A stretch of DNA of 62,654 nt from assembly GCA_937877075.1 (NCBI GenBank), contig CALEGD010000005.1:1-62654 (forward strand), in the 5' to 3' direction. Below, piece after piece: positions 1 to 62,654 of this stretch. The notes beneath the pieces were generated by a model, which was not told the origin of the DNA, did no database searches, and worked only from the letters and a program-made list of their open reading frames with translations. This stretch comes from an uncultured Acholeplasmatales bacterium (GTDB lineage: Bacteria > Bacillota_I > Bacilli_A > ML615J-28 > CAG-698). Every line of letters begins with the position of its first letter. Position 1 is the first letter of the stretch. The translations under genes were made by a program, and so were the position numbers.

Positions 1-815
1 ATCGGATTGCGTTTATGTGGCATTGCCGAGGAACCTTTTTGACCGGTTGAAAAAAATTCTTCAACTTCACGGACTTCGGTTCTGGATAAATGTCTGATTT
101 CGGTGGCAATCTTTTCGATTAAGGAAGCAATTAAAGCAAGAGAGTTTTGATAATTAATATGACGGTCTCGGGAGAGAACTTGAGTTGAGATTGCCGCATA
201 GCCAATACCTAGTTCACTACAGGCCTCAACTTCAATTTCCGGATCGAGGTTAGCAAAGTTGCCAACGGCACCGCTGAATTTTCCAACTTCGATTTCCGTT
301 CTGGCATTCAAAAAACGCTTCAGATTACGGATTCCTTCATCATAGAAAAGAGCCCATTTCAAACCGAAAGAACTTATTTCCGCATGAATCCCATGGGTTC
401 TTCCGATACAGGGGGTCTTTTTATATTTAAGGGCCTTTTCTTTCAAAACTTCAAGAAAGTCTTTTAAGGCTTTTTCAACCAATAAATTGGCCTCTTTTAA
501 TAAACAAGCATTGGCGCTATCAACCACATCGGTTGATGTCAGTCCATAATGAACCCACTTTTTCTCATCACCCAAAGATTCACTTACTTGTCTAGTAAAG
601 GCAATGACATCATGGCGGGTGATTTTTTCAAGTTCTTGGATTCGCTTGAGGTCGACCTTTGCCTTCTCTTTTATTTTAAGATAATCTGCTGCCGGAATAA
701 TATTTCTTTTCCGATAAGCATTCAAAACAGCCAGTTCGACTTTTAGCCAAATATTATATTTATGGCAGTCGGACCAGACTGTTTTCATTTCTTCAGTTGT
801 ATAACGATCAATCAT
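1..815 (-). CDS. purB: adenylosuccinate lyase, N-terminal ~271 codons (3' end runs off the window)
   Basis: Minus-strand frame starts at ATG (complement of 813-815). It reads MIDRYTTEEMKTVWSDCHKYNIWLKVELAVLNAY...GRTHGIHAE...GSSAMPHKRNPI, a lyase-1/PurB signature. It is absent from the ORF track because there is no stop in the window. Confidence 0.9.
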   Translation of the reverse strand, partial: MIDRYTTEEMKTVWSDCHKYNIWLKVELAVLNAYRKRNIIPAADYLKIKEKAKVDLKRIQELEKITRHDVIAFTRQVSESLGDEKKWVHYGLTSTDVVDSANACLLKEANLLVEKALKDFLEVLKEKALKYKKTPCIGRTHGIHAEISSFGLKWALFYDEGIRNLKRFLNARTEIEVGKFSGAVGNFANLDPEIEVEACSELGIGYAAISTQVLSRDRHINYQNSLALIASLIEKIATEIRHLSRTEVREVEEFFSTGQKGSSAMPHKRNP

Positions 816-948
816 ATTATCACCACTTAATTATTATAACAAATAAGCCGGAATAAATAAAGTGATTTTGAGGTAAATTGGTCTTTAGTGTAAAACTTTA
901 GAAGAAGAACGATAAATTCAAAAAAAATTTAAAAGTTTTTAGGATTTG

Positions 949-977
949 TTGCTTTAAAACCCTCTTTTCGTTATAAT
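949..977 (+). promoter_or_regulatory. sigma-70-type promoter TTGCTT-17-TATAAT
   Basis: TTGCTT at 949-954, 17-nt spacer, TATAAT at 972-977, 20 nt upstream of the GGAGG RBS of the 998 gene. Confidence 0.5.
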
Positions 978-997
978 AATACAGAGGAGGAAAGCAA

Positions 998-1525
998 ATG
1001 AAAAATAAATATCTCCAAGATCATTCTCGTACAAAAAAGATATTAAAAGTAATTGGATTTACTGCTTTGCCTTTGGGAGGAATACTCGGTGTAGTAGGAC
1101 TTATCGATTTTTTTGAAGGATTTTCTCCTTCCGGCGGTAATTTCTCTAACCCCTATCATTTTCCTGAACCGGAGGGGCCAGATTTATTTTATTTGATTTT
1201 TATTGGCATGGCTTTAGTTTTTATCGGATTGGCTTGCCTTTCTTATGCCTATATGGGAAAAGTTGCCCGTTACACATCCAGTGAAATGGCGCCGGTTGTA
1301 AAGGATACGGCTAATTATTTAATTGACGGAACTAAGAATGAGGTAGCAGGTCTGGTATCAAAAATAAAAAACAATCTTTTAATCTGTCCTTATTGTGGGG
1401 ACTCAAACGATCTTGACTCGATATATTGTGATGCCTGCGGAAACAAAATAACAAAAAAATGTCTCTGCGGACAAGAGAACAACGCTGACAGTAAATATTG
1501 CAAGAAATGTGGAAGAGAATTGTGA
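998..1525 (+). CDS. membrane protein with C-terminal double zinc-ribbon
   Basis: Strong RBS GAGGAGG. Two hydrophobic segments. The C-terminus has CPYCG..CDACG..C.CG..CKKCG, four CxxC-type pairs. Confidence 0.6.
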   Translation: MKNKYLQDHSRTKKILKVIGFTALPLGGILGVVGLIDFFEGFSPSGGNFSNPYHFPEPEGPDLFYLIFIGMALVFIGLACLSYAYMGKVARYTSSEMAPVVKDTANYLIDGTKNEVAGLVSKIKNNLLICPYCGDSNDLDSIYCDACGNKITKKCLCGQENNADSKYCKKCGREL

Positions 1526-1569
1526 GATGATTTTCATCTCCTTTAATTTTGTATAAAGGAGTATTTTAT

Positions 1570-2103
1570 ATGTTAGTCCTGATCGGCCCTAGTGCCAGCG
1601 GTAAAACTGAAGTAGCAAAAATCTTGATTTCTAAATACGGAATGAAAAGACTCATTACCTATACCACCAGAATAAAGAGAAAGGGTGAAATTGACGGCCG
1701 TGATTATCACTTTGTTTCAACGGCGGAGTTTTCAAAACTTGATTCTTTAAATGAGTTTGTAGAGACGACCTTCTATAACGGAAATTATTACGGTAGCAGA
1801 AGAAAAGATATCTCCCTAGACAAGGTAGTGATTCTTGACCCGAATGGACTTTTAAATTATGCCTACAGAATGAGAAGTAAGATTACCACAATCTTTCTTG
1901 AAGCTCCGAAGGAAATTCGAAAAGAAAGAATGGTTAAGCGTGGCGATGATCCGGAATTAATAAAATTACGTCTGGAAAAAGATGATGCAATCTTTAAAAC
2001 CGAAAAACTTCCCTTGGATTTCATTGTACAAAATAATGGGATAGATTTAGATGCTTTAGCTGATAAAGTTTATAATCTCTACCAAAACCATCAGGAAAAT
2101 TAA
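1570..2103 (+). CDS. gmk: guanylate kinase-like P-loop kinase
   Basis: GPSASGKT P-loop and TYTTRIKRKGEIDGRDYHFVS..NGNYYGS guanylate-kinase motifs. ATG at 1570 sits 9 nt after AAAGGAG, so it is preferred over the track start at 1549. The protein is short (177 aa) and not followed by rpoZ, so it may be a paralog. Confidence 0.7.
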   Translation: MLVLIGPSASGKTEVAKILISKYGMKRLITYTTRIKRKGEIDGRDYHFVSTAEFSKLDSLNEFVETTFYNGNYYGSRRKDISLDKVVILDPNGLLNYAYRMRSKITTIFLEAPKEIRKERMVKRGDDPELIKLRLEKDDAIFKTEKLPLDFIVQNNGIDLDALADKVYNLYQNHQEN

Positions 2104-2158
2104 GTAATTATTCTCACAAAAGCTGAAAATGGTGGTATAATAAGTTAGGAGGAATATT

Positions 2159-3937
2159 ATGAGAAAGTTCCTAAAACTGATTCTTATTTTTATAATAACA
2201 TTAATTTTATTAATTGGCATACCTTTAACGAGCCTTTATTTCATCATCTCCGATGATACCGATAAGGCTCCGACGGAATTATACAATAACGAAATTACCT
2301 TGGCCGGGGAAGCCGATAATTTATTTTCCCGGTTTCTGATAAATCGCGAGGGTTCATTTTATTTAACTCTTTCAGAAGATGATCTTAATCGACTGATTTT
2401 TGCCGTTTTAAGGGAAATTAATCCCGATTATTATTCGGGATGTGCGGACGATGCCTGTAAATATGTCCAAGGGACAGAAATACATCAAGAGGTGCCGATA
2501 ATCGGCGGCAAAAGCATTAATTTGCATCACGGCTATACGGAGATTAAAGATCAGAATATTAATTTCTACTTTACAATTAACGCTCCTTATTTAAATACTA
2601 ATCTTAATTTTAGTTTTGAACCAAAGGAAGAGGCAGGTAAATATACCCTCTTGCTTACAAAACTCGGATTAGGGAGACTTAATTTGCTCAGCGGCGTCGG
2701 AAAATTAATATCTGACCCTCTACTTTCCGCACTGGGAGTGACGGAAGAGAAGGTCAATAAAGCGATTGATGATTTGGGTCTGCCTATCGATTTTAATATG
2801 GAGGACTTTTCTTTCAGTTTTTATAAGGAAGATTTGGGCCAAATGTTTATGAAAACGGTCGGCGAAGAAAAAGTAGAAAGTAAACTTTTAAATGAATTTA
2901 TAAACATATTAACTTCATCAAAAAATCAAATTCTTAGTTTTGGTTTCTTCGAGATTGAAGATAAAGATTATTTTGGTTTCCGGTTTAATTTAAATGAAAT
3001 TAAAACAGACTCCGAAACTTCAAGTCGCTTAGCTAAGTTGAGGGATACTGCTTCCACAGGTTTTGATATTAATAATTTTGTAACGAATAAAACCCAAACC
3101 TTTATTATCGGTAGTCTTTCTCCCGATTCAGAGAAAAGCCTTTCCTTTACAAATACTGATTTTAACCGCATTATTTATGATAAAACCGCCGGTTATGCGG
3201 ATTTTAAATATTCACTCGTAAACGCGGATAATAATTTCGAAATAACCGGAATTTTCTTTGATTTTAGGCCGGATAAATTAAATTTAGATTTTGTAGTTAA
3301 TATTAATGGAATTGAAGTTTTAATTCAAATTATTGGAAATATCGAATCCGGAAGTGATGAGAGTGAATTATATATTACCTTAAGTCAGGAAATGATGATT
3401 GGTGGTATTTCCGCTTCTTCTGAATTTCTTTTGGAAATGTTAGGAAGCTTTGATTCTCTAGAGGTTGTAGAATACGACAGAGAAACTGCGACCTTCAAAA
3501 TTTCCGCCGAGACATTCCGAAAGTTTATGGAAGTTGGTGGTCCCGATACTCCGCTTAATGTAGAAAAGGTAAAAGCGGTAAATGGCGGAATTGAGGTTAT
3601 TGTTGATTATACCGACCCAAGCCTTGATACGATGGTTGAAAATGCGAGAAAAGCAGTCGAAGAAATGCTTTCCGACAACTTCTTAGATGAAAGCAGCTTC
3701 GATAAAAGCGATCCTGAGCAGGAGGCTCTTATTGAAGACCTTAAAGAGACTTTGGGAGGAATTTCCACAATTCTTAGCGATCCGGAAGCTGAACTTACCA
3801 ATGAAGACACAGGTAATTTAATTGAAATTATCAATCAATTATCCGCGGAAAACCAACAAATACTATTAAATCAAATTACCGAGAATGCTGAATCCAGCGA
3901 TCTTGAAAGTCTATATAATCAACTATTTGGAAACTAG
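2159..3937 (+). CDS. hypothetical N-terminally membrane-anchored protein with acidic C-terminus
   Basis: RBS AGGAGG. One N-terminal TM helix (LILIFIITLILLIGIPLTSLYFII). 592-aa uninterrupted ORF with no motif I can recognise. Confidence 0.55.
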   Translation: MRKFLKLILIFIITLILLIGIPLTSLYFIISDDTDKAPTELYNNEITLAGEADNLFSRFLINREGSFYLTLSEDDLNRLIFAVLREINPDYYSGCADDACKYVQGTEIHQEVPIIGGKSINLHHGYTEIKDQNINFYFTINAPYLNTNLNFSFEPKEEAGKYTLLLTKLGLGRLNLLSGVGKLISDPLLSALGVTEEKVNKAIDDLGLPIDFNMEDFSFSFYKEDLGQMFMKTVGEEKVESKLLNEFINILTSSKNQILSFGFFEIEDKDYFGFRFNLNEIKTDSETSSRLAKLRDTASTGFDINNFVTNKTQTFIIGSLSPDSEKSLSFTNTDFNRIIYDKTAGYADFKYSLVNADNNFEITGIFFDFRPDKLNLDFVVNINGIEVLIQIIGNIESGSDESELYITLSQEMMIGGISASSEFLLEMLGSFDSLEVVEYDRETATFKISAETFRKFMEVGGPDTPLNVEKVKAVNGGIEVIVDYTDPSLDTMVENARKAVEEMLSDNFLDESSFDKSDPEQEALIEDLKETLGGISTILSDPEAELTNEDTGNLIEIINQLSAENQQILLNQITENAESSDLESLYNQLFGN

Positions 3938-3952
3938 AAAAGGAGCGATAAT

Positions 3953-4534
3953 ATGAAAAACCAAATTCTTGTAGAAACATCAGCAAGACATGTCCATGTA
4001 ACCGAAGCTGATTTAAAAGTTCTTTTTGGCGAGGATGCAACCTTAACGGTTAAGAAATACCTTTCCCAACCCGGACAGTTTGCTGCCGAAGAAAGAGTAA
4101 CAATTGTCGGACCAAGAAAAAGTCAAGCCAATGTATCAATACTAGGTCCTTGTCGGAAAGCGACTCAAGTGGAAATCTCTGCAACCGATGCCAGAAGTTT
4201 GGGATTCGAGTCCATAATCCGTGAATCCGGTGATATTAAAAACACTCCGGGTTGTACAATTATCGGACCGAAAGGACAAATTGAAATTAAAGAGGGTGTG
4301 ATAGTGGCCAAAAGGCATATACACCTTAATATCGAAGAAGCCGAAACATATGATCTAAAAGATAAAGAAATTGTTCAAGTGAAGGTGGAAACAGAAGCAC
4401 GTTCTTTGATTTTCGGAGATGTTGTTGTTCGCGTTCGTGAAGATTTTGCTGCAGCAATGCATATCGATACCGATGAAGCCAATTCAGGAAACATCGGTCT
4501 CAATAGTTTCGGAACAATTATCAAAAAGCACTAA
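3953..4534 (+). CDS. pduL: phosphate propanoyl/acetyl-transferase, PduL type
   Basis: VETSARHVHV...GPRK...ILGP....TQVEIS.TDA..LG repeated half-domain pattern, and RHIH in the second half, both typical of PduL. RBS AAGGAG. Confidence 0.8.
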   Translation: MKNQILVETSARHVHVTEADLKVLFGEDATLTVKKYLSQPGQFAAEERVTIVGPRKSQANVSILGPCRKATQVEISATDARSLGFESIIRESGDIKNTPGCTIIGPKGQIEIKEGVIVAKRHIHLNIEEAETYDLKDKEIVQVKVETEARSLIFGDVVVRVREDFAAAMHIDTDEANSGNIGLNSFGTIIKKH

Positions 4535-4549
4535 AATGTGCTTTTTTTC
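4524..4549 (+). terminator. rho-independent terminator
   Basis: AAAAGCAC/GTGCTTTT stem overlapping the pduL stop, followed by a T-run. Confidence 0.6.
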
Positions 4550-4622
4550 TTAACCCGCTTAACCAACCTTGAATTGAAGGGTTGTTTAGGTTATAATATA
4601 TATCTAGAAACGGAGTTGTATT

Positions 4623-5768
4623 ATGATAACAAAATTGATTGAAAAAGCAAAAAAAGTATTTCCCGGTTCGGATAATTTCCAAGCTTTCTTTTCGCCGGGA
4701 AGAGTTAATTTAATTGGCGAACATATTGATTATAATGGCGGGTTTGTCCTTCCTTGCGCTCTTGATATTGGTACTTTTGGGATTGCTTCCCCCAGGGATG
4801 ATGAATTTATTTCCTGTTATTCCGAAAACTTTTCGGAAATCGGAATCATTACTTTCTCTTTGCGGGACTTAGAATATCGCTTAGAAGATAATTGGGTTAA
4901 TTATGTAAAAGGAGTAATGAAAGAAATAGAGCTGACTAAAGGATTTAATCTTTATGTCAGAGGAGATATTCCCAACGGTGCCGGACTTTCATCCAGTGCT
5001 TCCCTTGAATTATTGATCGGAGTAATTGCAAATACACTCTACAATCTCGGACTTTCAAATTTAGAGCTTGTAAAGATAGCTCATAAAGCCGAGAATGAAT
5101 TTATCGGCGTTAAATGTGGCATTATGGATCAATTCATTATTGGAATGGCTAAGGATAAAAGCGGAATCTTATTGAATACGTCAAACTTAGAACATCATTA
5201 TGTAAAGATAAATCTCGGTGATTATCTGATTATCATCGGAAACACCAATAAGAAACGCTCACTGTCAACTTCTAAATATAATGAAAGAAGAGAAGAATGT
5301 GAACAAGGTTTAAAAATGCTTCAGAAGCGTTTTGAAATAAAAGAATTATGTGAACTAAGTTGCAATGATTTTGAAAATAGTCAAGCTTTGCTTACTGATC
5401 CTATTATTTATAAAAGGGTTCGTCATGTAATTTCGGAAAATGAAAGAACACAAGCCGCTTACCAAGCCTTGGAAAAAGGTAATCTAGTAGAATTCGGAAA
5501 GCTTTTAAGCGCTTCTCATGATTCACTAAGAGATGATTATGAAGTAACCGGAATTGAACTTGATTCTCTACAGGAATTTTTCTTAAAACATGGAGCTATT
5601 GGGGCACGAATGACTGGTGCCGGTTTTGGAGGTTGTGCTATTGCGCTGGTAAGAAGCGACGAAGCTGAGCATCTAATTGAAAAAGTCCGTGAAGGTTATA
5701 AAGAGGCTACCGGACTTGAAGCTGACTTTTATCCGGTTCGTGTTGGAAATGGAGCAAGAAAACTATGA
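4623..5768 (+). CDS. galK: galactokinase
   Basis: GRVNLIGEHIDYNGG and GAGLSSSASLE GHMP-kinase signatures. TTGAAT-17-TATAAT promoter about 45 nt upstream. Confidence 0.95.
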   Translation: MITKLIEKAKKVFPGSDNFQAFFSPGRVNLIGEHIDYNGGFVLPCALDIGTFGIASPRDDEFISCYSENFSEIGIITFSLRDLEYRLEDNWVNYVKGVMKEIELTKGFNLYVRGDIPNGAGLSSSASLELLIGVIANTLYNLGLSNLELVKIAHKAENEFIGVKCGIMDQFIIGMAKDKSGILLNTSNLEHHYVKINLGDYLIIIGNTNKKRSLSTSKYNERREECEQGLKMLQKRFEIKELCELSCNDFENSQALLTDPIIYKRVRHVISENERTQAAYQALEKGNLVEFGKLLSASHDSLRDDYEVTGIELDSLQEFFLKHGAIGARMTGAGFGGCAIALVRSDEAEHLIEKVREGYKEATGLEADFYPVRVGNGARKL

Positions 5769-7234
5769 AAATTAATTATCTTTTAAATGAACTTCTAACC
5801 TATTGTTTAGAAAAAGGAATTCTTGAAGAGGTTGATTATCTATATACAGTTAATACTTTAATCGAGTTTTTTAATCAAAAAGAATTTTCAAAAGAAAAAG
5901 TAAAAGTCCGTGAACTTGATTTAATTCTTGATGATCTGGCTTTATATGCTTTTAATAACGGCATTTTAAAGGAAAATGATGTTGTTTCTCTTGATAATTT
6001 CAAAGCAAAAACAATTGATTTTTTAATTGACCGACCAAAGGAAGTTATTAGAAAGTTTTATAAATATTATCAGGAAAAACCGAGTAAAGCAACCGAATAT
6101 CTTTATCAGCTTTCCAAGGATGTAAACTATATTCAAACAAAGAGGATTAATCAAAACCTTAAATGGCAACATCAGACTGAATATGGGAATATTCATCTAA
6201 CGATTAACCTTTCCAAACCGGAAAAGGATCCGCGCTTGATTGCCTTACAAAAACAACAAAAATCTGGTTATCCTAAATGTCAGCTTTGTCCGGAAAACGA
6301 AGGGTATCGCGGTCATATCGGATATGATGGGCGTAGTAATATGCGGATAATTCCAATTAAACTTAATAATGAGGAATGGTTCTTCCAATATTCGCCTTAT
6401 TCTTATTTTGATGAACATTCAATTGTTTTAAATAAAGAGCATATTCCTATGATTATTAATCGTGAAACATTTGTAAAGTTACTTGATTTTCTTGATTATT
6501 TCCCGGAATATTTCATCGGATCAAACGCCGGATTACCGATTGTCGGTGGTTCGATTTTAAATCATGAACATTACCAATCCGGAAAATATCGTTTTCCGAT
6601 TGAAGAAGCAGAAGCCAAGTTATTTGCCTCAATTGATGATGTTGAAGTTTATTCCGTTAAATGGCCTTTGAGTACGGTTCGGATTAAATCTAAAAACCGA
6701 GAGAATTTAATAGCTTTTGCTGATAAGATACTTCACATTTGGAGAAAGTATGAAAACAAGGATCTTTTAATTGTTAATAATGAGGATGAAATACATAATA
6801 CGATTACGCCGATTTCTAGAAAAGAAGCCGAGTTTTATGTTTTCGACCTGATTCTTCGGAATAATTATACTACAGACGAACTTCCCGATGGCGTCTTTCA
6901 TCCCCATCCCTCACTCCATCATATCAAAAAAGAAAATATCGGTTTAATTGAAGCAATGGGACTTGGAATCCTTCCCGCTCGATTGAAAACGGAGTTTGAG
7001 TTGATAGGAAAGTATTTACAGGGAGATAGTAAAATAGCAGAGGACGAAAGAATAAAGAAACATTGGCATTGGGTAGAAAAAATTCAAATTAAATATCTAG
7101 GCGCTAATACCGAAAGCTTCATTCTTGAAGAAGCAGGCAAAGTGTTTTCTGAGGTTTTGAAAGACGCAGGAGTCTTTAAAATGGATGAAAAAGGGCAAAT
7201 GGCATTTCAGGAATTTTTGAATCTTCTAATTTAA
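5765..7234 (+). CDS. galT: galactose-1-phosphate uridylyltransferase (type 2, long Firmicute form)
   Basis: ATGA start/stop overlap with galK. ~489 aa with NHEHYQSG and CPENEGY motifs of the family-2 GalT. Confidence 0.9.
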   Translation: MKINYLLNELLTYCLEKGILEEVDYLYTVNTLIEFFNQKEFSKEKVKVRELDLILDDLALYAFNNGILKENDVVSLDNFKAKTIDFLIDRPKEVIRKFYKYYQEKPSKATEYLYQLSKDVNYIQTKRINQNLKWQHQTEYGNIHLTINLSKPEKDPRLIALQKQQKSGYPKCQLCPENEGYRGHIGYDGRSNMRIIPIKLNNEEWFFQYSPYSYFDEHSIVLNKEHIPMIINRETFVKLLDFLDYFPEYFIGSNAGLPIVGGSILNHEHYQSGKYRFPIEEAEAKLFASIDDVEVYSVKWPLSTVRIKSKNRENLIAFADKILHIWRKYENKDLLIVNNEDEIHNTITPISRKEAEFYVFDLILRNNYTTDELPDGVFHPHPSLHHIKKENIGLIEAMGLGILPARLKTEFELIGKYLQGDSKIAEDERIKKHWHWVEKIQIKYLGANTESFILEEAGKVFSEVLKDAGVFKMDEKGQMAFQEFLNLLI

Positions 7235-7280
7235 GGGAAAATAGTAGGGATAAAAATTAATACTAGAAATTTCTAAGACT

Positions 7281-7300
7281 TAAAAACTGTTATCAGTTTT
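7281..7300 (+). terminator. rho-independent terminator after galT
   Basis: AAAACTG-tta-TCAGTTTT hairpin plus T-run. Confidence 0.5.
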
Positions 7301-7329
7301 TGTGATTAGAAAGTGATGAAGGGAAAATT

Positions 7330-9156
7330 ATGAAAAAGTTAAAGATTATTTTAATTTTTGCTTTCTTACTATTTATTTTTATGGGGTGTAAAGATGTACC
7401 CACCTTGGTTTCAATTGAAACCGATTCAACTAGTATATCCGAGTCTTTTTTAATTGAGGATTTTGACTTAAATAAGATAAAAATTATTCTTAACAAAAGC
7501 GATGGGACTAAGGAAAGTATTTTCTTATCCGAAGAGATGCTTAGTTCTTCGGATTTAGTTTTACTTCAATCCGTAGGGAAACATAATATTACTGTTAGAT
7601 ATAAAGGACTTGAAACAAAAATCACCATTAAACTTGAAACTGATGAAGTCAAAGTAAAACTGCTTCAAATCTATCAAAAATTGGTGAATTTAAATTCCTA
7701 CCAAGAAAGCTATGAATATTGGATCAGTTCCTTAAATATAGCTCCCGGACTGAAGATTGTTGACGCAATTATTAATGAAGAACGAAGGATAATTATTACT
7801 TTATCTGACGATAGCCAAGTTGATGGCGGACTTATCCAGAATTTGAATCAAGATGGAGTTTATGTTTTTACCATTAATGATACTCATGGAGCTTTTGTTT
7901 CAGACGATACTCCAGGTATGGATAAGGTTGGTTCGGTAATTAAATCTTTAGAAGATGATTTCGGTGAACATATTAAGATTGCAAACGGAGATATTTTCCA
8001 AGGGAGTTATATTTCGCGTATGACTTATGGATTAGCTTTGATTGATGCTTTAAACTTGATGGAATTTGACGCACTAGTTCTTGGAAATCACGAATTTGAC
8101 TGGGGACTCGACAAGATTGAACAATATGCGGACAAAAATCTGGCCAATGGTGAAGCTGATTTTCCGTTTTTAGCCGCCAATATTGTATATAAAGAATCCG
8201 GCGAAAGACTTCCTTGGACAGAAGATTATGTGATTCTTGAAAACAATGGTTATAAAGTCGGTGTAATTGGAGTTATCGGCCATAATCTAGAAAGTTCGAT
8301 CTCATACGATATGGTTAAGGATTATGAATTCTTACAACCTTATACTATTGTACAAAAACATTCTAAAACCTTAAGAGAGGAACTTGATTGTAATCTTGTC
8401 TTAGTAGCCACTCATAATTATGATGAAGGGGAAATCAATAATTATCTTTCTCTTCCTTATGAAAGTCGAATTGATGGAATAATCACTGGCCATACCCATC
8501 AAAAAATAAGCCGAAGTATTCCACATAATAATGATTATAATCTTCCAATCATTCAATGTGATGACAAAAATGAAACCGTAGGACAAATAATAATTAACAT
8601 GGATAAAAACGGGAATCCGGTTGATTCCTCGATTGAACATTACCTACCTGAAAAGTATCTATCCGATCAAGATTTCACAGTTTTAATAAATAAGTATTCA
8701 GATGAGATCAACGAAGGAAATCGAGTTATCGGTTATACTACAGAAATGCTGTATTGGGATAGACTTGGTAAAGAAATGACAAATGCAATGATGGAAAGAT
8801 ACGCAGGAGATGTTGCTTTCATCAATACCGGCGGTGTCAGAGCAACGATTAGTACCGGTAATATTCGCATTTGTGATGTGTTTGAAGTTTTTCCTTTCGA
8901 TAATATAATTGTAATTACATCAATAAGAGGAGACAAACTTTTAAGTTTGTATCAGGAACAAAAAAAGTATCTTTATTTTAATTCTAGCTTTGACCCTGCT
9001 GATATCAATAGCTATTCTTACTATGATATCGTCACGATTGACTATGTCTATACCGGATCTTACTATCAAAAGTATTTTCAAAACAGTTCAAGGGTTGACC
9101 GCGAACTGATGCGCGATGTCTTTATTGAATATCTTGAAGAATTTTATGGTAACTAA
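7330..9156 (+). CDS. lipoprotein, bifunctional metallophosphatase/5'-nucleotidase family (UshA/YfkN-like) with extra N-terminal Ig-like domain
   Basis: Lipobox FMGC. NDTHG, GDIFQG and GNHEFDWG calcineurin-like motifs. C-terminal 5'-nucleotidase substrate-binding pattern (INTGGVR, FPFDN). Confidence 0.8.
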   Translation: MKKLKIILIFAFLLFIFMGCKDVPTLVSIETDSTSISESFLIEDFDLNKIKIILNKSDGTKESIFLSEEMLSSSDLVLLQSVGKHNITVRYKGLETKITIKLETDEVKVKLLQIYQKLVNLNSYQESYEYWISSLNIAPGLKIVDAIINEERRIIITLSDDSQVDGGLIQNLNQDGVYVFTINDTHGAFVSDDTPGMDKVGSVIKSLEDDFGEHIKIANGDIFQGSYISRMTYGLALIDALNLMEFDALVLGNHEFDWGLDKIEQYADKNLANGEADFPFLAANIVYKESGERLPWTEDYVILENNGYKVGVIGVIGHNLESSISYDMVKDYEFLQPYTIVQKHSKTLREELDCNLVLVATHNYDEGEINNYLSLPYESRIDGIITGHTHQKISRSIPHNNDYNLPIIQCDDKNETVGQIIINMDKNGNPVDSSIEHYLPEKYLSDQDFTVLINKYSDEINEGNRVIGYTTEMLYWDRLGKEMTNAMMERYAGDVAFINTGGVRATISTGNIRICDVFEVFPFDNIIVITSIRGDKLLSLYQEQKKYLYFNSSFDPADINSYSYYDIVTIDYVYTGSYYQKYFQNSSRVDRELMRDVFIEYLEEFYGN

Positions 9157-9235
9157 AATAAGCCTTAAACTTCTAATTATTTTAATGGAAACGGAAATCA
9201 ATTATTAGCAGTAAATTTGGAGAAGTATTTTTTAT

Positions 9236-10627
9236 ATGAGGAAAACAATTAATCTTTTAATTTTGATATTTAGCTTTTTCTTTATTTTCGGATGCGAAGA
9301 AAAGGGAATTCCTGAAGATGTAAATACCGTTAATATTTTTACGATGAACGATACCCACGGAGCTTTTGTAACTGACGGCTTCTCGGGTATGGAAAAGGTT
9401 GCTTCCGTAATAAATAATATGGAAAAAGATTTCGGGAAATTCCTTAAGATTACAACCGGAGATATCTTTCAAGGGACTTATGTATCAAATATTAATTATG
9501 GTATACCACTTCTTGAAGCCTTGAACTTACTTAAATTCGATGCTTTTGTCATCGGCAATCATGAATTTGATTGGGGAATCGAAAAAATCTCACAGTATAA
9601 AGATAATGATTCGAGAAACGGGGAGGCTGATTTTCCTTTTCTTGCAGCGAATATCGTTTATAAAGAAAGCAAAGAAAGACTTCCCTGGACAGAAGATTAT
9701 GTGATTCTTGAAAACAATGGCTATAAAGTCGGGATAATCGGAGTTATCGGTCACAATTTAGAGAGTTCAATTTCTAGTGATAAAGTTGCGGATTATGAGT
9801 TTTTAAATCCTCGCAGTATTGTACAAGAGCTTTCTTTTAGCTTAAGAAGCGAATTTGAATGCGATATTGTTGTGGTTGCTACCCATAGTTATGATGATTG
9901 GGAAATTAATGACTACTTGCAACTCCCCAATGAAAGCCGCATTGACGGAATAATTACCGGTCATAACCACCAAAAACTTTCAACTAAACACCTTCGTAGT
10001 GACGGATATTATGTTCCGGTAATTCAATGCGACGACAAAAACGAAAATGTTGGTGGTATTATTATTGAAATGGATGATGAAAAAAGTCCTGTAAAGGCAA
10101 CCATCCGTCATTATAATCCTTCCGAATATCGTAATGATCGAGGAATGTTAGATTTAATTGATAAATATTCTTCTGATATTAATGAAGGAAATCGCAACAT
10201 CGGTTATACGACCGAAACCTTATATCAAGGAAAAATCGGTACGGAGATTACTAAGGCTATGGTTGAAAAGTTTGGTGGAACAGCTGCGTTTATTAATACC
10301 GGAGGCGTCAGAACTACTCTTCAGCGCGGAAATATCAGAATCAAGGATATTTTTGAAGTTTTCCCTTTTGATAATCGGATCGTCTTAACATCACTTAAAG
10401 GTTCTGTTTTGAAAGATTTATATCATAAACAAGGGCAATCTCTTTATTTCGATCCTTATTTTCAGGTCTCTAAAATCAATGATGATTTAACTTATGATGT
10501 GATTACAATAGATTATATCTTTACCGGTAGTAATTTTCTAAAATATTTTAAAACTAGTCCACGGGAAGATGATGTTTTGATGCGTGATTTATTTATTGAT
10601 TATATCGAGGATTTTTATAAAAAGTAA
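9236..10627 (+). CDS. lipoprotein, metallophosphatase/5'-nucleotidase family (tandem paralog)
   Basis: Lipobox IFGC. Same NDTHG/GDIFQG/GNHEFDWG/INTGGVR motifs. Collinear with the C-terminal ~460 aa of the upstream gene. Confidence 0.8.
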   Translation: MRKTINLLILIFSFFFIFGCEEKGIPEDVNTVNIFTMNDTHGAFVTDGFSGMEKVASVINNMEKDFGKFLKITTGDIFQGTYVSNINYGIPLLEALNLLKFDAFVIGNHEFDWGIEKISQYKDNDSRNGEADFPFLAANIVYKESKERLPWTEDYVILENNGYKVGIIGVIGHNLESSISSDKVADYEFLNPRSIVQELSFSLRSEFECDIVVVATHSYDDWEINDYLQLPNESRIDGIITGHNHQKLSTKHLRSDGYYVPVIQCDDKNENVGGIIIEMDDEKSPVKATIRHYNPSEYRNDRGMLDLIDKYSSDINEGNRNIGYTTETLYQGKIGTEITKAMVEKFGGTAAFINTGGVRTTLQRGNIRIKDIFEVFPFDNRIVLTSLKGSVLKDLYHKQGQSLYFDPYFQVSKINDDLTYDVITIDYIFTGSNFLKYFKTSPREDDVLMRDLFIDYIEDFYKK

Positions 10628-10632
10628 AAAAG

Positions 10633-10660
10633 AAGCCGCCTTTATTAAGGTGGCTTTTCA
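10633..10660 (+). terminator. rho-independent terminator
   Basis: AAGCCGCC/GGTGGCTT stem immediately after the stop codon. Confidence 0.55.
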
Positions 10661-10682
10661 GTGAAAAAATTCAGGAAAATCC

Positions 10683-10711
10683 TTGCATTTATTGAATAAA
10701 TTTAGTATAAT
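10683..10711 (+). promoter_or_regulatory. promoter TTGCAT-17-TATAAT for the tRNA gene
   Basis: Hexamers at 10683-10688 and 10706-10711, 17 nt upstream of the mature tRNA 5' end. Confidence 0.55.
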
Positions 10712-10728
10712 ATTAAAGTATTGAATAT

Positions 10729-10804
10729 GCACCCTTAGCTCAGACGGTAGAGCAATTGACTCTTAATCAATGGGTCTGGGGTTCGAGTCCCCAAGGGTGT
10801 ACCA
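10729..10804 (+). tRNA. tRNA-Lys (anticodon CUU), CCA encoded
   Basis: Cloverleaf read by eye: acceptor GCACCCT/AGGGTGT, D-loop AGCTCAGACGGTAGAGC, anticodon stem-loop ATTGA-CTCTTAA-TCAAT (CTT), T-arm TGGGG-TTCGAGT-CCCCA, 3' ACCA. Confidence 0.9.
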
Positions 10805-10830
10805 GTTTTAAATATTAGATTTTAAAAAAT

Positions 10831-10856
10831 CAGGCTTGTAATTAAGCCTGTTTTTT
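10831..10856 (+). terminator. rho-independent terminator after the tRNA
   Basis: CAGGCTT-gtaatt-AAGCCTG followed by TTTTTT. Confidence 0.7.
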
Positions 10857-11005
10857 GATAAATTTAAATCAACATTTACATGCTTTGATAATTAAAGTAT
10901 AATATACGTAGTTGGTTAAGTTAAATAATTATTGAGGAATCAATAATATAAAGACTTTAGAGTCTAGTTTAATAAAAGTAGAATTATATTATATAAGGTG
11001 GTAAG

Positions 11006-11302
11006 ATGATGAACAAGTATGAGATTGTAGTATTTAATGACGATGATTTCTCTTTAGAAGTTAATATAGACAAAGATGAAGAGACTGTTTGGCTTACACA
11101 AGAACAAATTGCCTTATTATTTGAGGTTGATAGGACTAGAATAGTTAGACATATAAATAATATTTATAATGATGATGAATTAGATAGATACTCAACATGT
11201 GCGGAAAACGCACAAGTTCAAATAGAGGGGACAAGAAAGGTAAAGAGAAATATTAGATACTATAATTTAGATATGATAATATCGGTAGGTGTGGAAGAAT
11301 AA
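11006..11302 (+). pseudogene. RhuM-family protein, N-terminal fragment only (truncated)
   Basis: VWLTQEQIALLFEVDRTRIVRHINNIY...EGTRKVKRNIRYYNLDMIISVG matches the conserved RhuM N-terminal region. The frame stops right after ISVG, where full-length members (~330 aa) continue YRV... Confidence 0.6.
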
Positions 11303-11559
11303 TCGAAACGCGAAAGTATAATGAGAATTGTACGTTTATTGGGGAAAAAAGCCTTATGGTATTGTCCACACATTTTTTAAGTATATCAAGAAAGATAGAC
11401 TGGTTTTATAATTGTTAATATATATTGGAAGTATCTACTGTAATTATTATGGTTATCTAGATAATGAACCGTTTGAAAGTAGTTTAAATAACAACGATTA
11501 TGATTACGAAGAAAGAAAGTAGTGATTTGAGTTTATGAAGATTTGTAAAGATATATATA

Positions 11560-11660
11560 CTATGATTGAAGCCGGATATCTGTGGAAAAGGATTAGGAAA
11601 AGAATTCTTAAATCAAATTACATTTAATCAAAGAGCAATTAAGGCATATCATGGGTGATA
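11560..11660 (+). pseudogene. possible GNAT acetyltransferase remnant
   Basis: Short frame reads ..PDICGKGLGKEFLNQITFNQRAIKAYHG, resembling the acetyl-CoA-binding (Q/R-x-x-G-x-G) and C-terminal N..AI..Y motifs. It is surrounded by stops. Confidence 0.3.
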
Positions 11661-11842
11661 GAGGACATATTGAGTTAAAGGCAGTAAAATAAATTCTGGT
11701 TTGTAGAGCAAAAATATAGAATCTATCGTATAGTGGTTTCAATAATTTGGTAATGATAGTCTAATAAAAGTATAAGTTTTTTAAATTTTCCAATAAAAAT
11801 TCGGGTTCATTCGTATCATTAGTAAGAGAGGCGGGTAATATT

Positions 11843-12937
11843 ATGAAAAATTTATTTAATATTTGTTTAATCATAATTTCTATGCTTTTATTAGTTTCTT
11901 GTGTAGATTCATCTGGAAATAGAGAAAACAATACTTCAGATTATTTTCATTACTCACAAAATCACGAGAGTATTCGTGGTGGCCAAGAAACCTCGTTTTC
12001 TTTAGACAAAGGTATAAGTTGGTATACCTCCAACAACCGTTCAACAGGGTTTGATATTTGGAGTGTTAAGACTAATGAAGAAGTCCCAGGGATGGTATTC
12101 TTTTATGCAACATCATATGAACAATTGTTAGAAGAAGTTGAAAACAATAGGACAACCCCATTTTATTCTTACATGTATTTAGATAATGATGGTTGGAATA
12201 AACTATTGGACACTTATAATGAGGAATATTTTGAGGATAATATTTTATTGTTTTATTATAAATATGAACCGTACATATCAGAAAATTATGTACACAGTGT
12301 AATAATTAAAGATAATTCATTAACCTTAAATATCAATCGTTTTGACGGAATGTGCGCGGCTTTGAGTTCATGGCATGAATTTGTTACAATTAAGAAAACA
12401 GATATAGAAAATATTACTGAATTTAATGTTGTTGTAAGAACAGTATCCGAATTAAAATCATCTATTGTTTTATCAGCAAATGAAGCGTATATAAGAAATA
12501 TATATGTTAATGGTTTAAGTGAATCTGATTTTCTCGGTTTAAATAATCTTAAATCTGTGAATGTGTGGACTTGGGGATTAATGATAGATATTCACTTTAA
12601 TCAAAAGATGTCAGATGAAAGATTAAATGGTATTATAGAAGTTCTTAAGTCATCAGAAAGCATTCGATCTGTTGGTTATACTAGTAATACATGGATTAGA
12701 GTAATAGTAAATGATAAATTCTACGACAAATACAAGGATAAGTCATTAATGCTTGAAGATCTTATAGGTAACGAGATAAAGAATAGTGATGAATTTATGA
12801 TTGAATTTAAAACCATAGCGCCAATAATATTAATAACACTTGAGATGGAAGAACATGGTAGGAACCATTATGAAGCAATGATTGATCAATTAAGAGAACT
12901 TAATTACCCATTCATCAATATTGAAGATCTGAATTAA
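11843..12937 (+). CDS. hypothetical lipoprotein (island cargo)
   Basis: Lipobox LLVSC. RBS GAGAGG. 364-aa ORF with no recognisable motifs. Confidence 0.55.
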   Translation: MKNLFNICLIIISMLLLVSCVDSSGNRENNTSDYFHYSQNHESIRGGQETSFSLDKGISWYTSNNRSTGFDIWSVKTNEEVPGMVFFYATSYEQLLEEVENNRTTPFYSYMYLDNDGWNKLLDTYNEEYFEDNILLFYYKYEPYISENYVHSVIIKDNSLTLNINRFDGMCAALSSWHEFVTIKKTDIENITEFNVVVRTVSELKSSIVLSANEAYIRNIYVNGLSESDFLGLNNLKSVNVWTWGLMIDIHFNQKMSDERLNGIIEVLKSSESIRSVGYTSNTWIRVIVNDKFYDKYKDKSLMLEDLIGNEIKNSDEFMIEFKTIAPIILITLEMEEHGRNHYEAMIDQLRELNYPFINIEDLN

Positions 12938-13269
12938 GGTAAATAATTGAATCTGTATTTATGGTATCAAAATTCAACCCATTATAGCCATCCTCCAAAA
13001 AACTATTTGTACGAAACCGTTAAGAAAGAGATATGTCAAAATTAGTTATGCTTTTAGTAAACTTTGATGGGTTTACAGATGCTATTTCTCTGAATTTGCA
13101 ATTTATTCCAAAAAAGCAAAAACAACAGCCAAGGTTGTCAAATTATATCTGACAATATCTCGGCTTTTTCTTTTCTTGGGGCCATGTTTAAATTTCTTTA
13201 TTTACAGCTCCTTTGTTTAATCTATATATTAATAGTTAAAGCAAAAATTGCAATAACACTTGATACGAG

Positions 13270-13930
13270 TTAACAAAATTTACGCCTATGATGCCAAAAG
13301 GCGAGGACATTATGGAATGCGAGAGTGATTGGTTTGGAAAGGGTTGAGCAGCCAGAAATTCCAGTTGAAGCTATAAGAGAAGTGGTGGTTAAAAGTTTTG
13401 AAAGTTGATTAAGCTTCACACAATCAAATAGAAGTATCTCCTAAAACAATTAAAACCTATAATCCTGGCGAACTTGTGGAAGGTAAAGATCCAAATGATT
13501 TTGCTTCTGGCACTATAGCCTCGCAAATTAGGAACACCTTAATTGCGATTATTTTATACCGAGTTAAATTAATTGAAACTTTTGGATCCGGATTTTGAAG
13601 AGTATTCCAATTATGCGATAAAGAAAACATAATATAGATATTATAATAATGGTGTTGGATTCAATTTTGAATTTGAAAGAAATAAAAATTATCTTCTTAA
13701 AGTATCAAATAATCCTATAAATGAAAGTTTTAATAATATTTTATCTGTTATGAACAGAAAAATCATGACTTGCTAAAAGAAAAGGGAAAATTTAATACAA
13801 TAAGAGAAATAACAATTATACTAAATCTTTTTGTCGCGACTTCAAAGAGAACTAAATAAAATGACTGAATAAAAGTTGGTGGAAAGAATCGGCTCAAAGA
13901 AAGTAGGATATTTGAAAATTTTCGACAGAT
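13270..13930 (+). pseudogene. degraded AlbA_2/HATPase_c_4-type putative transcriptional regulator (RecG-like annotation family)
   Basis: Fragments in several frames: PEIPVEAIREVVV, TYNPGELVEGKDPNDFASGTIASQIRNTLIAIILYRVKLIETFGSGF, NNGVGFNFEFERNKNY, KLVERIGSKKVGY. They are collinear with that family but interrupted by many stops and frameshifts. Confidence 0.5.
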
Positions 13931-14236
13931 AAATCGATGATTTATTGGGTGTACACATTATTTAAAATCGGTGTCCTCTTTTCTATTTTTGAATCCGTAT
14001 TTGTTCAGGATTTAACTAGCCTGATTTATTTATGCAAATACTTTTGGTTTACTAAAAAAATCTTTATAATATAATATACGGAATTGTAATTTTAGGAATA
14101 AAAAATAATTAAGTAGAGGAGAAATATTAAATTAAGGGTTAATGATCATTTTTAATATAACTTAGTATGGTAGAATCTTTTTTTACATTATCTATTAATC
14201 ATAAAATATAGTATAATATTTTTTAGGGAGGATACA

Positions 14237-14875
14237 ATGAGATTAATCACTGTTCAAGGAGAAGGTAGGATAACACAAAGTCCTGATACAATTGAGCTTA
14301 ATGTTGAGTTAGTTACTTTAAATAAAGATTATGAAAAAATGATGGAAGGTGCCATCAACAAACTTAATTTATTATATTATCACTTAACTAATCTTGGTTT
14401 TGATAAAAATGATATTCAAACATCAGATTTCATAATTAATGCAAAATATGAAAGTGTCAGAGATAATAATGGTAATTACAAAAATGAATTTGTTGGATAT
14501 GAAGCTAGACAAAATATTGTATTAGAGTTTCCTTTAAATACAGCTTTCCTAGCAGAAATAATTGATGCAATCACAAGAAGCGTAATAAAACCTAATATTT
14601 CAATTGCTTATACAATTCAAGATAAACAATCATTAATTAACGATTTACTGGAAAGTGCAGTACAAGACGCTATCAATAAAGCTAATATTTTAGCTAATGC
14701 AAGTGGAGTTAAGTTAGGTGAAGTACAAACAATAGAATATAAAAGACAAGATTATAGAATATATTCGGATACTAAACTTGCGCCTACTGCAATGTACAGT
14801 ATGGAAAAAATTGATATCGTTCCAAAAGATATCGAATTAACAGAATATGTTATTATGAGTTTTGAAATAATCTAA
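14237..14875 (+). CDS. SIMPL-domain (DUF541) protein
   Basis: I(T)VQGEGRITQSPDTIELNVEL start and ~210-aa size are typical of SIMPL/26-kDa immunogenic protein family members. RBS GGGAGG. Confidence 0.65.
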   Translation: MRLITVQGEGRITQSPDTIELNVELVTLNKDYEKMMEGAINKLNLLYYHLTNLGFDKNDIQTSDFIINAKYESVRDNNGNYKNEFVGYEARQNIVLEFPLNTAFLAEIIDAITRSVIKPNISIAYTIQDKQSLINDLLESAVQDAINKANILANASGVKLGEVQTIEYKRQDYRIYSDTKLAPTAMYSMEKIDIVPKDIELTEYVIMSFEII

Positions 14876-15036
14876 AAAATCTTCAAAAAGTTGCTCTAAA
14901 ATATTATTATTGTAAATAATATTATAAAAGGAAATTTCTTATCTAGAACTTAATTAAAAACCAAAGAATCCAAAATTGATTTTTAAGACATTTATGGTAT
15001 TATTAATATATCTTAATATGACTTCAGGTGTAAAAA

Positions 15037-15624
15037 ATGAAAAAGAAAAAGAATACATTATTAAATTATTACAATATAAATACAGAAACCTCAGCCTATA
15101 TGATCGAGATTTCATTAGATGATTATGCAGAATTATTTAATGGTTGGGATGCATCTCCTTTAAGAAGAAGGGATTTAGAACCGGAGTTACTTGATTATCT
15201 AGAACAATCAGGTTCAGAAATTCCACTCATTAATGATGTTGAATTATATCTATACTTACCGGAAAAATTAAGAGATGATTAAAAAGAATTAAGAAGCAAA
15301 ACCGGAATTAAAAATAACTTTAATACTGTCCTGTTTTTTATAAATAAATCATTAAAGAAGATACACAGACAGATTCTAACAAATTTTATCATCAGTATTA
15401 TGTTTTTAACAGCGGCGTATTTTTTTAGAAATGTTGTAAAGTTAGTAGATATGTTTTCAACAATATTTGTTGAAGGCTTGTATATTGGAGGTTGGGTTTT
15501 GCTATGGGAGGCTTTCTCATTGTTCTTTTTTCATAGTTATGAAATCAGACAAAGAAAGAAAATATTTTTAAGATTTAAAGGTATGGAAATTTATTTTAAG
15601 TATACAAATGATCAAAACCTATGA
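15037..15624 (+). pseudogene. membrane protein gene split by a single in-frame TAA (15280-15282)
   Basis: The track ORFs 15037-15282 and 15400-15624 are in the same frame. The 39 codons between them contain no other stop. The downstream part carries two TM helices. Confidence 0.5.
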
Positions 15625-15651
15625 GATTTTCTAAGAGAACGGATATTCAGG

Positions 15652-15677
15652 AAGAAGCTTAAAGTAGCTTCTTTTTT
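15652..15677 (+). terminator. rho-independent terminator
   Basis: AAGAAGCT-taaagt-AGCTTCTT followed by TTTT. Confidence 0.6.
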
Positions 15678-15729
15678 CTTGTTGTAGATAATAATCTTCC
15701 TAGGTGATAAGAGTTTTTTTGTCAGTTCC

Positions 15730-15758
15730 TTGAAAACGTTGTCACTTTATGCTATAAT
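15730..15758 (+). promoter_or_regulatory. near-consensus extended -10 promoter TTGAAA-17-(TGc)TATAAT
   Basis: TTGAAA at 15730-15735; TATAAT at 15753-15758, preceded by TGC. Confidence 0.65.
15731..15744. promoter_or_regulatory. catabolite-responsive element (cre) overlapping the -35 box
   Basis: TGAAAACGTTGTCA fits TGWAANCGNTNWCA at every constrained position. Confidence 0.6.
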
Positions 15759-15789
15759 CAACCTGACAAAATTTTACAGGAGATTGATT

Positions 15790-17211
15790 ATGGAATCCAA
15801 ACTAACAAAAAAAGAAACCTGGTTATTCGCTTTGGGGGATTTGTACGGTGGCGGCGGTCAAACCATTATCTCAATTTTGTATTTGTTTTTTCTGACAAAT
15901 GTAATTGGAATTGATCCATTGGTTGCTGGGACCGTCATTTTTATTTCTAAAGCTTGGGATGCAATCAATGACCCTTTGATGGGAACTATTTCAGATAACA
16001 CAAAAACCAAAATTGGAAGAAGAAGACCATATATATTAATTGGCGGAATTTTGCTTGTACCGGCAATTGCTTTGTTATGGTTTCCTCATGGCATCACCAG
16101 CGAATATGGGAAGGTTACTTATGTAATCATAACTTATTTATTTTATTTTACCGTCAATACATTAATCATGGTTCCTTATAGTTCAATGAGTGCGGAAATC
16201 GCTACCGGATTCCATGATAGAAATAAGGTTAATACATTACGTTTGGTATTGTCTCTAGCTTCAACTGCAATTTGCACTTTAGTTCCGACTTATTTGCATG
16301 AAATGATTATCGATAATAAATTAAAATATATTCAATTGTACTTTATATTAGTCTTTGTTTTCGGAATAGTATTTGCAGTTCCTCATATTCTGATTGGATT
16401 GTTTTTAAAGGAAAGAGTAAAAAATGATGGTGAAAAGTCGAAGTTTTCATTGAAACAATTTGTTTCTCCTTTAAAAGTAAAATCATTTCGGAAACTGGTT
16501 ATCCTTTATGTTTGTCAGGCTTTAACATTGGATATCGCTTCGGCGGTAATCTTATATTATCAACTCTATGTTGTAAATATTTCATCAACTATCTTCCTTG
16601 GACTATTTCTGGGAATTCAATTAATATTGTTTACATTAATATATAAACTGATAAAAACAAAATCGAAGACGAAGATTTATCGTATCGGTTTACCGCTGAC
16701 GATAATTTGTGCGGCCGGAATCGCTTTTTATCCTTCCGGAGCTTCCGTTTATCCAATTTATATCTTAACCGCCATAACGGCCTTAGGGTTTGCGGGGGCT
16801 CAATCGACTCCGTGGTTGATGTTTCCCGATGTTGTGGATATTGTTACCTTGGCTCGAGACGGAAGAAAAACCGGAGTTTGTTCGGGAATTATGACTTTTG
16901 TCCGGACAGCCTCCGCTGCTATCTCCGCATTTCTGATTGGAATAGTACTAAAATTCAGCGGTTTTGTTGTTCCGACCGAGGAAGAACCAAAACCAATCCA
17001 AAGTGCCAATGCGGTTTTAGGAATTAGGTTGATCTTTATTTTTGGTTTTTCGATATTAATGCTTTTTGCTTATTTTTATGCGAAAACCCTAAAGTTAAGC
17101 CCCACACTTAGTGATGATGTAAAAATGTTGAATGATAAAATGGATAAAAACCTTGGTTTAAGTCCGGCAGAAAAAGCAAGATACCATGAAATTAAAAAGG
17201 AGTTTATCTGA
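15790..17211 (+). CDS. glycoside-pentoside-hexuronide (GPH):cation symporter, MFS
   Basis: GDLYGGGGQT.., SKAWDAINDPLMG..SD.T.T..GRRRPY GPH signature and ~12 TM segments. ATG at 15790 follows a GGAG RBS; the track start at 15730 lies inside the promoter. Confidence 0.8.
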   Translation: MESKLTKKETWLFALGDLYGGGGQTIISILYLFFLTNVIGIDPLVAGTVIFISKAWDAINDPLMGTISDNTKTKIGRRRPYILIGGILLVPAIALLWFPHGITSEYGKVTYVIITYLFYFTVNTLIMVPYSSMSAEIATGFHDRNKVNTLRLVLSLASTAICTLVPTYLHEMIIDNKLKYIQLYFILVFVFGIVFAVPHILIGLFLKERVKNDGEKSKFSLKQFVSPLKVKSFRKLVILYVCQALTLDIASAVILYYQLYVVNISSTIFLGLFLGIQLILFTLIYKLIKTKSKTKIYRIGLPLTIICAAGIAFYPSGASVYPIYILTAITALGFAGAQSTPWLMFPDVVDIVTLARDGRKTGVCSGIMTFVRTASAAISAFLIGIVLKFSGFVVPTEEEPKPIQSANAVLGIRLIFIFGFSILMLFAYFYAKTLKLSPTLSDDVKMLNDKMDKNLGLSPAEKARYHEIKKEFI

Positions 17212-19058
17212 TGAAAGAATTGGATATACCGATGTCCATTAAGATGAATTATAAATGCTTTCCCGGAATCAAAGATTTGGATTCGGGATTAATAATTGAC
17301 GAACAGGAAATTATCGATTTATTGGAATATATCGATCGGCGTTATGATTGTGCCGATTTTCGGATGATTCCGATCCTCAGAACGCTTTATGCCTATTCCT
17401 CGCTTCTGTCGGAAGAAACCTTAACAAAAATAAGAAGAACCGTTCTAGATTTTAAATATTGGATGGATGAACCCGGGGAAGACGGGATGTGTTATTGGAG
17501 CGAAAACCATCAATTGATCTTTGCGACCATTGAATACTTGGCTGGGCAATATTATCCTAACGAAATCTTTACCAATAATAAGATGACCGGTATTGAGAGA
17601 ATGGCTCATAGCAAGTGGCGTCTCCTTGATTGGTTTCTTCACCGCTATCAATACGGATTTGTTGAGTGGCATTCAAACACGTATTATGAAGAAGATATCG
17701 CGCCTTTATCACTATTGATTGATTTTTCCAAGGATGAAGAGATTTCTCGAAAAGCAACTTTTTTGATAGATTTATTGATGCTTGATCTTGCGGTAAATAA
17801 TTACCGGGGTTATTTTGTTGCAACAAGCGGTAGATGTTACGAAGAACAAAAGAAAAATCCCCAGAGACAAGATGTTTTGGAGATTATGAAAAAAGCTTTC
17901 GGAATCGGTCCGATTAAAGAATATGATTATACTCGTTTATCAGCAGATTTTATACTAAACAAGAATTATCAGATTCCGGAAGTGATTAAGGAAATTGCCC
18001 AAAGCAAGGCGACTTTTATTTTAAAAGAATCATTGGGATTGGATTTAAAAGAAGTTCGTGAAAAAATTGATTCAAATAATAAAATAGATACAGTCGGTCT
18101 TTACTATTGGACAATGGAGGCCTTTACTAACCCCGAATCGGTTGCACTATCCGTGGAAATGTTCAAAAAATGGAAAATGCATTCAAATATTTTTTTAAAA
18201 AATATGAAAGTGTTAGATAATTGGTTTTTAAAAAAATTCAAACTTTTACCATTTTTGGTACGCTTATTGAATCCTGTAACCCAAGGAATCGCTATTCAAA
18301 GAGCAAATACCTATTCATACCGCCACGCGGATTATTTTCTTTCGACCGCTCAACTTTATCATCCGAAAGAATTCGGTGATCAACAACATATATGTCAAGC
18401 AACTTTGGGTGAGGATATTACAGTTTTTACTACCCACCCGGCAAAGAGTTTTTTCGACGATAATGCCAGAAATTTTTCTCCGGCTTATTGGGTTGGCAAT
18501 GGCATAAACCCTTACGCGGTTCAATTTGAAAATATTGCTTTAATCTACTATGATTTGACTCCGAGAAAAGGTTTACTTGAAAGCAAACGACAGTTTTTTA
18601 CTCATCTTTACTTTCCGGAAGAGAAGTTTGAAAAAGCATATTACGGTGATGATTTTCTAATCGGGTTCTATCAAAAAAGTTTAATCGGAATCAAAAGTTT
18701 AAAAAGAATAAAAAAGATTAGTAATGTAGAATGGATTCAAGAAGGAAAGTATACCGCTTGGAGCATCACTTTATCAAGTACTGATGATATTTCTATAAAT
18801 GAATTTATTGACTTAATAAAAAAATCGAAAATCTTCTTAGATAAAAAATCGATTGTTTATCAATCTAACCGTAATTTAAAAATTATTCTGAAGAAGAATC
18901 CGATCTTTCTTGTTGACGGAAAGAAAGAGAAAATCAATTACAAGCGATATGAACTTCCCTTTATTGAATCCGAGGAAACAACAAAAGATTATCGGATTAA
19001 ATATAAAGATAAGTATCTTTTCTTAAACTTTAAGAAAATGGAGAGAAAATATGGCTAA
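17211..19058 (+). CDS. heparinase II/III-like (alpha/alpha-toroid plus beta-sandwich) protein, putative uronate-glycan lyase or hydrolase
   Basis: TGATG overlap with the transporter gene. No signal peptide. WSENHQ and HSNTYYEED-type motifs plus context next to a GH88/105 gene. Family call is tentative. Confidence 0.4.
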   Translation: MKELDIPMSIKMNYKCFPGIKDLDSGLIIDEQEIIDLLEYIDRRYDCADFRMIPILRTLYAYSSLLSEETLTKIRRTVLDFKYWMDEPGEDGMCYWSENHQLIFATIEYLAGQYYPNEIFTNNKMTGIERMAHSKWRLLDWFLHRYQYGFVEWHSNTYYEEDIAPLSLLIDFSKDEEISRKATFLIDLLMLDLAVNNYRGYFVATSGRCYEEQKKNPQRQDVLEIMKKAFGIGPIKEYDYTRLSADFILNKNYQIPEVIKEIAQSKATFILKESLGLDLKEVREKIDSNNKIDTVGLYYWTMEAFTNPESVALSVEMFKKWKMHSNIFLKNMKVLDNWFLKKFKLLPFLVRLLNPVTQGIAIQRANTYSYRHADYFLSTAQLYHPKEFGDQQHICQATLGEDITVFTTHPAKSFFDDNARNFSPAYWVGNGINPYAVQFENIALIYYDLTPRKGLLESKRQFFTHLYFPEEKFEKAYYGDDFLIGFYQKSLIGIKSLKRIKKISNVEWIQEGKYTAWSITLSSTDDISINEFIDLIKKSKIFLDKKSIVYQSNRNLKIILKKNPIFLVDGKKEKINYKRYELPFIESEETTKDYRIKYKDKYLFLNFKKMERKYG

Positions 19059-20121
19059 TCCATTATTAGAAAAAGTAAAAGAATTAGTTGATGATTATCG
19101 GAGACATAATGATCCAAAAATGAAGTGGATGTGGGGAGAAGGGTTGCTCGGTTATGCGATGTTATTATTGGACGAACATCTCAAGACGAAAGAAAGCCTT
19201 CCTTTCCTTACTTCATACTGCGATTATTATTTAAAAAGTCGTCCTAAATTGGATCATGCTGATAGAGTCGCTCCGGTTCTGATTACCTATTTGACCGACA
19301 AAATGAATCATACCGAACATTATAAAGAACTTACTGACGAGGGAATGGATTATATTTTAAATGAGCCACGACTTTTAGGTGATGCCGTTAATCATCTGGG
19401 GAGAAGTTTTGTTGGAAAATTTTATCCGAAATCCATTTGGGTTGATAGTTTGGTTATGTTTGCACTTTTTCCGGCTTTATATGGTAGACTGGAAGGGAAT
19501 GAAGAACTTCTGGAAGTTGCTAGCCGGCAACCACAATTGTATTATAAATATCTCTGTGATTCCACAACTCAGCTTTGGTATCATTCATATTGGGTAAAAA
19601 GCAAACAAGCTTATCCTCTCAAGAATCTTTTTTGGGGAAGAGGAAACGGTTGGATATTATTTTCGCTTCCTTCAATTCTTGATTATTTGGGTGATCATCC
19701 GGCAAAACCTGATATTGTTGAAATGTTTAGAAAAACAGCGGAAGCCGTTTTAAAATACCAAAAAGAAAACGGCATGTTTAATACATTACTGACCAGACCT
19801 TCTTATGAAGAAACTTCCGGTACCGCACTGATTGCTGCCGGTTTAATTCATGGTGTCAATCATAAATACCTAGATGAGAAATTCTTAGAACCGGGTGTAA
19901 AAGCTTATCGGGCTGCGATTAATAAAATCAAAGATAAAAAAGGAATGAAAGTACTCTCCGGTATCAGCGGTCCGACAATTCCCCTACAGGTTTTTCCAAA
20001 ACTTGGCTATACTTTGGTAAGAAGAAAAGATAATTGGAGTTACGGAATCGCCGCTTTAATCTTTGCTGCGATCGCACATGATAATATCGGTAATGAAAAG
20101 AAAATTCCCTGGTTAAACTAA
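19051..20121 (+). CDS. unsaturated glucuronyl / rhamnogalacturonyl hydrolase (GH88/GH105 fold)
   Basis: 8-nt overlap with the upstream gene. WMWGEG, WVDSL.M and WGRGNGW motifs characteristic of YteR/UGL-type alpha6/alpha6 barrels. Confidence 0.7.
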   Translation: MANPLLEKVKELVDDYRRHNDPKMKWMWGEGLLGYAMLLLDEHLKTKESLPFLTSYCDYYLKSRPKLDHADRVAPVLITYLTDKMNHTEHYKELTDEGMDYILNEPRLLGDAVNHLGRSFVGKFYPKSIWVDSLVMFALFPALYGRLEGNEELLEVASRQPQLYYKYLCDSTTQLWYHSYWVKSKQAYPLKNLFWGRGNGWILFSLPSILDYLGDHPAKPDIVEMFRKTAEAVLKYQKENGMFNTLLTRPSYEETSGTALIAAGLIHGVNHKYLDEKFLEPGVKAYRAAINKIKDKKGMKVLSGISGPTIPLQVFPKLGYTLVRRKDNWSYGIAALIFAAIAHDNIGNEKKIPWLN

Positions 20122-20140
20122 AGTTAGAACGGAGTAATTT

Positions 20141-21322
20141 ATGAGCGAATTAATTAAAACACCCCAACAAAAACAAGACGTTTTAAATAAACTCGTCGAA
20201 AAGTTGATTCAAAATGAAAGTGTTAAGGAGTTCTTTTTAGAAAACGATGAAGTTATTAAATCCATTACACCTTTTGATGTCTTTTCAATTTCTTTTTTTC
20301 AAGAAGAATCTAAATTAGGAATTGAAGAAATCAAGCAAATTGCCGGAAAACTGATAAATCTCATTCATAACGGACTAGAAAAATATCAATGGGAAAAAAC
20401 AAACACTTCATACTTGATGAAGTGTTTGCTTGATGAAGGAAAAGCTATCAGAGATAAATTCGCCAGTATTAAACCTTTGATTAAAGAACTGAATAATTCA
20501 AACAAAGAAAAAATAAATAATGTTTTTCTAAAACTAAAAGATTTAAGTAAAAGATTTTTGAAGATGCAGAATATTATATATCCTCATCTTGAAAAGAAGA
20601 TGGTCAACCCTAAACCTTTACAAATAATGTGGAGTTTGCATGATGATGCAAGAGACTTATTGAAAGATTTGTCTGTTCAGTTTCAAAGTAATGATCCGAA
20701 TTTTAATAAGACGATCGGTAAGTATTTTTTCTTAGTTTATGGAATTCTTGAAAAAGAAGAACTTTTGGTGTTGCCGATTGCTTCAAGAGTTATAAAAGAA
20801 GCGGAATGGAAAGTTATGTTTAAGGAATCTCTGGAATACGGATTTAGTTTTCTTGATGTTGATGATCCAATCGAGGAAAAAGAAATAAAAGACAGCCATG
20901 ATTTTAAAGGTTTACTCTTTACTTCGGAAACCGGGGGTTTAACCCTAGAAGAACTGATTTTAGTATTTAACCGTCTTCCCCTTGATTTAACCTTTGTTGA
21001 TGAATTCAATCAGGTGAAATATTTCAATAATGCACCGAGCCGTATTTTTCCTCGATCCCCGTCGGTTATTGGAAGACAAGTAAGCAAATGCCATCCTCCC
21101 AAAAGCGTACATCTTGTCGAAGAAATTGTAGAAGAGTTTCGGAAAGGTGCTAAGAATGAGGCGAAGTTTTGGTTGGAAATTAGAGGCCGATTCATAGTAA
21201 TTACATATTATGCCATTCGTGATAAAATTGGTCGCTACAAGGGAGTATTGGAAGTAAGTCAAGATGTAACCGAAATCAGAAATTTGACAGGTGAACAAAG
21301 ACTATTAAATTGGGCAAAATAG
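20141..21322 (+). CDS. DUF438 / PAS-domain protein with hemerythrin-like N-terminal region
   Basis: C-terminal LTFVDEFNQVKYFN...IGRQVSKCHPPKSVH...FWLEIRGRFIVITYYAIRD..G.Y.G.LEV.QD matches the DUF438-PAS family. Confidence 0.65.
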   Translation: MSELIKTPQQKQDVLNKLVEKLIQNESVKEFFLENDEVIKSITPFDVFSISFFQEESKLGIEEIKQIAGKLINLIHNGLEKYQWEKTNTSYLMKCLLDEGKAIRDKFASIKPLIKELNNSNKEKINNVFLKLKDLSKRFLKMQNIIYPHLEKKMVNPKPLQIMWSLHDDARDLLKDLSVQFQSNDPNFNKTIGKYFFLVYGILEKEELLVLPIASRVIKEAEWKVMFKESLEYGFSFLDVDDPIEEKEIKDSHDFKGLLFTSETGGLTLEELILVFNRLPLDLTFVDEFNQVKYFNNAPSRIFPRSPSVIGRQVSKCHPPKSVHLVEEIVEEFRKGAKNEAKFWLEIRGRFIVITYYAIRDKIGRYKGVLEVSQDVTEIRNLTGEQRLLNWAK

Positions 21323-21326
21323 ATAG

Positions 21327-21349
21327 AAAAAGAGCCGAAGCTCTTTTTT
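21327..21349 (+). terminator. rho-independent terminator
   Basis: AAAAAGAGC-cgaa-GCTCTTTTTT. Confidence 0.7.
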
Positions 21350-21436
21350 ATTTACTAGGAAAGTGCTTTTCATCTAGAAAAAACCTTTGTTTGTGCTCTT
21401 TTATTAACCTAAAATTAATAAGAATGTATTTATTAG

Positions 21437-21720
21437 CAGAAGCAAAAACATAAAGGTGATAACCAAGAAGAATCATGTAAATCCGAAGCATTATTCTTTG
21501 GTAATGATGAAATACATTTATATAAAGATGTTGCGATTCACAAATTAAGCGGTAAAAAGATAAAAAGAGGTTTTATACAAAACCTCTAGTGGTAGTATTA
21601 TCAATGCAGATTTCAATGCAGCATTAAATATACTAAAGAAAAGTAAACTGGATAAAAAAGTAATACTTTTTTTACAGTATAGTGGTGCGAAACACCAATA
21701 AGATTAAAATTAGTTTAATT
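21437..21720 (+). mobile_element. IS200/IS605-family tnpB 3' remnant with right-end hairpin
   Basis: Frameshifted frames read ..GKKIKRGF(I/Y).. then TSSGSIINADFNAALNILKKSKLDKK, the conserved TnpB C-terminus. A TGGTG-cgaaa-CACCA subterminal hairpin lies at 21693-21707. No tnpA and no N-terminal tnpB sequence is present. Confidence 0.55.
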
Positions 21721-21759
21721 AATCTTAAGAGAGTGAAAATTAATTTTTCACTTTGTTCA

Positions 21760-21960
21760 TTAAAGTTTTACAACATTGACTGCATGTTTCCCTTTCGGGC
21801 CTTCTGCTACTTCATATGAAACTTTTTGCCCTTCAGCAAGAGTTTTGTCAGATAAATCTTCTATAGCTGTATGATGAACGAAAATATCATTTCCATCATC
21901 GCCAGTTATAAAGCCAAAGCCTTTATAGGCATTAAACCATTTGACTGTTCCTGTAATAAT
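21760..21960 (-). CDS. cspA: cold-shock protein (CspA family) lacking a canonical in-frame start codon
   Basis: The minus-strand frame reads [33 protein letters not shown]...[16 protein letters not shown] (66 codons) with RNP1 (KGFGFI) and RNP2 (VFVHH-like) motifs. A GGAAAGGAAAGGAA RBS is present. The first two codons are ATT ATT and an in-frame TGA lies two codons upstream. Confidence 0.75.
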
Positions 21961-22102
21961 AGGTCATTCCTTTCCTTTCCTAACCTAAGGAAAAAGTATT
22001 ATAAGATTAACTTACTATTTTATTATAACATAATTATCCTAAAAGGCAATGACAATTTTATTTTTATTACAAAACAAGACATTAAATGCTGGGTTATTTT
22101 GC

Positions 22103-22131
22103 TTGACAGACAGTTTTTTTCAGCATAAAAT
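22103..22131 (+). promoter_or_regulatory. promoter TTGACA-17-TAAAAT upstream of czcD
   Basis: Hexamers at 22103-22108 and 22126-22131. This leaves a ~185-nt leader before the czcD start. Confidence 0.5.
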
Positions 22132-22316
22132 ATAATATATGAAAATTTGTTCATATATTAGGAACATGGAAAGTCTTCGTTTGGAAAAATAAGATAAATT
22201 ATATGGTGTAACCTTTTTATTCTAGAAATTCGGATTAATTCATAAACTTACTAAAACAAATGGTTGAAGATGCATAATTAAGGACCGATGTTTAAAACTA
22301 ATTGAAAGGAAATATT

Positions 22317-23243
22317 ATGTCTAAAGAACATCATCATACACATCAGGCAAATAAAAGGATTTTATTAATTGCTTTTATAATCATCACTATATATATGATT
22401 ATTGAAGTGGTTGGGGGCATCCTGACAAATAGTTTGGCATTGTTGTCAGATGCCGGACATATGTTAAGCGATTCCTTTTCCTTAGGAATTGCTTTACTGG
22501 CTTTTATATTAAGCGCTAAACGATCCGGTCATAAAAAGACTTTCGGAAATAAACGCTTTGAAATTTTGTCTGCCGTGATTAACGGCCTCGCTTTACTAGG
22601 AATTGCCGGATTTATTTTTTATGAAGCTGCCGAACGTTTTACTAATCCCCCGGATGTGGCTACTTCCGGAATGCTTATTATTAGCACCTTTGGACTTTTG
22701 GTAAATATTTTGGTTGCTTGGATTATGAATAGAGGCGCTGATACCAAAGGAAATCTCAATATACGTGGGGCTTTTCTTCATGTCATCAGCGATATGGTCG
22801 GTTCTATCGGGGCAATTTCAGCAGCATTATTAATGATGTTTTTAGGATGGAAATGGGCAGACCCGCTTGCCAGCATCTTTGTTGGGTTACTGGCTTTAAG
22901 AAGCGGGTTCCTGGTTACCAAAGAATCTCTTCATATCTTAATGGAAGGAACTCCTAAGGATGTTGACGTGGAAAAAGTCATAAAAACAATTCAAAACCAA
23001 GATAATATTAAGTCTCTGCATGACCTCCATATTTGGACCATCACCAGCGGATTAAATGCTTTATCTTGCCATGTAATTATTGATGATAATATCAATTTAT
23101 CAAAATGTGTGGAAATCTTAAAAAAACTAGAACATAAACTTGAACATCTTGGTATCAGGCATGTAACGATTCAAATCGAAACCGAAGACAATGATCATCC
23201 GGACACAATTTTTTGTAATGGGGAAAAACACTACGATAAATAG
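22317..23243 (+). CDS. czcD: cation diffusion facilitator (Zn/Co/Cd efflux)
   Basis: His-rich N-terminus (EHHHTHQ). HMLSDSFSL and HVISDMVGS metal-site motifs in TM2 and TM5. C-terminal cytoplasmic domain with H..HIW. ATG at 22317 follows GAAAGGAAA. Confidence 0.85.
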   Translation: MSKEHHHTHQANKRILLIAFIIITIYMIIEVVGGILTNSLALLSDAGHMLSDSFSLGIALLAFILSAKRSGHKKTFGNKRFEILSAVINGLALLGIAGFIFYEAAERFTNPPDVATSGMLIISTFGLLVNILVAWIMNRGADTKGNLNIRGAFLHVISDMVGSIGAISAALLMMFLGWKWADPLASIFVGLLALRSGFLVTKESLHILMEGTPKDVDVEKVIKTIQNQDNIKSLHDLHIWTITSGLNALSCHVIIDDNINLSKCVEILKKLEHKLEHLGIRHVTIQIETEDNDHPDTIFCNGEKHYDK

Positions 23244-23255
23244 CAAAGGAAGTTT

Positions 23256-23287
23256 AACTGATCGACAATATTGATCAGTTTTATTTT
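23256..23287 (+). terminator. rho-independent terminator
   Basis: AACTGATC-gacaatat-TGATCAGTT followed by a T-rich run. Confidence 0.65.
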
Positions 23288-23446
23288 GGTCTTGAGGCTT
23301 TTAGTTTATTTACCCGCTAATATTCAAACGTAATATTTTAAACTCGTCCTGAATATTATCAAATAAAAGCACGGTAATAGTTTTTGGTTTTCAAAAATAG
23401 TCTTTAAGGGTATAAGTAAAAAATTGAAAATGAAAGAGGAATCAGC

Positions 23447-24466
23447 ATGAAAAAAATCTTGGTTACAGGGGGTGCCGGTTACATCGGCTCTCACACCGCT
23501 TTGGAACTATTGAATCGCGGATATGATATTATTGTTGTAGACAACCTATCTAATTCTTCGTCAGAAAGCCTAGTAAGAGTGGAAAAAATCACTAAAAAAA
23601 AGGTTAATTTTTATTTGGGTGATATTCGGGATTGGAAACTTCTTAATAAAATTTTTCAAGAAAACGATATAACCCATGTTCTTCATTTTGCCGGGCTTAA
23701 AGCCGTCGGAGAAAGCGTTGAAAAACCTCTTGATTATTATCATAACAATATCTACGGAACTTTAGTTTTGCTTGAAGCAATGCAGAAAGCCAGAGTTAAA
23801 AGTATTATTTTCTCTTCATCCGCTACTGTTTACGGTGAACCGGAAAGACTGCCTCTAGATGAAGATTGCCGTCTTGCGGTCACCAATCCTTATGGTGCAA
23901 CAAAACTGATGATTGAAAACATTTTAAAAGACCTTTACCGAGCCGATTCCGCTTGGAACATCGTTATTCTTCGTTATTTCAATCCTGTCGGAGCTCATGA
24001 AAGTGGTTTTATAGGTGAGGATCCAAACGGCATTCCCAATAACTTAGTACCGTATATTACTCAGGTTGCAGTTGGAAAAATGGATGAAATTAAAATTTTT
24101 GGGGATGATTATGAAACGATTGACGGAACCGGTGTTCGGGATTATATTCATGTTGTTGATTTGGCATTGGGACATATTAGGGCGCTAGAAAAGATTAATG
24201 ACGCCGGGCTCAGGATTTACAATCTTGGAGCAGGCCGGGGATATAGCGTTTTAGAAATGATTAGAGCCTTTGAAAAAGTATGCCTGAGGAGGCTTCCATA
24301 TAAAATTGTCGGTCGCAGGCCAGGTGATATCGCAGTTTGTTACGCGGCTTCGGAAAAGGCTAAACTTGAACTCGACTGGAAAGCCGAAAGAGGTATTGAT
24401 GAAATGTGTGCTTCCCACTGGAAGTGGCAAAGTCAAAACCCTAATGGTTATAAGAAAACAGTGTAA
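23447..24466 (+). CDS. galE: UDP-glucose 4-epimerase
   Basis: GGAGYIGSH Rossmann motif, SSSATVYG and YGATK catalytic motifs, 339 aa. Confidence 0.95.
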
Positions 24467-24539
24467 ACATTTTCATTCATTGTTGAATTGAAAAATTAGG
24501 TATTTTTAGTATAATAAAGACATATATAAATAACAAACA

Positions 24540-24792
24540 AAGACGATGAAAAGAAGAGTAACCAAGTGAGGTATTTACAGAGAGTTCCGGTAGGTGAGAG
24601 GGAATAATGCTGATTGTGGTGAAGATGGCCTTGGAGTTGCTTGGTTGAGCAGATAATGTAAAATCAAGACGTGTTCGCACGTTACAGCGATAGAGTATGA
24701 TAGTACTCGAAGTGGTTACAATAGTGATATTGTAATAAAAAAGGTGGTACCGCGGGAATATATCTCGTCCTTTTAGAGGACGGGATTTTTTT
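24540..24792 (+). promoter_or_regulatory. T-box riboswitch leader (probable Met specifier) with terminator
   Basis: GATGAAAAGAAGAGTA K-turn/AGTA region. AGAGAG bulge plus TTCC-GGTAGGTGAGAG-GGAA distal loop. Conserved T-box sequence AAGGTGGTACCGCG at 24741-24754. Terminator CTCGTCC-ttttaga-GGACGGG plus T7 at 24764-24792. Promoter TTGAAA-16-TATAAT at 24488-24515. Confidence 0.85.
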
Positions 24793-24809
24793 GTTTTTAG
24801 GAGGAAATT

Positions 24810-25556
24810 ATGGTTAGAATTGAAAATATATCTAAATCATTTATTCAAGCAAATAATGAAAACTTGCATGCTTTGAAGAATGTATCCCTGGAAATTAGAG
24901 AAAACACAATCTTTGGAATCATTGGTCTAAGCGGAGCCGGTAAATCTACTTTACTTCGTTCAATAATCAGTTTGGAAAAAATTGATTGTGGGAGCATATT
25001 TATTGACGGAATTGAAATCACTTCTTTAAAAGAGAGTGAATTAAGGAGTTTTAAGAAAAATATCGGAGTTGTTTTTCAGGGTTATAATCTTTTATATCAG
25101 CGTAATGTAGAAAAGAATATAGCGCTTCCCCTTGAGATAAGTGGCTGGAAAAAAGAAAATATCAAGAAAAGAGTGAAATACTTGATAGAAGTTACTGGGT
25201 TAAGCGGTAAAGAAAAGGCTTATCCGGCTCAACTTTCGGGAGGGCAAAGGCAGCGGGTTGCGATAGCTCGGGCTTTGGCTTTAAATCCGAAACTGCTATT
25301 ACTGGATGAGATTACGAGTGCGCTTGACCCTAGAACCACAAATCAGATCTTAAAGTTATTACTGGAAATTAAAGAAAAGTTTCGGGTAACGATACTTCTG
25401 ATTACCCACGAGATAGCGGTGGTTTCATTAATATGTGATGAGGTAGCCGTCCTTGATTACGGTGAGATTGTAGAACGTGGGAATAGTTTTGATGTTTTAA
25501 AACATCCGAAAAGTACGGTAACAAAGATGTTACTGGGGAAAGGAGGTTTTTGTTGA
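24810..25556 (+). CDS. metN: methionine ABC transporter ATP-binding protein (short form, no C-terminal NIL domain)
   Basis: Walker A GLSGAGKST, signature LSGGQRQR, Walker B LLLLDE. 248 aa, ending shortly after the H-loop. Confidence 0.85.
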   Translation: MVRIENISKSFIQANNENLHALKNVSLEIRENTIFGIIGLSGAGKSTLLRSIISLEKIDCGSIFIDGIEITSLKESELRSFKKNIGVVFQGYNLLYQRNVEKNIALPLEISGWKKENIKKRVKYLIEVTGLSGKEKAYPAQLSGGQRQRVAIARALALNPKLLLLDEITSALDPRTTNQILKLLLEIKEKFRVTILLITHEIAVVSLICDEVAVLDYGEIVERGNSFDVLKHPKSTVTKMLLGKGGFC

Positions 25557-26227
25557 TGAAGGAAATCTTAGATTTAATTAAAGTTACCGGTATGTTTAAA
25601 GGAACACTTGAAACTTTTTATATGGTCGGAATTTCAACAATTCTAGCTTATATGATCGGTCTACCTCTGGGAATTTTGGTTGTTGTAACAGACAGGGACG
25701 GAATTAAACCGAATCGACCCTTAAACTTGATTTTCGGAACGATCATTAACCTCTTTCGTTCGATACCTTTTTTGATTCTTTTAGTCTTACTGATCCCTGT
25801 TACCCGCTTTATAATTGGTACTTCTATCGGTTCAACCGCAATGATTGTACCCTTGACTTTCGCTTCAACAACTTTCGTTGCCAGACTTGTAGAAACATCA
25901 CTCAGAGAAATTGATCAAGGCGTAATCGAACAGACTCTTTCAATGGGAGCGACTCCGATTCAAATAATCTTTAAGGTTTTCTTGGTCGAAGCAACTCCAG
26001 CGTTAATTCGAGGTTTAGCCATCACTGGAATAAATTTAATCGGTTATTCCGCATTGGCCGAAGCAGTAGCCGGTGGTGGTCTTGGTGATATTGCTATCCG
26101 CTATGGTTATCACAAATACAATTATCAAGTCATGCTTTTGACTGTGATTCTTTTGGTGGCAATTGTTCAATTGATTCAATTCGTTTTCGATAAAATTGCC
26201 GGGAAAATTGATAAAAAAAGATTATAA
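25556..26227 (+). CDS. metI: methionine ABC transporter permease
   Basis: TGATG overlap with metN; the RBS AAAGGAGG is 9 nt upstream. Five TM segments and an EAA-like loop (REIDQGVIEQTLSMGA). Confidence 0.85.
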   Translation: MKEILDLIKVTGMFKGTLETFYMVGISTILAYMIGLPLGILVVVTDRDGIKPNRPLNLIFGTIINLFRSIPFLILLVLLIPVTRFIIGTSIGSTAMIVPLTFASTTFVARLVETSLREIDQGVIEQTLSMGATPIQIIFKVFLVEATPALIRGLAITGINLIGYSALAEAVAGGGLGDIAIRYGYHKYNYQVMLLTVILLVAIVQLIQFVFDKIAGKIDKKRL

Positions 26228-26237
26228 AGGAGAACTT

Positions 26238-27044
26238 ATGAAAAAAATAACAACTTTTATATTTGGAATTTTTTGTTTGTTTATTCTCTTTGGTTGCGTA
26301 TCAAAGAACAGTATCGATGATAAGAATATTGTAATTGCAGCTTCGCAAACTCCGCATTCAGAGATTTTAGAACAAACCCGTGAATATCTAGAAAACAAGG
26401 GTTATACATTAGAGATTCGGGTCTTTAATGATTATGTAATTCCTAATGAAGCAACGGTAAGCGGAGAAGTTGATGCTAACTTCTTCCAACATTTACCTTA
26501 TTTAAATGACTATAATAAAAACAATCATACCGATTTGGTTTCCGTCCTCCGGGTTCATTATGAACCACTTGGTTTGTATCAGGGAAGAAGAAATAGTTTA
26601 AATAATTTGGAGAATGCGAAAATTGCAATTGCGAATGACAATTCCAACGGAGCTAGAGGGCTGCTTCTTTTAGAATTGCAAAATATTATTACGCTTGATA
26701 GTAGTAAGGGAGCCAACGTTACCGTCAATGATATTATTGCAAATCCTTATAATATCAAAATAGTTGAACTTGAAGCAGCGGTTATTCCTTCTCAGCTATC
26801 CGATGTTGATTTTGCGGTTATCAATGGAAACTATGCCTTAGAAGCTAATATTCCAAATTCTAAATTGCTGGCAAGTGAAGAAAGTGATTCTCTTGGAGCG
26901 GAGACTTATGCCAATATTATAGCTGTAAAAGCTGAAAACAAAGACAAAGAAGCGATTAAGGTTTTAATTGAGGCCTTAAAACAAAAAAATATTTCCGAAT
27001 ACATATTAAATACATATAATGGTGTAGTTATTCCTTCGAGTTAG
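26238..27044 (+). CDS. metQ: methionine-binding lipoprotein (NlpA/MetQ family)
   Basis: Lipobox LFGC. ASQTPHSEIL and FQH.PYL motifs of the MetQ family. ATG at 26238 follows AAAGGAGA. Confidence 0.85.
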   Translation: MKKITTFIFGIFCLFILFGCVSKNSIDDKNIVIAASQTPHSEILEQTREYLENKGYTLEIRVFNDYVIPNEATVSGEVDANFFQHLPYLNDYNKNNHTDLVSVLRVHYEPLGLYQGRRNSLNNLENAKIAIANDNSNGARGLLLLELQNIITLDSSKGANVTVNDIIANPYNIKIVELEAAVIPSQLSDVDFAVINGNYALEANIPNSKLLASEESDSLGAETYANIIAVKAENKDKEAIKVLIEALKQKNISEYILNTYNGVVIPSS

Positions 27045-27176
27045 AAACTTTTAATTTTCGGATTAATCTGCAACAAAATTGAATATTTGACTTTTAGATA
27101 AGATAGCAGTAAAATATATATTAACAAATCGAGAAACCGATAGCAATCGTTTTTTTCGGGAAATGGAAGAAGTATA

Positions 27177-28118
27177 ATGGATATTTTATTATCGATAACG
27201 GTTGTAGCACCAATTTGTATTTACATCTTGCTGGGTATCTTTGTTAAGAAAATGAAATGGATCGGAGAAGTAGGTTTAAGTCAGACTAATAAACTTATTT
27301 ATAATATTTTTTTTCCGACTATTATGTTTGTAAATATCTATAATTCAAGTCTTGAAGAATCGCTTAATGGAAAATTAATTTTATATTTGTTTATAATGTT
27401 TTCCTTACTGTTTATTTCGCTCTATCTGGTTGTTCCGCTTATTACTAAGGAAAAACCGATACAAGGAAGTATTATTCAAGGAGTTTTTAGGGGGAACTTG
27501 ATTTTATATGCGATACCGGTACTAACCACTATCTATGGTAAAGATAATATCGCGGTAGCAACGGTAAGTATTTCGGTAATCGTTCCTTTTATAAATATTC
27601 TTGTGGTTATCCTTTTGGAAGAAAAAAGAGGTTCAAAAGCTAATTTTGGAAAACTGTTGGTCAGCATCATTAAAAACCCGATTATGCTGGGGGCTATTTT
27701 AGGTGTGATTGTAAAACTAATGGCAATCAAACTTCCGGAAGTGATTGAGAATGTAATCAAAGATATGAGTTCTGCGGTGACTCCAATTTCATTGGTGCTT
27801 CTGGGTGCAGGTTTAAATTTTTCAAAAATAAAAAAAGACAAATGGTATCTTACTTTCGTTTGCGTTTCAAAATTAGTTATTGTACCTTTGGTTTTTGTAG
27901 GAATTGCCTATTATCTCTTTGATTTCCGTGGTATTGCTCTTGCAACTATCTTCGCTTTAAGCAGTGTTCCGACGGCAGTATCTTCCTATGTTATGGCTAA
28001 AGAAATGGACGCGGACGGACAATTGTCCGGTGAAATTGTTGCTTTTACTTCTACATTCTCGATCATCACGATTTTTCTATGGATGCTCTTGCTTACTGGC
28101 ATTGGTTGGATTTCATAA
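27177..28118 (+). CDS. AEC (auxin efflux carrier) family transporter
   Basis: ~10 TM segments in two halves separated by a charged loop (EEKRGSKANFGK), an architecture typical of AEC/malate-permease-like proteins. TTGACT-17-TAAAAT promoter upstream. Confidence 0.7.
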   Translation: MDILLSITVVAPICIYILLGIFVKKMKWIGEVGLSQTNKLIYNIFFPTIMFVNIYNSSLEESLNGKLILYLFIMFSLLFISLYLVVPLITKEKPIQGSIIQGVFRGNLILYAIPVLTTIYGKDNIAVATVSISVIVPFINILVVILLEEKRGSKANFGKLLVSIIKNPIMLGAILGVIVKLMAIKLPEVIENVIKDMSSAVTPISLVLLGAGLNFSKIKKDKWYLTFVCVSKLVIVPLVFVGIAYYLFDFRGIALATIFALSSVPTAVSSYVMAKEMDADGQLSGEIVAFTSTFSIITIFLWMLLLTGIGWIS

Positions 28119-28122
28119 ATAT

Positions 28123-28150
28123 AAGGCCTCTTCTTGGGGCTTTTCTTTTT
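28123..28150 (+). terminator. rho-independent terminator
   Basis: AAGGCCTC-ttctt-GGGGCTTT stem (with G-U pairs) followed by a T-run. Confidence 0.55.
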
Positions 28151-28739
28151 ATCAAAATAAAAAGGAGAAGGTTTAGAGTCTAATAATGAAATATAATTAG
28201 ATTAACCGAATTAATTTTACGTAAACAAACTAAAAAGTAGGTTTTTTTGAGTAGAAATAAACATTTCTTATTAAAAACCTACTTTTTTATTTGAATTATT
28301 AGTTGTAAACGCACAAAAACTTGATTATAAAAACCATCACTTTTTAGATTTATTAAGATAACTAAAATAATTTTAAACTTTATTTTTTTCTTGCATTATT
28401 TTTTCAAGTTCATCTAGATTTATTATTGTTAATATTAAAGATAAAGTAAATCTAATGTAACGATGGTGTTATTAAGATTCATGGTATTTAGTATTTTTTG
28501 TGCTTCAGGTATTTCGTTTGTTTTTCCGGAATAGAAATAGAGAATAAGGATATCTCGTCTGATGCACTGTTCCCTTTGCTTTATGGATAAGTGCCCAATT
28601 AGGATAATCTTTCAGACCCATAGCAAACCTTCACAATACGTATACGATTTTTATAACAAAAAGTTAATAAGAGCAAAAAACTTTTTTCAATTTTTTAAAT
28701 AAATTTTATTCAGTTATTCTAGCTAAGATTCAATTCTAC

Positions 28740-28768
28740 TTGACTTAATAAAATAATAATGATATAAT
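28740..28768 (+). promoter_or_regulatory. promoter TTGACT-17-TATAAT of glycan operon A
   Basis: Hexamers at 28740-28745 and 28763-28768. Confidence 0.6.
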
Positions 28769-28770
28769 AC

Positions 28771-28784
28771 CATTAACGTTAATG
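28771..28784. promoter_or_regulatory. perfect 14-bp palindromic operator CATTAACGTTAATG (LacI-family type)
   Basis: Self-complementary with a central CG. It starts 3 nt after the -10 box. Near-copies lie at 38817-38830 and 54434-54447. Confidence 0.6.
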
Positions 28785-28981
28785 TTAGTTGGTTATATTA
28801 TAGTTTTTTATTTTTACGTTAAACAACTTTATCGATAAGGTGAAACGAATTCATATTTACGAAAGCGCTTTTATAATCTTTTTTCGTTTTATTTTATAAT
28901 TTTGAGTAATTAAATACTAGCAATATATTAGAAAGGAGTTAGAAAAATTAAATAGTTAATTTATTTAATTTATGATGAGAA

Positions 28982-31360
28982 ATGAATTATTCAATTAAAA
29001 AATTATTTGTTTTTCTTTTTTTAAGTTTTTTTGCAATAATACTCGTTGCGTGTAAAAATTCTGATGTTTTTTTTACAGTAACATTTGATGCAAATGGTGG
29101 AACATTAACCGGAGAAGCCACGGTGGAAGTAAAAAAAGATGCAAAATTAATTGCACCTGATGCTCCCACTAGAGATTTTTATGTATTTACTAAATGGTAC
29201 AAGGATCAAAACTGCACTTTAGAGTATGGTTTTGATAGTGTTGTTACTAAAGATTTTATTCTTTATGCAGGATGGAAAGACGAAGAATTAGAGATGGAAT
29301 CAGTTTCAACAATTGATGAATTTTTGAATATGGAGTTGGATGGAACCTATATTTTAAAGAACGATCTAGATTTAAAAGGTGAAAAGATTACACCAATAGG
29401 TTCATACAAACAAGCTTTCACAGGCGTTTTTGATGGTAATGGTTATTCAATCAAAAACTTTAGTTTTGAAGATGCGGAATATATGGCATTGTTTGCTGTT
29501 TTAGAAGGCACTTTAAAGAACTTAAATGTGGAAGGGATTACGGCTGCATCAAACGGAAGAACTGGAGCAACTTATCTTGGCGGTTTGGTTGCATATAATC
29601 GTGGCGGAACTATTTCTTCATGTTCGGCATCTGGAGATCTCAGTGCCGATTCGAAAAGTCTTTTATTAACAGTATATTTAGGTGGAATAGCCGGAAGAAA
29701 TGACGCGGGTATTATTGAGAACTGTTATGTTGATGTAAATTTAACAGGAAGTAATGATGCCAATGTTTATATCGGTGGAATAGCCGGATATAACGGTGGT
29801 GGAAAAAATTACGAAGGTAAAATTAGAAACTGCGTAGTCACTGGTGAAAAGTTTGAAGCTCTGGCAAGATTAAATACCGGATCCGCTTATGTTGGTGGTA
29901 TAACCGGTTATAATTTTGGTTATGTTGGCGGTAGTTATTCGATGGTTGAGTTACTAAAATCTGTAACTTGGGAATATTACAATTATGTTGCAGGTATTGT
30001 TGCTGATAATAATGGCGGTTTTATCGAAAACTGCTTCACAACTTCAAATATTACAGTTGAAACATATCACGGTAATACTTTCTTGGGGTCGGTAGTTGCA
30101 AGATTATTTATCGGTGGCGAAGTTTCTAATTCTTATGCTTTTGATGGTCAAGTTATAAATACTATCGTTACCGATGAGGCATATTGGGGACTCGGAAGAC
30201 ATTATCGTTATATTTCTCCGCTTGTTACCAAAGAAGAACTTGCGGATAGTTCTTGGTATCAAGACGTATTAAAATTAACCGAAACTTTTAGTTTTGTAGA
30301 CGGAAAGTATCCAAGTATTTTAGGTGAAGAAACTACAGTGGAATTAACTTGTCCGGAAGGAACTTATGGAAATCCGATAAAGATTAGATCTGTAGAAGAT
30401 TTCCAGAATATCGATGTTACTAAATCATATATTCTGGAAAATGACATAGATTTAACTGATGTTGATTTTGTACCGATTGGTAGTTATGAACATCCATTCT
30501 ATGGCCTTTTTGATGGAAACGGTTTTAAAATTTCCGGCCTTATGATATCTGAAGACAAGAATCTAGGTATGAATTCTTTATTCGGACATTTTAATGGAAT
30601 GATTAGAAACTTATCAGTTGAAACAGAAATTAACTATCAGTCTGAAACAGCATACCCTCAATATGTTTCTGGTCTAGCTGCTTTTGGAATTCAAGGAATC
30701 ATTGAAAAGTCCCATGCTGAGGTTCTGATTGATGTTGAAAATCCAGGAATTATTGGTGCCGGATTATTAGCATATGGCGATGATGTAAAAGTAATTGAAT
30801 CATCAACAACCGGAACAATCAATTTAAAATCCTTAAATGAATCCGCATATGCCGGTGGGTTGGTTGGTGTTACTGAAGCTGGATTAATTGAAAGCTCATA
30901 TTCTAAAGCGAATGTCACTATTTACGGAAATAATACCGTCAATGTCGGAGGTTTAATTGGAAAGAATACCGGTAATATTATTGATTGTTATTCAACGGGT
31001 AAAATAACCGGTAATGTTTCTGCTGATACAACAAGTTCACACATCTATATTGGTGGCTTGATAGCTAATAACGAAACCGGACTTGTGAAAAACAGTTATT
31101 CTAAATCAAAGATGATTGTAAGTTCAAAATACGCCGTTATCGTGAGAGGTGGTTTTGCCGGTTATAATAATGGAACCGTAGAAAATTGTTATTGGTATCA
31201 AGTTTATGAAGAGATGAATAGTTTTGGGCACTCAATTATACCAACCGATGTAACGCCTATAACTAATATATCAGATGCTGAGAATCTTTCAGAAAGATTA
31301 GGTAACGAAACCTGGAAAGATGTAAATGATAGCTTTCCGGTATTTCGTTGGCAAAACTAA
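28982..31360 (+). CDS. surface lipoprotein with a Listeria-Bacteroides repeat followed by two GLUG-motif repeat regions
   Basis: Lipobox LVAC (Cys24). TVTFDANGGT...F.KWYKD...Y.F...V..DF.LYAGW repeat. Recurrent GG(L/I)(V/A)G.N.G.I..C(Y/F) GLUG units. The two halves each begin (I/V)..F.N.......YIL.ND(L/I)DL......PIGSY...F.G.FDGNG(Y/F).I. Confidence 0.7.
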   Translation: MNYSIKKLFVFLFLSFFAIILVACKNSDVFFTVTFDANGGTLTGEATVEVKKDAKLIAPDAPTRDFYVFTKWYKDQNCTLEYGFDSVVTKDFILYAGWKDEELEMESVSTIDEFLNMELDGTYILKNDLDLKGEKITPIGSYKQAFTGVFDGNGYSIKNFSFEDAEYMALFAVLEGTLKNLNVEGITAASNGRTGATYLGGLVAYNRGGTISSCSASGDLSADSKSLLLTVYLGGIAGRNDAGIIENCYVDVNLTGSNDANVYIGGIAGYNGGGKNYEGKIRNCVVTGEKFEALARLNTGSAYVGGITGYNFGYVGGSYSMVELLKSVTWEYYNYVAGIVADNNGGFIENCFTTSNITVETYHGNTFLGSVVARLFIGGEVSNSYAFDGQVINTIVTDEAYWGLGRHYRYISPLVTKEELADSSWYQDVLKLTETFSFVDGKYPSILGEETTVELTCPEGTYGNPIKIRSVEDFQNIDVTKSYILENDIDLTDVDFVPIGSYEHPFYGLFDGNGFKISGLMISEDKNLGMNSLFGHFNGMIRNLSVETEINYQSETAYPQYVSGLAAFGIQGIIEKSHAEVLIDVENPGIIGAGLLAYGDDVKVIESSTTGTINLKSLNESAYAGGLVGVTEAGLIESSYSKANVTIYGNNTVNVGGLIGKNTGNIIDCYSTGKITGNVSADTTSSHIYIGGLIANNETGLVKNSYSKSKMIVSSKYAVIVRGGFAGYNNGTVENCYWYQVYEEMNSFGHSIIPTDVTPITNISDAENLSERLGNETWKDVNDSFPVFRWQN

Positions 31361-31371
31361 AGGAGGATAGA

Positions 31372-34260
31372 ATGAACAGATTTAAAAACTTATCCCTTTT
31401 TACATTATCGTTAATATTAGGATTGTTTATGCTAACAAATTTAAAGAATTTTGATGTTCAAGCAGAAGATTCCTCTCAATTTTCAGTAGTTGCAACATCT
31501 GAAAAAGAAGGTTATGAGGCCGCAAAGGCAATCGATAAAGATCTTAATACATTTTGGGAAGCAGCAGACTTAGACCCACAATCACTAACGATTGATTTAC
31601 AAAAAGTTTTCCAAGTTACTACAGTTTCTCAAACCTTTAATGTTGAAGATGTTTGGTCTTTTAAAATAGATGCATCTTTGGACGGTGAAGCTTGGGTTCA
31701 ATTAGCTGATTATTCTTTTGGTCAAAGAGGACTAGTTTTTGCCGATGACGTAAATGGATTTTATCAATATATCAAGTTAACCGTGTTTTCTTCGAGAAAA
31801 GGTTATCTTGCAACAAGTAGGGATTTTAGTGTTACGACCATGGAAATGAATGAAGGAACAAATATTGCTTTAGGAATGAAGGGCAATTCGGGAAGTTGGT
31901 CTCCTGGTTGGGAACATGAAAGAGCTTTTGACGGTGATTTAGGTACTGCATATTGTGCGAATGATGGTAGTTTCCCTCAATGGTGTGGTGTTGAATGGGA
32001 ATATATGGTTTATGTTGATACCTTAGAAATATATGTAAAAGATTATGGGACAACAAATTTTGAGATCGAAATTCTTTTAGAGAATGGATCCTGGGTTAAA
32101 TTAGTTGAAGCCGCTGATTTTGTTGGTACGCATTTTAAATTTGATGTAAAACAAGAAGTAAAAGCAGTTATCTACCGAGTATTTTATGGTCCTGGTTGGG
32201 CTAATCTGGTTGAAATGATTGTCAATGGGTTTAGAGATTTTAATCTGGTGAAACCTGGAGAAGATATTCAAGAATATGATTTTGAATATTTATCATATTT
32301 GGATAGATTAGCAATAGTTAATACTGTCGGTGATTTTAAAATTGAAGCTTCTCGTGACGGAGAAAATTGGGAAGAAATAGCTAATGAAGACACTGAATTA
32401 ACTGATGGTTATCTTCTTGTAGAAGATTATTATCAATATCTTCGTTATAATGAAAATGGCGAATATAAAAAAGATAATTTGAAGATTTTCGGAACTCAAC
32501 TAATTCGTGATTTAGCACAAGGTTTGCAAGGAAAAGTTTCTGATTATTCAGACGAAAACTTCAATGCTGAAAAAGCGACCACTAATCCTGAACATGTAGA
32601 TGGAAGGAACCAATTTTGGTGTGCCTCAACATATGGCGGCGAGCATTGGTTAATGATTGATTTAGGTAATCCATCCGTTATAAAAAAGGTTAGACAAAAA
32701 TTCCAAGATACGGGAAGTTATAAATTTAAAATTCTTGCCTCGCTCGATGGTGAAACTTGGATTACTCTTAGGGATGAATATGATGGAGCTGTGGAGGGAC
32801 AAGTTTTTGATGCATATCCGGAAGAAGATAATAATTTATTTAGATATATTGCTTTATATGAGAAGGATGTATCTTGGGCAAACAGTAATCAATTTCAAGT
32901 TTTTGGGGTTGGTTCACCGGTTCAAGAAGAATGGTGGCAATCAGAATCAGGGGTTATTCGTTATTATTTAAAACAACAAGCTGTAACTATCAATCAAATT
33001 ACTGATTTATTACCTTATTTTCAGGAATCAGGATATAAAGTTCTTGAACTTCATCAACCATATGAAGGTCTTGCTGATATTTGGGGAGGACTTGGCTCGA
33101 CTAATAATTACCAAATTGACCCTATTGTTGGTACACATGATGATTTAAAAATCTTAATAGATGAAGCTCATAAAGCAGGCATTTATGTATTCATGTTTGG
33201 AAATGTTGGTTATGCTCGTTCTACGGCTGCATTTTTCGAAAAAGCTTGTCGTGATTATGCTTTAGGAATTGAATCCGCAGAACGTGATTGGTTCTTATTC
33301 AGTAAAACTTGTCCTGACCCCACAAAATGGTTCTGGAGTGATACTGCTAATGCCTTTTACTACGGATTTTGGGGTGAAAACGGGCAAATACCTACATATA
33401 ATTTTGATAATGAAGCTTGGCGTCAAGAAACAACTAAATATGTAACATATTGGGCTAATTTCGGCTTTGACGGAATAGCGCTTGATGCCCCTCCGGTATA
33501 TTACTGGGGCAGTGCTGATCCGGTCAGTACATCTTATAGATATATTACTAATCCATTGGCTGCTATGAATGTTATGACGATTCCGGAAGGCACATCAGAT
33601 GCTAACTTTATTTATCAATATAATTATGATGTGGTTCAAAACTATAATTTAAGTTCTTGGGGCGCTGGCGGTTGGACTTTAGCCTTAGAAAAGGCAATGG
33701 CTCATAATGCTGAAGCTATTGATGAATATGTGCGTTTAAGAGACAATGCTGTTCAATTCTATGGTGTTTCCTTTGCGACTTTAACTTTTGAACAAATGTA
33801 TGAAAATGTAACATCTGAAGAAAAGTTAATGGAAGCTGCCCTACTTGTAACAACAGGACATATGGCATTCTTACATTCTGGTTCATCAGCAATGATAGGT
33901 CAAGATATTTTGCTTGATTGGCCGAAGGAAGTTCAAGAAAAAGTCGCTTCTTTGTATGCATTACAAAATAGTTTTGCTGGATTAAATGCTAACGGAGCGA
34001 GAAATAAATTATATACAAATAATGATGATTTATTTTATGCTTCCTTTAAAACGAATATGTCCGGAAGTTTAAAGAATATCAGTTTATTTAATTTTTCAGA
34101 TAAAACTGAAACTGTTACCGTTGATGTTTCAAATATTGGTACGACCAGTTTAGAAGTTGTAAACCTCTTAACAGGTGAAGTTGAAGAGGTAATGACCGAA
34201 AACGGGAAATTGATTGTAGAAATGGAATCACTTTCTTATAAAATATATAGGGTTAAATAG
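31372..34260 (+). CDS. secreted protein: four F5/8-type-C (discoidin/CBM32-like) domains plus a divergent alpha-amylase-superfamily (GH13-like) TIM barrel
   Basis: ATG at 31372 follows AAAGGAGGA. Signal peptide ends FDVQA. Discoidin-type patterns (A.KAID.D..T.W.A, F.I..S.DG..W). Catalytic part has Y.IDP..GTHDDLK.LIDEAHKAGIYV, NFGFDGIALDAPP and MTIPEG. Confidence 0.65.
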   Translation: MNRFKNLSLFTLSLILGLFMLTNLKNFDVQAEDSSQFSVVATSEKEGYEAAKAIDKDLNTFWEAADLDPQSLTIDLQKVFQVTTVSQTFNVEDVWSFKIDASLDGEAWVQLADYSFGQRGLVFADDVNGFYQYIKLTVFSSRKGYLATSRDFSVTTMEMNEGTNIALGMKGNSGSWSPGWEHERAFDGDLGTAYCANDGSFPQWCGVEWEYMVYVDTLEIYVKDYGTTNFEIEILLENGSWVKLVEAADFVGTHFKFDVKQEVKAVIYRVFYGPGWANLVEMIVNGFRDFNLVKPGEDIQEYDFEYLSYLDRLAIVNTVGDFKIEASRDGENWEEIANEDTELTDGYLLVEDYYQYLRYNENGEYKKDNLKIFGTQLIRDLAQGLQGKVSDYSDENFNAEKATTNPEHVDGRNQFWCASTYGGEHWLMIDLGNPSVIKKVRQKFQDTGSYKFKILASLDGETWITLRDEYDGAVEGQVFDAYPEEDNNLFRYIALYEKDVSWANSNQFQVFGVGSPVQEEWWQSESGVIRYYLKQQAVTINQITDLLPYFQESGYKVLELHQPYEGLADIWGGLGSTNNYQIDPIVGTHDDLKILIDEAHKAGIYVFMFGNVGYARSTAAFFEKACRDYALGIESAERDWFLFSKTCPDPTKWFWSDTANAFYYGFWGENGQIPTYNFDNEAWRQETTKYVTYWANFGFDGIALDAPPVYYWGSADPVSTSYRYITNPLAAMNVMTIPEGTSDANFIYQYNYDVVQNYNLSSWGAGGWTLALEKAMAHNAEAIDEYVRLRDNAVQFYGVSFATLTFEQMYENVTSEEKLMEAALLVTTGHMAFLHSGSSAMIGQDILLDWPKEVQEKVASLYALQNSFAGLNANGARNKLYTNNDDLFYASFKTNMSGSLKNISLFNFSDKTETVTVDVSNIGTTSLEVVNLLTGEVEEVMTENGKLIVEMESLSYKIYRVK

Positions 34261-34269
34261 GTGAAGTAT

Positions 34270-37200
34270 ATGAGAAAATTTTTATTAGCATTCTTGATAA
34301 TATTATTTGGTATGTTTTTTACAGCTTGTAAACCAGAAAATACTAACCCTAATGGTAATGGTAATAACAATACTGATCCAGATCCTGATGAAGATCCGAA
34401 TCCTATTGTAACTCCAATAGTGGATCCTAAAGAAGATTCGAGAACTATGGTGTTAAAATCAACTAATGATGTGAATACGGCAATTTCTATCTGGAGAGCC
34501 TCTTACACTGAAGTAGGAATAAAATTCGTTATTTCAGTTTTGGATGACAATATCTTTACCGATAACATTTATGATATTGGCTTTGATGATAATGTCGAGT
34601 TTTTGATTAACAAGAAAACAAATTCTAATGGTTGGGACACTAATTACACATATCACTTTTTAATTAATCCTTCTGGTAAGGTATATTTTCAAAAAGCTAA
34701 TTCTTCAAATAGTTTGGGTGGAAGTTTTGATGTCACTCTAGGCGTTTCATATGGCGAAAATATGGAATACTATGTGAGATATACCACCTTGGAAGAAGAT
34801 GGCTTTGATGGATACGAAGCTACTGTCGAAATTGGCTATGAAATATTAAACGTAACCGAAGAAGAAGGCTTTGGCAATTTAGCAGTTTGTCCAGCAATGA
34901 GAAATTCCTTTGATTTGAAGAAGACCACATGGTCTCCGTATAATTCACATGGATGTGATTGGAGTGTTGCTTCTAGTTTTATCTTAGTAAATCAAGATGG
35001 AACCTTTGATTATAGTCCTTTAAATAACGTTGAAGTACTTTATGTTGGTGATACATCTATGGCTAGAAATAACTGGCTTACTTTTGCCAGTGATACAATG
35101 AATCAAGATGCTATCAATGTTTCAACAAGCACCTTAACTATTGAGGGTCTATTAGAAAACATCACTAATATTACAAGTTTCAATCCGAAAAAAATAATGC
35201 TTTATGTTGGTTCCAATGAAATTAATTCCGGTACTGATGGAAATACTGTCGGAACTAAAATAATTGAATTACTAGAAACTCTTCATGAATTACTTCCTGA
35301 AACTAGAATCTATGAGACGCTTATCGCACCTAATGAAAGATTCTTTAATAATTTTGATGAAGCTCAAATCGCTAATAGTTTAATCAACGAATATGCGGAG
35401 AAGAATGATTTCTTAGAAACAATTGATTTAAACAATTATCTATTAGATAATGATAATGAATGTATTATCGGATATTTCATAGATGGAGTTCATTTTAACC
35501 AAATTGCTTATAATTTATGGACCTATTTAATGCGGGATAAATTAGGTGAAAGTCAAGTTGATTTAGGTGATATTCTAGGGGATAGTGAGTACTTCCGTTC
35601 ATCAAAAGCTTATCAATTAATAACTGATGCCAATGGAGATGAATGCATTGAAAGTATTGGCGATTATGATCAATATACCTACTTTGCGAATAAAGCAACT
35701 AATGCCTTTACCTCATCTATCAGTTTGACGGCTATTGAAGTATTTAATAATGATCAATATCCTAAATTTGGGTTGATTATTTCTAATCATGACACCACAT
35801 TGTTCTTCTATATTGACGGAAGCAATCAATTATCAACCCAAAGAGTAGGTTATGTTTATTTTACAAATAACCGCAATTGGGATTGGGCTAACAGTAAAGA
35901 AGTATATTCTGATATTAATTACAGTAATGGTGAATATACAAAACTAACGGCTATTAGAAATGGAGCTAAGATATCATTACTGGTGAATAATGAAGAAGCA
36001 TTTGTAATTAACGATAGTCATTTTGGTCTGGATAATACAAATGCTGGAGTATTAAGTTTCAATTCTCACTTACTATTAAAAGATCCATTCTATGAAGAAG
36101 ATGTTTTAGATGATGACGGCAATGATAAGGGTTGGTTAATTTCCGCGACTTCCGAAAAAACAGCTAATCCTGTTTCTAATGCGATTGATGGTAATCTAAA
36201 TACAGCTTGGATTGCTGATGACCTTAATACTCAAGTAGTAACTTTAGATATGTTAGAAGTTTATCCTGTTACTAAGGTTACCCAACAATTTGCAGTCAGT
36301 GATATATGGCGTTTTAAGATTGAAATGTCTTTAGACGGAACTAATTGGGCAGTTATTTCTGATAAAATGACAGGCGTAGATACTGAAAAATATGAGGTTC
36401 TTGTTACTGGTTATTATAGATACCTTAGATTAACAGTTGAAGGAAGTGAAGACCTTAATCCTGCATCAAGTGTCGAACTGACGGTTGAAAGAGGGGAGCT
36501 GCATAAAGGCACCAATATCGCCAGAGGTCTTAAAGGTAGTGCACAAGATTGGTCGGGAGGATATGAAACTGAATTGGCATTGGATGGAGATTTCAATACC
36601 GCCTGGACTGCTTATGATGGTAACTTTCCGAAATACTGGGCTGTTGAATGGAATTATACGGTTTATATCAATACGCTTGAAATATTCCTAATCAATGAAG
36701 GAGTCTGGAACTTTGAAATCGAAGTCAGATTAGAAGACGGTTCATGGGTTAAACCTTTAGAAGCAAGAGATTATGAAGGAAATCACTTTGTATTACCTTT
36801 AAATATCGAATGTAATGCCGTCTTGTATCGAGTTTTTAGTGGACCGGGATGGGCACATATTGTTGAAATGAATGTTTTTGGATTTAAAGATCAAACATAT
36901 TATGCTGATCAACAAAATAAGGATAATTATCGTGTTTATGATTTAGAGTATCCAACCTATGTTGATAAGATAGCTTTAAAAGATGATGAAATCAGCAACT
37001 TCCTTATTGAGGGTTCATTAGATGGAGTTACTTGGGAAGCAATTAATCCTTCTAAATTAGCTTATATTGAAGTTGGAAAATGTTATCGCTATATTCGTTA
37101 TAACGAAAACGGGCTAGCAAGTGATAATTTAAAAATCTTTGGTACTTCTTTAGTAAATGATTTAGTTATGTATCGTTTAGGCGTAGCATCTGATTCATCG

Positions 37201-37587
37201 GCTGATCCTAATTTTAGTCCTAAATATGTAACAACCAATCCGGAAAACATTCTTTATAACACATATTTTTGGTGCGCATCCTCGTTTGGAGGAGAGCATT
37301 GGTTAGAGTTTGATTTAGGCAGGCCGAGTGTAATCTATAAAGTTGTTCAAAAGTTCCAAGATCCTGATCGTGAATACAAATTTAAAATTGTAGGATCTAT
37401 TGATGGAGAAGAATGGGTAACATTGCGAAATAATTATGATGTGCCAGCTTTCGGCCAAGCGTTTGAAGCAATTCCAGCAGAAGGGAATAATGTCTTCCGT
37501 TATATTAAATTGCTTATTATTGATCTTGAATGGGCAAATAGTAATCAATTCCAAGTATTTGGTATTGGTTCCCCGACGCAAGAATAA
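34270..37587 (+). CDS. multidomain lipoprotein: CBM9-like, SGNH/GDSL esterase, beta-jelly-roll module, four F5/8-type-C domains
   Basis: Lipobox FTAC followed by an N/D/P-rich linker. DDNVEFLIN (CBM9-like). VLYVGDTSM ... MLYVGSNEI ... DGVHFN (SGNH blocks I, III, V). NNDQYPKFGLI module. C-terminal ~490 aa are collinear with the N-terminus of the preceding protein. Confidence 0.65.
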   Translation: MRKFLLAFLIILFGMFFTACKPENTNPNGNGNNNTDPDPDEDPNPIVTPIVDPKEDSRTMVLKSTNDVNTAISIWRASYTEVGIKFVISVLDDNIFTDNIYDIGFDDNVEFLINKKTNSNGWDTNYTYHFLINPSGKVYFQKANSSNSLGGSFDVTLGVSYGENMEYYVRYTTLEEDGFDGYEATVEIGYEILNVTEEEGFGNLAVCPAMRNSFDLKKTTWSPYNSHGCDWSVASSFILVNQDGTFDYSPLNNVEVLYVGDTSMARNNWLTFASDTMNQDAINVSTSTLTIEGLLENITNITSFNPKKIMLYVGSNEINSGTDGNTVGTKIIELLETLHELLPETRIYETLIAPNERFFNNFDEAQIANSLINEYAEKNDFLETIDLNNYLLDNDNECIIGYFIDGVHFNQIAYNLWTYLMRDKLGESQVDLGDILGDSEYFRSSKAYQLITDANGDECIESIGDYDQYTYFANKATNAFTSSISLTAIEVFNNDQYPKFGLIISNHDTTLFFYIDGSNQLSTQRVGYVYFTNNRNWDWANSKEVYSDINYSNGEYTKLTAIRNGAKISLLVNNEEAFVINDSHFGLDNTNAGVLSFNSHLLLKDPFYEEDVLDDDGNDKGWLISATSEKTANPVSNAIDGNLNTAWIADDLNTQVVTLDMLEVYPVTKVTQQFAVSDIWRFKIEMSLDGTNWAVISDKMTGVDTEKYEVLVTGYYRYLRLTVEGSEDLNPASSVELTVERGELHKGTNIARGLKGSAQDWSGGYETELALDGDFNTAWTAYDGNFPKYWAVEWNYTVYINTLEIFLINEGVWNFEIEVRLEDGSWVKPLEARDYEGNHFVLPLNIECNAVLYRVFSGPGWAHIVEMNVFGFKDQTYYADQQNKDNYRVYDLEYPTYVDKIALKDDEISNFLIEGSLDGVTWEAINPSKLAYIEVGKCYRYIRYNENGLASDNLKIFGTSLVNDLVMYRLGVASDSSADPNFSPKYVTTNPENILYNTYFWCASSFGGEHWLEFDLGRPSVIYKVVQKFQDPDREYKFKIVGSIDGEEWVTLRNNYDVPAFGQAFEAIPAEGNNVFRYIKLLIIDLEWANSNQFQVFGIGSPTQE

Positions 37588-37598
37588 GTTTAAGAATA

Positions 37599-37637
37599 AC
37601 CGAAATGAACAAAATATTCATATCGGTTTTTCTTTTA
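37599..37637 (+). terminator. rho-independent terminator ending operon A
   Basis: ACCGAAATGAA-caaaatat-TCATATCGGT followed by TTTTTCTTTT. Confidence 0.65.
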
Positions 37638-37692
37638 GGGTTGTATATCGATGGTTATTGAAAATCCTTAATTTTATATAAAATCTTTATTT

Positions 37693-37743
37693 GGTTGACA
37701 TTAACCTTAATGTAATGTAAAATATTGATATACAAACGTTTAC
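37693..37743 (+). promoter_or_regulatory. promoter (TTGACA-17-TAAAAT) plus TACAAACGTTTAC operator; copy 1 of a duplicated 51-nt cassette
   Basis: TTGACA at 37695-37700, TAAAAT at 37718-37723, AAACGTTT-centred element at 37731-37743. It matches 54293-54343 at 48 of 51 positions. Confidence 0.65.
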
Positions 37744-37793
37744 TAAATTTTTCACTTACACAAAAACGTTATTTTTTTATAAAGAGGGGTATT

Positions 37794-38786
37794 ATGATTG
37801 CAAAAAGAAATGTTAGGCTAATTGATATTGCTAGAGAAGTAGGGTGTACAGTAAATACAGTATCACGTGCACTTCGTGATAAAAGAGATATTGGACATGA
37901 AACTAAAGTAAGAGTTAAGGAAGTGGCGGACAGATTAGGGTATATTCCTAATTCAATAGCAACCAGTTTAAGAAGTGGCTTATCCTATACAGTCGCGATT
38001 GTTTTTGATAATTTGATCAACCCATATTACATGATTATGACTGATAAAATTCATCGGCGACTGGATTCGCTTAATTATGCAACAATGGTTTTTGCTGCTT
38101 ATAATTATATGTTTAACATGGATTCACTTAATCCCATAATGTCCAGAAAAGTTGACGGTATTATTACATTCCTTGAACCCAGCTTGGAAGTAGTCGAGAC
38201 CTGTAAAAACAATAATATTCCCATTATTTTATTGGGAAGAAAAAATACACGTTTAGAGATTGATTCGGTTTCTACGGATGACTATGCCGGCGGATTTAAG
38301 GTTGGAGAATTATTTATTAAAAATGGGGTAAAAAATGTCGGTTATCTGGGTGCTCCACGCGAAATTGAATGTTCTGTAAGAAGACAAAACGGATTAAGGG
38401 ATGCATTTTTAAAATACAATCAACCATATCATGAAGAAAACATAAGATATATGGCCGAAAGAAGTATGTTTGAAGAAATAGATATATTACTAAAGAATCA
38501 CGTCGATGGTATTTTCTTCTTTAATGATTTAATGGCTTTTGAAGGTATGAAATACCTGAAGGAAAAAGAGTATAAAGTACCAAACAGAATTAAAGTTGTA
38601 GGTTACGATGATATAGCTCAAGAATTTCCTATTCCTGTTTCATTGACTACCGTCGCATCGGATAAAGATTTAATTGTTAATACTGCGGTTGATATCTTAT
38701 ATTATAAAATGCAGAATAAAGAGAAAAATTCTATTGTTAAAGCACTAGATATTGATGTGGAAGTTAAATTAGGATCTACCATATAA
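37794..38786 (+). CDS. LacI-family transcriptional regulator
   Basis: N-terminal HTH IDIAREVGCTVNTVSRALRD...V.EVADRLGY.PN..A..LR and a periplasmic-binding-protein-like sugar-binding core. ATG at 37794 follows AAAGAGGGG; the track start at 37725 lies inside the promoter. Confidence 0.85.
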   Translation: MIAKRNVRLIDIAREVGCTVNTVSRALRDKRDIGHETKVRVKEVADRLGYIPNSIATSLRSGLSYTVAIVFDNLINPYYMIMTDKIHRRLDSLNYATMVFAAYNYMFNMDSLNPIMSRKVDGIITFLEPSLEVVETCKNNNIPIILLGRKNTRLEIDSVSTDDYAGGFKVGELFIKNGVKNVGYLGAPREIECSVRRQNGLRDAFLKYNQPYHEENIRYMAERSMFEEIDILLKNHVDGIFFFNDLMAFEGMKYLKEKEYKVPNRIKVVGYDDIAQEFPIPVSLTTVASDKDLIVNTAVDILYYKMQNKEKNSIVKALDIDVEVKLGSTI

Positions 38787-38816
38787 AGATTAAAGATTCT
38801 AATTTTAAATAGTTAC

Positions 38817-38830
38817 CATTAACGTTAAAG
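38817..38830. promoter_or_regulatory. operator-like site CATTAACGTTAAAG (13/14 match to the 28771 palindrome)
   Basis: Located ~170 nt upstream of the 39002 gene. A second, weaker site CTTTAACGATAATG lies at 38881-38894. Confidence 0.5.
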
Positions 38831-39001
38831 CAAACAGATTAGTTGCTAATGTTCAAATGATTAGTAGCCTTAACTCTTAACTTTAACGATAATGCATATT
38901 TCTTTTAAATTTATGATTTGTCGATTTTTTAGAATTTAAATGATTGATGGAGAAAACAATGAAATATAAAATAAGCTTATAGGTACAAAAGGAGGAAAAC
39001 A

Positions 39002-42000
39002 ATGAAGAAAAAAATATTGTACTTAGTACTATTTATCCTACTCTTTGGTGTAGTTGGTTGTGATAAGACAGAACCACCGATTATTCCGAGTGACATTGAA
39101 GTTGCTTCTGTAGCAATCAACAAATCTAATGAAACCTTATATGTAGGAGGTAAAATTCAATTAAAAGTTAGTGTATTACCAAGTAATGCAACTAACAAAA
39201 CAGTGACATGGTCAACTAGTAATGAAGGAGTTGCCAAGGTCTCAAGTGACGGGTTAGTGGAAGCGGTTTCAGTAGGAACGGCTACTATCACTGCAAAATC
39301 AAATAATGATAAGACAGCAACTATGACTGTTGATGTCGTTAAGGATGAAGAACTGCCCGAGGGAGTAATCTTTGCTTCTAATTTTGATTCTGCTATCATG
39401 CCTAGAAACTTTGTTGTTAATAATGGTGGTGGCGGAAATACCTACATCAGTGATGGTCAGTTAAATATGTCTACAGTCGGACAAGGCACAACTTCAGCAA
39501 ACATCATTTTTGATGAAGCTTTGTACGGAACTGTTGTTGTAGAAACAAGTATTAAAGTAAATAAACCAGCTTTTACAAATGCTTTGTATTTTTATACAAG
39601 CGGAAACTCTACTGATGATATTGTTGCTACTGTTGCATTTGAAAACGGCTATATTAAATATCATGACGGTAGTGGTTGGAAGAACATAGTCCAATACAGT
39701 TTTGGTGTATGGTACGACCTTACTATGGTCTTACATATTGGCGAAAGACTAGAGGGAAGCGATAAAGGTAATTTTGACTTAACTATCAATGGTGGAACTT
39801 ATCGGAATTTGTCGTTCAGAAATGGTGGTGACGGCAAAGAAGACAATATTTGGAGACTTTACTTAGCCTCAGAAAAATCAGATTCAGAGTTTGCCTATGA
39901 TTATTTAAGAATTTTCCAAATTGATCTTCCGAAGATTCAACTTGAAAGTAATGAAGGAACTGCGGATATTGATAGCAATCCAACTTACGAGTTTAATTAT
40001 GTTGTTACCGGGATTCCAACTCCAGAAGTAACAATAACCGCCGACAAACCGACAGGATATACCATCGCGGACAATGTGGTAACCTTTACAGCTGCAGGAA
40101 CTTATGTATTTACACTTACTGCAACTAATCAAGGAGGAAAAACATCAGAAGAGGTAGTTATTGAGGTTACTGGCAATATTGTAGCACCGCTGATAGAGGT
40201 TCTTGAGAGAGAAAAAATATTAATCTTAAGCCAAGAAAACATCTACAGATTAAAATATAATATTATTTCTGGTGAACCTGAACCAACCATAAATATTTCC
40301 GGAGATAAAGATAACGGCTTTGTATTAAATGAAAATGAAATTTCCTTTACCATAGCAGGACATTATGTATTTACTATAACTGCAACTAATGCAGGCGGCT
40401 CAGTAAGTGAAGATGTAAATATTTTAGTTTTGGAAACTGAAACTGTAGTGGATTATGATTTTAATGAAATGCCTGTGAATGCAGAAATAGATACTTCCGG
40501 AACTGGAAGCGTCGATATCGTTGACGGAAGTTTAAATATAAAAGCTAACGGCGTAACTAATTATGGTTTTATTAAATTACCATTTAATCATAAATTAGAA
40601 AATAAAGTAATTATTGAAACCAGAGTTAAAGTCAGTGGACCCGCCTTTGCAAACATTATTTATTTAATGGCAAACAATAACAACAATGATAGGGCGGTAA
40701 CTATTGGTTTGTTTGAAGGAAATTTAAGAATTCATAATGAAAGTACTTGGGTTGACATTGCGCCTGTAGAATATGGTCAATATTATGATATTGTTGTATT
40801 TCTTGATATTGAGAATGCTACTTACCAATTATTGTTAGATAACGTTAATCTTGGAACTTTTCCGTTTAGAAATAAACAATTTAAGGATGATATTACTCAT
40901 TTCCATTTGGGTGCGGATAAAACTGGCACGGATATGTATATTGATTACTTAAAGCTAAGTTATCTCACAACTCCTGAAATTGTTTTAAACGAAGCTGAAA
41001 CAATGATTGAACTTAGCGAAAATACCATCTATGAGTTAGATTATTCCGTAAAAAGTTCATATCCTCTTGCTTCAGTTGATATCACTGGGTATCCTGTTGA
41101 GGGATATACAATCGAAAACGACGTAGTAACCTTTAATAGAGCGGGAGTATATACCTTTACAATCACCGCAAGTAATATTGGAGGCAGTGATTCAAAAACT
41201 GTAACTATTACAGTTGTTGGTCTTGATGCTGCTCCGACACTTACAATTAACGAAGAAGAAATTACTTATGATATAAATAGTCTTGAACCTTTAGTTTTAG
41301 GTTATACGGTTACCGGATACCCAGATCCGACGATTGAAATTGCAGCTAATTTGGAAACCGGATTCATTTTAGTCGGAAACACTGTTACATTTACAGAGGT
41401 TGGAACCTATGTGTTTACAATCACCGCAAAAAATGAATCAGGGACTGTCTTTGATACAATTACCGTAGTAGTTGAAAAACCTGAGACTTTACCTGAAATT
41501 ATTATAGATGAAGTATTTAATCATGATTTAACTGAAGGTGCATTTGAAGTAGATTTCCTCTTAGGCGGAAATCCCGCCCCAACATACACTATTACTAGTG
41601 AATCTGATGCTTTAATCGAAGATAAATTTATTACCTTTAGTACACCGGGAACTTACTTATTTACCATCATCACCACGAACTCTGAAGGTAGTGTAAGCAA
41701 AGATTTCACGGTAGAAGTTGTGGAACTTTATGCACCAGAAATTGTAGTAAATGAAGAGTATAAAGAAGTTAATTTAGCTGTTTCGCCTTCATATACTTTA
41801 GATTACTTAGTAAATGGTACTCCTGAAATCAAGACTGTTATTACCGTAGACCAAGAAACTGGCTTTAGTCTGAAAGGTAATAATGTAGGTTTTACACTTC
41901 CTGGAACCTATGAATTTACTATTACATCAACTAACCTTAAGGGCGAGGATAAAAGATTTATTATTGTAGATGTGGTGGAACCTACAAACGGAAATTATAT

Positions 42001-43840
42001 ATATAATAATGATTTCAATGAAGTTCCGACAGAAGGCCTGACCTTCACAAATGGAGCTTATGCGGAAGTTGTTGACGGAGCTTTAAAACTCTCCACCACG
42101 AACCAAGGTGTAGCGAAAATGGCGATTCCTTTCGGAGATTATTTCACCGGAACTATTGCAATAAAAACAAGGATTAAAACAGTTGGTGGTGCAGGAAATA
42201 TTATCTTCTTATATTCCGGAACAACTAATGTCCTAGGGTTGTTAATTGACGGATATCAACTTAGATATCATAACGGAAAAGGCTGGACTAATGTTGGCTT
42301 TGTTTTCCAAGCCGACCAATGGGTGGAAGTTATGGCTGTTGTTACCCTAGGTAGCGGTGTTTTTGATTTATATGTAGATGGTCATAAATTTGCAGCTTTG
42401 TCGCTAAGAAATACCGGTCAAGTAGAATTCACAACTAACCAAATCAGTAATCTTGGAATTGATGGCAGAAGTAATATTGATATGTATTATGACAATTACC
42501 AAATTTATGATTTAAATCCCGTTATTACAATTGAAGATGATTCCCTAGGAACCAGCTTAGAAGAACCGACCGTTTCTCTAGATTATCAAGTTTCTTCGAG
42601 ACTGGATACGGAAGTTGAAATCATCTCAAATATTGAAGAGGGTTATGAAATAACCGGTAATGAAATTACCTTCTCAAAAGCAGGTACTTATGTATTCACT
42701 ATTAAGGCAAGCAATGAATGCGGTTCGTCATTAAAAAATGTAACGATTGTCGTTTCCGAATCTTATATTGATCCAGAAATAGTTATTATTGAAACTGAAG
42801 CTGAAGTAGATTTAGCGGGAGCAAACCCCACTTATACATTAAAATATGAATTAAATATTGCCGTTCCGACAGCGAATCTTGAAGTAACTTGCGATGAAGA
42901 GGATGGTTTTGTCTTAAACGGAAATACAGTTAGATTTAGTCTTCCTGGCACTTATACATTTACACTGAATTATTCTAACGGTCGTGCTACCGATTATAAG
43001 ACTATTACGGTAAATGTTTTAGAATCTGAGGTTGAAGAATTTATTAATGAAGATTTCAATTCCTCTACCGATATCCCAGCTGATTTTGAAAAAATTCAAT
43101 CAGGCTCCGGAAATATTGAAATTCTTAGCGGTCTTGAAGGGGCTTTTGGAAATGTCTTAAATCTCCGCACCGGTACAACAACCGGGAAAGTTGATGTCAA
43201 TAAATATTTTGATTCACCTCTCAACGGTATTGTTGTTGTGAAGACAAGAGTAATGGTCGGAAGTGATGCCTTTAGTAATGTTTTATTCTTCAAATCAGCT
43301 GATAATTCAACTGTCGCATGTATCGCCTTTGAAAATGGATTTATCAGATATCATGCCGGCGGAGGCTGGATTAATACTAATGTCCCTTATATTCATCATA
43401 CTTGGTATGAATTAAAAGTTGTATTGAATACTATAGAAGCGAAATATGATTTCTTTGTAAATAATGAATATATAGGTAACTTTGGTTTTAGAACACCGGG
43501 TCAAAGGGATAATATTACTTATCTAAATCTGGCATCTGATAAAACTAATGCCGATATGTATTATGATTACTTAGAAATGTATTATGTTCCTGAAATTCTT
43601 GTTCTTGAGGAAAACAAGGAAGCAAGTATCAGTATTTCCAGCGGAACATATGAATTGATTTTTGACGTTTTAGGATTGGTTGATCCGATAGTTATTACCT
43701 GTGATCAAACTAATGGCTGGACTTTGGATAATAAGACAGTAACATTTACAGAGGTTGGAACTTATCTCTTTACAATTTCTGCTTCCAACAATGGCGTGCT
43801 TACTAGTTCTAAAACAATAACAATATTGGTAACTGACTGA
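39002..43840 (+). CDS. 1612-aa non-catalytic surface lipoprotein: Big_2 domain, four LamG/ConA-like modules, nine Ig-like repeats
   Basis: RBS AAAGGAGGA. Lipobox VVGC. Big_2 pattern (L.VSVLPSNATNKTVTWSTSNEGVAKVSSDGLV.AVSVGTATITA). Four ~180-aa modules carry FENG(Y/F)I(K/R)YH.G.GW. Nine ~85-aa repeats end G(T/V)Y.FT(I/L)TA(S/T)N.GG....V.I.V. Confidence 0.7.
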   Translation: MKKKILYLVLFILLFGVVGCDKTEPPIIPSDIEVASVAINKSNETLYVGGKIQLKVSVLPSNATNKTVTWSTSNEGVAKVSSDGLVEAVSVGTATITAKSNNDKTATMTVDVVKDEELPEGVIFASNFDSAIMPRNFVVNNGGGGNTYISDGQLNMSTVGQGTTSANIIFDEALYGTVVVETSIKVNKPAFTNALYFYTSGNSTDDIVATVAFENGYIKYHDGSGWKNIVQYSFGVWYDLTMVLHIGERLEGSDKGNFDLTINGGTYRNLSFRNGGDGKEDNIWRLYLASEKSDSEFAYDYLRIFQIDLPKIQLESNEGTADIDSNPTYEFNYVVTGIPTPEVTITADKPTGYTIADNVVTFTAAGTYVFTLTATNQGGKTSEEVVIEVTGNIVAPLIEVLEREKILILSQENIYRLKYNIISGEPEPTINISGDKDNGFVLNENEISFTIAGHYVFTITATNAGGSVSEDVNILVLETETVVDYDFNEMPVNAEIDTSGTGSVDIVDGSLNIKANGVTNYGFIKLPFNHKLENKVIIETRVKVSGPAFANIIYLMANNNNNDRAVTIGLFEGNLRIHNESTWVDIAPVEYGQYYDIVVFLDIENATYQLLLDNVNLGTFPFRNKQFKDDITHFHLGADKTGTDMYIDYLKLSYLTTPEIVLNEAETMIELSENTIYELDYSVKSSYPLASVDITGYPVEGYTIENDVVTFNRAGVYTFTITASNIGGSDSKTVTITVVGLDAAPTLTINEEEITYDINSLEPLVLGYTVTGYPDPTIEIAANLETGFILVGNTVTFTEVGTYVFTITAKNESGTVFDTITVVVEKPETLPEIIIDEVFNHDLTEGAFEVDFLLGGNPAPTYTITSESDALIEDKFITFSTPGTYLFTIITTNSEGSVSKDFTVEVVELYAPEIVVNEEYKEVNLAVSPSYTLDYLVNGTPEIKTVITVDQETGFSLKGNNVGFTLPGTYEFTITSTNLKGEDKRFIIVDVVEPTNGNYIYNNDFNEVPTEGLTFTNGAYAEVVDGALKLSTTNQGVAKMAIPFGDYFTGTIAIKTRIKTVGGAGNIIFLYSGTTNVLGLLIDGYQLRYHNGKGWTNVGFVFQADQWVEVMAVVTLGSGVFDLYVDGHKFAALSLRNTGQVEFTTNQISNLGIDGRSNIDMYYDNYQIYDLNPVITIEDDSLGTSLEEPTVSLDYQVSSRLDTEVEIISNIEEGYEITGNEITFSKAGTYVFTIKASNECGSSLKNVTIVVSESYIDPEIVIIETEAEVDLAGANPTYTLKYELNIAVPTANLEVTCDEEDGFVLNGNTVRFSLPGTYTFTLNYSNGRATDYKTITVNVLESEVEEFINEDFNSSTDIPADFEKIQSGSGNIEILSGLEGAFGNVLNLRTGTTTGKVDVNKYFDSPLNGIVVVKTRVMVGSDAFSNVLFFKSADNSTVACIAFENGFIRYHAGGGWINTNVPYIHHTWYELKVVLNTIEAKYDFFVNNEYIGNFGFRTPGQRDNITYLNLASDKTNADMYYDYLEMYYVPEILVLEENKEASISISSGTYELIFDVLGLVDPIVITCDQTNGWTLDNKTVTFTEVGTYLFTISASNNGVLTSSKTITILVTD

Positions 43841-43851
43841 ATATAGGAGAG

Positions 43852-46800
43852 ATGATGAAAGTTTTTAAGAAAATACTCGGCCTACTATTAGTGTTGTCTT
43901 TATCGCTCTTAGTTAGCGCCTGTTTTAACGGAAATAAATCTGAAGAGAATGAAATAGGATTTAGTCTGATTAATGAAGGCGAAGCAGTAAAAATACTCGT
44001 TGATGGAGAGAATGAAATTGGTTCAACATCGGGAGATTATCCCGGTGTTGTCCGAGCTGCTTCTGATCTTCAAGAAGATATTGAATCAGTAACAACAAAG
44101 AAACCAATTGTATTTAGTTCAAAAGAAGAACTTAGTAAAGATGAGTTTGTGATAATTATTGGTTCTCTGGAAAAAAGTAAAATTATTCAAGAATTAATAG
44201 AAAACAAGAAAATATCAGTAACTGATATTGAAGATAAATGGGAAACATATTCACATCAATTAATTGATGATCCCTTTAATGACGGTTCGGTTAAGACAGC
44301 GTTAGTAATTATCGGAAGCGATAAAAGAGGAACAATTTTCGGAACATATAAAGTTTCGAGTTTGATTGGTGTTTCCCCATGGGCATTTTGGGTAGATCAA
44401 GAACCTAATTTTCTCGAAAATTATTTTTTTGAAAAAGGATACTATCATTTCCAAGATGAACCGACAGTTCAATATCGCGGTATTTTTATCAATGATGAAG
44501 AGGAACTTGTACAATGGGGTTTAAATTATGACAATCAAACCAGAATGGGACCTAATGTATACGAAAAAATCTTCGAATTGTTATTAAGACTTAATGCCAA
44601 TTACATTTGGCCGGCGATGCATCAAATCACCGATGCTTTCAATGATTTTGAAGGCAATCGCATTATGGCTGATTATTACGGAATTGTTGTCGGAACTAGC
44701 CACCCTGATATGTTAATGCGTAACAACGATAATGAATGGGATAGTTTTGTTGCCAGATATAGGAAAGAAAACAATTACTTTGGACCGATTGAATATGACT
44801 ATACAGTTAGTCCAGAAATTATCCGTCAATATTGGCGTGAATGCGTAAGAATGTATAAGGATTATGAAGTTCAATGGACTCTCGGTATGAGAGGTAAGCA
44901 TGACGAGGGATTTACAGCTGTAAATATAGATTCCGCACCCTGGTATGGTGATGATGTTATGCTTCTCGAACAAATTATTGAAGATCAAAGACAAATCCTC
45001 AGAGAAGAATTAAATAATCCGACTTTAGAAGATGTTTTTATGGTTTTCATTCCTTATAAAGAAGTATTAAATATTTATAATAAGGGCTTGGAAGTACCTG
45101 ATGATGTTACAATTGTTTGGGTTGATGATAACCATGGTTTCATTCGCCGTTTATCTAATCCGAAAGAACGCGAAAGAAGCGGTGGCAGCGGAGTTTATTA
45201 CCATAATTCGTATTGGGGACCAGATGATGAAAGTTATTTATGGTTAAATTCTTTCCCGTTTACATTAATGTACGAAGAAATGAATAAGGCAATCAAGTAC
45301 AAAGCAGTAAAGAATTGGGTATTAAACGTCGGCGATATCAAACCCGGCGAATTATCGATGGATTTCTACTTATCCTATGCTTATGATGCTGATAAATATG
45401 ATTCAAGTAATGTTTATGATTTTATGGATGAATGGACAAGGCGTGAATTTGGAGAAGAATATATTGATGATCTAAAATCGATTGTTAAGAGATTCGGTAA
45501 TTATACAAATGTATCGAAGTTGGAACAAATAAAGGTGGATTTATTTACAAATACTCATTATTCGGATGAGTGGGAGAAACGAATGGCTAAGTATCAAATC
45601 CTTTTGGATGATGCTGAAACGCTCTTTGAAACCTTACCTACTCATAAAAAACCAGCTTATTATCAATATGTACTCTATCAAGTAAGACAAGCTTATTATC
45701 GAAATGCGGAATTCTATTATGCGGATAAAGCCGAAACCGCCTCGCTTTATGGAGCAAATGCAACTGCTCATAATAGTTTTGAGATGTCTAGATATTTCCA
45801 TGAATTGAGTCAATATGAGAATTCATATTATACCAATGTTCTCAGTGACGGAAAATGGAACGGTCTAATTGAACCCTATAGGTTTATGCCTCCGGTTGCT
45901 GCCGGACTTGCGGAAAGCGGAGCATATCTTGAAATTAAAAATGGTGGCGGCGTTATTGTTGAAGGCGAAAGTTTCCTGAAAGACAGTTATGAATTAAAGT
46001 TCTATAAATATTCCAAAGGAAGAAAGTTCATCGATGTCTTTAATTCCGGTATCCTGCCATTTGAATTTGAAGCAACTACAAATAGATCTTGGATTAAAAT
46101 CTCAGAAACAACCGGCGAAGTGGTTGACGAAACAAGATTATGGGTTGAAATTGATTGGGATAAGTCACCGGCCGGAGTAAGCACCGGCGAAGTTACGGTA
46201 AATTATCATTATGGAACTAAAAAAATAAAAATTATTATCAATAATGATAATATTGAACTTCCCGAAAAGACTTACTTAGAACAAGACGGTTATGTTTCAA
46301 TCGAACTTGAACATTACTCTGATGAAAGAAAAACTCCCAGTGCTTATTATGAAGTTATTAAAGACTTAGGACGAATCGAAGGAGATATGGTAAGAGGTGT
46401 TTCAGACTATCTAGTCGGATTCAGTGCTTTTGAATATCTTGAAAAGGCTCCTTATTTAGAATATAATGTTCACTTCTTATCCAAGGGAACTTTTGATGCG
46501 GAAGTATATAGGCTACCGACATTAGATGCAAAGGGGAAAATTAGGTTTGCTGTTCAGGTAGATAACCAAAAACCGATTATTCTTGAAGGAGTAAATGATT
46601 CTGGTGTAGGAAGTTTTGATTGGGAAGACGGAATCTTCCAACAAATATTTAAACATCAGTTTAGAATAAGTATCAATGAAGCCGGACTTCATAAAATCAA
46701 ACTTTATATGATAGATTCTTATCTGACCTTTGATAAAATGGTTTTTTATACCGAAGGTCATCCTGATTCATATTTAGGACCGGATGAAAGCTATAATTCA

Positions 46801-48252
46801 AGTTTCAATACCGAAGCTTATAAAAAAACTTATTATGATAGATTTTATAGTAATGAATTTTTGCCGACAAGAGAAAGAGATCTTACTCTTGAATGGGGAG
46901 AAGGTTATTTTGTTGGTGAAGATAAGATTTTAATTGAAACTGAAACTGCAATGGAGAATTCTCCTTATGCCTATACTACAAATCCTATTAATGACGGTTG
47001 GGTTTTGGCGAGAAATAGAGACGGTTATACGATGAGAACCCGTCATGATCATACGAATTATTTAGGTCAGAATGAAATTGCACCGACCCTAAATTATAAA
47101 CTTTATATCAATGAACCTGGTGTTTATAATGTTTGGTTATTACAAAACGCACCTATGCCTTCATCCTCAACCTTTACTTTATCGGTAAATAATATCGAAC
47201 GATTAAGGGTTCGCGGACTCTTTAATTATTCAACCGAAGAGGTTTTTACATGGAAGAAGGTCGGGTCGATAGTATTAGTGGACGGTCAACAAACCCTCAA
47301 TATATTAGCCAATAATACCGGCTTTATAATTGATAAAATTTATCTGACCAAAACATCGGAGAACCCCAGTAATTCAAAGCCTTATCCAACTGTGAGGGCA
47401 TCATATTTAGGAAATATTAATCAGAAGAAAAAGCTGCTTGACGCTTTAATTATGTATAATGATGTGGATAATATCGCGGTTGGTACAGAGGTAGGAACTT
47501 ATAATATGCAAGCAAAAACCGCCTTTCTAGAAAGTTATAACGAAGTAGTAAGGCTTTATAGTTCAATTGAAGCTTTAGATAATGAAGTTGTTGATGAAGC
47601 AATCCTCGACTTAGGAAATAAACATGGAGTTCTGATTAACTCTCAAGTAAAAGTTGATGGTACCGGTCACGAATATATATTGTATGAAGACTTTAGCTTG
47701 TATCATACCGGTTATCGACCCTTTAACTTAAAAACTAATCTAATTGACGGAAGTCCTAATATTAGGGTTTATCGGGACGGTGATTCGCAGTTTTTATCTG
47801 TCAGAACTTTTGCCGAGCAACAACATTTAGTTCAAAAAGCAAAATTGTATTATGATTTTCTAGAAACAATTGATGGTAAGTTTGTTGTTGAAACAAGAAC
47901 AAGCTTTAACGAAGCTATTTGGGGCTATGCAGTTTATCTTCAAGATGCAAATCACAGTAATGCTGTTTCTGTTGCTTTTGAGAATTCTAACGGAAATAAA
48001 AACATCGTTGCCTATGACGGAAATATTAAACGTGTAATTGGAAAATTTAAATTGAATGAATTCGTAGATATTAGAGTAGAAGTTGATACGATCAAACAAA
48101 AATTCAATGTCTATATAAATAATGAACTGGCTACAGATTATAGTTTTAACTTTAGAAATAAAATTTCAGAAATTAAATATTTTATGTTTGGTTCAACGGT
48201 AATTGATTCGAAATTACAATATGAATATATGAAAGTTTATCAGGAAAATTAG
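43852..48252 (+). CDS. GH115-family alpha-glucuronidase lipoprotein with long C-terminal extensions
   Basis: Lipobox VSAC. IIGSDKRGTIFGTYKVS..IGVSPW.FW, YRGIFINDEE and LLLRLNANYIWPAMH are GH115 hallmarks. The last ~190 aa form a LamG-like module related to those of the 39002 protein. The start could be ATG 43855. Confidence 0.8.
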   Translation: MMKVFKKILGLLLVLSLSLLVSACFNGNKSEENEIGFSLINEGEAVKILVDGENEIGSTSGDYPGVVRAASDLQEDIESVTTKKPIVFSSKEELSKDEFVIIIGSLEKSKIIQELIENKKISVTDIEDKWETYSHQLIDDPFNDGSVKTALVIIGSDKRGTIFGTYKVSSLIGVSPWAFWVDQEPNFLENYFFEKGYYHFQDEPTVQYRGIFINDEEELVQWGLNYDNQTRMGPNVYEKIFELLLRLNANYIWPAMHQITDAFNDFEGNRIMADYYGIVVGTSHPDMLMRNNDNEWDSFVARYRKENNYFGPIEYDYTVSPEIIRQYWRECVRMYKDYEVQWTLGMRGKHDEGFTAVNIDSAPWYGDDVMLLEQIIEDQRQILREELNNPTLEDVFMVFIPYKEVLNIYNKGLEVPDDVTIVWVDDNHGFIRRLSNPKERERSGGSGVYYHNSYWGPDDESYLWLNSFPFTLMYEEMNKAIKYKAVKNWVLNVGDIKPGELSMDFYLSYAYDADKYDSSNVYDFMDEWTRREFGEEYIDDLKSIVKRFGNYTNVSKLEQIKVDLFTNTHYSDEWEKRMAKYQILLDDAETLFETLPTHKKPAYYQYVLYQVRQAYYRNAEFYYADKAETASLYGANATAHNSFEMSRYFHELSQYENSYYTNVLSDGKWNGLIEPYRFMPPVAAGLAESGAYLEIKNGGGVIVEGESFLKDSYELKFYKYSKGRKFIDVFNSGILPFEFEATTNRSWIKISETTGEVVDETRLWVEIDWDKSPAGVSTGEVTVNYHYGTKKIKIIINNDNIELPEKTYLEQDGYVSIELEHYSDERKTPSAYYEVIKDLGRIEGDMVRGVSDYLVGFSAFEYLEKAPYLEYNVHFLSKGTFDAEVYRLPTLDAKGKIRFAVQVDNQKPIILEGVNDSGVGSFDWEDGIFQQIFKHQFRISINEAGLHKIKLYMIDSYLTFDKMVFYTEGHPDSYLGPDESYNSSFNTEAYKKTYYDRFYSNEFLPTRERDLTLEWGEGYFVGEDKILIETETAMENSPYAYTTNPINDGWVLARNRDGYTMRTRHDHTNYLGQNEIAPTLNYKLYINEPGVYNVWLLQNAPMPSSSTFTLSVNNIERLRVRGLFNYSTEEVFTWKKVGSIVLVDGQQTLNILANNTGFIIDKIYLTKTSENPSNSKPYPTVRASYLGNINQKKKLLDALIMYNDVDNIAVGTEVGTYNMQAKTAFLESYNEVVRLYSSIEALDNEVVDEAILDLGNKHGVLINSQVKVDGTGHEYILYEDFSLYHTGYRPFNLKTNLIDGSPNIRVYRDGDSQFLSVRTFAEQQHLVQKAKLYYDFLETIDGKFVVETRTSFNEAIWGYAVYLQDANHSNAVSVAFENSNGNKNIVAYDGNIKRVIGKFKLNEFVDIRVEVDTIKQKFNVYINNELATDYSFNFRNKISEIKYFMFGSTVIDSKLQYEYMKVYQEN

Positions 48253-48261
48253 GAGGCAAGT

Positions 48262-49242
48262 GTGAAAGATTTTAATAAAAGATTTTTAATATTAATTATT
48301 CTATTAGCTTCTAGTTTTCTGTTAATTGCATGTAAGGGAGAAAAGATTATCATTTCAAGCACTGCAAATAAAACTATTGCTGGTGAGACAGTGGCAATAA
48401 TTCCTAAAATCAATACCGATAAGGAGTATTCAATTTCTTGGTTTGAAAAGAAAGATGATGCCGATTGGCTTGATCTTGAAAATGAAAATGAGATATTGTA
48501 TGTAATAGACAACTATGGTGGGAAGTACTCCTATAAAGCAGTTCTGACTACAGAGGGCAAAGTTTATGAAAGTAATGTTGTTGATATAGAAATGGTTGAT
48601 ATGACAGGAGCAACCTTGGGACATAGTCCTATTGGACTTCTGGCAACAGCTAACATTGATTATAGTTATGATACCGGAGAAGCAGGATCAAAAATCATTC
48701 ATCAACCTGCCAATTCTGTTTTACATCAATATGCTTATTTCAAAGAAGTATACGGAATTAGATATGCTGTATCAGTAGATGTCGATTTAGTATCGATTAA
48801 TGGTTCCGAGCCTTATCCAAAGTCTGGAATACTAGCAGCTAGATTAAATGATAATATGATCTATTTTGCCTTTGATGCTCGTCCGACCTATGATTTTGGC
48901 GATCTTGTCATAGTAAATCATACTCCTTCCGATGGCGGTACTTGGAAATGGCCAGGAATAGTTTATAATATTCCCGGTTTAAGATTTAGGGATGGAATCG
49001 GCAACAGAATTAAAAACAAACTAACCGTGGTTAGGAATGTTGAAGATTTCTACTTCTTAATTAATGATAAATTCTTAACTCATATCAACTATCCGGGATT
49101 AAGTCAACCAACATTAGCAGGTACTTATACAATGGGACAAAATACTGAATTTAGTAATTACTTTGCTTATGTAGACGATCCCAATGATACAAATGATCAA
49201 TATGATTCTGTTTTAAAATCAGTCTTAGATTTAATGGGTTAA
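48262..49242 (+). CDS. small lipoprotein carrying one copy of the NDxYPKxG-type beta-jelly-roll module
   Basis: GTG start 5 nt after AGGAGG. Lipobox LIAC. YAYFKEVYGIRYAVSVDVDLVSINGSEPYPKSGIL...W.WPG...KLTVVRNVEDFYFLINDKF parallels modules in the 34270 and 59334 proteins. Confidence 0.6.
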   Translation: MKDFNKRFLILIILLASSFLLIACKGEKIIISSTANKTIAGETVAIIPKINTDKEYSISWFEKKDDADWLDLENENEILYVIDNYGGKYSYKAVLTTEGKVYESNVVDIEMVDMTGATLGHSPIGLLATANIDYSYDTGEAGSKIIHQPANSVLHQYAYFKEVYGIRYAVSVDVDLVSINGSEPYPKSGILAARLNDNMIYFAFDARPTYDFGDLVIVNHTPSDGGTWKWPGIVYNIPGLRFRDGIGNRIKNKLTVVRNVEDFYFLINDKFLTHINYPGLSQPTLAGTYTMGQNTEFSNYFAYVDDPNDTNDQYDSVLKSVLDLMG

Positions 49243-49250
49243 TAGCAAAA

Positions 49251-49284
49251 AAATCCCTTTAGAAATTATCTTCTATAGGGATTT
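49251..49284 (+). terminator. weak hairpin between the 48262 gene and the GH31 gene (possible partial terminator)
   Basis: AAATCCCT/AGGGATTT 8-bp stem with an 18-nt loop and a short T-run. Confidence 0.3.
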
Positions 49285-49325
49285 TAATGCTGTTTGATGT
49301 GATAAAAAATACGGAGGAAATTTTT

Positions 49326-52300
49326 TTGAATAGAATAATAAAAAGAATTGCAATTTTCTTATTATTTTTAACCGTCGGTGTAGGGTTATTACCAATTAAT
49401 CTTCGCGCAACAAATTCTATTGGAGATGTGTATTCATTTGAACAGGAGGGAAATATCTTGATTTTTAATAGCGGAATAAATCAAGTTAAAGTGGAATTAT
49501 GTACCGAAAGGACAGTTAGGATTCAACTTTCCAGAAACAGTGATGATGGGTATCGCCCTTATGATGTTCAATATTATATGGTGCAGAAAAACGCCTGGCC
49601 GACAGTGGAGCGTGCTATTACGGATGAGGGAAATTATTATTCGGTAAAAACGAATAACCTTGAAGTTCGGATTCAAAAACAACCTCTAAGAATCGGTATG
49701 TATGACTTAGAGGGCAATCTGATTTCTAAAGATAGTGATGAAACTGGAATGCACTGGAACAACAATACTGTAGGTGTCCGTAAAGAAGAAAATTTAACTA
49801 ATTCCGGTGGAATCTTCGGATTTGGTTCGGGAGATCATGGTAGACGGGAAAATTTAAATAGATATAATGAAGATTTTAATGAATTTTCGATGTCTCACGG
49901 ACGGGTTATATCGCCTTTCTTTATGAGTACGGTCGGCTATGGTATTTTTCTAAATACTATTGAAAAGAACACAATATTCTTTAGTAAAGGATCCGGTTTC
50001 CAAACCGAAGGTTATCTTGATTATTTTTTTATGTTTGGTCCGGACTTTAAAACTATTCAGAATGAATATGCGGAAGTTACCGGGAGAATGGAATTATACG
50101 GTAAGTGGGCACATGGTTTTATGTTATCGAAATATGGAAATGATAATGCCACACAAGCAGAGTTCTTAGAATGGTTACATAGACTACGCGATGAAGGCTA
50201 TCCAACCGACTCTTATGTGTTTGATTATGGCTGGCGCGGAGATGTAAGTGATAACGGTGGAAATCAAACTGGAGCCGGAGAAAAATGGGGAAAACAGATG
50301 TGGAGTAATGACATCACTAAGTTCCCCGATATCGATGCCATGCTTGAAGAAGCCAGAGACCTAGGCTTTCGTATTGGATTGCATAATAATGCCGGTACAC
50401 CGGAAGCAAGCGGAGGAGACAAACTTTATCTGGAAGAGTATGAGAGAATCTGGGTTGAATCATATATGAACAGCGTAATCAAGACCGGCTATGGTGATTG
50501 GTTCTGGCCTGATGAATTTGATGTATTGGGCTCTAATACTGCCCCGGTATTTTCTTCAAAAGGAGCTTATGAAGCTTGGAAAGAATATACGGTAGAATCA
50601 CGGCCGATGTTTATTACTCGTGGAAGCTACGCCGGTCATCATTATGCAACAGCTTGGAGCGGTGATATTAATAATACTTCGGCGGAACTGATAAATCAAA
50701 TCGGCTTTAGTTTAGATGCTGGATTAATTGGTTATTGGGCATCTTCAAATGATCTTGGCGGATTTATGAAAAAACCGACGGATGAACTATATACCAGGTG
50801 GGTAGCACAATTTGGTGCTTGGAGCGGAATTATGCGCGCTCATGGACATGATGGGCGCGAACCTTGGTTGTATGATAATACTGCTCAGGAGACTTTAAAA
50901 GAGAATTTAAGAATTCGTTATTCGCTCTACCCATATATTTATAATATGGCTTGGCAAGGTTATCGTGAGGGAGTACCGATGATGAGAGCAATGATTCTTG
51001 AAGACGGCAGTCAATACAATCCCGATGCATGGGATTTGAATAAACAGTATTATTTCGGGGACTGGTTCTTAGTCGCACCGGCTGCTGATACATCCGATAC
51101 AGTGGTATCCGTTTGGCTTCCGCCGGAAACAACTTGGTATAATTATTATACAGGAAAACGTTATGAAGGCGGAAGAGACGGAAAAACCATTACTGTAGCC
51201 GCTCCTTTAGAAGAAATACCTGTTTTTGTAAAAGCGGGAGCTATTATTCCAATGGGCCCGAATGTTAACTATGTGGATGAAGTACCTCTAGATCCTTTAA
51301 CTTTAGATATTTACCCATTAGGAACAACGACCTATACATTACACGAAGACGATGGCTTAAGTAGAAAATATCTTACTGAAAATGCCTACTCTACTACAAC
51401 TTATACAAGTATAGAAGACGGTAATAATATCTTATTTAAAATCGCTCCTCGTATAGATTATAATCCTGAAGCTTATCAACCGGATGCCAGGTCTTATAAT
51501 TTGAAGTTTAATCATCTTGGTCTGATTCACGCTGTTACCTTGAATGGTAATAATATGAATCGAGTTTATAGCCTTGATGATTATAATAATGCAGAGGAAG
51601 CCTACTGGTTAGATGAAGCTAATGAAGTATTGTATGTAAAGGTTGTTGATAACGCTCAAGAGATGACTATTTCTATTGACTCCGATGGAATTAGGAAACC
51701 CGAAGCTGGGGAAGAAAATCAAGGCATGCCACCAAAACGTATTGAAAGCGGAGATTTATTTGAACTTGAAGAAGCAACTTTCTTACCGGTAGTCGGTGGT
51801 CAAGTTGAAGCAAATAACGAATGGAAGGGTTATACTGGAAGTGGATTTGCGAAAGGATTCAAATTAGAGGGGGATGCGCTTGAGTTTAAGGTCAATATAG
51901 TTCGGGACGGTACTTATAGCCTAATACTTCGGGTCAATAACGGAAAGAAAAACAATCCGTTATATGACAGTACACCACGAACGGGGGGGTTGTATATCAA
52001 TGGAGAAAAAGTTAGCGGGCTTTCATTTACGGTTACTGATACCTGGGGAGACAGCAATAAAAATGGCATTTGGTTAAGTTATAAATTAGAAAATATCAAT
52101 TTAAAATCAGGAATGCATAATATTAAGATTGTTTCAGAAGGTCCAAACCCGGGTAATTATAATCTTGACTCCATAAAATTTGAAAGACTTGATACATCGA
52201 TTGATGCATTTAGTAATATTGAAGCGGAAAAGGCTGCAAGATTAAATAATCTGGTATTGCAAACCGAAGAAGAAGCAACATACATCTCTACTACAAATTC

Positions 52301-54188
52301 GGGTGCTTGGGCTCAGTTCAATGAAGTTAGAGGCCATAATAAAGCCGGAATTAGAATAAGATTAAAGAGTTCAACTGGTGGAAGTATTATTATTTATGAA
52401 AACGGAGTGGGAGATAAAATCCTATCTACGGTGGAATTGCCTAATGATAATAAATGGACAATTGTTGATGTAAATTGCAAAGATACCGATGCAGTTGAAA
52501 GTAATATTTATTTTGAGTTTATAGCCTTACAAGGAGAAAGTATAGATGTTTCTGTAGACTGGTTTGGTTTTGTTAGAAAAGTTAATGCTTATGAAAAAAT
52601 AAATGCAGCCTTAGCCGATTATAGAGAAGATGTTAATGTTCGAGATAATAGACTTGTTAATATCTATGACGGAAGTTGGGTAAGATTTGATGACTTTGAT
52701 TTTGGAGACGGCGGAGTTAAAACTATCCTTGTTACTGCCGCTACTCAACGTCCCGGTGGAACTATCAGTATCTATATTGATGATATGAATTCAGGAATTA
52801 AGATTGGTGAAGTAGAAATCACATCAACAGGTTCATGGACATCTACCAAGAGGTTTCTCGGAGATATTGATAATATTACGGGTATCCATGACATTTACTT
52901 TAAGTTTAACACATCAACTGGACAAGCGATATGCGACCTTTTTGATTTTCGATTTTCTAAAAATAATATCACAGTAGACTCGGAAGTAAAGGGCAGTAAT
53001 ATCTCAATTCAAGTTAGTGATGATATGGCAAACGCCGGAACAACGGTAATTTTCCAATTAGTCGGGAAAACAGAAAGAGATGAAATAGATTATATTGAAG
53101 TTAAAGATTCACTCGGGAATATTATAGAATATAATATGATTTCTGATATTAGGTATTCAATAGTAATCCCTGAAAATGTTCCGGTAAAGATTTCTGTCAA
53201 GGTATCAGATAAACCGGTGGTTGTTGAAACGGGTAGTGTTTTAGAATTAGAAGACGGTACAGGAATTACCAATGATTCAAATAATGGTTTACGTATTGAT
53301 AAGGAGTGGCCGGGATATTCCGGTTCCGGATATGTTGCCGGTTGGAAAACGGTTGGAAATTATGTTGAAGTTAGAGTTGAAATAAAAGAAACCGGAATGT
53401 ACACTTTAATCCTTAGAGGGGCAGCCGGTTTAAAGAATGAATCCAAATATGATTTAAATCCACGGACCGGTGCATTATATATAGATAATTTTAAGGTGGG
53501 TGAATTTGGGCTTCAAGTTCAAAACCACTGGGGTACATGGATTGAATATACCTTCGATCCGATTCACATTGAAGCAGGAATAAGAACAATCAGATTGGTT
53601 TCGGAGGGAAATGTTAATCCAGGTAATTACAACCTCGATCGACTAACCTTCAAGAATGGTAATGTAGTTAATAAAGCCAAACTAAAGAAATTAATTGAAG
53701 AAGTAAATAATTTAGATGAAATTAACTATACCTTTACCAGCTGGACTTCTTTACAGAACATACTAGTAAACAGTATTGCTGTTTTTAATAACGAAAGTGT
53801 CACTCAAACTCAAATTGATGAAGCATACTTTAATTTACTTTCCGCTAAAATTAATCTTGAAGAAAAAGAAATAATTTCAAAATTTGAACTTCATGTTTTA
53901 ATTGCAGAATTAATGAGTTTAAATGATGGGGATTATTCGGAAGAAACTTGGTCTGACTTACAAAATGCATTAGATTTTAGTTTTAATATCTATTATGAGG
54001 ACAATGCAACTGATGACCAAATTTATGAAGCTTATCAAAAACTTTTGAATGCACAAAATAATCTAGAAGAATTAGAAGTCGAAGAAGAACCGAAAAAACA
54101 ATCAAAATGGTGGATCTGGACAATCTGTATTATAATCACTGGTGGTATAGGAGCGACCGGAATGGCTATGTTTAGACGAAAAAAATAA
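49326..54188 (+). CDS. giant GH31 alpha-glycosidase with CBM35/CBM6-like and FIVAR-like domains and a C-terminal transmembrane anchor
   Basis: GH31 motifs: YVFDYGWRGD, DWFWPDEFD (nucleophile region), AWSGDINNT and SSNDLGGF (acid/base region). Two paralogous CBM35-like modules (W.GY(T/S)GSG(F/Y)..G....G....V.....G.Y.L.LR...G ... PGNYNLD). Two CBM6-like modules. C-terminal KWWIWTICIIITGGIGATGMAMFRRKK. A TTG start at 49326 lies 8 nt after GGAGG and is preferred over ATG 49287, which abuts the hairpin. Confidence 0.8.
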   Translation: MNRIIKRIAIFLLFLTVGVGLLPINLRATNSIGDVYSFEQEGNILIFNSGINQVKVELCTERTVRIQLSRNSDDGYRPYDVQYYMVQKNAWPTVERAITDEGNYYSVKTNNLEVRIQKQPLRIGMYDLEGNLISKDSDETGMHWNNNTVGVRKEENLTNSGGIFGFGSGDHGRRENLNRYNEDFNEFSMSHGRVISPFFMSTVGYGIFLNTIEKNTIFFSKGSGFQTEGYLDYFFMFGPDFKTIQNEYAEVTGRMELYGKWAHGFMLSKYGNDNATQAEFLEWLHRLRDEGYPTDSYVFDYGWRGDVSDNGGNQTGAGEKWGKQMWSNDITKFPDIDAMLEEARDLGFRIGLHNNAGTPEASGGDKLYLEEYERIWVESYMNSVIKTGYGDWFWPDEFDVLGSNTAPVFSSKGAYEAWKEYTVESRPMFITRGSYAGHHYATAWSGDINNTSAELINQIGFSLDAGLIGYWASSNDLGGFMKKPTDELYTRWVAQFGAWSGIMRAHGHDGREPWLYDNTAQETLKENLRIRYSLYPYIYNMAWQGYREGVPMMRAMILEDGSQYNPDAWDLNKQYYFGDWFLVAPAADTSDTVVSVWLPPETTWYNYYTGKRYEGGRDGKTITVAAPLEEIPVFVKAGAIIPMGPNVNYVDEVPLDPLTLDIYPLGTTTYTLHEDDGLSRKYLTENAYSTTTYTSIEDGNNILFKIAPRIDYNPEAYQPDARSYNLKFNHLGLIHAVTLNGNNMNRVYSLDDYNNAEEAYWLDEANEVLYVKVVDNAQEMTISIDSDGIRKPEAGEENQGMPPKRIESGDLFELEEATFLPVVGGQVEANNEWKGYTGSGFAKGFKLEGDALEFKVNIVRDGTYSLILRVNNGKKNNPLYDSTPRTGGLYINGEKVSGLSFTVTDTWGDSNKNGIWLSYKLENINLKSGMHNIKIVSEGPNPGNYNLDSIKFERLDTSIDAFSNIEAEKAARLNNLVLQTEEEATYISTTNSGAWAQFNEVRGHNKAGIRIRLKSSTGGSIIIYENGVGDKILSTVELPNDNKWTIVDVNCKDTDAVESNIYFEFIALQGESIDVSVDWFGFVRKVNAYEKINAALADYREDVNVRDNRLVNIYDGSWVRFDDFDFGDGGVKTILVTAATQRPGGTISIYIDDMNSGIKIGEVEITSTGSWTSTKRFLGDIDNITGIHDIYFKFNTSTGQAICDLFDFRFSKNNITVDSEVKGSNISIQVSDDMANAGTTVIFQLVGKTERDEIDYIEVKDSLGNIIEYNMISDIRYSIVIPENVPVKISVKVSDKPVVVETGSVLELEDGTGITNDSNNGLRIDKEWPGYSGSGYVAGWKTVGNYVEVRVEIKETGMYTLILRGAAGLKNESKYDLNPRTGALYIDNFKVGEFGLQVQNHWGTWIEYTFDPIHIEAGIRTIRLVSEGNVNPGNYNLDRLTFKNGNVVNKAKLKKLIEEVNNLDEINYTFTSWTSLQNILVNSIAVFNNESVTQTQIDEAYFNLLSAKINLEEKEIISKFELHVLIAELMSLNDGDYSEETWSDLQNALDFSFNIYYEDNATDDQIYEAYQKLLNAQNNLEELEVEEEPKKQSKWWIWTICIIITGGIGATGMAMFRRKK

Positions 54189-54209
54189 AATTGTTAAATA
54201 TATGTTTCT

Positions 54210-54240
54210 CAGCTCTTAAATACATAAAATTTAAGAGCTG
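54210..54240 (+). terminator. terminator hairpin ending operon B
   Basis: CAGCTCTTAAA-tacataaaa-TTTAAGAGCTG, a perfect 11-bp stem. Confidence 0.6.
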
Positions 54241-54292
54241 AAAACTATTTTTAAATAATAAATCAATATATGGTGTCTAAAATAAAATATTA

Positions 54293-54343
54293 GGTTGACA
54301 TTAACCTTAATGTAATGTAAAATATATGTATACAAACGTTTAC
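54293..54343 (+). promoter_or_regulatory. copy 2 of the duplicated promoter-operator cassette (TTGACA-17-TAAAAT plus TACAAACGTTTAC)
   Basis: 48/51 identity with 37693-37743. TTGACA at 54295-54300, TAAAAT at 54318-54323. Confidence 0.65.
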
Positions 54344-54433
54344 CATTGTGAATAATTTTTTAGTATTATACTTAACGATATTGATTAATCCCTGTAGAAA
54401 TTGATACTGTATAGGATTATTATTGATTTACTA

Positions 54434-54447
54434 CATTATCGTTAATG
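54434..54447. promoter_or_regulatory. operator-like site CATTATCGTTAATG (13/14 match to the 28771 palindrome)
   Basis: Lies in the ~165-nt leader of the ABC operon, followed by the inverted repeat ATAACCgatGGTTAT (54451-54465). Confidence 0.5.
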
Positions 54448-54492
54448 TGTATAACCGATGGTTATCGATACTTTTTTTAGGAGGAAAAATAG

Positions 54493-55929
54493 ATGTATAA
54501 AAAAGTATTAATTTTCATCTTCGTTTTATTGGGTGCATTTTTCTTGACTGCATGTGGTGGTGAAGAAGATCCTTTAAAAGAAGGTAAGATTGAAATCGAT
54601 TTTTGGGGTTGGGGAGACAAATTAGAAGTAGAAGTGTTTAGAGGCTTAGTTGATCTCTTCAATCAAACAAATGAAGAGGTATATGTAAATTATGTACAAA
54701 AACCTGCTGCTTCTTATGAAAGCTCTATGGAACAAATCCTTTCCGGTACCAGAGCTCCGGATATATTTTATGTCGGAGACGGAAGCCTGAAAAAATGGGT
54801 GGAATTAGACTTTTTATATGATATTTCTGAATTAGTCGATAATAGTGAAGTTATTGACTTAGAAGATATTTGGCCGGAAGCAATTAAAAGATATCGTTAT
54901 GATAAAACAACTAAATTATCGGTTGAAGATGCACCGTTATATGCATTACCAAAAGACATTGGACCGACAGTAGTTTATTATAATATAGATGCTTTAAATG
55001 AGGTTGGCGTTACAGTGATCAGCAAAGATCTTGATGATCCGACAATTACTGATGATGAGAAGTTCGGATATAATATTGAAAATAAAATTTTCAATAATCG
55101 GATTCCGATGACTTGGGAAGAAACCGAAGCTCTTTCCTATTTACTTACAAAATCTCACAATCCTTCATCGCCTACAACCTATGGTTATTATACCGAATGG
55201 TGGTTTAACTATGTTTGGAGTATCGGCGGAGATGTTGCAGAACTAAACGATGAAGGTTATTATGAGTTTGCTTTGGGAAAGACTGAAAAGAACACTTCTG
55301 ATACCGGCGTTGAGCTTCCTTCAAACCGTGAAGCATTCAAACATTTTGTAGACTTATCAACAGTTCACGGAACTTCGCCAAAACCAAATACAATTAATAC
55401 AACCGGTAAAACTAATTATTTTACTTCCGGTAAAGTTGCGATGATGGTTGATGGAAGATGGTCGGTTGTTACAGTTAGAAGGGATGCGAAATTTGATTGG
55501 GACGTTGCACCACTTCCGGTGCACAAAGACGGAATTCCGGCTGGACATAGCGGATCAATGGGATTTGGAATTTGGAAAAAATCAAAGAAAGTTGAAGCTG
55601 CTTTCAGCTTCATGGAGTTTATGGCAGGACCGGAAGGTCAATCAACTCAAGCTGAGACAGGCTTTAATATTCCAAACCAAATCAGTGTTGCGAATACCGA
55701 CGTATTCCTACAATCCGATAAAAAACCTGCGAATGCAAGAGCTTTTATTGAAGCCGCTAGTTACCAAAAAGCAGGAGACTGGGCGATGTTACCTGATAAA
55801 GCTTGGATTAATATTTGGGCACCTACATTAAATGGTTCAGTATTGAATGGTGATATGAACTTGGACGAATTCTTCTCAAGATTTACAGAGAAAACAGATG
55901 AATTATTAAGAAATTATATAAATAAGTAA
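54493..55929 (+). CDS. ABC transporter sugar-binding lipoprotein (CUT1 / family-1 SBP)
   Basis: RBS AGGAGG. Lipobox LTACGG. I.FWGWGD start, DIFYVGDG, LPKD.GP.V.YYN and GKVAM..DGRW motifs of MalE/MsmE-like binding proteins. Confidence 0.85.
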   Translation: MYKKVLIFIFVLLGAFFLTACGGEEDPLKEGKIEIDFWGWGDKLEVEVFRGLVDLFNQTNEEVYVNYVQKPAASYESSMEQILSGTRAPDIFYVGDGSLKKWVELDFLYDISELVDNSEVIDLEDIWPEAIKRYRYDKTTKLSVEDAPLYALPKDIGPTVVYYNIDALNEVGVTVISKDLDDPTITDDEKFGYNIENKIFNNRIPMTWEETEALSYLLTKSHNPSSPTTYGYYTEWWFNYVWSIGGDVAELNDEGYYEFALGKTEKNTSDTGVELPSNREAFKHFVDLSTVHGTSPKPNTINTTGKTNYFTSGKVAMMVDGRWSVVTVRRDAKFDWDVAPLPVHKDGIPAGHSGSMGFGIWKKSKKVEAAFSFMEFMAGPEGQSTQAETGFNIPNQISVANTDVFLQSDKKPANARAFIEAASYQKAGDWAMLPDKAWINIWAPTLNGSVLNGDMNLDEFFSRFTEKTDELLRNYINK

Positions 55930-55942
55930 CGAGGTAATTTAG

Positions 55943-56851
55943 ATGGAAGAACTCATCAAAAAACATAAAAATAAAGTAAGGTATTCAAAATGGGGATTTG
56001 TGCTTGCATTTATTCCGCTCTTAGGATTTTTTATTTTTGGTCTAATCCCCTTGATTCTTAGTTTTGTTGTTAGTTTATATAAACCTTTGGGATATAGTTT
56101 TTCGAATATGAACTGGATGGGTTTAAAAAACTATACACATGTTTTAACTGATGAGGTTTTTTGGAAATCTGTCGGTAATACATTTTATGCGATGTTATCA
56201 ATACCGATTAATTTATCATTATCTGTTATCATTGCGACCATTCTTACAAACAAAAGAATGAAAGGAAAAGGAATTTTTAGAACAATATACTTTCTTCCTT
56301 ATGTTTGTTCGGTTGTAGCGGTTTCAATAATGTGGCGTTGGGCATTTGACGGAGAATTTGGAATCATTAATACTCTGCTTTCATATATCGGCATTAAAGG
56401 ACCGGACTGGCTGGGAAATTCAAAGACCTTAATGCCAGCAATGATAATGATGTCGGTTTGGGGCGGTATCGGATTTAATACTATTATCTTCAGCGCCGCT
56501 ATGACAAATATTGACCCGTCTCTTTATGAAGCTGCGGAAATAGATGGAGCCGGATCTATTGCAAGGTTTTACCATATTACTTTACCGTCTATTTCTCCGG
56601 TAACCTTCTATTTGCTTTCAATAAGCATTATTGGCGGCCTGCAAGACTTCGCGAGATTCCAAATCATGGCCCCGGGTGGTGGTCCGGATAATGCCGGACT
56701 AACCATGGTCTATTACTTATACAATGCCGGATTCCAAGAAATTATTACTTATGGTATGGGAATAGCGACAGCAGTCGCCTGGATACTCACTATTATAGTT
56801 GTCTGTATTACCGGAGCTAATTTTAAATTATCAAGTAAATGGGTGAAATAA
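55943..56851 (+). CDS. ABC sugar transporter permease (MalF/UgpA-like)
   Basis: Six TM segments. EAA loop YEAAEIDGAGSIARFYHITLP. Confidence 0.85.
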   Translation: MEELIKKHKNKVRYSKWGFVLAFIPLLGFFIFGLIPLILSFVVSLYKPLGYSFSNMNWMGLKNYTHVLTDEVFWKSVGNTFYAMLSIPINLSLSVIIATILTNKRMKGKGIFRTIYFLPYVCSVVAVSIMWRWAFDGEFGIINTLLSYIGIKGPDWLGNSKTLMPAMIMMSVWGGIGFNTIIFSAAMTNIDPSLYEAAEIDGAGSIARFYHITLPSISPVTFYLLSISIIGGLQDFARFQIMAPGGGPDNAGLTMVYYLYNAGFQEIITYGMGIATAVAWILTIIVVCITGANFKLSSKWVK

Positions 56852-56852
56852 A

Positions 56853-57752
56853 ATGGCAGATATACAAAAAAGAATTAAAACAAAGAAATCAAAAAGAGGA
56901 CAAGAAAATATTCGATTAGTTTTTAATTATATATTTTTAATTTTGATGGCTCTCTTTATTCTCTTGCCGTTTTATGTAATTTTAGTAACTTCCTTTAAAA
57001 CCAATCCCGAAGCAACCTCACTACCATTTACTTGGCTACCTAAAGAAGGATGGAACTTTAACAGTTATATAGAAGTACTGTTTGAGGATGTGTCGGGCGG
57101 AACCAAAGGTGTGTCATCAATTTTGGTTGGATTTAAGAATACAATGATTATAACCGTACCCGCTACCTTGATCGGACTTCTAACAAGCGGATTTTCCGCC
57201 TATGCTTTCGCAAAACTTCGTTTTAAAGGTAAAAAAATAGGGTTTTCTCTTTTATTGCTGACAATGATGTTTCCCGGAATTGTTATGTTGGTCCCTTCAT
57301 ATATGATTTATGACAAACTAGGATTGGTCGGAGATTCATTTTTCCCCTTGATGGTTCCCGGAATGTTCGGAGCGGCTGCTGCCGTCTTCTTCTTAAGACA
57401 ATATTTCCAAGGAATACCGAATGAGTTGTTGGAAGCGGCAACAATCGATGGAATGGGAGAACTTGGAATCTTCTTTAAGATAATGGTTCCTTTATCAAAA
57501 CCGGCATTTATAACTCAGGCAATCCTTGGATTTATTGGTGGTTATAATGATTATTTTGGACCTTTGTTATATTTACAAGATCCGAGAAAATATACTTTGC
57601 AGATTGCTTTAAGATTTTTTGAAGGAACTAATGTAGGTAACTGGCCGACCGTTATGGCCGGAGCTGTTGTATCGCTAATTCCAACAATTTTAATATTTGT
57701 TTTTGCTCAAAGATATTTTGTTGAAGGAATAACTAGGAGCGGGATTAAATAA
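56853..57752 (+). CDS. ABC sugar transporter permease (MalG/UgpE-like)
   Basis: Six TM segments. EAA loop LEAATIDGMGELGIFFKIMVPL. Confidence 0.85.
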   Translation: MADIQKRIKTKKSKRGQENIRLVFNYIFLILMALFILLPFYVILVTSFKTNPEATSLPFTWLPKEGWNFNSYIEVLFEDVSGGTKGVSSILVGFKNTMIITVPATLIGLLTSGFSAYAFAKLRFKGKKIGFSLLLLTMMFPGIVMLVPSYMIYDKLGLVGDSFFPLMVPGMFGAAAAVFFLRQYFQGIPNELLEAATIDGMGELGIFFKIMVPLSKPAFITQAILGFIGGYNDYFGPLLYLQDPRKYTLQIALRFFEGTNVGNWPTVMAGAVVSLIPTILIFVFAQRYFVEGITRSGIK

Positions 57753-57765
57753 AACAGGAGAATTT

Positions 57766-59325
57766 ATGAAAAAAACATTAATTTTATTTATAGCTATCGG
57801 CTTGCCATTTTTATTGGCAGGTTGTACAGAAAAACTTGCTTACTATGATACATTTAGTAAGGATGGTTTTAATCAAAACTTGTTCTATAGGAATGATCTT
57901 AAAACATTAGGAGCTGACCCCTCTGTAATCGAAATAACAGAAGGAGAAGAAAAAGGTTATTTTTATATGTACAATACGACGGATATCATCGGTGCAACCG
58001 GGGTTTACTCCTGGAGAACTAAGAACTTTAATGATTGGGAAGTCATGGGTCCTGCCTTTATTCCCGAAAGAGATTCTTGGGCAATCAGAGATATCTGGGC
58101 ACCCGAAGTTATCTATAAAGACGGAAAGTATTATATGTACTATACCGGTAAAAATGAAAAAACAAAAAGACGCGGAATGAGTGTCGCAGTCGCCGATTCA
58201 CCAAACGGACCTTTTAAAGAATTTAGTGGTCAAGGTGCAAACGGAGTAGTCTATGATCATAGAACTCAAGTATTTGACTTTGGTTTTCCGGCAATCGATG
58301 CTTCTCCATTTATTGATGGTGATGATTTCTATTTATATTTTTCAAAAGACCAAGTAGACGGAGTTTCTTCGATCTATGGAGTTAAGATGCTAGATATGGT
58401 AACCCCGGATATGGATACCTTAAAACTACTAACTTATCCAACTTTCCCAACAATTGCTTCGATGGAAAAATTGGGTTTAGGTTCAATCGAATGGGAACAT
58501 AAGACTAACGGTGCAAACATGTGGAATGAGGGAGCCTTTATGTATAAACATAACGGTAAATATTACCTTACTTATTCCGCGAATCCTTTCTGGGCCCGTG
58601 AATACGCTGTCGGTTATGCGGTTGCTGATAATCCATTAGGAGACTTTGTAAAGCCGGAGAAAAACCGAATCCTCGGTGTCGACCTTACTTGGGATCATAT
58701 GTCAGGAACAGGTCATCATAGTTTCTTTAGTGCCGGTAATGAGTTATTTATTGCTTATCACGCCCACACTGACAGAGTATACGGAGATAGCAGTAGAGCC
58801 ATAGCCGTCGACCGCGTAATCTTTACAGAAGATAAACCTCATGTTAACGGACCTACTTATTCACTCCAACCTCTTCCAGAAGTAAGTTCGGGTTACAGAA
58901 ATGTTATGAGCGAAGGAACATTAACTTCTAATACCGGTGCAGAAACTTCTAAATTAACCGACGGAATTATCGCAATGCATCTTGATGAAACTGAATATGA
59001 ATATCATGTTGACAACGGAAAAGTTTTATTAACAATAAAATTTGATGAAGCAATAACTACTAGAGCGATTTTGGTTTATAATTCAGTAGATATTGAAACT
59101 TCATTTATGAAAATTAAGAAAATCACCATCAACAACAAATTCAGTGCCAAAAACATCGGCTATAATCCTTTATATATTAATGATTATGATCCTGAATATT
59201 TAGAAATGAGACCGGGCGGTGCTTTCATTATTGAATATGATGAGCTTGATACAAAAGAAATAACAATTGAAATTGATAACGGAAAGGCATTCTCAATTTC
59301 TGAAATTGTCGTTCTGGGGAGGTAG
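57766..59325 (+). CDS. GH43-family glycoside hydrolase lipoprotein with C-terminal beta-sandwich domain
   Basis: Lipobox LAGC. GADPSVI, WAPEVIYKDGKYYMYYTG, IDASPFIDGDD.YLYF and NEGAFMYKHNGKYYLTYS five-bladed-propeller motifs with the Asp/Asp/Glu triad positions. Confidence 0.8.
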   Translation: MKKTLILFIAIGLPFLLAGCTEKLAYYDTFSKDGFNQNLFYRNDLKTLGADPSVIEITEGEEKGYFYMYNTTDIIGATGVYSWRTKNFNDWEVMGPAFIPERDSWAIRDIWAPEVIYKDGKYYMYYTGKNEKTKRRGMSVAVADSPNGPFKEFSGQGANGVVYDHRTQVFDFGFPAIDASPFIDGDDFYLYFSKDQVDGVSSIYGVKMLDMVTPDMDTLKLLTYPTFPTIASMEKLGLGSIEWEHKTNGANMWNEGAFMYKHNGKYYLTYSANPFWAREYAVGYAVADNPLGDFVKPEKNRILGVDLTWDHMSGTGHHSFFSAGNELFIAYHAHTDRVYGDSSRAIAVDRVIFTEDKPHVNGPTYSLQPLPEVSSGYRNVMSEGTLTSNTGAETSKLTDGIIAMHLDETEYEYHVDNGKVLLTIKFDEAITTRAILVYNSVDIETSFMKIKKITINNKFSAKNIGYNPLYINDYDPEYLEMRPGGAFIIEYDELDTKEITIEIDNGKAFSISEIVVLGR

Positions 59326-59333
59326 TGAAGATA

Positions 59334-61742
59334 ATGAAGCAGAAACTATCAATATTATTTTTACTCGTACTTACACTTTTGCTTGCATCCTGCGGTAAAC
59401 TTGCGGAATATAGTTTTGAGAACCCTAATTTTCCCCAAGGTTTTGATGAAAACAAAGCTCCTTTGGAAGATACGATAGTTTTTGACGGACAATTAAATGA
59501 AGGCTTTTATACAGGAAAAAACTATTTAGAGTTTTCAAAAACTGGCGATGCAAATCATAAAATGACCCTAACAACCGTCTTTTTCGAAAGTGGCTTATTA
59601 GTTGGGGTACAAATTAAAGACCCCCAAATTTATTATAATAGTCTAAATGAAATCTATAAAAACGATTCATTTGAACTATATATTAATCCAACAAGTCAAA
59701 GGACTAAAGTCAATAAAGACTTTCTCCAAATAAGAGTAAGTGCTACAAATGACAGAGAAATGTGGATCGGTGTTCCGACGGGGAACGAATATGGATGGTC
59801 GCGATTTTATGTTCCCTTTTCCAGTGTTGTTAACATCAACGGCACAATAATTGATACCTTTGAAAAAGATGTCGAAGCAAACCAAAATTCCCTAGGTTAT
59901 ACATCAGAGGTATTTATCCCCTGGACATCGCTTAACTTAAATTCAAAACCGGAGACCATTGACATTTTTCCAGCATTTATTGAATCGTATGGATTTGGCT
60001 CAAATGACTTTAATTGGAATTCATATCAAGATTTATCACATATGGAACCGACCAATTATCTAACATTTGATGCGAATGGTCTTTCTCTTTCTGACGACGG
60101 AACTATCTTTGGCGATAGTAACTTCGGAAAACTTGCAACTAACGGATTTGATTTATCTGATGAAGAAAATCGTGTTATTCAATATGGTGGTTATGATCAA
60201 TATGTTTATTTCAAAAATATCACCGGTAATAGATATGGATTCAGTGTTGATATCAGCAATCTCGTTATCTTAAACAATGACCCGTATCCCAAAGTTGGGG
60301 TTATTGTAGGTGAAAACAAGGATCGAATTGTAAACTTCTTCTTTGATCCATTCCCACCATTTAATAATTATTACGGAGTATTTGTACCCCGGGACAGAAA
60401 CGATGATAACTGGCAATGGGGACCGGGAAGTCCGCTTCCGAATGGATTTAGTTATCAGGATGTTAATAAAATGACAGTAATTAAAGACACTGAAATATCC
60501 TATATATTTGTAAATGATGTTTTGGTTGATAAACGCGCTCATGGACTGAAAGGTTCTACCCAAGCTGGTTTGTTTACAATGAATATGAGTGCTATTTACG
60601 CCAATTATCAAGTCTTAACGGAAGAAGAAATTAACGGTTATATTCAAACTACTGATTTTGGAAATACAATGTTTGAAGATGTAAGTAATGGATTCAGTCT
60701 CTTAGATGACGGTTCACTCTTACAAAACGGTATCGGTGAACAAACTGCCTATTTCAAAGATGTTAACTCTACAAAATACAAAGTCAGCGCAAAAGTCAAA
60801 CTTACTGGGGCATTAAATAATGACCTATTCCCGAAAGTTGGAATTATTGCCGGTTCAACTGCTGAAGGGGATGAATCCTTCTTAATCGACCCGCGTCCGA
60901 ATTTTGATGTTAAAGACTTCTTGGGAGTCAGCAGATCTAAAGGATCTGATTGGAGTTGGGGTGAACAAAAAATAGTTTGGCTGGACGGAATTGACTATGA
61001 GAATGAAATCGAATTAACTGTTGTCAGAGACGGAATTAAAATATATTATTTTGTTGACGGAACATTAATCTATGAGAAAGATTCGATTATTACAAGTAGC
61101 GGCAGACCCGGTTTAATTACCATGAATTATGAAGCAGTTTTTAGTAATTTCAATATCACTACCGATGAAACTGAAATTGATGAATTTATAGGAAATTATG
61201 TTTTCTCAAATGTCTTTGGTTGGACTGGGCATGGTAACTTTAATATCTTTGAAAACAGTATTTTCTTAAACGATACATTATATGATGTAGCATTTGATTC
61301 TAATCAAATTGAAAATGACAATATCCTTCTAGAAGATTCATTCTTTGTAGAGTTTGATCTAAGTCAAGTAAGATATGCGCCAATGGAATGGGTCTGGCCT
61401 AAACTTAATTTATTGCTTATTAAAGAAGATGGAGTTTTGTCTGATTTCGCCGTCGGAGTAAATCCAACAAAACAAAACAGATTTGAAACAAATATCGACG
61501 GTTGGATGAATTGGGATAATTTTGATAATATCGATTGGACATTGACTAACACTATCAGAATTGAAAGATTGATTACAGCTGAAGGAACGGCTGAATTTAG
61601 ATTGTTTTTGAATGATACACCTGCAACAATTGCCGGAGAAAATTATATCGAAACTAATTATGTAGATAATTATCGTCTTGGCTTAAGTTTTGATTATGCA
61701 AGTGGATTAATCTCAAACTTAAGAGTTGGCGTAATTGAATAG
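59334..61742 (+). CDS. non-catalytic surface lipoprotein: CBM9-like domain plus three NDxYPKxG-type beta-jelly-roll modules
   Basis: Lipobox LASC. NDSFELYINP (CBM9-like). Modules have ..YVYFKNITGNRYGFSVDISNLVILNNDPYPKVGVIV.. and ..AYFKDVNSTKYKVSAKVKLTGALNNDLFPKVGIIA.., plus a divergent third copy. ATG at 59334 is preferred over GTG 59325. Confidence 0.6.
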   Translation: MKQKLSILFLLVLTLLLASCGKLAEYSFENPNFPQGFDENKAPLEDTIVFDGQLNEGFYTGKNYLEFSKTGDANHKMTLTTVFFESGLLVGVQIKDPQIYYNSLNEIYKNDSFELYINPTSQRTKVNKDFLQIRVSATNDREMWIGVPTGNEYGWSRFYVPFSSVVNINGTIIDTFEKDVEANQNSLGYTSEVFIPWTSLNLNSKPETIDIFPAFIESYGFGSNDFNWNSYQDLSHMEPTNYLTFDANGLSLSDDGTIFGDSNFGKLATNGFDLSDEENRVIQYGGYDQYVYFKNITGNRYGFSVDISNLVILNNDPYPKVGVIVGENKDRIVNFFFDPFPPFNNYYGVFVPRDRNDDNWQWGPGSPLPNGFSYQDVNKMTVIKDTEISYIFVNDVLVDKRAHGLKGSTQAGLFTMNMSAIYANYQVLTEEEINGYIQTTDFGNTMFEDVSNGFSLLDDGSLLQNGIGEQTAYFKDVNSTKYKVSAKVKLTGALNNDLFPKVGIIAGSTAEGDESFLIDPRPNFDVKDFLGVSRSKGSDWSWGEQKIVWLDGIDYENEIELTVVRDGIKIYYFVDGTLIYEKDSIITSSGRPGLITMNYEAVFSNFNITTDETEIDEFIGNYVFSNVFGWTGHGNFNIFENSIFLNDTLYDVAFDSNQIENDNILLEDSFFVEFDLSQVRYAPMEWVWPKLNLLLIKEDGVLSDFAVGVNPTKQNRFETNIDGWMNWDNFDNIDWTLTNTIRIERLITAEGTAEFRLFLNDTPATIAGENYIETNYVDNYRLGLSFDYASGLISNLRVGVIE

Positions 61743-61766
61743 CATTTTAATATTAATAAGGAGTAT

Positions 61767-61798
61767 AAGCCATTTAAGAAGACTTTCTTAAATGGCTT
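61767..61798 (+). terminator. perfect 14-bp hairpin after operon C (no U-tract)
   Basis: AAGCCATTTAAGAA-gact-TTCTTAAATGGCTT. Confidence 0.45.
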
Positions 61799-61802
61799 GT
61801 AA

Positions 61803-62654
61803 ATGATAATGAAGAGAAGAGAATACCCAAGACCAGCCTTTGTCAGAAAAAATTGGATAAACTTAAATGGTACATGGGACTTTTCCTTTGATGATAATAA
61901 TATCGGACATAAGGAGAAGTGGTATATAAATCACAATTTTAATTTAAAAATTGAAGTCCCTTTTGCTTTCCAATCAAAATTAAGTAATATTAATGTCCAG
62001 GAATTTCATGATCGGGTTTGGTATAGAAGAAAATTTAAAATAAATAGTAAAGCTTTCCGTAAAAGAATAATCTTACATATTGGTGCTTGTGATTATGAAA
62101 GCGAAATTTATATTAACCATGAACTTGTGAGAAAACATATCGGCGGTCATTCTAGCTTTAAAGTAGATATCACTGATTATTTAAATTATGAAGAAGAAGA
62201 AATTGTTATATTTGCCTATGATAAATCAACAGATGAATTTATTCCGCGTGGGAAACAATATTGGAAAGAAAAGAATGAAAGCATTTACTATACAAGAACA
62301 ACTGGTTTATGGCAAACAGTATGGTTAGAAGAAGTTGATGAAATTCATATTGATAGTTTCAAAATGACTAGCGATATTGATAGTGGATTATTATATGTAG
62401 ATTTAAATATTTCTACTGAAGCAGATGTAAGGTTACAAGTTCAGGTATTTGATAAAGAAGTATTAATAATCTATAATAATTATTCACTAGATAGTATCAA
62501 TAGTAAATTTGCATTGGATATCTTCCAAGGTAAAATAATGAATACCGTTGCTCATCATCGCGGAAAGACTTGGAGTCCGGAAAATCCTCATTTATATGAT
62601 ATAGAGTTTACTCTTTTTCAGAATGATGAAATAGTAGATGAGGTAAAATCCTAT
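61803..62654 (+). CDS. GH2-family glycosidase (beta-galactosidase/beta-glucuronidase-like), N-terminal 284 codons; continues past the window
   Basis: REYPRP.F.R..W.NLNG.WDF.FD start, then V.IN...V..H.GG...F..DIT and DYE sugar-binding-domain motifs typical of GH2. No signal peptide. The frame is open to the window end. Confidence 0.75.
   Translation, partial: MIMKRREYPRPAFVRKNWINLNGTWDFSFDDNNIGHKEKWYINHNFNLKIEVPFAFQSKLSNINVQEFHDRVWYRRKFKINSKAFRKRIILHIGACDYESEIYINHELVRKHIGGHSSFKVDITDYLNYEEEEIVIFAYDKSTDEFIPRGKQYWKEKNESIYYTRTTGLWQTVWLEEVDEIHIDSFKMTSDIDSGLLYVDLNISTEADVRLQVQVFDKEVLIIYNNYSLDSINSKFALDIFQGKIMNTVAHHRGKTWSPENPHLYDIEFTLFQNDEIVDEVKSY

Follow-up and report, generated by a model that had tools for sequence, protein, structure and literature searches.

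In walled Firmicutes, cell attachment relies on sortase, SLH or cell-wall binding. CUT1 importers usually come without an ATPase gene of their own. SusE/F-type SGBPs, in turn, consist of Ig-like and CBM-like domains. Among xylan systems, the large xylan PUL of Bacteroides ovatus, reportedly described by Rogowski et al. in 2015, is said to handle complex glucuronoarabinoxylan. Sheridan et al. 2016 (PMC5320581) define a gpPUL by three components: enzyme, transporter and regulator. The locus described here has all three and therefore counts as a gpPUL. Judging from its sequence, it is probably the gpPUL of a wall-less member of the Acholeplasmataceae, with three conserved cassettes forming one regulon under a LacI repressor.

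Locus and host

The locus spans ~33 kb and contains 14 genes on the same strand, from 28982 to the end of the window (the whole stretch of 62,654 nucleotides analysed); the ORF list agrees with the initial annotation on this point. Because all 34 window ORFs of at least 100 aa lie on the + strand, the co-directionality of the locus genes is uninformative. The domain content originally proposed was mostly recovered by Pfam search, the exception being a CBM9 module in 34261. The wall-less cell suggested earlier is confirmed by the host, an Acholeplasmataceae. An Acholeplasmataceae MAG is syntenic with the window across metNIQ, Mem_trans, LacI, GH43, an 802-aa protein and GH2 (70–87% identity), and homologues of the 805-aa protein of operon C number only 14; those with a named source come from Acholeplasmataceae, Acholeplasma granularum and a Bacilli MAG. 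TGA is a stop codon in the window genes.

A common operator in four control regions

The LacI-type palindrome CATTAACGTTAATG has seven matches in the window (at most two mismatches) versus 0.55 expected, a number reached by none of 100 shuffled sequences. Six of the seven copies fall in four control regions, those of operon A, lacI, operon B and operon C.

28740..28768, + strand: operon A promoter, TTGACT-17-TATAAT with extended TG; consensus match 11/12
28771..28784: predicted LacI-type operator, perfect palindrome, just past the -10 (motif scan)
37592..37634, + strand: terminator hairpin 3' of operon A; -14.7 kcal/mol, z -4.4, then a U-run
37688..37743, + strand: lacI promoter block, TTGACA-17-TAAAAT; operator 37699-37712 in the spacer, cre-like box 37731-37743
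38817-38830 and 38881-38894: two operator copies 5' of operon B (motif scan)
54204..54245, + strand: terminator hairpin 3' of operon B; -18.5 kcal/mol, z -6.7
54288..54447, + strand: operon C control region, duplicated block; operators 54299-54312 and 54434-54447, cre-like box 54331-54343
61764..61801, + strand: strong hairpin between the 805-aa gene and GH2; -21.2 kcal/mol, z -6.3, without a U-run

The site at 28740, already annotated as a promoter, ties for the best sigma-70 match of the region (11/12 with extended TG) and is preceded by a terminator-like hairpin (28123-28143). The 56-nt lacI promoter block is duplicated at 54288-54343, in front of operon C, with 93% identity, and the relative L004 has the same promoter-operator as the lacI block of the window. 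The operator is kept before lacI and GH43 in L004 and before the SBP gene in L009; in A. granularum it precedes lacI and the SBP gene, where it is perfect, and is followed by a canonical cre.

Operons A and B are bounded by hairpins. None was found 3' of lacI, which may therefore share a transcript with operon B. No convincing promoter of its own was found for operon B, and the operators there may act as roadblocks or be non-functional. The hairpin at 61764-61801 may attenuate transcription or stabilise the mRNA. The predicted 14-bp operator overlaps or directly adjoins three promoters, one for operon A, one for lacI (with operon B) and one for operon C; its assignment to the encoded LacI is a prediction from position, palindromy and conservation only. 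Since one LacI-type operator appears to be common to operons A, B and C, a response of the three to unrelated signals, raised earlier as an objection, is unlikely.

Operon A and the regulator

28982..31360, + strand: 792-aa lipoprotein with an InlB-type B-repeat and two right-handed beta-helix (GLUG) domains (Pfam; lipobox LVAC)
31348..34260, + strand: secreted protein with four discoidin/CBM32-like domains and a divergent GH13-like barrel (Pfam, PDB sequence matches)
34261..37587, + strand: 1108-aa lipoprotein with an SGNH esterase, a ConA-like domain (aa 467-617) and four discoidin domains (Pfam)
37794..38786, + strand: LacI-family repressor (Pfam LacI and Peripla_BP)

The 792-aa lipoprotein matches GLUG and the Listeria-Bacteroides repeat in Pfam, and its AF2 model (pLDDT 90.7) resembles an IgA1-protease-type beta-helix in Foldseek. 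The modelled fold is a double beta-helix, and the glycan-binding role first proposed for the protein is only putative. The following gene encodes F5/8C repeats, four by count, and a weak alpha-amylase domain behind a signal peptide, with no anchor. As listed, with a TTG start at 31348, the ORF overlaps the preceding gene's stop codon; the ATG at 31372, 11 nt past that stop, is likely the true start. The GH13-like barrel retains a candidate Asp (GIALDA) and Glu (PEGT) and lacks the invariant GH13 region-II Arg. The four discoidin domains of this enzyme share 49% identity with the array in the 34261 esterase. In the latter, the ConA-like domain is supported by a domain HMM (E=1.8e-14), the SGNH domain is weakly closest, among solved structures, to sialate O-acetylesterase and lysophospholipase L1, and the CBM9 module initially assigned was not found by Pfam search even up to E=1. 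The repressor is 74–76% identical to the L004 LacI at the same site.

Operon B

39002..43840, + strand: 1612-aa non-catalytic lipoprotein with Big_2, four sialidase-like CBM and ~12 PKD/InlK_D3 domains (Pfam)
43852..48252, + strand: 1466-aa GH115 alpha-glucuronidase lipoprotein, C-terminal extension with a sialidase-like CBM (Pfam)
48262..49242, + strand: 326-aa lipoprotein, Ig-like N-domain and ConA-like domain, directly 3' of GH115
49287..54188, + strand: 1633-aa GH31 with four CBM35/CBM6 domains, FIVAR and a C-terminal transmembrane anchor (Pfam)

Internal repeats span the full length of the 1612-aa protein, whose sialidase-like CBM domains measure ~150 aa each and whose PKD/InlK_D3 domains are Ig-like. 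Homologous giants adjoin GH115 in L003 and L007 and also end the A. granularum locus. The sialidase-like CBM recurs in the C-terminus of GH115. Among solved structures this enzyme is closest to 4ZMH (E=5.8e-142), deposited as 'uncharacterized protein' and, we assume, the xylan-active SdeAgu115A. The 326-aa lipoprotein, with zero Pfam or NCBIfam matches, is a constant neighbour of GH115: orthologues lie directly 3' of GH115 in L003 (39% identity), L002 (30%) and L007 (56%). The best PDB matches of GH31 are 6JR6 (1.7e-65) and 5X7O; its WSGD acid/base motif is present, and it ends in a transmembrane helix with an FRRKK tail.

A probable furanoside-related core in operon C and GH2

54493..57752, + strand: CUT1-type ABC importer without an ATPase gene (Pfam SBP_bac_1, permeases)
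54493-55929, + strand: its lipoprotein binding protein (Pfam)
55943-56851 and 56853-57752, + strand: its two permeases (Pfam)
57766..59325, + strand: GH43 lipoprotein (Pfam)
59325..61742, + strand: 805-aa non-catalytic lipoprotein with a CBM9-like, two ConA-like and a fourth beta-sandwich domain (AF2; Pfam for CBM9-like only)
61809..62654, + strand: GH2, truncated at the end of the window to its N-terminal 282 aa; no signal peptide

The best solved relative of the SBP is the arabino-oligosaccharide-binding 6RJY (AbnE; E=2.2e-36), with the next match at 8e-15. That of GH43 is 4QQS (E=3.5e-44), the H. orenii alpha-L-arabinofuranosidase HoAraf43 (PMC4356313). GH43 matches the AbnB model partially (1e-8) and does not appear to be of clear endo-arabinanase type. 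The AF2 model of the 805-aa protein (pLDDT 83.7) has four beta-sandwich domains with LamG, galectin and CBM66 folds as Foldseek matches. For GH2, we used the full-length L004 orthologue (82% identical), which matches 7XYR best (1.4e-114), then the beta-D-galactofuranosidase 9J6M/N (~1e-66), and classical beta-glucuronidases only at ~1e-27. 7XYR belongs to GH2_19, and GH2_18/19 is a furanosidase group that includes beta-D-galactofuranosidases (PMC12243196). Membership of the generic beta-galactosidase/glucuronidase group was rejected, the furanosidase-group matches being far stronger, and GH2 is predicted to be a cytoplasmic enzyme of the furanosidase group. SBP, GH43 and GH2 would thus form a furanoside core, each nearest to arabinofuranoside-related proteins.

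The galactofuranosidases within GH2_18/19 and the 9J6M/N match also suit a core (GH43, lectin-array lipoprotein, importer and GH2) that targets beta-D-galactofuranose in microbial or fungal glycans and feeds galactose to the Leloir pathway. Upstream of the locus, the window carries galK and galT (4623-7234) and galE (23447-24466), and no pentose catabolic genes, including those for arabinose, were found in the window. We nevertheless consider this target improbable: the only strong solved relative of the SBP binds arabino-oligosaccharides, the nearest solved GH43 is an arabinofuranosidase, and galK, galT and galE are not part of the regulon marked by the operator.

Tethering and non-catalytic modules

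Eight of the ten exported proteins carry a lipobox (28982, 34261, 39002, 43852, 48262, 54493, 57766 and 59325), as originally counted; with the C-terminal helix of GH31, nine of the ten are therefore tethered. No LPXTG-like C-terminus was found among the locus proteins, and the Pfam search of the locus was negative for SLH, dockerin and ABC ATPase, in keeping with the initial annotation. Exported proteins elsewhere in the window are lipoproteins too; lipoprotein anchoring is the organism's default for exported proteins, not a property of the locus. By a rough count, non-catalytic modules make up ~68% of exported residues, which agrees with the earlier estimate of over half of the coding capacity. 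The large lipoproteins said to lack catalytic folds do lack them in domain searches and models, and consist of lectin/CBM-like and Ig-like modules. A previously unannotated ConA-like domain of ~185 aa occurs in 34261, in 48262 and twice in 59325, and its distribution ties all three operons together. Elsewhere it is fused to SGNH esterases in 8 of 48 proteins and to GH43 in 7 of 48.

Several of these modules (discoidin/CBM32, FIVAR, sialidase-like CBM, GLUG) are common in Firmicutes that degrade host glycans, and the SGNH domain is weakly like sialate O-acetylesterase. A. granularum, presumably an animal isolate, carries the core. Foraging on, or adhesion to, animal-host glycoconjugates of mucin type, with the giant lipoproteins acting mainly as adhesins, is nonetheless very improbable. 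Domain searches of the locus found no sialidase, hexosaminidase, fucosidase or O-glycanase families; GH115, GH43, the AbnE-like SBP and the GH2 furanosidase are not host-glycan enzymes; and the closest relative also occurs in JGI metagenome 3300002898, which we take to be an anaerobic-digester sample.

Merger of cassettes

Each cassette also occurs alone. The cassette A pair (GLUG beta-helix protein and GH13-like enzyme) is conserved in L011 and L012; cassette B (giant Ig/CBM lipoprotein, GH115 and 326-aa lipoprotein, plus GH31 and esterase) is found in L003, L007 and L002; and cassette C (LacI, ABC importer, GH43, lectin-array lipoprotein and GH2) in L004 and L006. The 805-aa protein invariably lies between GH43 and GH2 in the relatives' loci. 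The locus thus appears to be a merger of known-type modules. The initial annotation had favoured an undescribed system; we reject this since the locus fits the gpPUL definition, its anchoring is the default, its missing ATPase is usual and its cassettes occur singly.

The same distribution could mean a mosaic of three unrelated cassettes, each for one glycan (alpha-glucan or dextran-like, glucuronoxylan, arabinan), in a generalist or a loosely coupled regulon rather than a single apparatus for a complex substrate. The solitary cassettes have their own LacI or AraC regulators, the closest relative has no more of the locus than LacI-GH43-802aa-GH2 at this chromosomal position, and the nearest solved relatives belong to different substrate classes. 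The 61% identity between GH31 and a homologue in a Christensenellales MAG cassette suggests that GH31 was acquired horizontally. Set against this are the operator common to all control regions, the ConA-like domain in operons A, B and C, the discoidin array and sialidase-like CBM common to several locus proteins, a single transporter for three operons, and the B-to-C order retained in a 77% relative. A mosaic is accordingly possible but rather unlikely, and we favour a single regulon.

Proposed mechanism and substrate

In such a regulon, LacI would occupy the operators when inducer is absent, with the cre-like box adding catabolite control, and a glycan-derived sugar would release it. Binding arrays (39002, 48262, 59325) and enzyme CBMs would keep the polymer at the membrane, where tethered enzymes may remove its decorations: alpha-glucuronic acid by GH115, acetyl by SGNH, arabinofuranosides by GH43. 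GH31 and the GH13-like enzyme would cleave alpha-glycosides. The AbnE-like CUT1 importer, driven by an ATPase whose gene lies elsewhere, would take up oligosaccharides of arabinofuranoside type, and the cytoplasmic GH2_19-type furanosidase would complete hydrolysis.

Our best guess at the substrate is a plant heteroglycan decorated with arabinofuranosyl, glucuronosyl and acetyl groups, with pectic arabinan/arabinogalactan and glucuronoarabinoxylan as candidates. No backbone-cleaving enzyme was recognised from sequence in the window. Any single substrate is tentative because the nearest solved relatives point to different glycans (GH31 to alpha-1,6-glucan-active enzymes, GH115 to the presumably xylan-active 4ZMH, the core to arabinofuranosides), and at the low identity to characterised enzymes specificity transfers weakly.

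Comparison with known systems

As in the xylan PUL reported for B. ovatus, GH115, GH31, GH43 and an acetyl-esterase are combined for side-chain removal; unlike it, the locus has no GH10, GH30 or GH98 xylanase or recognised beta-xylosidase, and uses another transporter type. The Geobacillus stearothermophilus arabinan system (AbnEFJ, GH43/GH51) shares the clearly AbnE-related SBP (6RJY) and the pairing of an extracellular GH43 with an intracellular furanosidase. In contrast to that system, the intracellular enzyme is GH2_19-type rather than GH51, GH43 is not a clear endo-arabinanase, ara catabolic genes are not adjacent, and GH115, GH31, esterase and GH13-like cassettes are added.

With Sus-like PULs and utilisomes of Bacteroidota, the locus shares a proposed logic of glycan-binding surface lipoproteins, tethered enzymes, oligosaccharide import and internal finishing, and its binding proteins, as in SusE/F-type SGBPs, combine Ig-like and CBM-like domains. 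The locus differs in having ABC import and no SusC/TonB transporter, SusD or outer membrane, and its sole SusE/F signal is a sub-threshold Pfam match (E=0.0038). The likeness is analogy, not homology. Of the 'Sus-like' capture-and-trim apparatus first proposed, the predicted parts are present, with non-catalytic lipoproteins beside tethered glycosidases and a CUT1 importer; 'Sus-like', without SusC or SusD, holds only as analogy.

The gpPULs known from Roseburia/Eubacterium rectale and from other members of the Firmicutes likewise have a LacI-family regulator, a CUT1 importer lacking its own ATPase, cell-attached multimodular glycoside hydrolases with CBMs, and intracellular finishing enzymes. 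Unlike in those systems, attachment here is by lipid or transmembrane helix, because the cell has no wall; stand-alone non-catalytic binding-array lipoproteins are unusually abundant; and three cassettes are joined under one predicted operator.

Gene content and membrane anchoring

The gene set that the initial annotation described between 28982 and the window end was reproduced by our ORF list, and Pfam recovered most of the domains assigned to it. In operon A these are GLUG with a Listeria-Bacteroides repeat, F5/8C with a weak alpha-amylase domain, and SGNH with F5/8C; then follow LacI and GH115; the remainder of operons B and C encodes GH31 with CBM6/35 and FIVAR, a CUT1-type binding protein, two permeases and GH43. 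A CBM9 module claimed for the SGNH esterase 34261 (proteins are named here by gene start) was found neither by Pfam (E up to 1) nor in the module comparison. The GH2 N-terminus carries no signal peptide, in keeping with its cytoplasmic appearance. The promoter proposed at 28740 is a joint-best consensus match in the region. The co-directionality of the genes was correctly reported. It is uninformative as evidence, because every ORF of at least 100 amino acids in the window lies on the + strand; the GC skew is positive along the whole 62 kb.

The eight lipobox cysteines reported among the ten exported proteins are all present. At its C-terminus, the GH31 protein has a transmembrane helix and a basic tail, and therefore nine of the ten exported proteins are tethered. 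As claimed, we found no LPXTG-like C-terminus or SLH domain in the locus proteins; they also have no dockerin. The statement that well over half of the coding capacity is non-catalytic also stands, with about 68% of exported residues falling outside catalytic and binding-protein domains (a rough count). Lipoproteins also occur outside the locus in the window, namely two 5'-nucleotidase-like proteins, MetQ and a 364-aa protein.

The extreme C-terminus of GH31 (54089-54188) consists of a hydrophobic helix followed by FRRKK and resembles a sortase sorting signal minus the LPXTG. The nearest relative of the window GH31 outside the Acholeplasma family is a 61%-identical GH31 in a Clostridia MAG. 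The segment may thus have been left over when the gene was acquired from a walled bacterium.

Source lineage

Only 14 homologues of the 805-aa protein (59325) were found among 5.8 billion clusters; those with a named source belong to Acholeplasma granularum (42% identity) and to two MAGs, one of Acholeplasmataceae (72%) and one of Bacilli (29%). The Acholeplasmataceae MAG (GCA_012841865.1) is syntenic with the window over metN, metI, metQ, Mem_trans, LacI, GH43, an 802-aa protein and GH2, which share 70-87% identity with their counterparts in the window. These homologues and this synteny bear out the suggestion of a monoderm or wall-less cell: the source belongs to the Acholeplasma family of Mollicutes and lacks a wall. 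TGA serves as a stop codon in the window, which fits Acholeplasma and not Mycoplasma.

Several features of the window lie outside the locus. A T-box leader (24537-24775; 127 bits, E=8e-28) is found directly 5' of the metN-metI-metQ methionine ABC transporter operon (24810-27044). A tandem pair of 5'-nucleotidase/metallophosphatase lipoproteins (7330-10627) is followed by a tRNA-Lys(CTT) gene at 10729-10804. Two proteins have no family match, one of 592 aa with an N-terminal membrane helix (2159-3937) and the 364-aa lipoprotein (11843-12937). The GC content is very low (27-30%) across 10-16 kb.

A shared predicted operator links the three operons

The product of lacI (37794-38786) combines an N-terminal LacI helix-turn-helix (PF00356) with an effector domain resembling periplasmic binding proteins (PF13377/PF00532), which places it in the LacI family. 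The four intergenic control regions have in common a 14-bp palindrome, CATTAACGTTAATG, whose centre is CG. Allowing up to two mismatches, the window contains seven copies of this predicted operator, compared with 0.55 expected, and none of 100 shuffles reached seven.

Copies of the predicted operator in the window
28771, perfect copy, directly 3' of the operon A promoter -10
31403-31416, operator-like site with 2 mismatches, at the 5' end of the GH13-like gene, just past the end of the GLUG gene
37699, copy within the lacI promoter spacer
38817 and 38881, two copies upstream of operon B
54299, copy in the operon C promoter spacer
54434, copy 135 nt further downstream

The seventh site, at 31403-31416, could be either a chance match or an internal control point. 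A 56-nt promoter-operator block occurs in two copies that are 93% identical, one before lacI and one before operon C; a cre-like box, TACAAACGTTTAC, comes after both.

The operator recurs in relatives at orthologous sites. It is found in GCA_012841865.1 (in the lacI promoter spacer and in the region before GH43) and precedes the gene for the solute-binding protein (SBP) in a 77% relative (contig L009). In A. granularum it lies before lacI, and a perfect copy lies before the SBP gene, followed by a canonical cre (TGTAAAACGCTTACA). Strong hairpins terminate operons A and B; none follows lacI, so that lacI is possibly co-transcribed with operon B. Taken together, there is good sequence evidence, short of proof, that a single repressor governs all three operons. 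The initial annotation had raised the possibility that the operons answer unrelated signals; this is unlikely, because the pattern of predicted operators, found in all control regions, points to one repressor.

Between the 805-aa gene and GH2 lies a very stable 17-bp hairpin without a U-run (61764-61801, -21.2 kcal/mol), which may be an attenuator or an mRNA-stability element.

Importer and two enzymes point to a furanoside core

The importer (54493-57752) consists of an SBP_bac_1 protein and two BPD_transp_1 permeases according to Pfam. No ABC ATPase gene was found in the locus by Pfam, as the initial annotation had stated, and the only ATPase in the window is of the methionine-transporter type (24810-25556). 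CUT1 importers combine an SBP and two MalF/G-type permeases with an MsmK/MsmX-type ATPase, and usually share an ATPase encoded elsewhere. One solved relative of the SBP stands out, the arabino-oligosaccharide-binding protein 6RJY (E=2.2e-36; second match 8e-15). The nearest solved relative of GH43 is 4QQS, an H. orenii enzyme that acts on pNP-alpha-L-arabinofuranoside and not on xylosides (PMC4356313).

The window GH2 is cut by the window end; its full-length orthologue in GCA_012841865.1, which shares 82% identity with the fragment, has E-values of 1.4e-114 against 7XYR and ~1e-66 against the beta-D-galactofuranosidase 9J6M/N, versus ~1e-27 for classical GUS enzymes. The catalytic NE motif is present (PLNESW). 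GH2_18/19 constitutes furanosidase group III, and 7XYR is an uncharacterised GH2_19 member (PMC12243196). A beta-glucuronidase function was considered and rejected: the best NCBIfam model, that for beta-glucuronidase, scored far below its cut-off, with GalA beta-galactosidase equal to it, and the PDB ranking, read together with PMC12243196, leads to the furanosidase group. By sequence, the window GH2 is assigned to the GH2_19/18 furanosidase group. Three independent proteins, SBP, GH43 and GH2, thus have nearest relatives that point to a core for furanoside, most simply arabinofuranoside, oligosaccharides.

The remaining enzymes have different affinities. GH115, a predicted alpha-glucuronidase, carries the catalytic (PF15979, 4.5e-110) and C-terminal (PF17829, 1.7e-40) domains of its family and is closest to 4ZMH, which we take to be the xylan alpha-glucuronidase SdeAgu115A, over residues 60-980 (E=5.8e-142). 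The catalytic motifs of GH31 are intact; its nearest solved relatives are 6JR6 and 5X7O, presumably a Flavobacterium GH31 dextranase and a Paenibacillus 6-alpha-glucosyltransferase, respectively, and the solved modules nearest to its CBM35/CBM6 have differing ligands and weak E-values. In the SGNH domain, GxND-like and DxxH blocks are present, and block I reads GDTS. Full GH13 membership was rejected for the barrel of 31348: in an alignment with two orthologues, the invariant region-II Arg is replaced (GIALDA, with the Asp kept), FLHSG keeps the His of region IV without the Asp, and PEGT keeps the region-III Glu. Pfam matches just part of its profile (positions 20-231 of 446), and on this sequence evidence the barrel is best called GH13-like.

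The view that no single textbook substrate explains the locus holds, as no one textbook glycan fits the furanoside core, GH115, GH31, the GH13-like protein and SGNH together. A possible substrate, which we put forward tentatively and regard as rather less than an even bet, is a plant heteroglycan decorated with arabinofuranosyl, glucuronosyl and acetyl groups, either pectic arabinan/arabinogalactan or glucuronoarabinoxylan.

Other sugar-related genes lie elsewhere in the window. The LacI operator is absent from a separate sugar cluster at 15730-20121. Its genes, which overlap at their ends, code for a GPH/MFS_2 symporter, a GH88/GH105-type unsaturated uronyl hydrolase and an uncharacterised 615-aa cytoplasmic protein that neither Pfam nor NCBIfam recognises; this content suggests import of lyase-generated unsaturated oligosaccharides. 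The Leloir genes galK and galT (4623-7234) and, apart from them, galE (23447-24466) precede the locus and are not part of the regulon that the operator marks.

Putative binding arrays and shared modules

Repeat analysis, structure models and family searches (E up to 1) revealed no hidden catalytic domain in the 1612-, 805- and 326-aa proteins, and their description as non-catalytic is upheld. The 1612-aa protein (39002) is built from repeats over its full length, as found by chunked BLAST: four sialidase-like CBM domains of ~150 aa each and some twelve Ig-like domains. Its Pfam matches are limited to Big_2, PKD/InlK_D3 and the sialidase-like CBM. The 805-aa protein is predicted to fold into four beta-sandwich domains (pLDDT 83.7), and Foldseek matches of the model include LamG/neurexin, galectin and CBM66 folds as well as beta-sandwich appendages of GH43/GH32; CBM9-like is its sole Pfam match. 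The 326-aa protein (48262) has no Pfam match and six close homologues by word-indexed search.

One ~185-aa ConA-like domain forms both central domains of the 805-aa protein; the 326-aa protein carries it at its C-terminus and esterase 34261 at residues 467-617, so that it is present in all three operons. Pfam gave no match to it, with E-values up to 1 allowed. An exhaustive profile search (E <=1e-3) retrieved 235 cluster representatives among 1.84 billion, and among 48 of these it was found fused to SGNH esterases (8), GH43 (7), SASA (1) and a BNR sialidase-like domain (1). By these associations, the domain appears to behave as a typical carbohydrate-binding module.

Other modules are also shared. 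A four-discoidin array is 49% identical at the protein level between the GH13-like enzyme (31348, aa 47-520) and esterase 34261 (aa 627-1101), and this duplication reaches 72% at the DNA level (32614-32709 versus 37267-37362). The sialidase-like CBM is common to the GH115 C-terminus and 39002. Such sharing of targeting modules speaks for cassettes that act on related material.

The GLUG lipoprotein (28982) is modelled as a B-repeat and two right-handed beta-helices (pLDDT 90.7, pTM 0.82). Foldseek likens the predicted helices to BACOVA_03286 and to the beta-helix that streptococcal IgA1 proteases have outside their protease part; matches to PL6/pectate lyases have low probability and low TM-scores. 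The GLUG lipoprotein may tether the GH13-like protein, because the latter is the only unanchored exported protein, is encoded immediately downstream and forms a conserved pair with it.

The locus is a merger of three cassettes

In the closest relative, GCA_012841865.1, cassette C is represented only by LacI-GH43-802aa-GH2, which occupies the equivalent position on the chromosome, behind metNIQ and Mem_trans. Compared with it, the window gains ~9.5 kb (operon A) before lacI and ~19 kb (operon B and the importer) between lacI and GH43. A. granularum has the core in the order LacI-SBP-permease-permease-GH43-989aa-GH43-GH2; a 1491-aa Big_2/PKD giant with 39% identity to 39002 comes next. The B-to-C order of the window is kept in the 77% relative.

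The cassette B set, in which GH115 is accompanied by a giant Big_2/CBM/PKD lipoprotein and a lipoprotein of ~325 aa, was found again in three places. It is followed by GH2 in an uncultured Acholeplasma MAG and by LacI on a Bacilli-type contig; a MAG labelled Christensenella has, besides the set, an AraC regulator, an SASA/SGNH esterase and a GH31 that shares 61% identity with that of the window. The two genes of cassette A, for the GLUG lipoprotein and the discoidin-GH13-like protein, form a pair with overlapping annotated ORFs in two unrelated contigs, again beside LacI genes. Since the cassettes occur singly elsewhere and the ~9.5-kb and ~19-kb segments appear as insertions relative to the closest relative, the supercluster is a merger of modules, some of which were probably acquired horizontally.

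A GH43 apparently fused to the 802-aa lectin-array protein in L009 (1324-aa product) was discounted: it stems from a 1-nt G-run difference (L009 12320-12353 versus L010 11260-11295, both contigs of the 77% relative) and is probably an assembly or sequencing artefact. Among neighbouring genes, a compact Cas9 gene (1096 aa) lies at 22052-25342 in the uncultured Acholeplasma MAG (L003), a few kb 3' of the GH115 cassette, and a UDP-galactopyranose mutase (GLF) gene at 2607-3713 near the GLUG/GH13-like cassette on a low-GC (27.6%) metagenomic contig (L011).

Proposed mechanism

Starting from the observed gene content, tethers, operator pattern and domain architecture, we propose the following model. 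LacI would hold down all promoters, the cre-like box would contribute catabolite control, and the regulon would be induced by a product sugar. Lipid-anchored binding arrays and the CBMs on the enzymes would keep the polymer at the single membrane, where tethered enzymes would strip decorations and free oligosaccharides. These would be brought in by the AbnE-like ABC importer, energized by an ATPase encoded elsewhere, and the cytoplasmic GH2 furanosidase would finish hydrolysis.

A bolder version, which we consider unlikely, holds that the GLUG and GH13-like pair, with its overlapping annotated ORFs, is a new two-component, membrane-tethered endo-acting glycanase, that the ConA-like domain founds a new CBM family for one shared epitope, and that the whole regulon is a single machine, in Mollicutes, for a complex glycan assigned to no polysaccharide utilization locus (PUL). 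If true, the pair would provide the 'missing' backbone cleavage. Four parts of the locus lend themselves to experiments: the predicted operator-repressor pair, conserved across the family; the rare lectin-like domain, repeatedly fused to GH43 and SGNH esterases; the conserved cassette of GH115, 326-aa lipoprotein and giant Ig-CBM lipoprotein, shared with Clostridia; and the conserved GLUG-beta-helix/GH13-like pair. Such experiments are feasible, since the cultured A. granularum carries the core.

Comparison with known systems

Mollicutes are usually viewed as reduced organisms living on simple nutrients and, to our knowledge, are not regarded as polysaccharide degraders. A typical Acholeplasma genome measures 1.5-2 Mb, of which a 33-kb regulon would take up ~2%, here spent on surface capture and trimming of a complex glycan. 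An open-access literature search, a limited negative, returned no account of PULs in Acholeplasma/Acholeplasmataceae. The locus implies that free-living or gut/digester Acholeplasmataceae can be real glycan foragers. The surprise of the finding lies mainly in the lineage, and its usefulness in a testable operator and uncharacterised binding domains.

The underlying observation is confirmed, and its first interpretation is partly supported. The apparatus would work like a Sus system, as had been proposed, but is not one; in contrast to Sus-like PULs of Bacteroidota, no adjacent SusC (TonB-dependent) and SusD were found by Pfam among the 14 locus proteins, and the organism, judged by its taxon, has no outer membrane. 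Nor is the locus of the cellulosome or amylosome type, as Pfam detected no dockerin or cohesin in the window proteins; dockerins occur only in distant GLUG homologues of other organisms.

[quoted passage not shown] 2016, PMC5320581). All three are found here: the enzymes GH115, GH31, GH43 and SGNH, whose Pfam and PDB matches are strong, the SBP with two permeases (54493-57752) and the LacI-family gene (37794-38786). The locus thus falls within the gpPUL definition and its cassettes are known singly elsewhere, so the claim of an undescribed system was not sustained. It differs from described gpPULs in being anchored solely via lipid or helix, owing to the lack of a cell wall, in its large share of stand-alone binding-array lipoproteins and in having three cassettes under one predicted operator; it also adds uncharacterised parts, namely the ConA-like domain, the 326-aa GH115 partner and the GLUG/GH13-like pair. 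PUL logic is here realized without a wall or outer membrane, all parts being hung from a single membrane by lipid or helix anchors. We conclude that this architecture is the one expected for a PUL in a wall-less relative of the Firmicutes.
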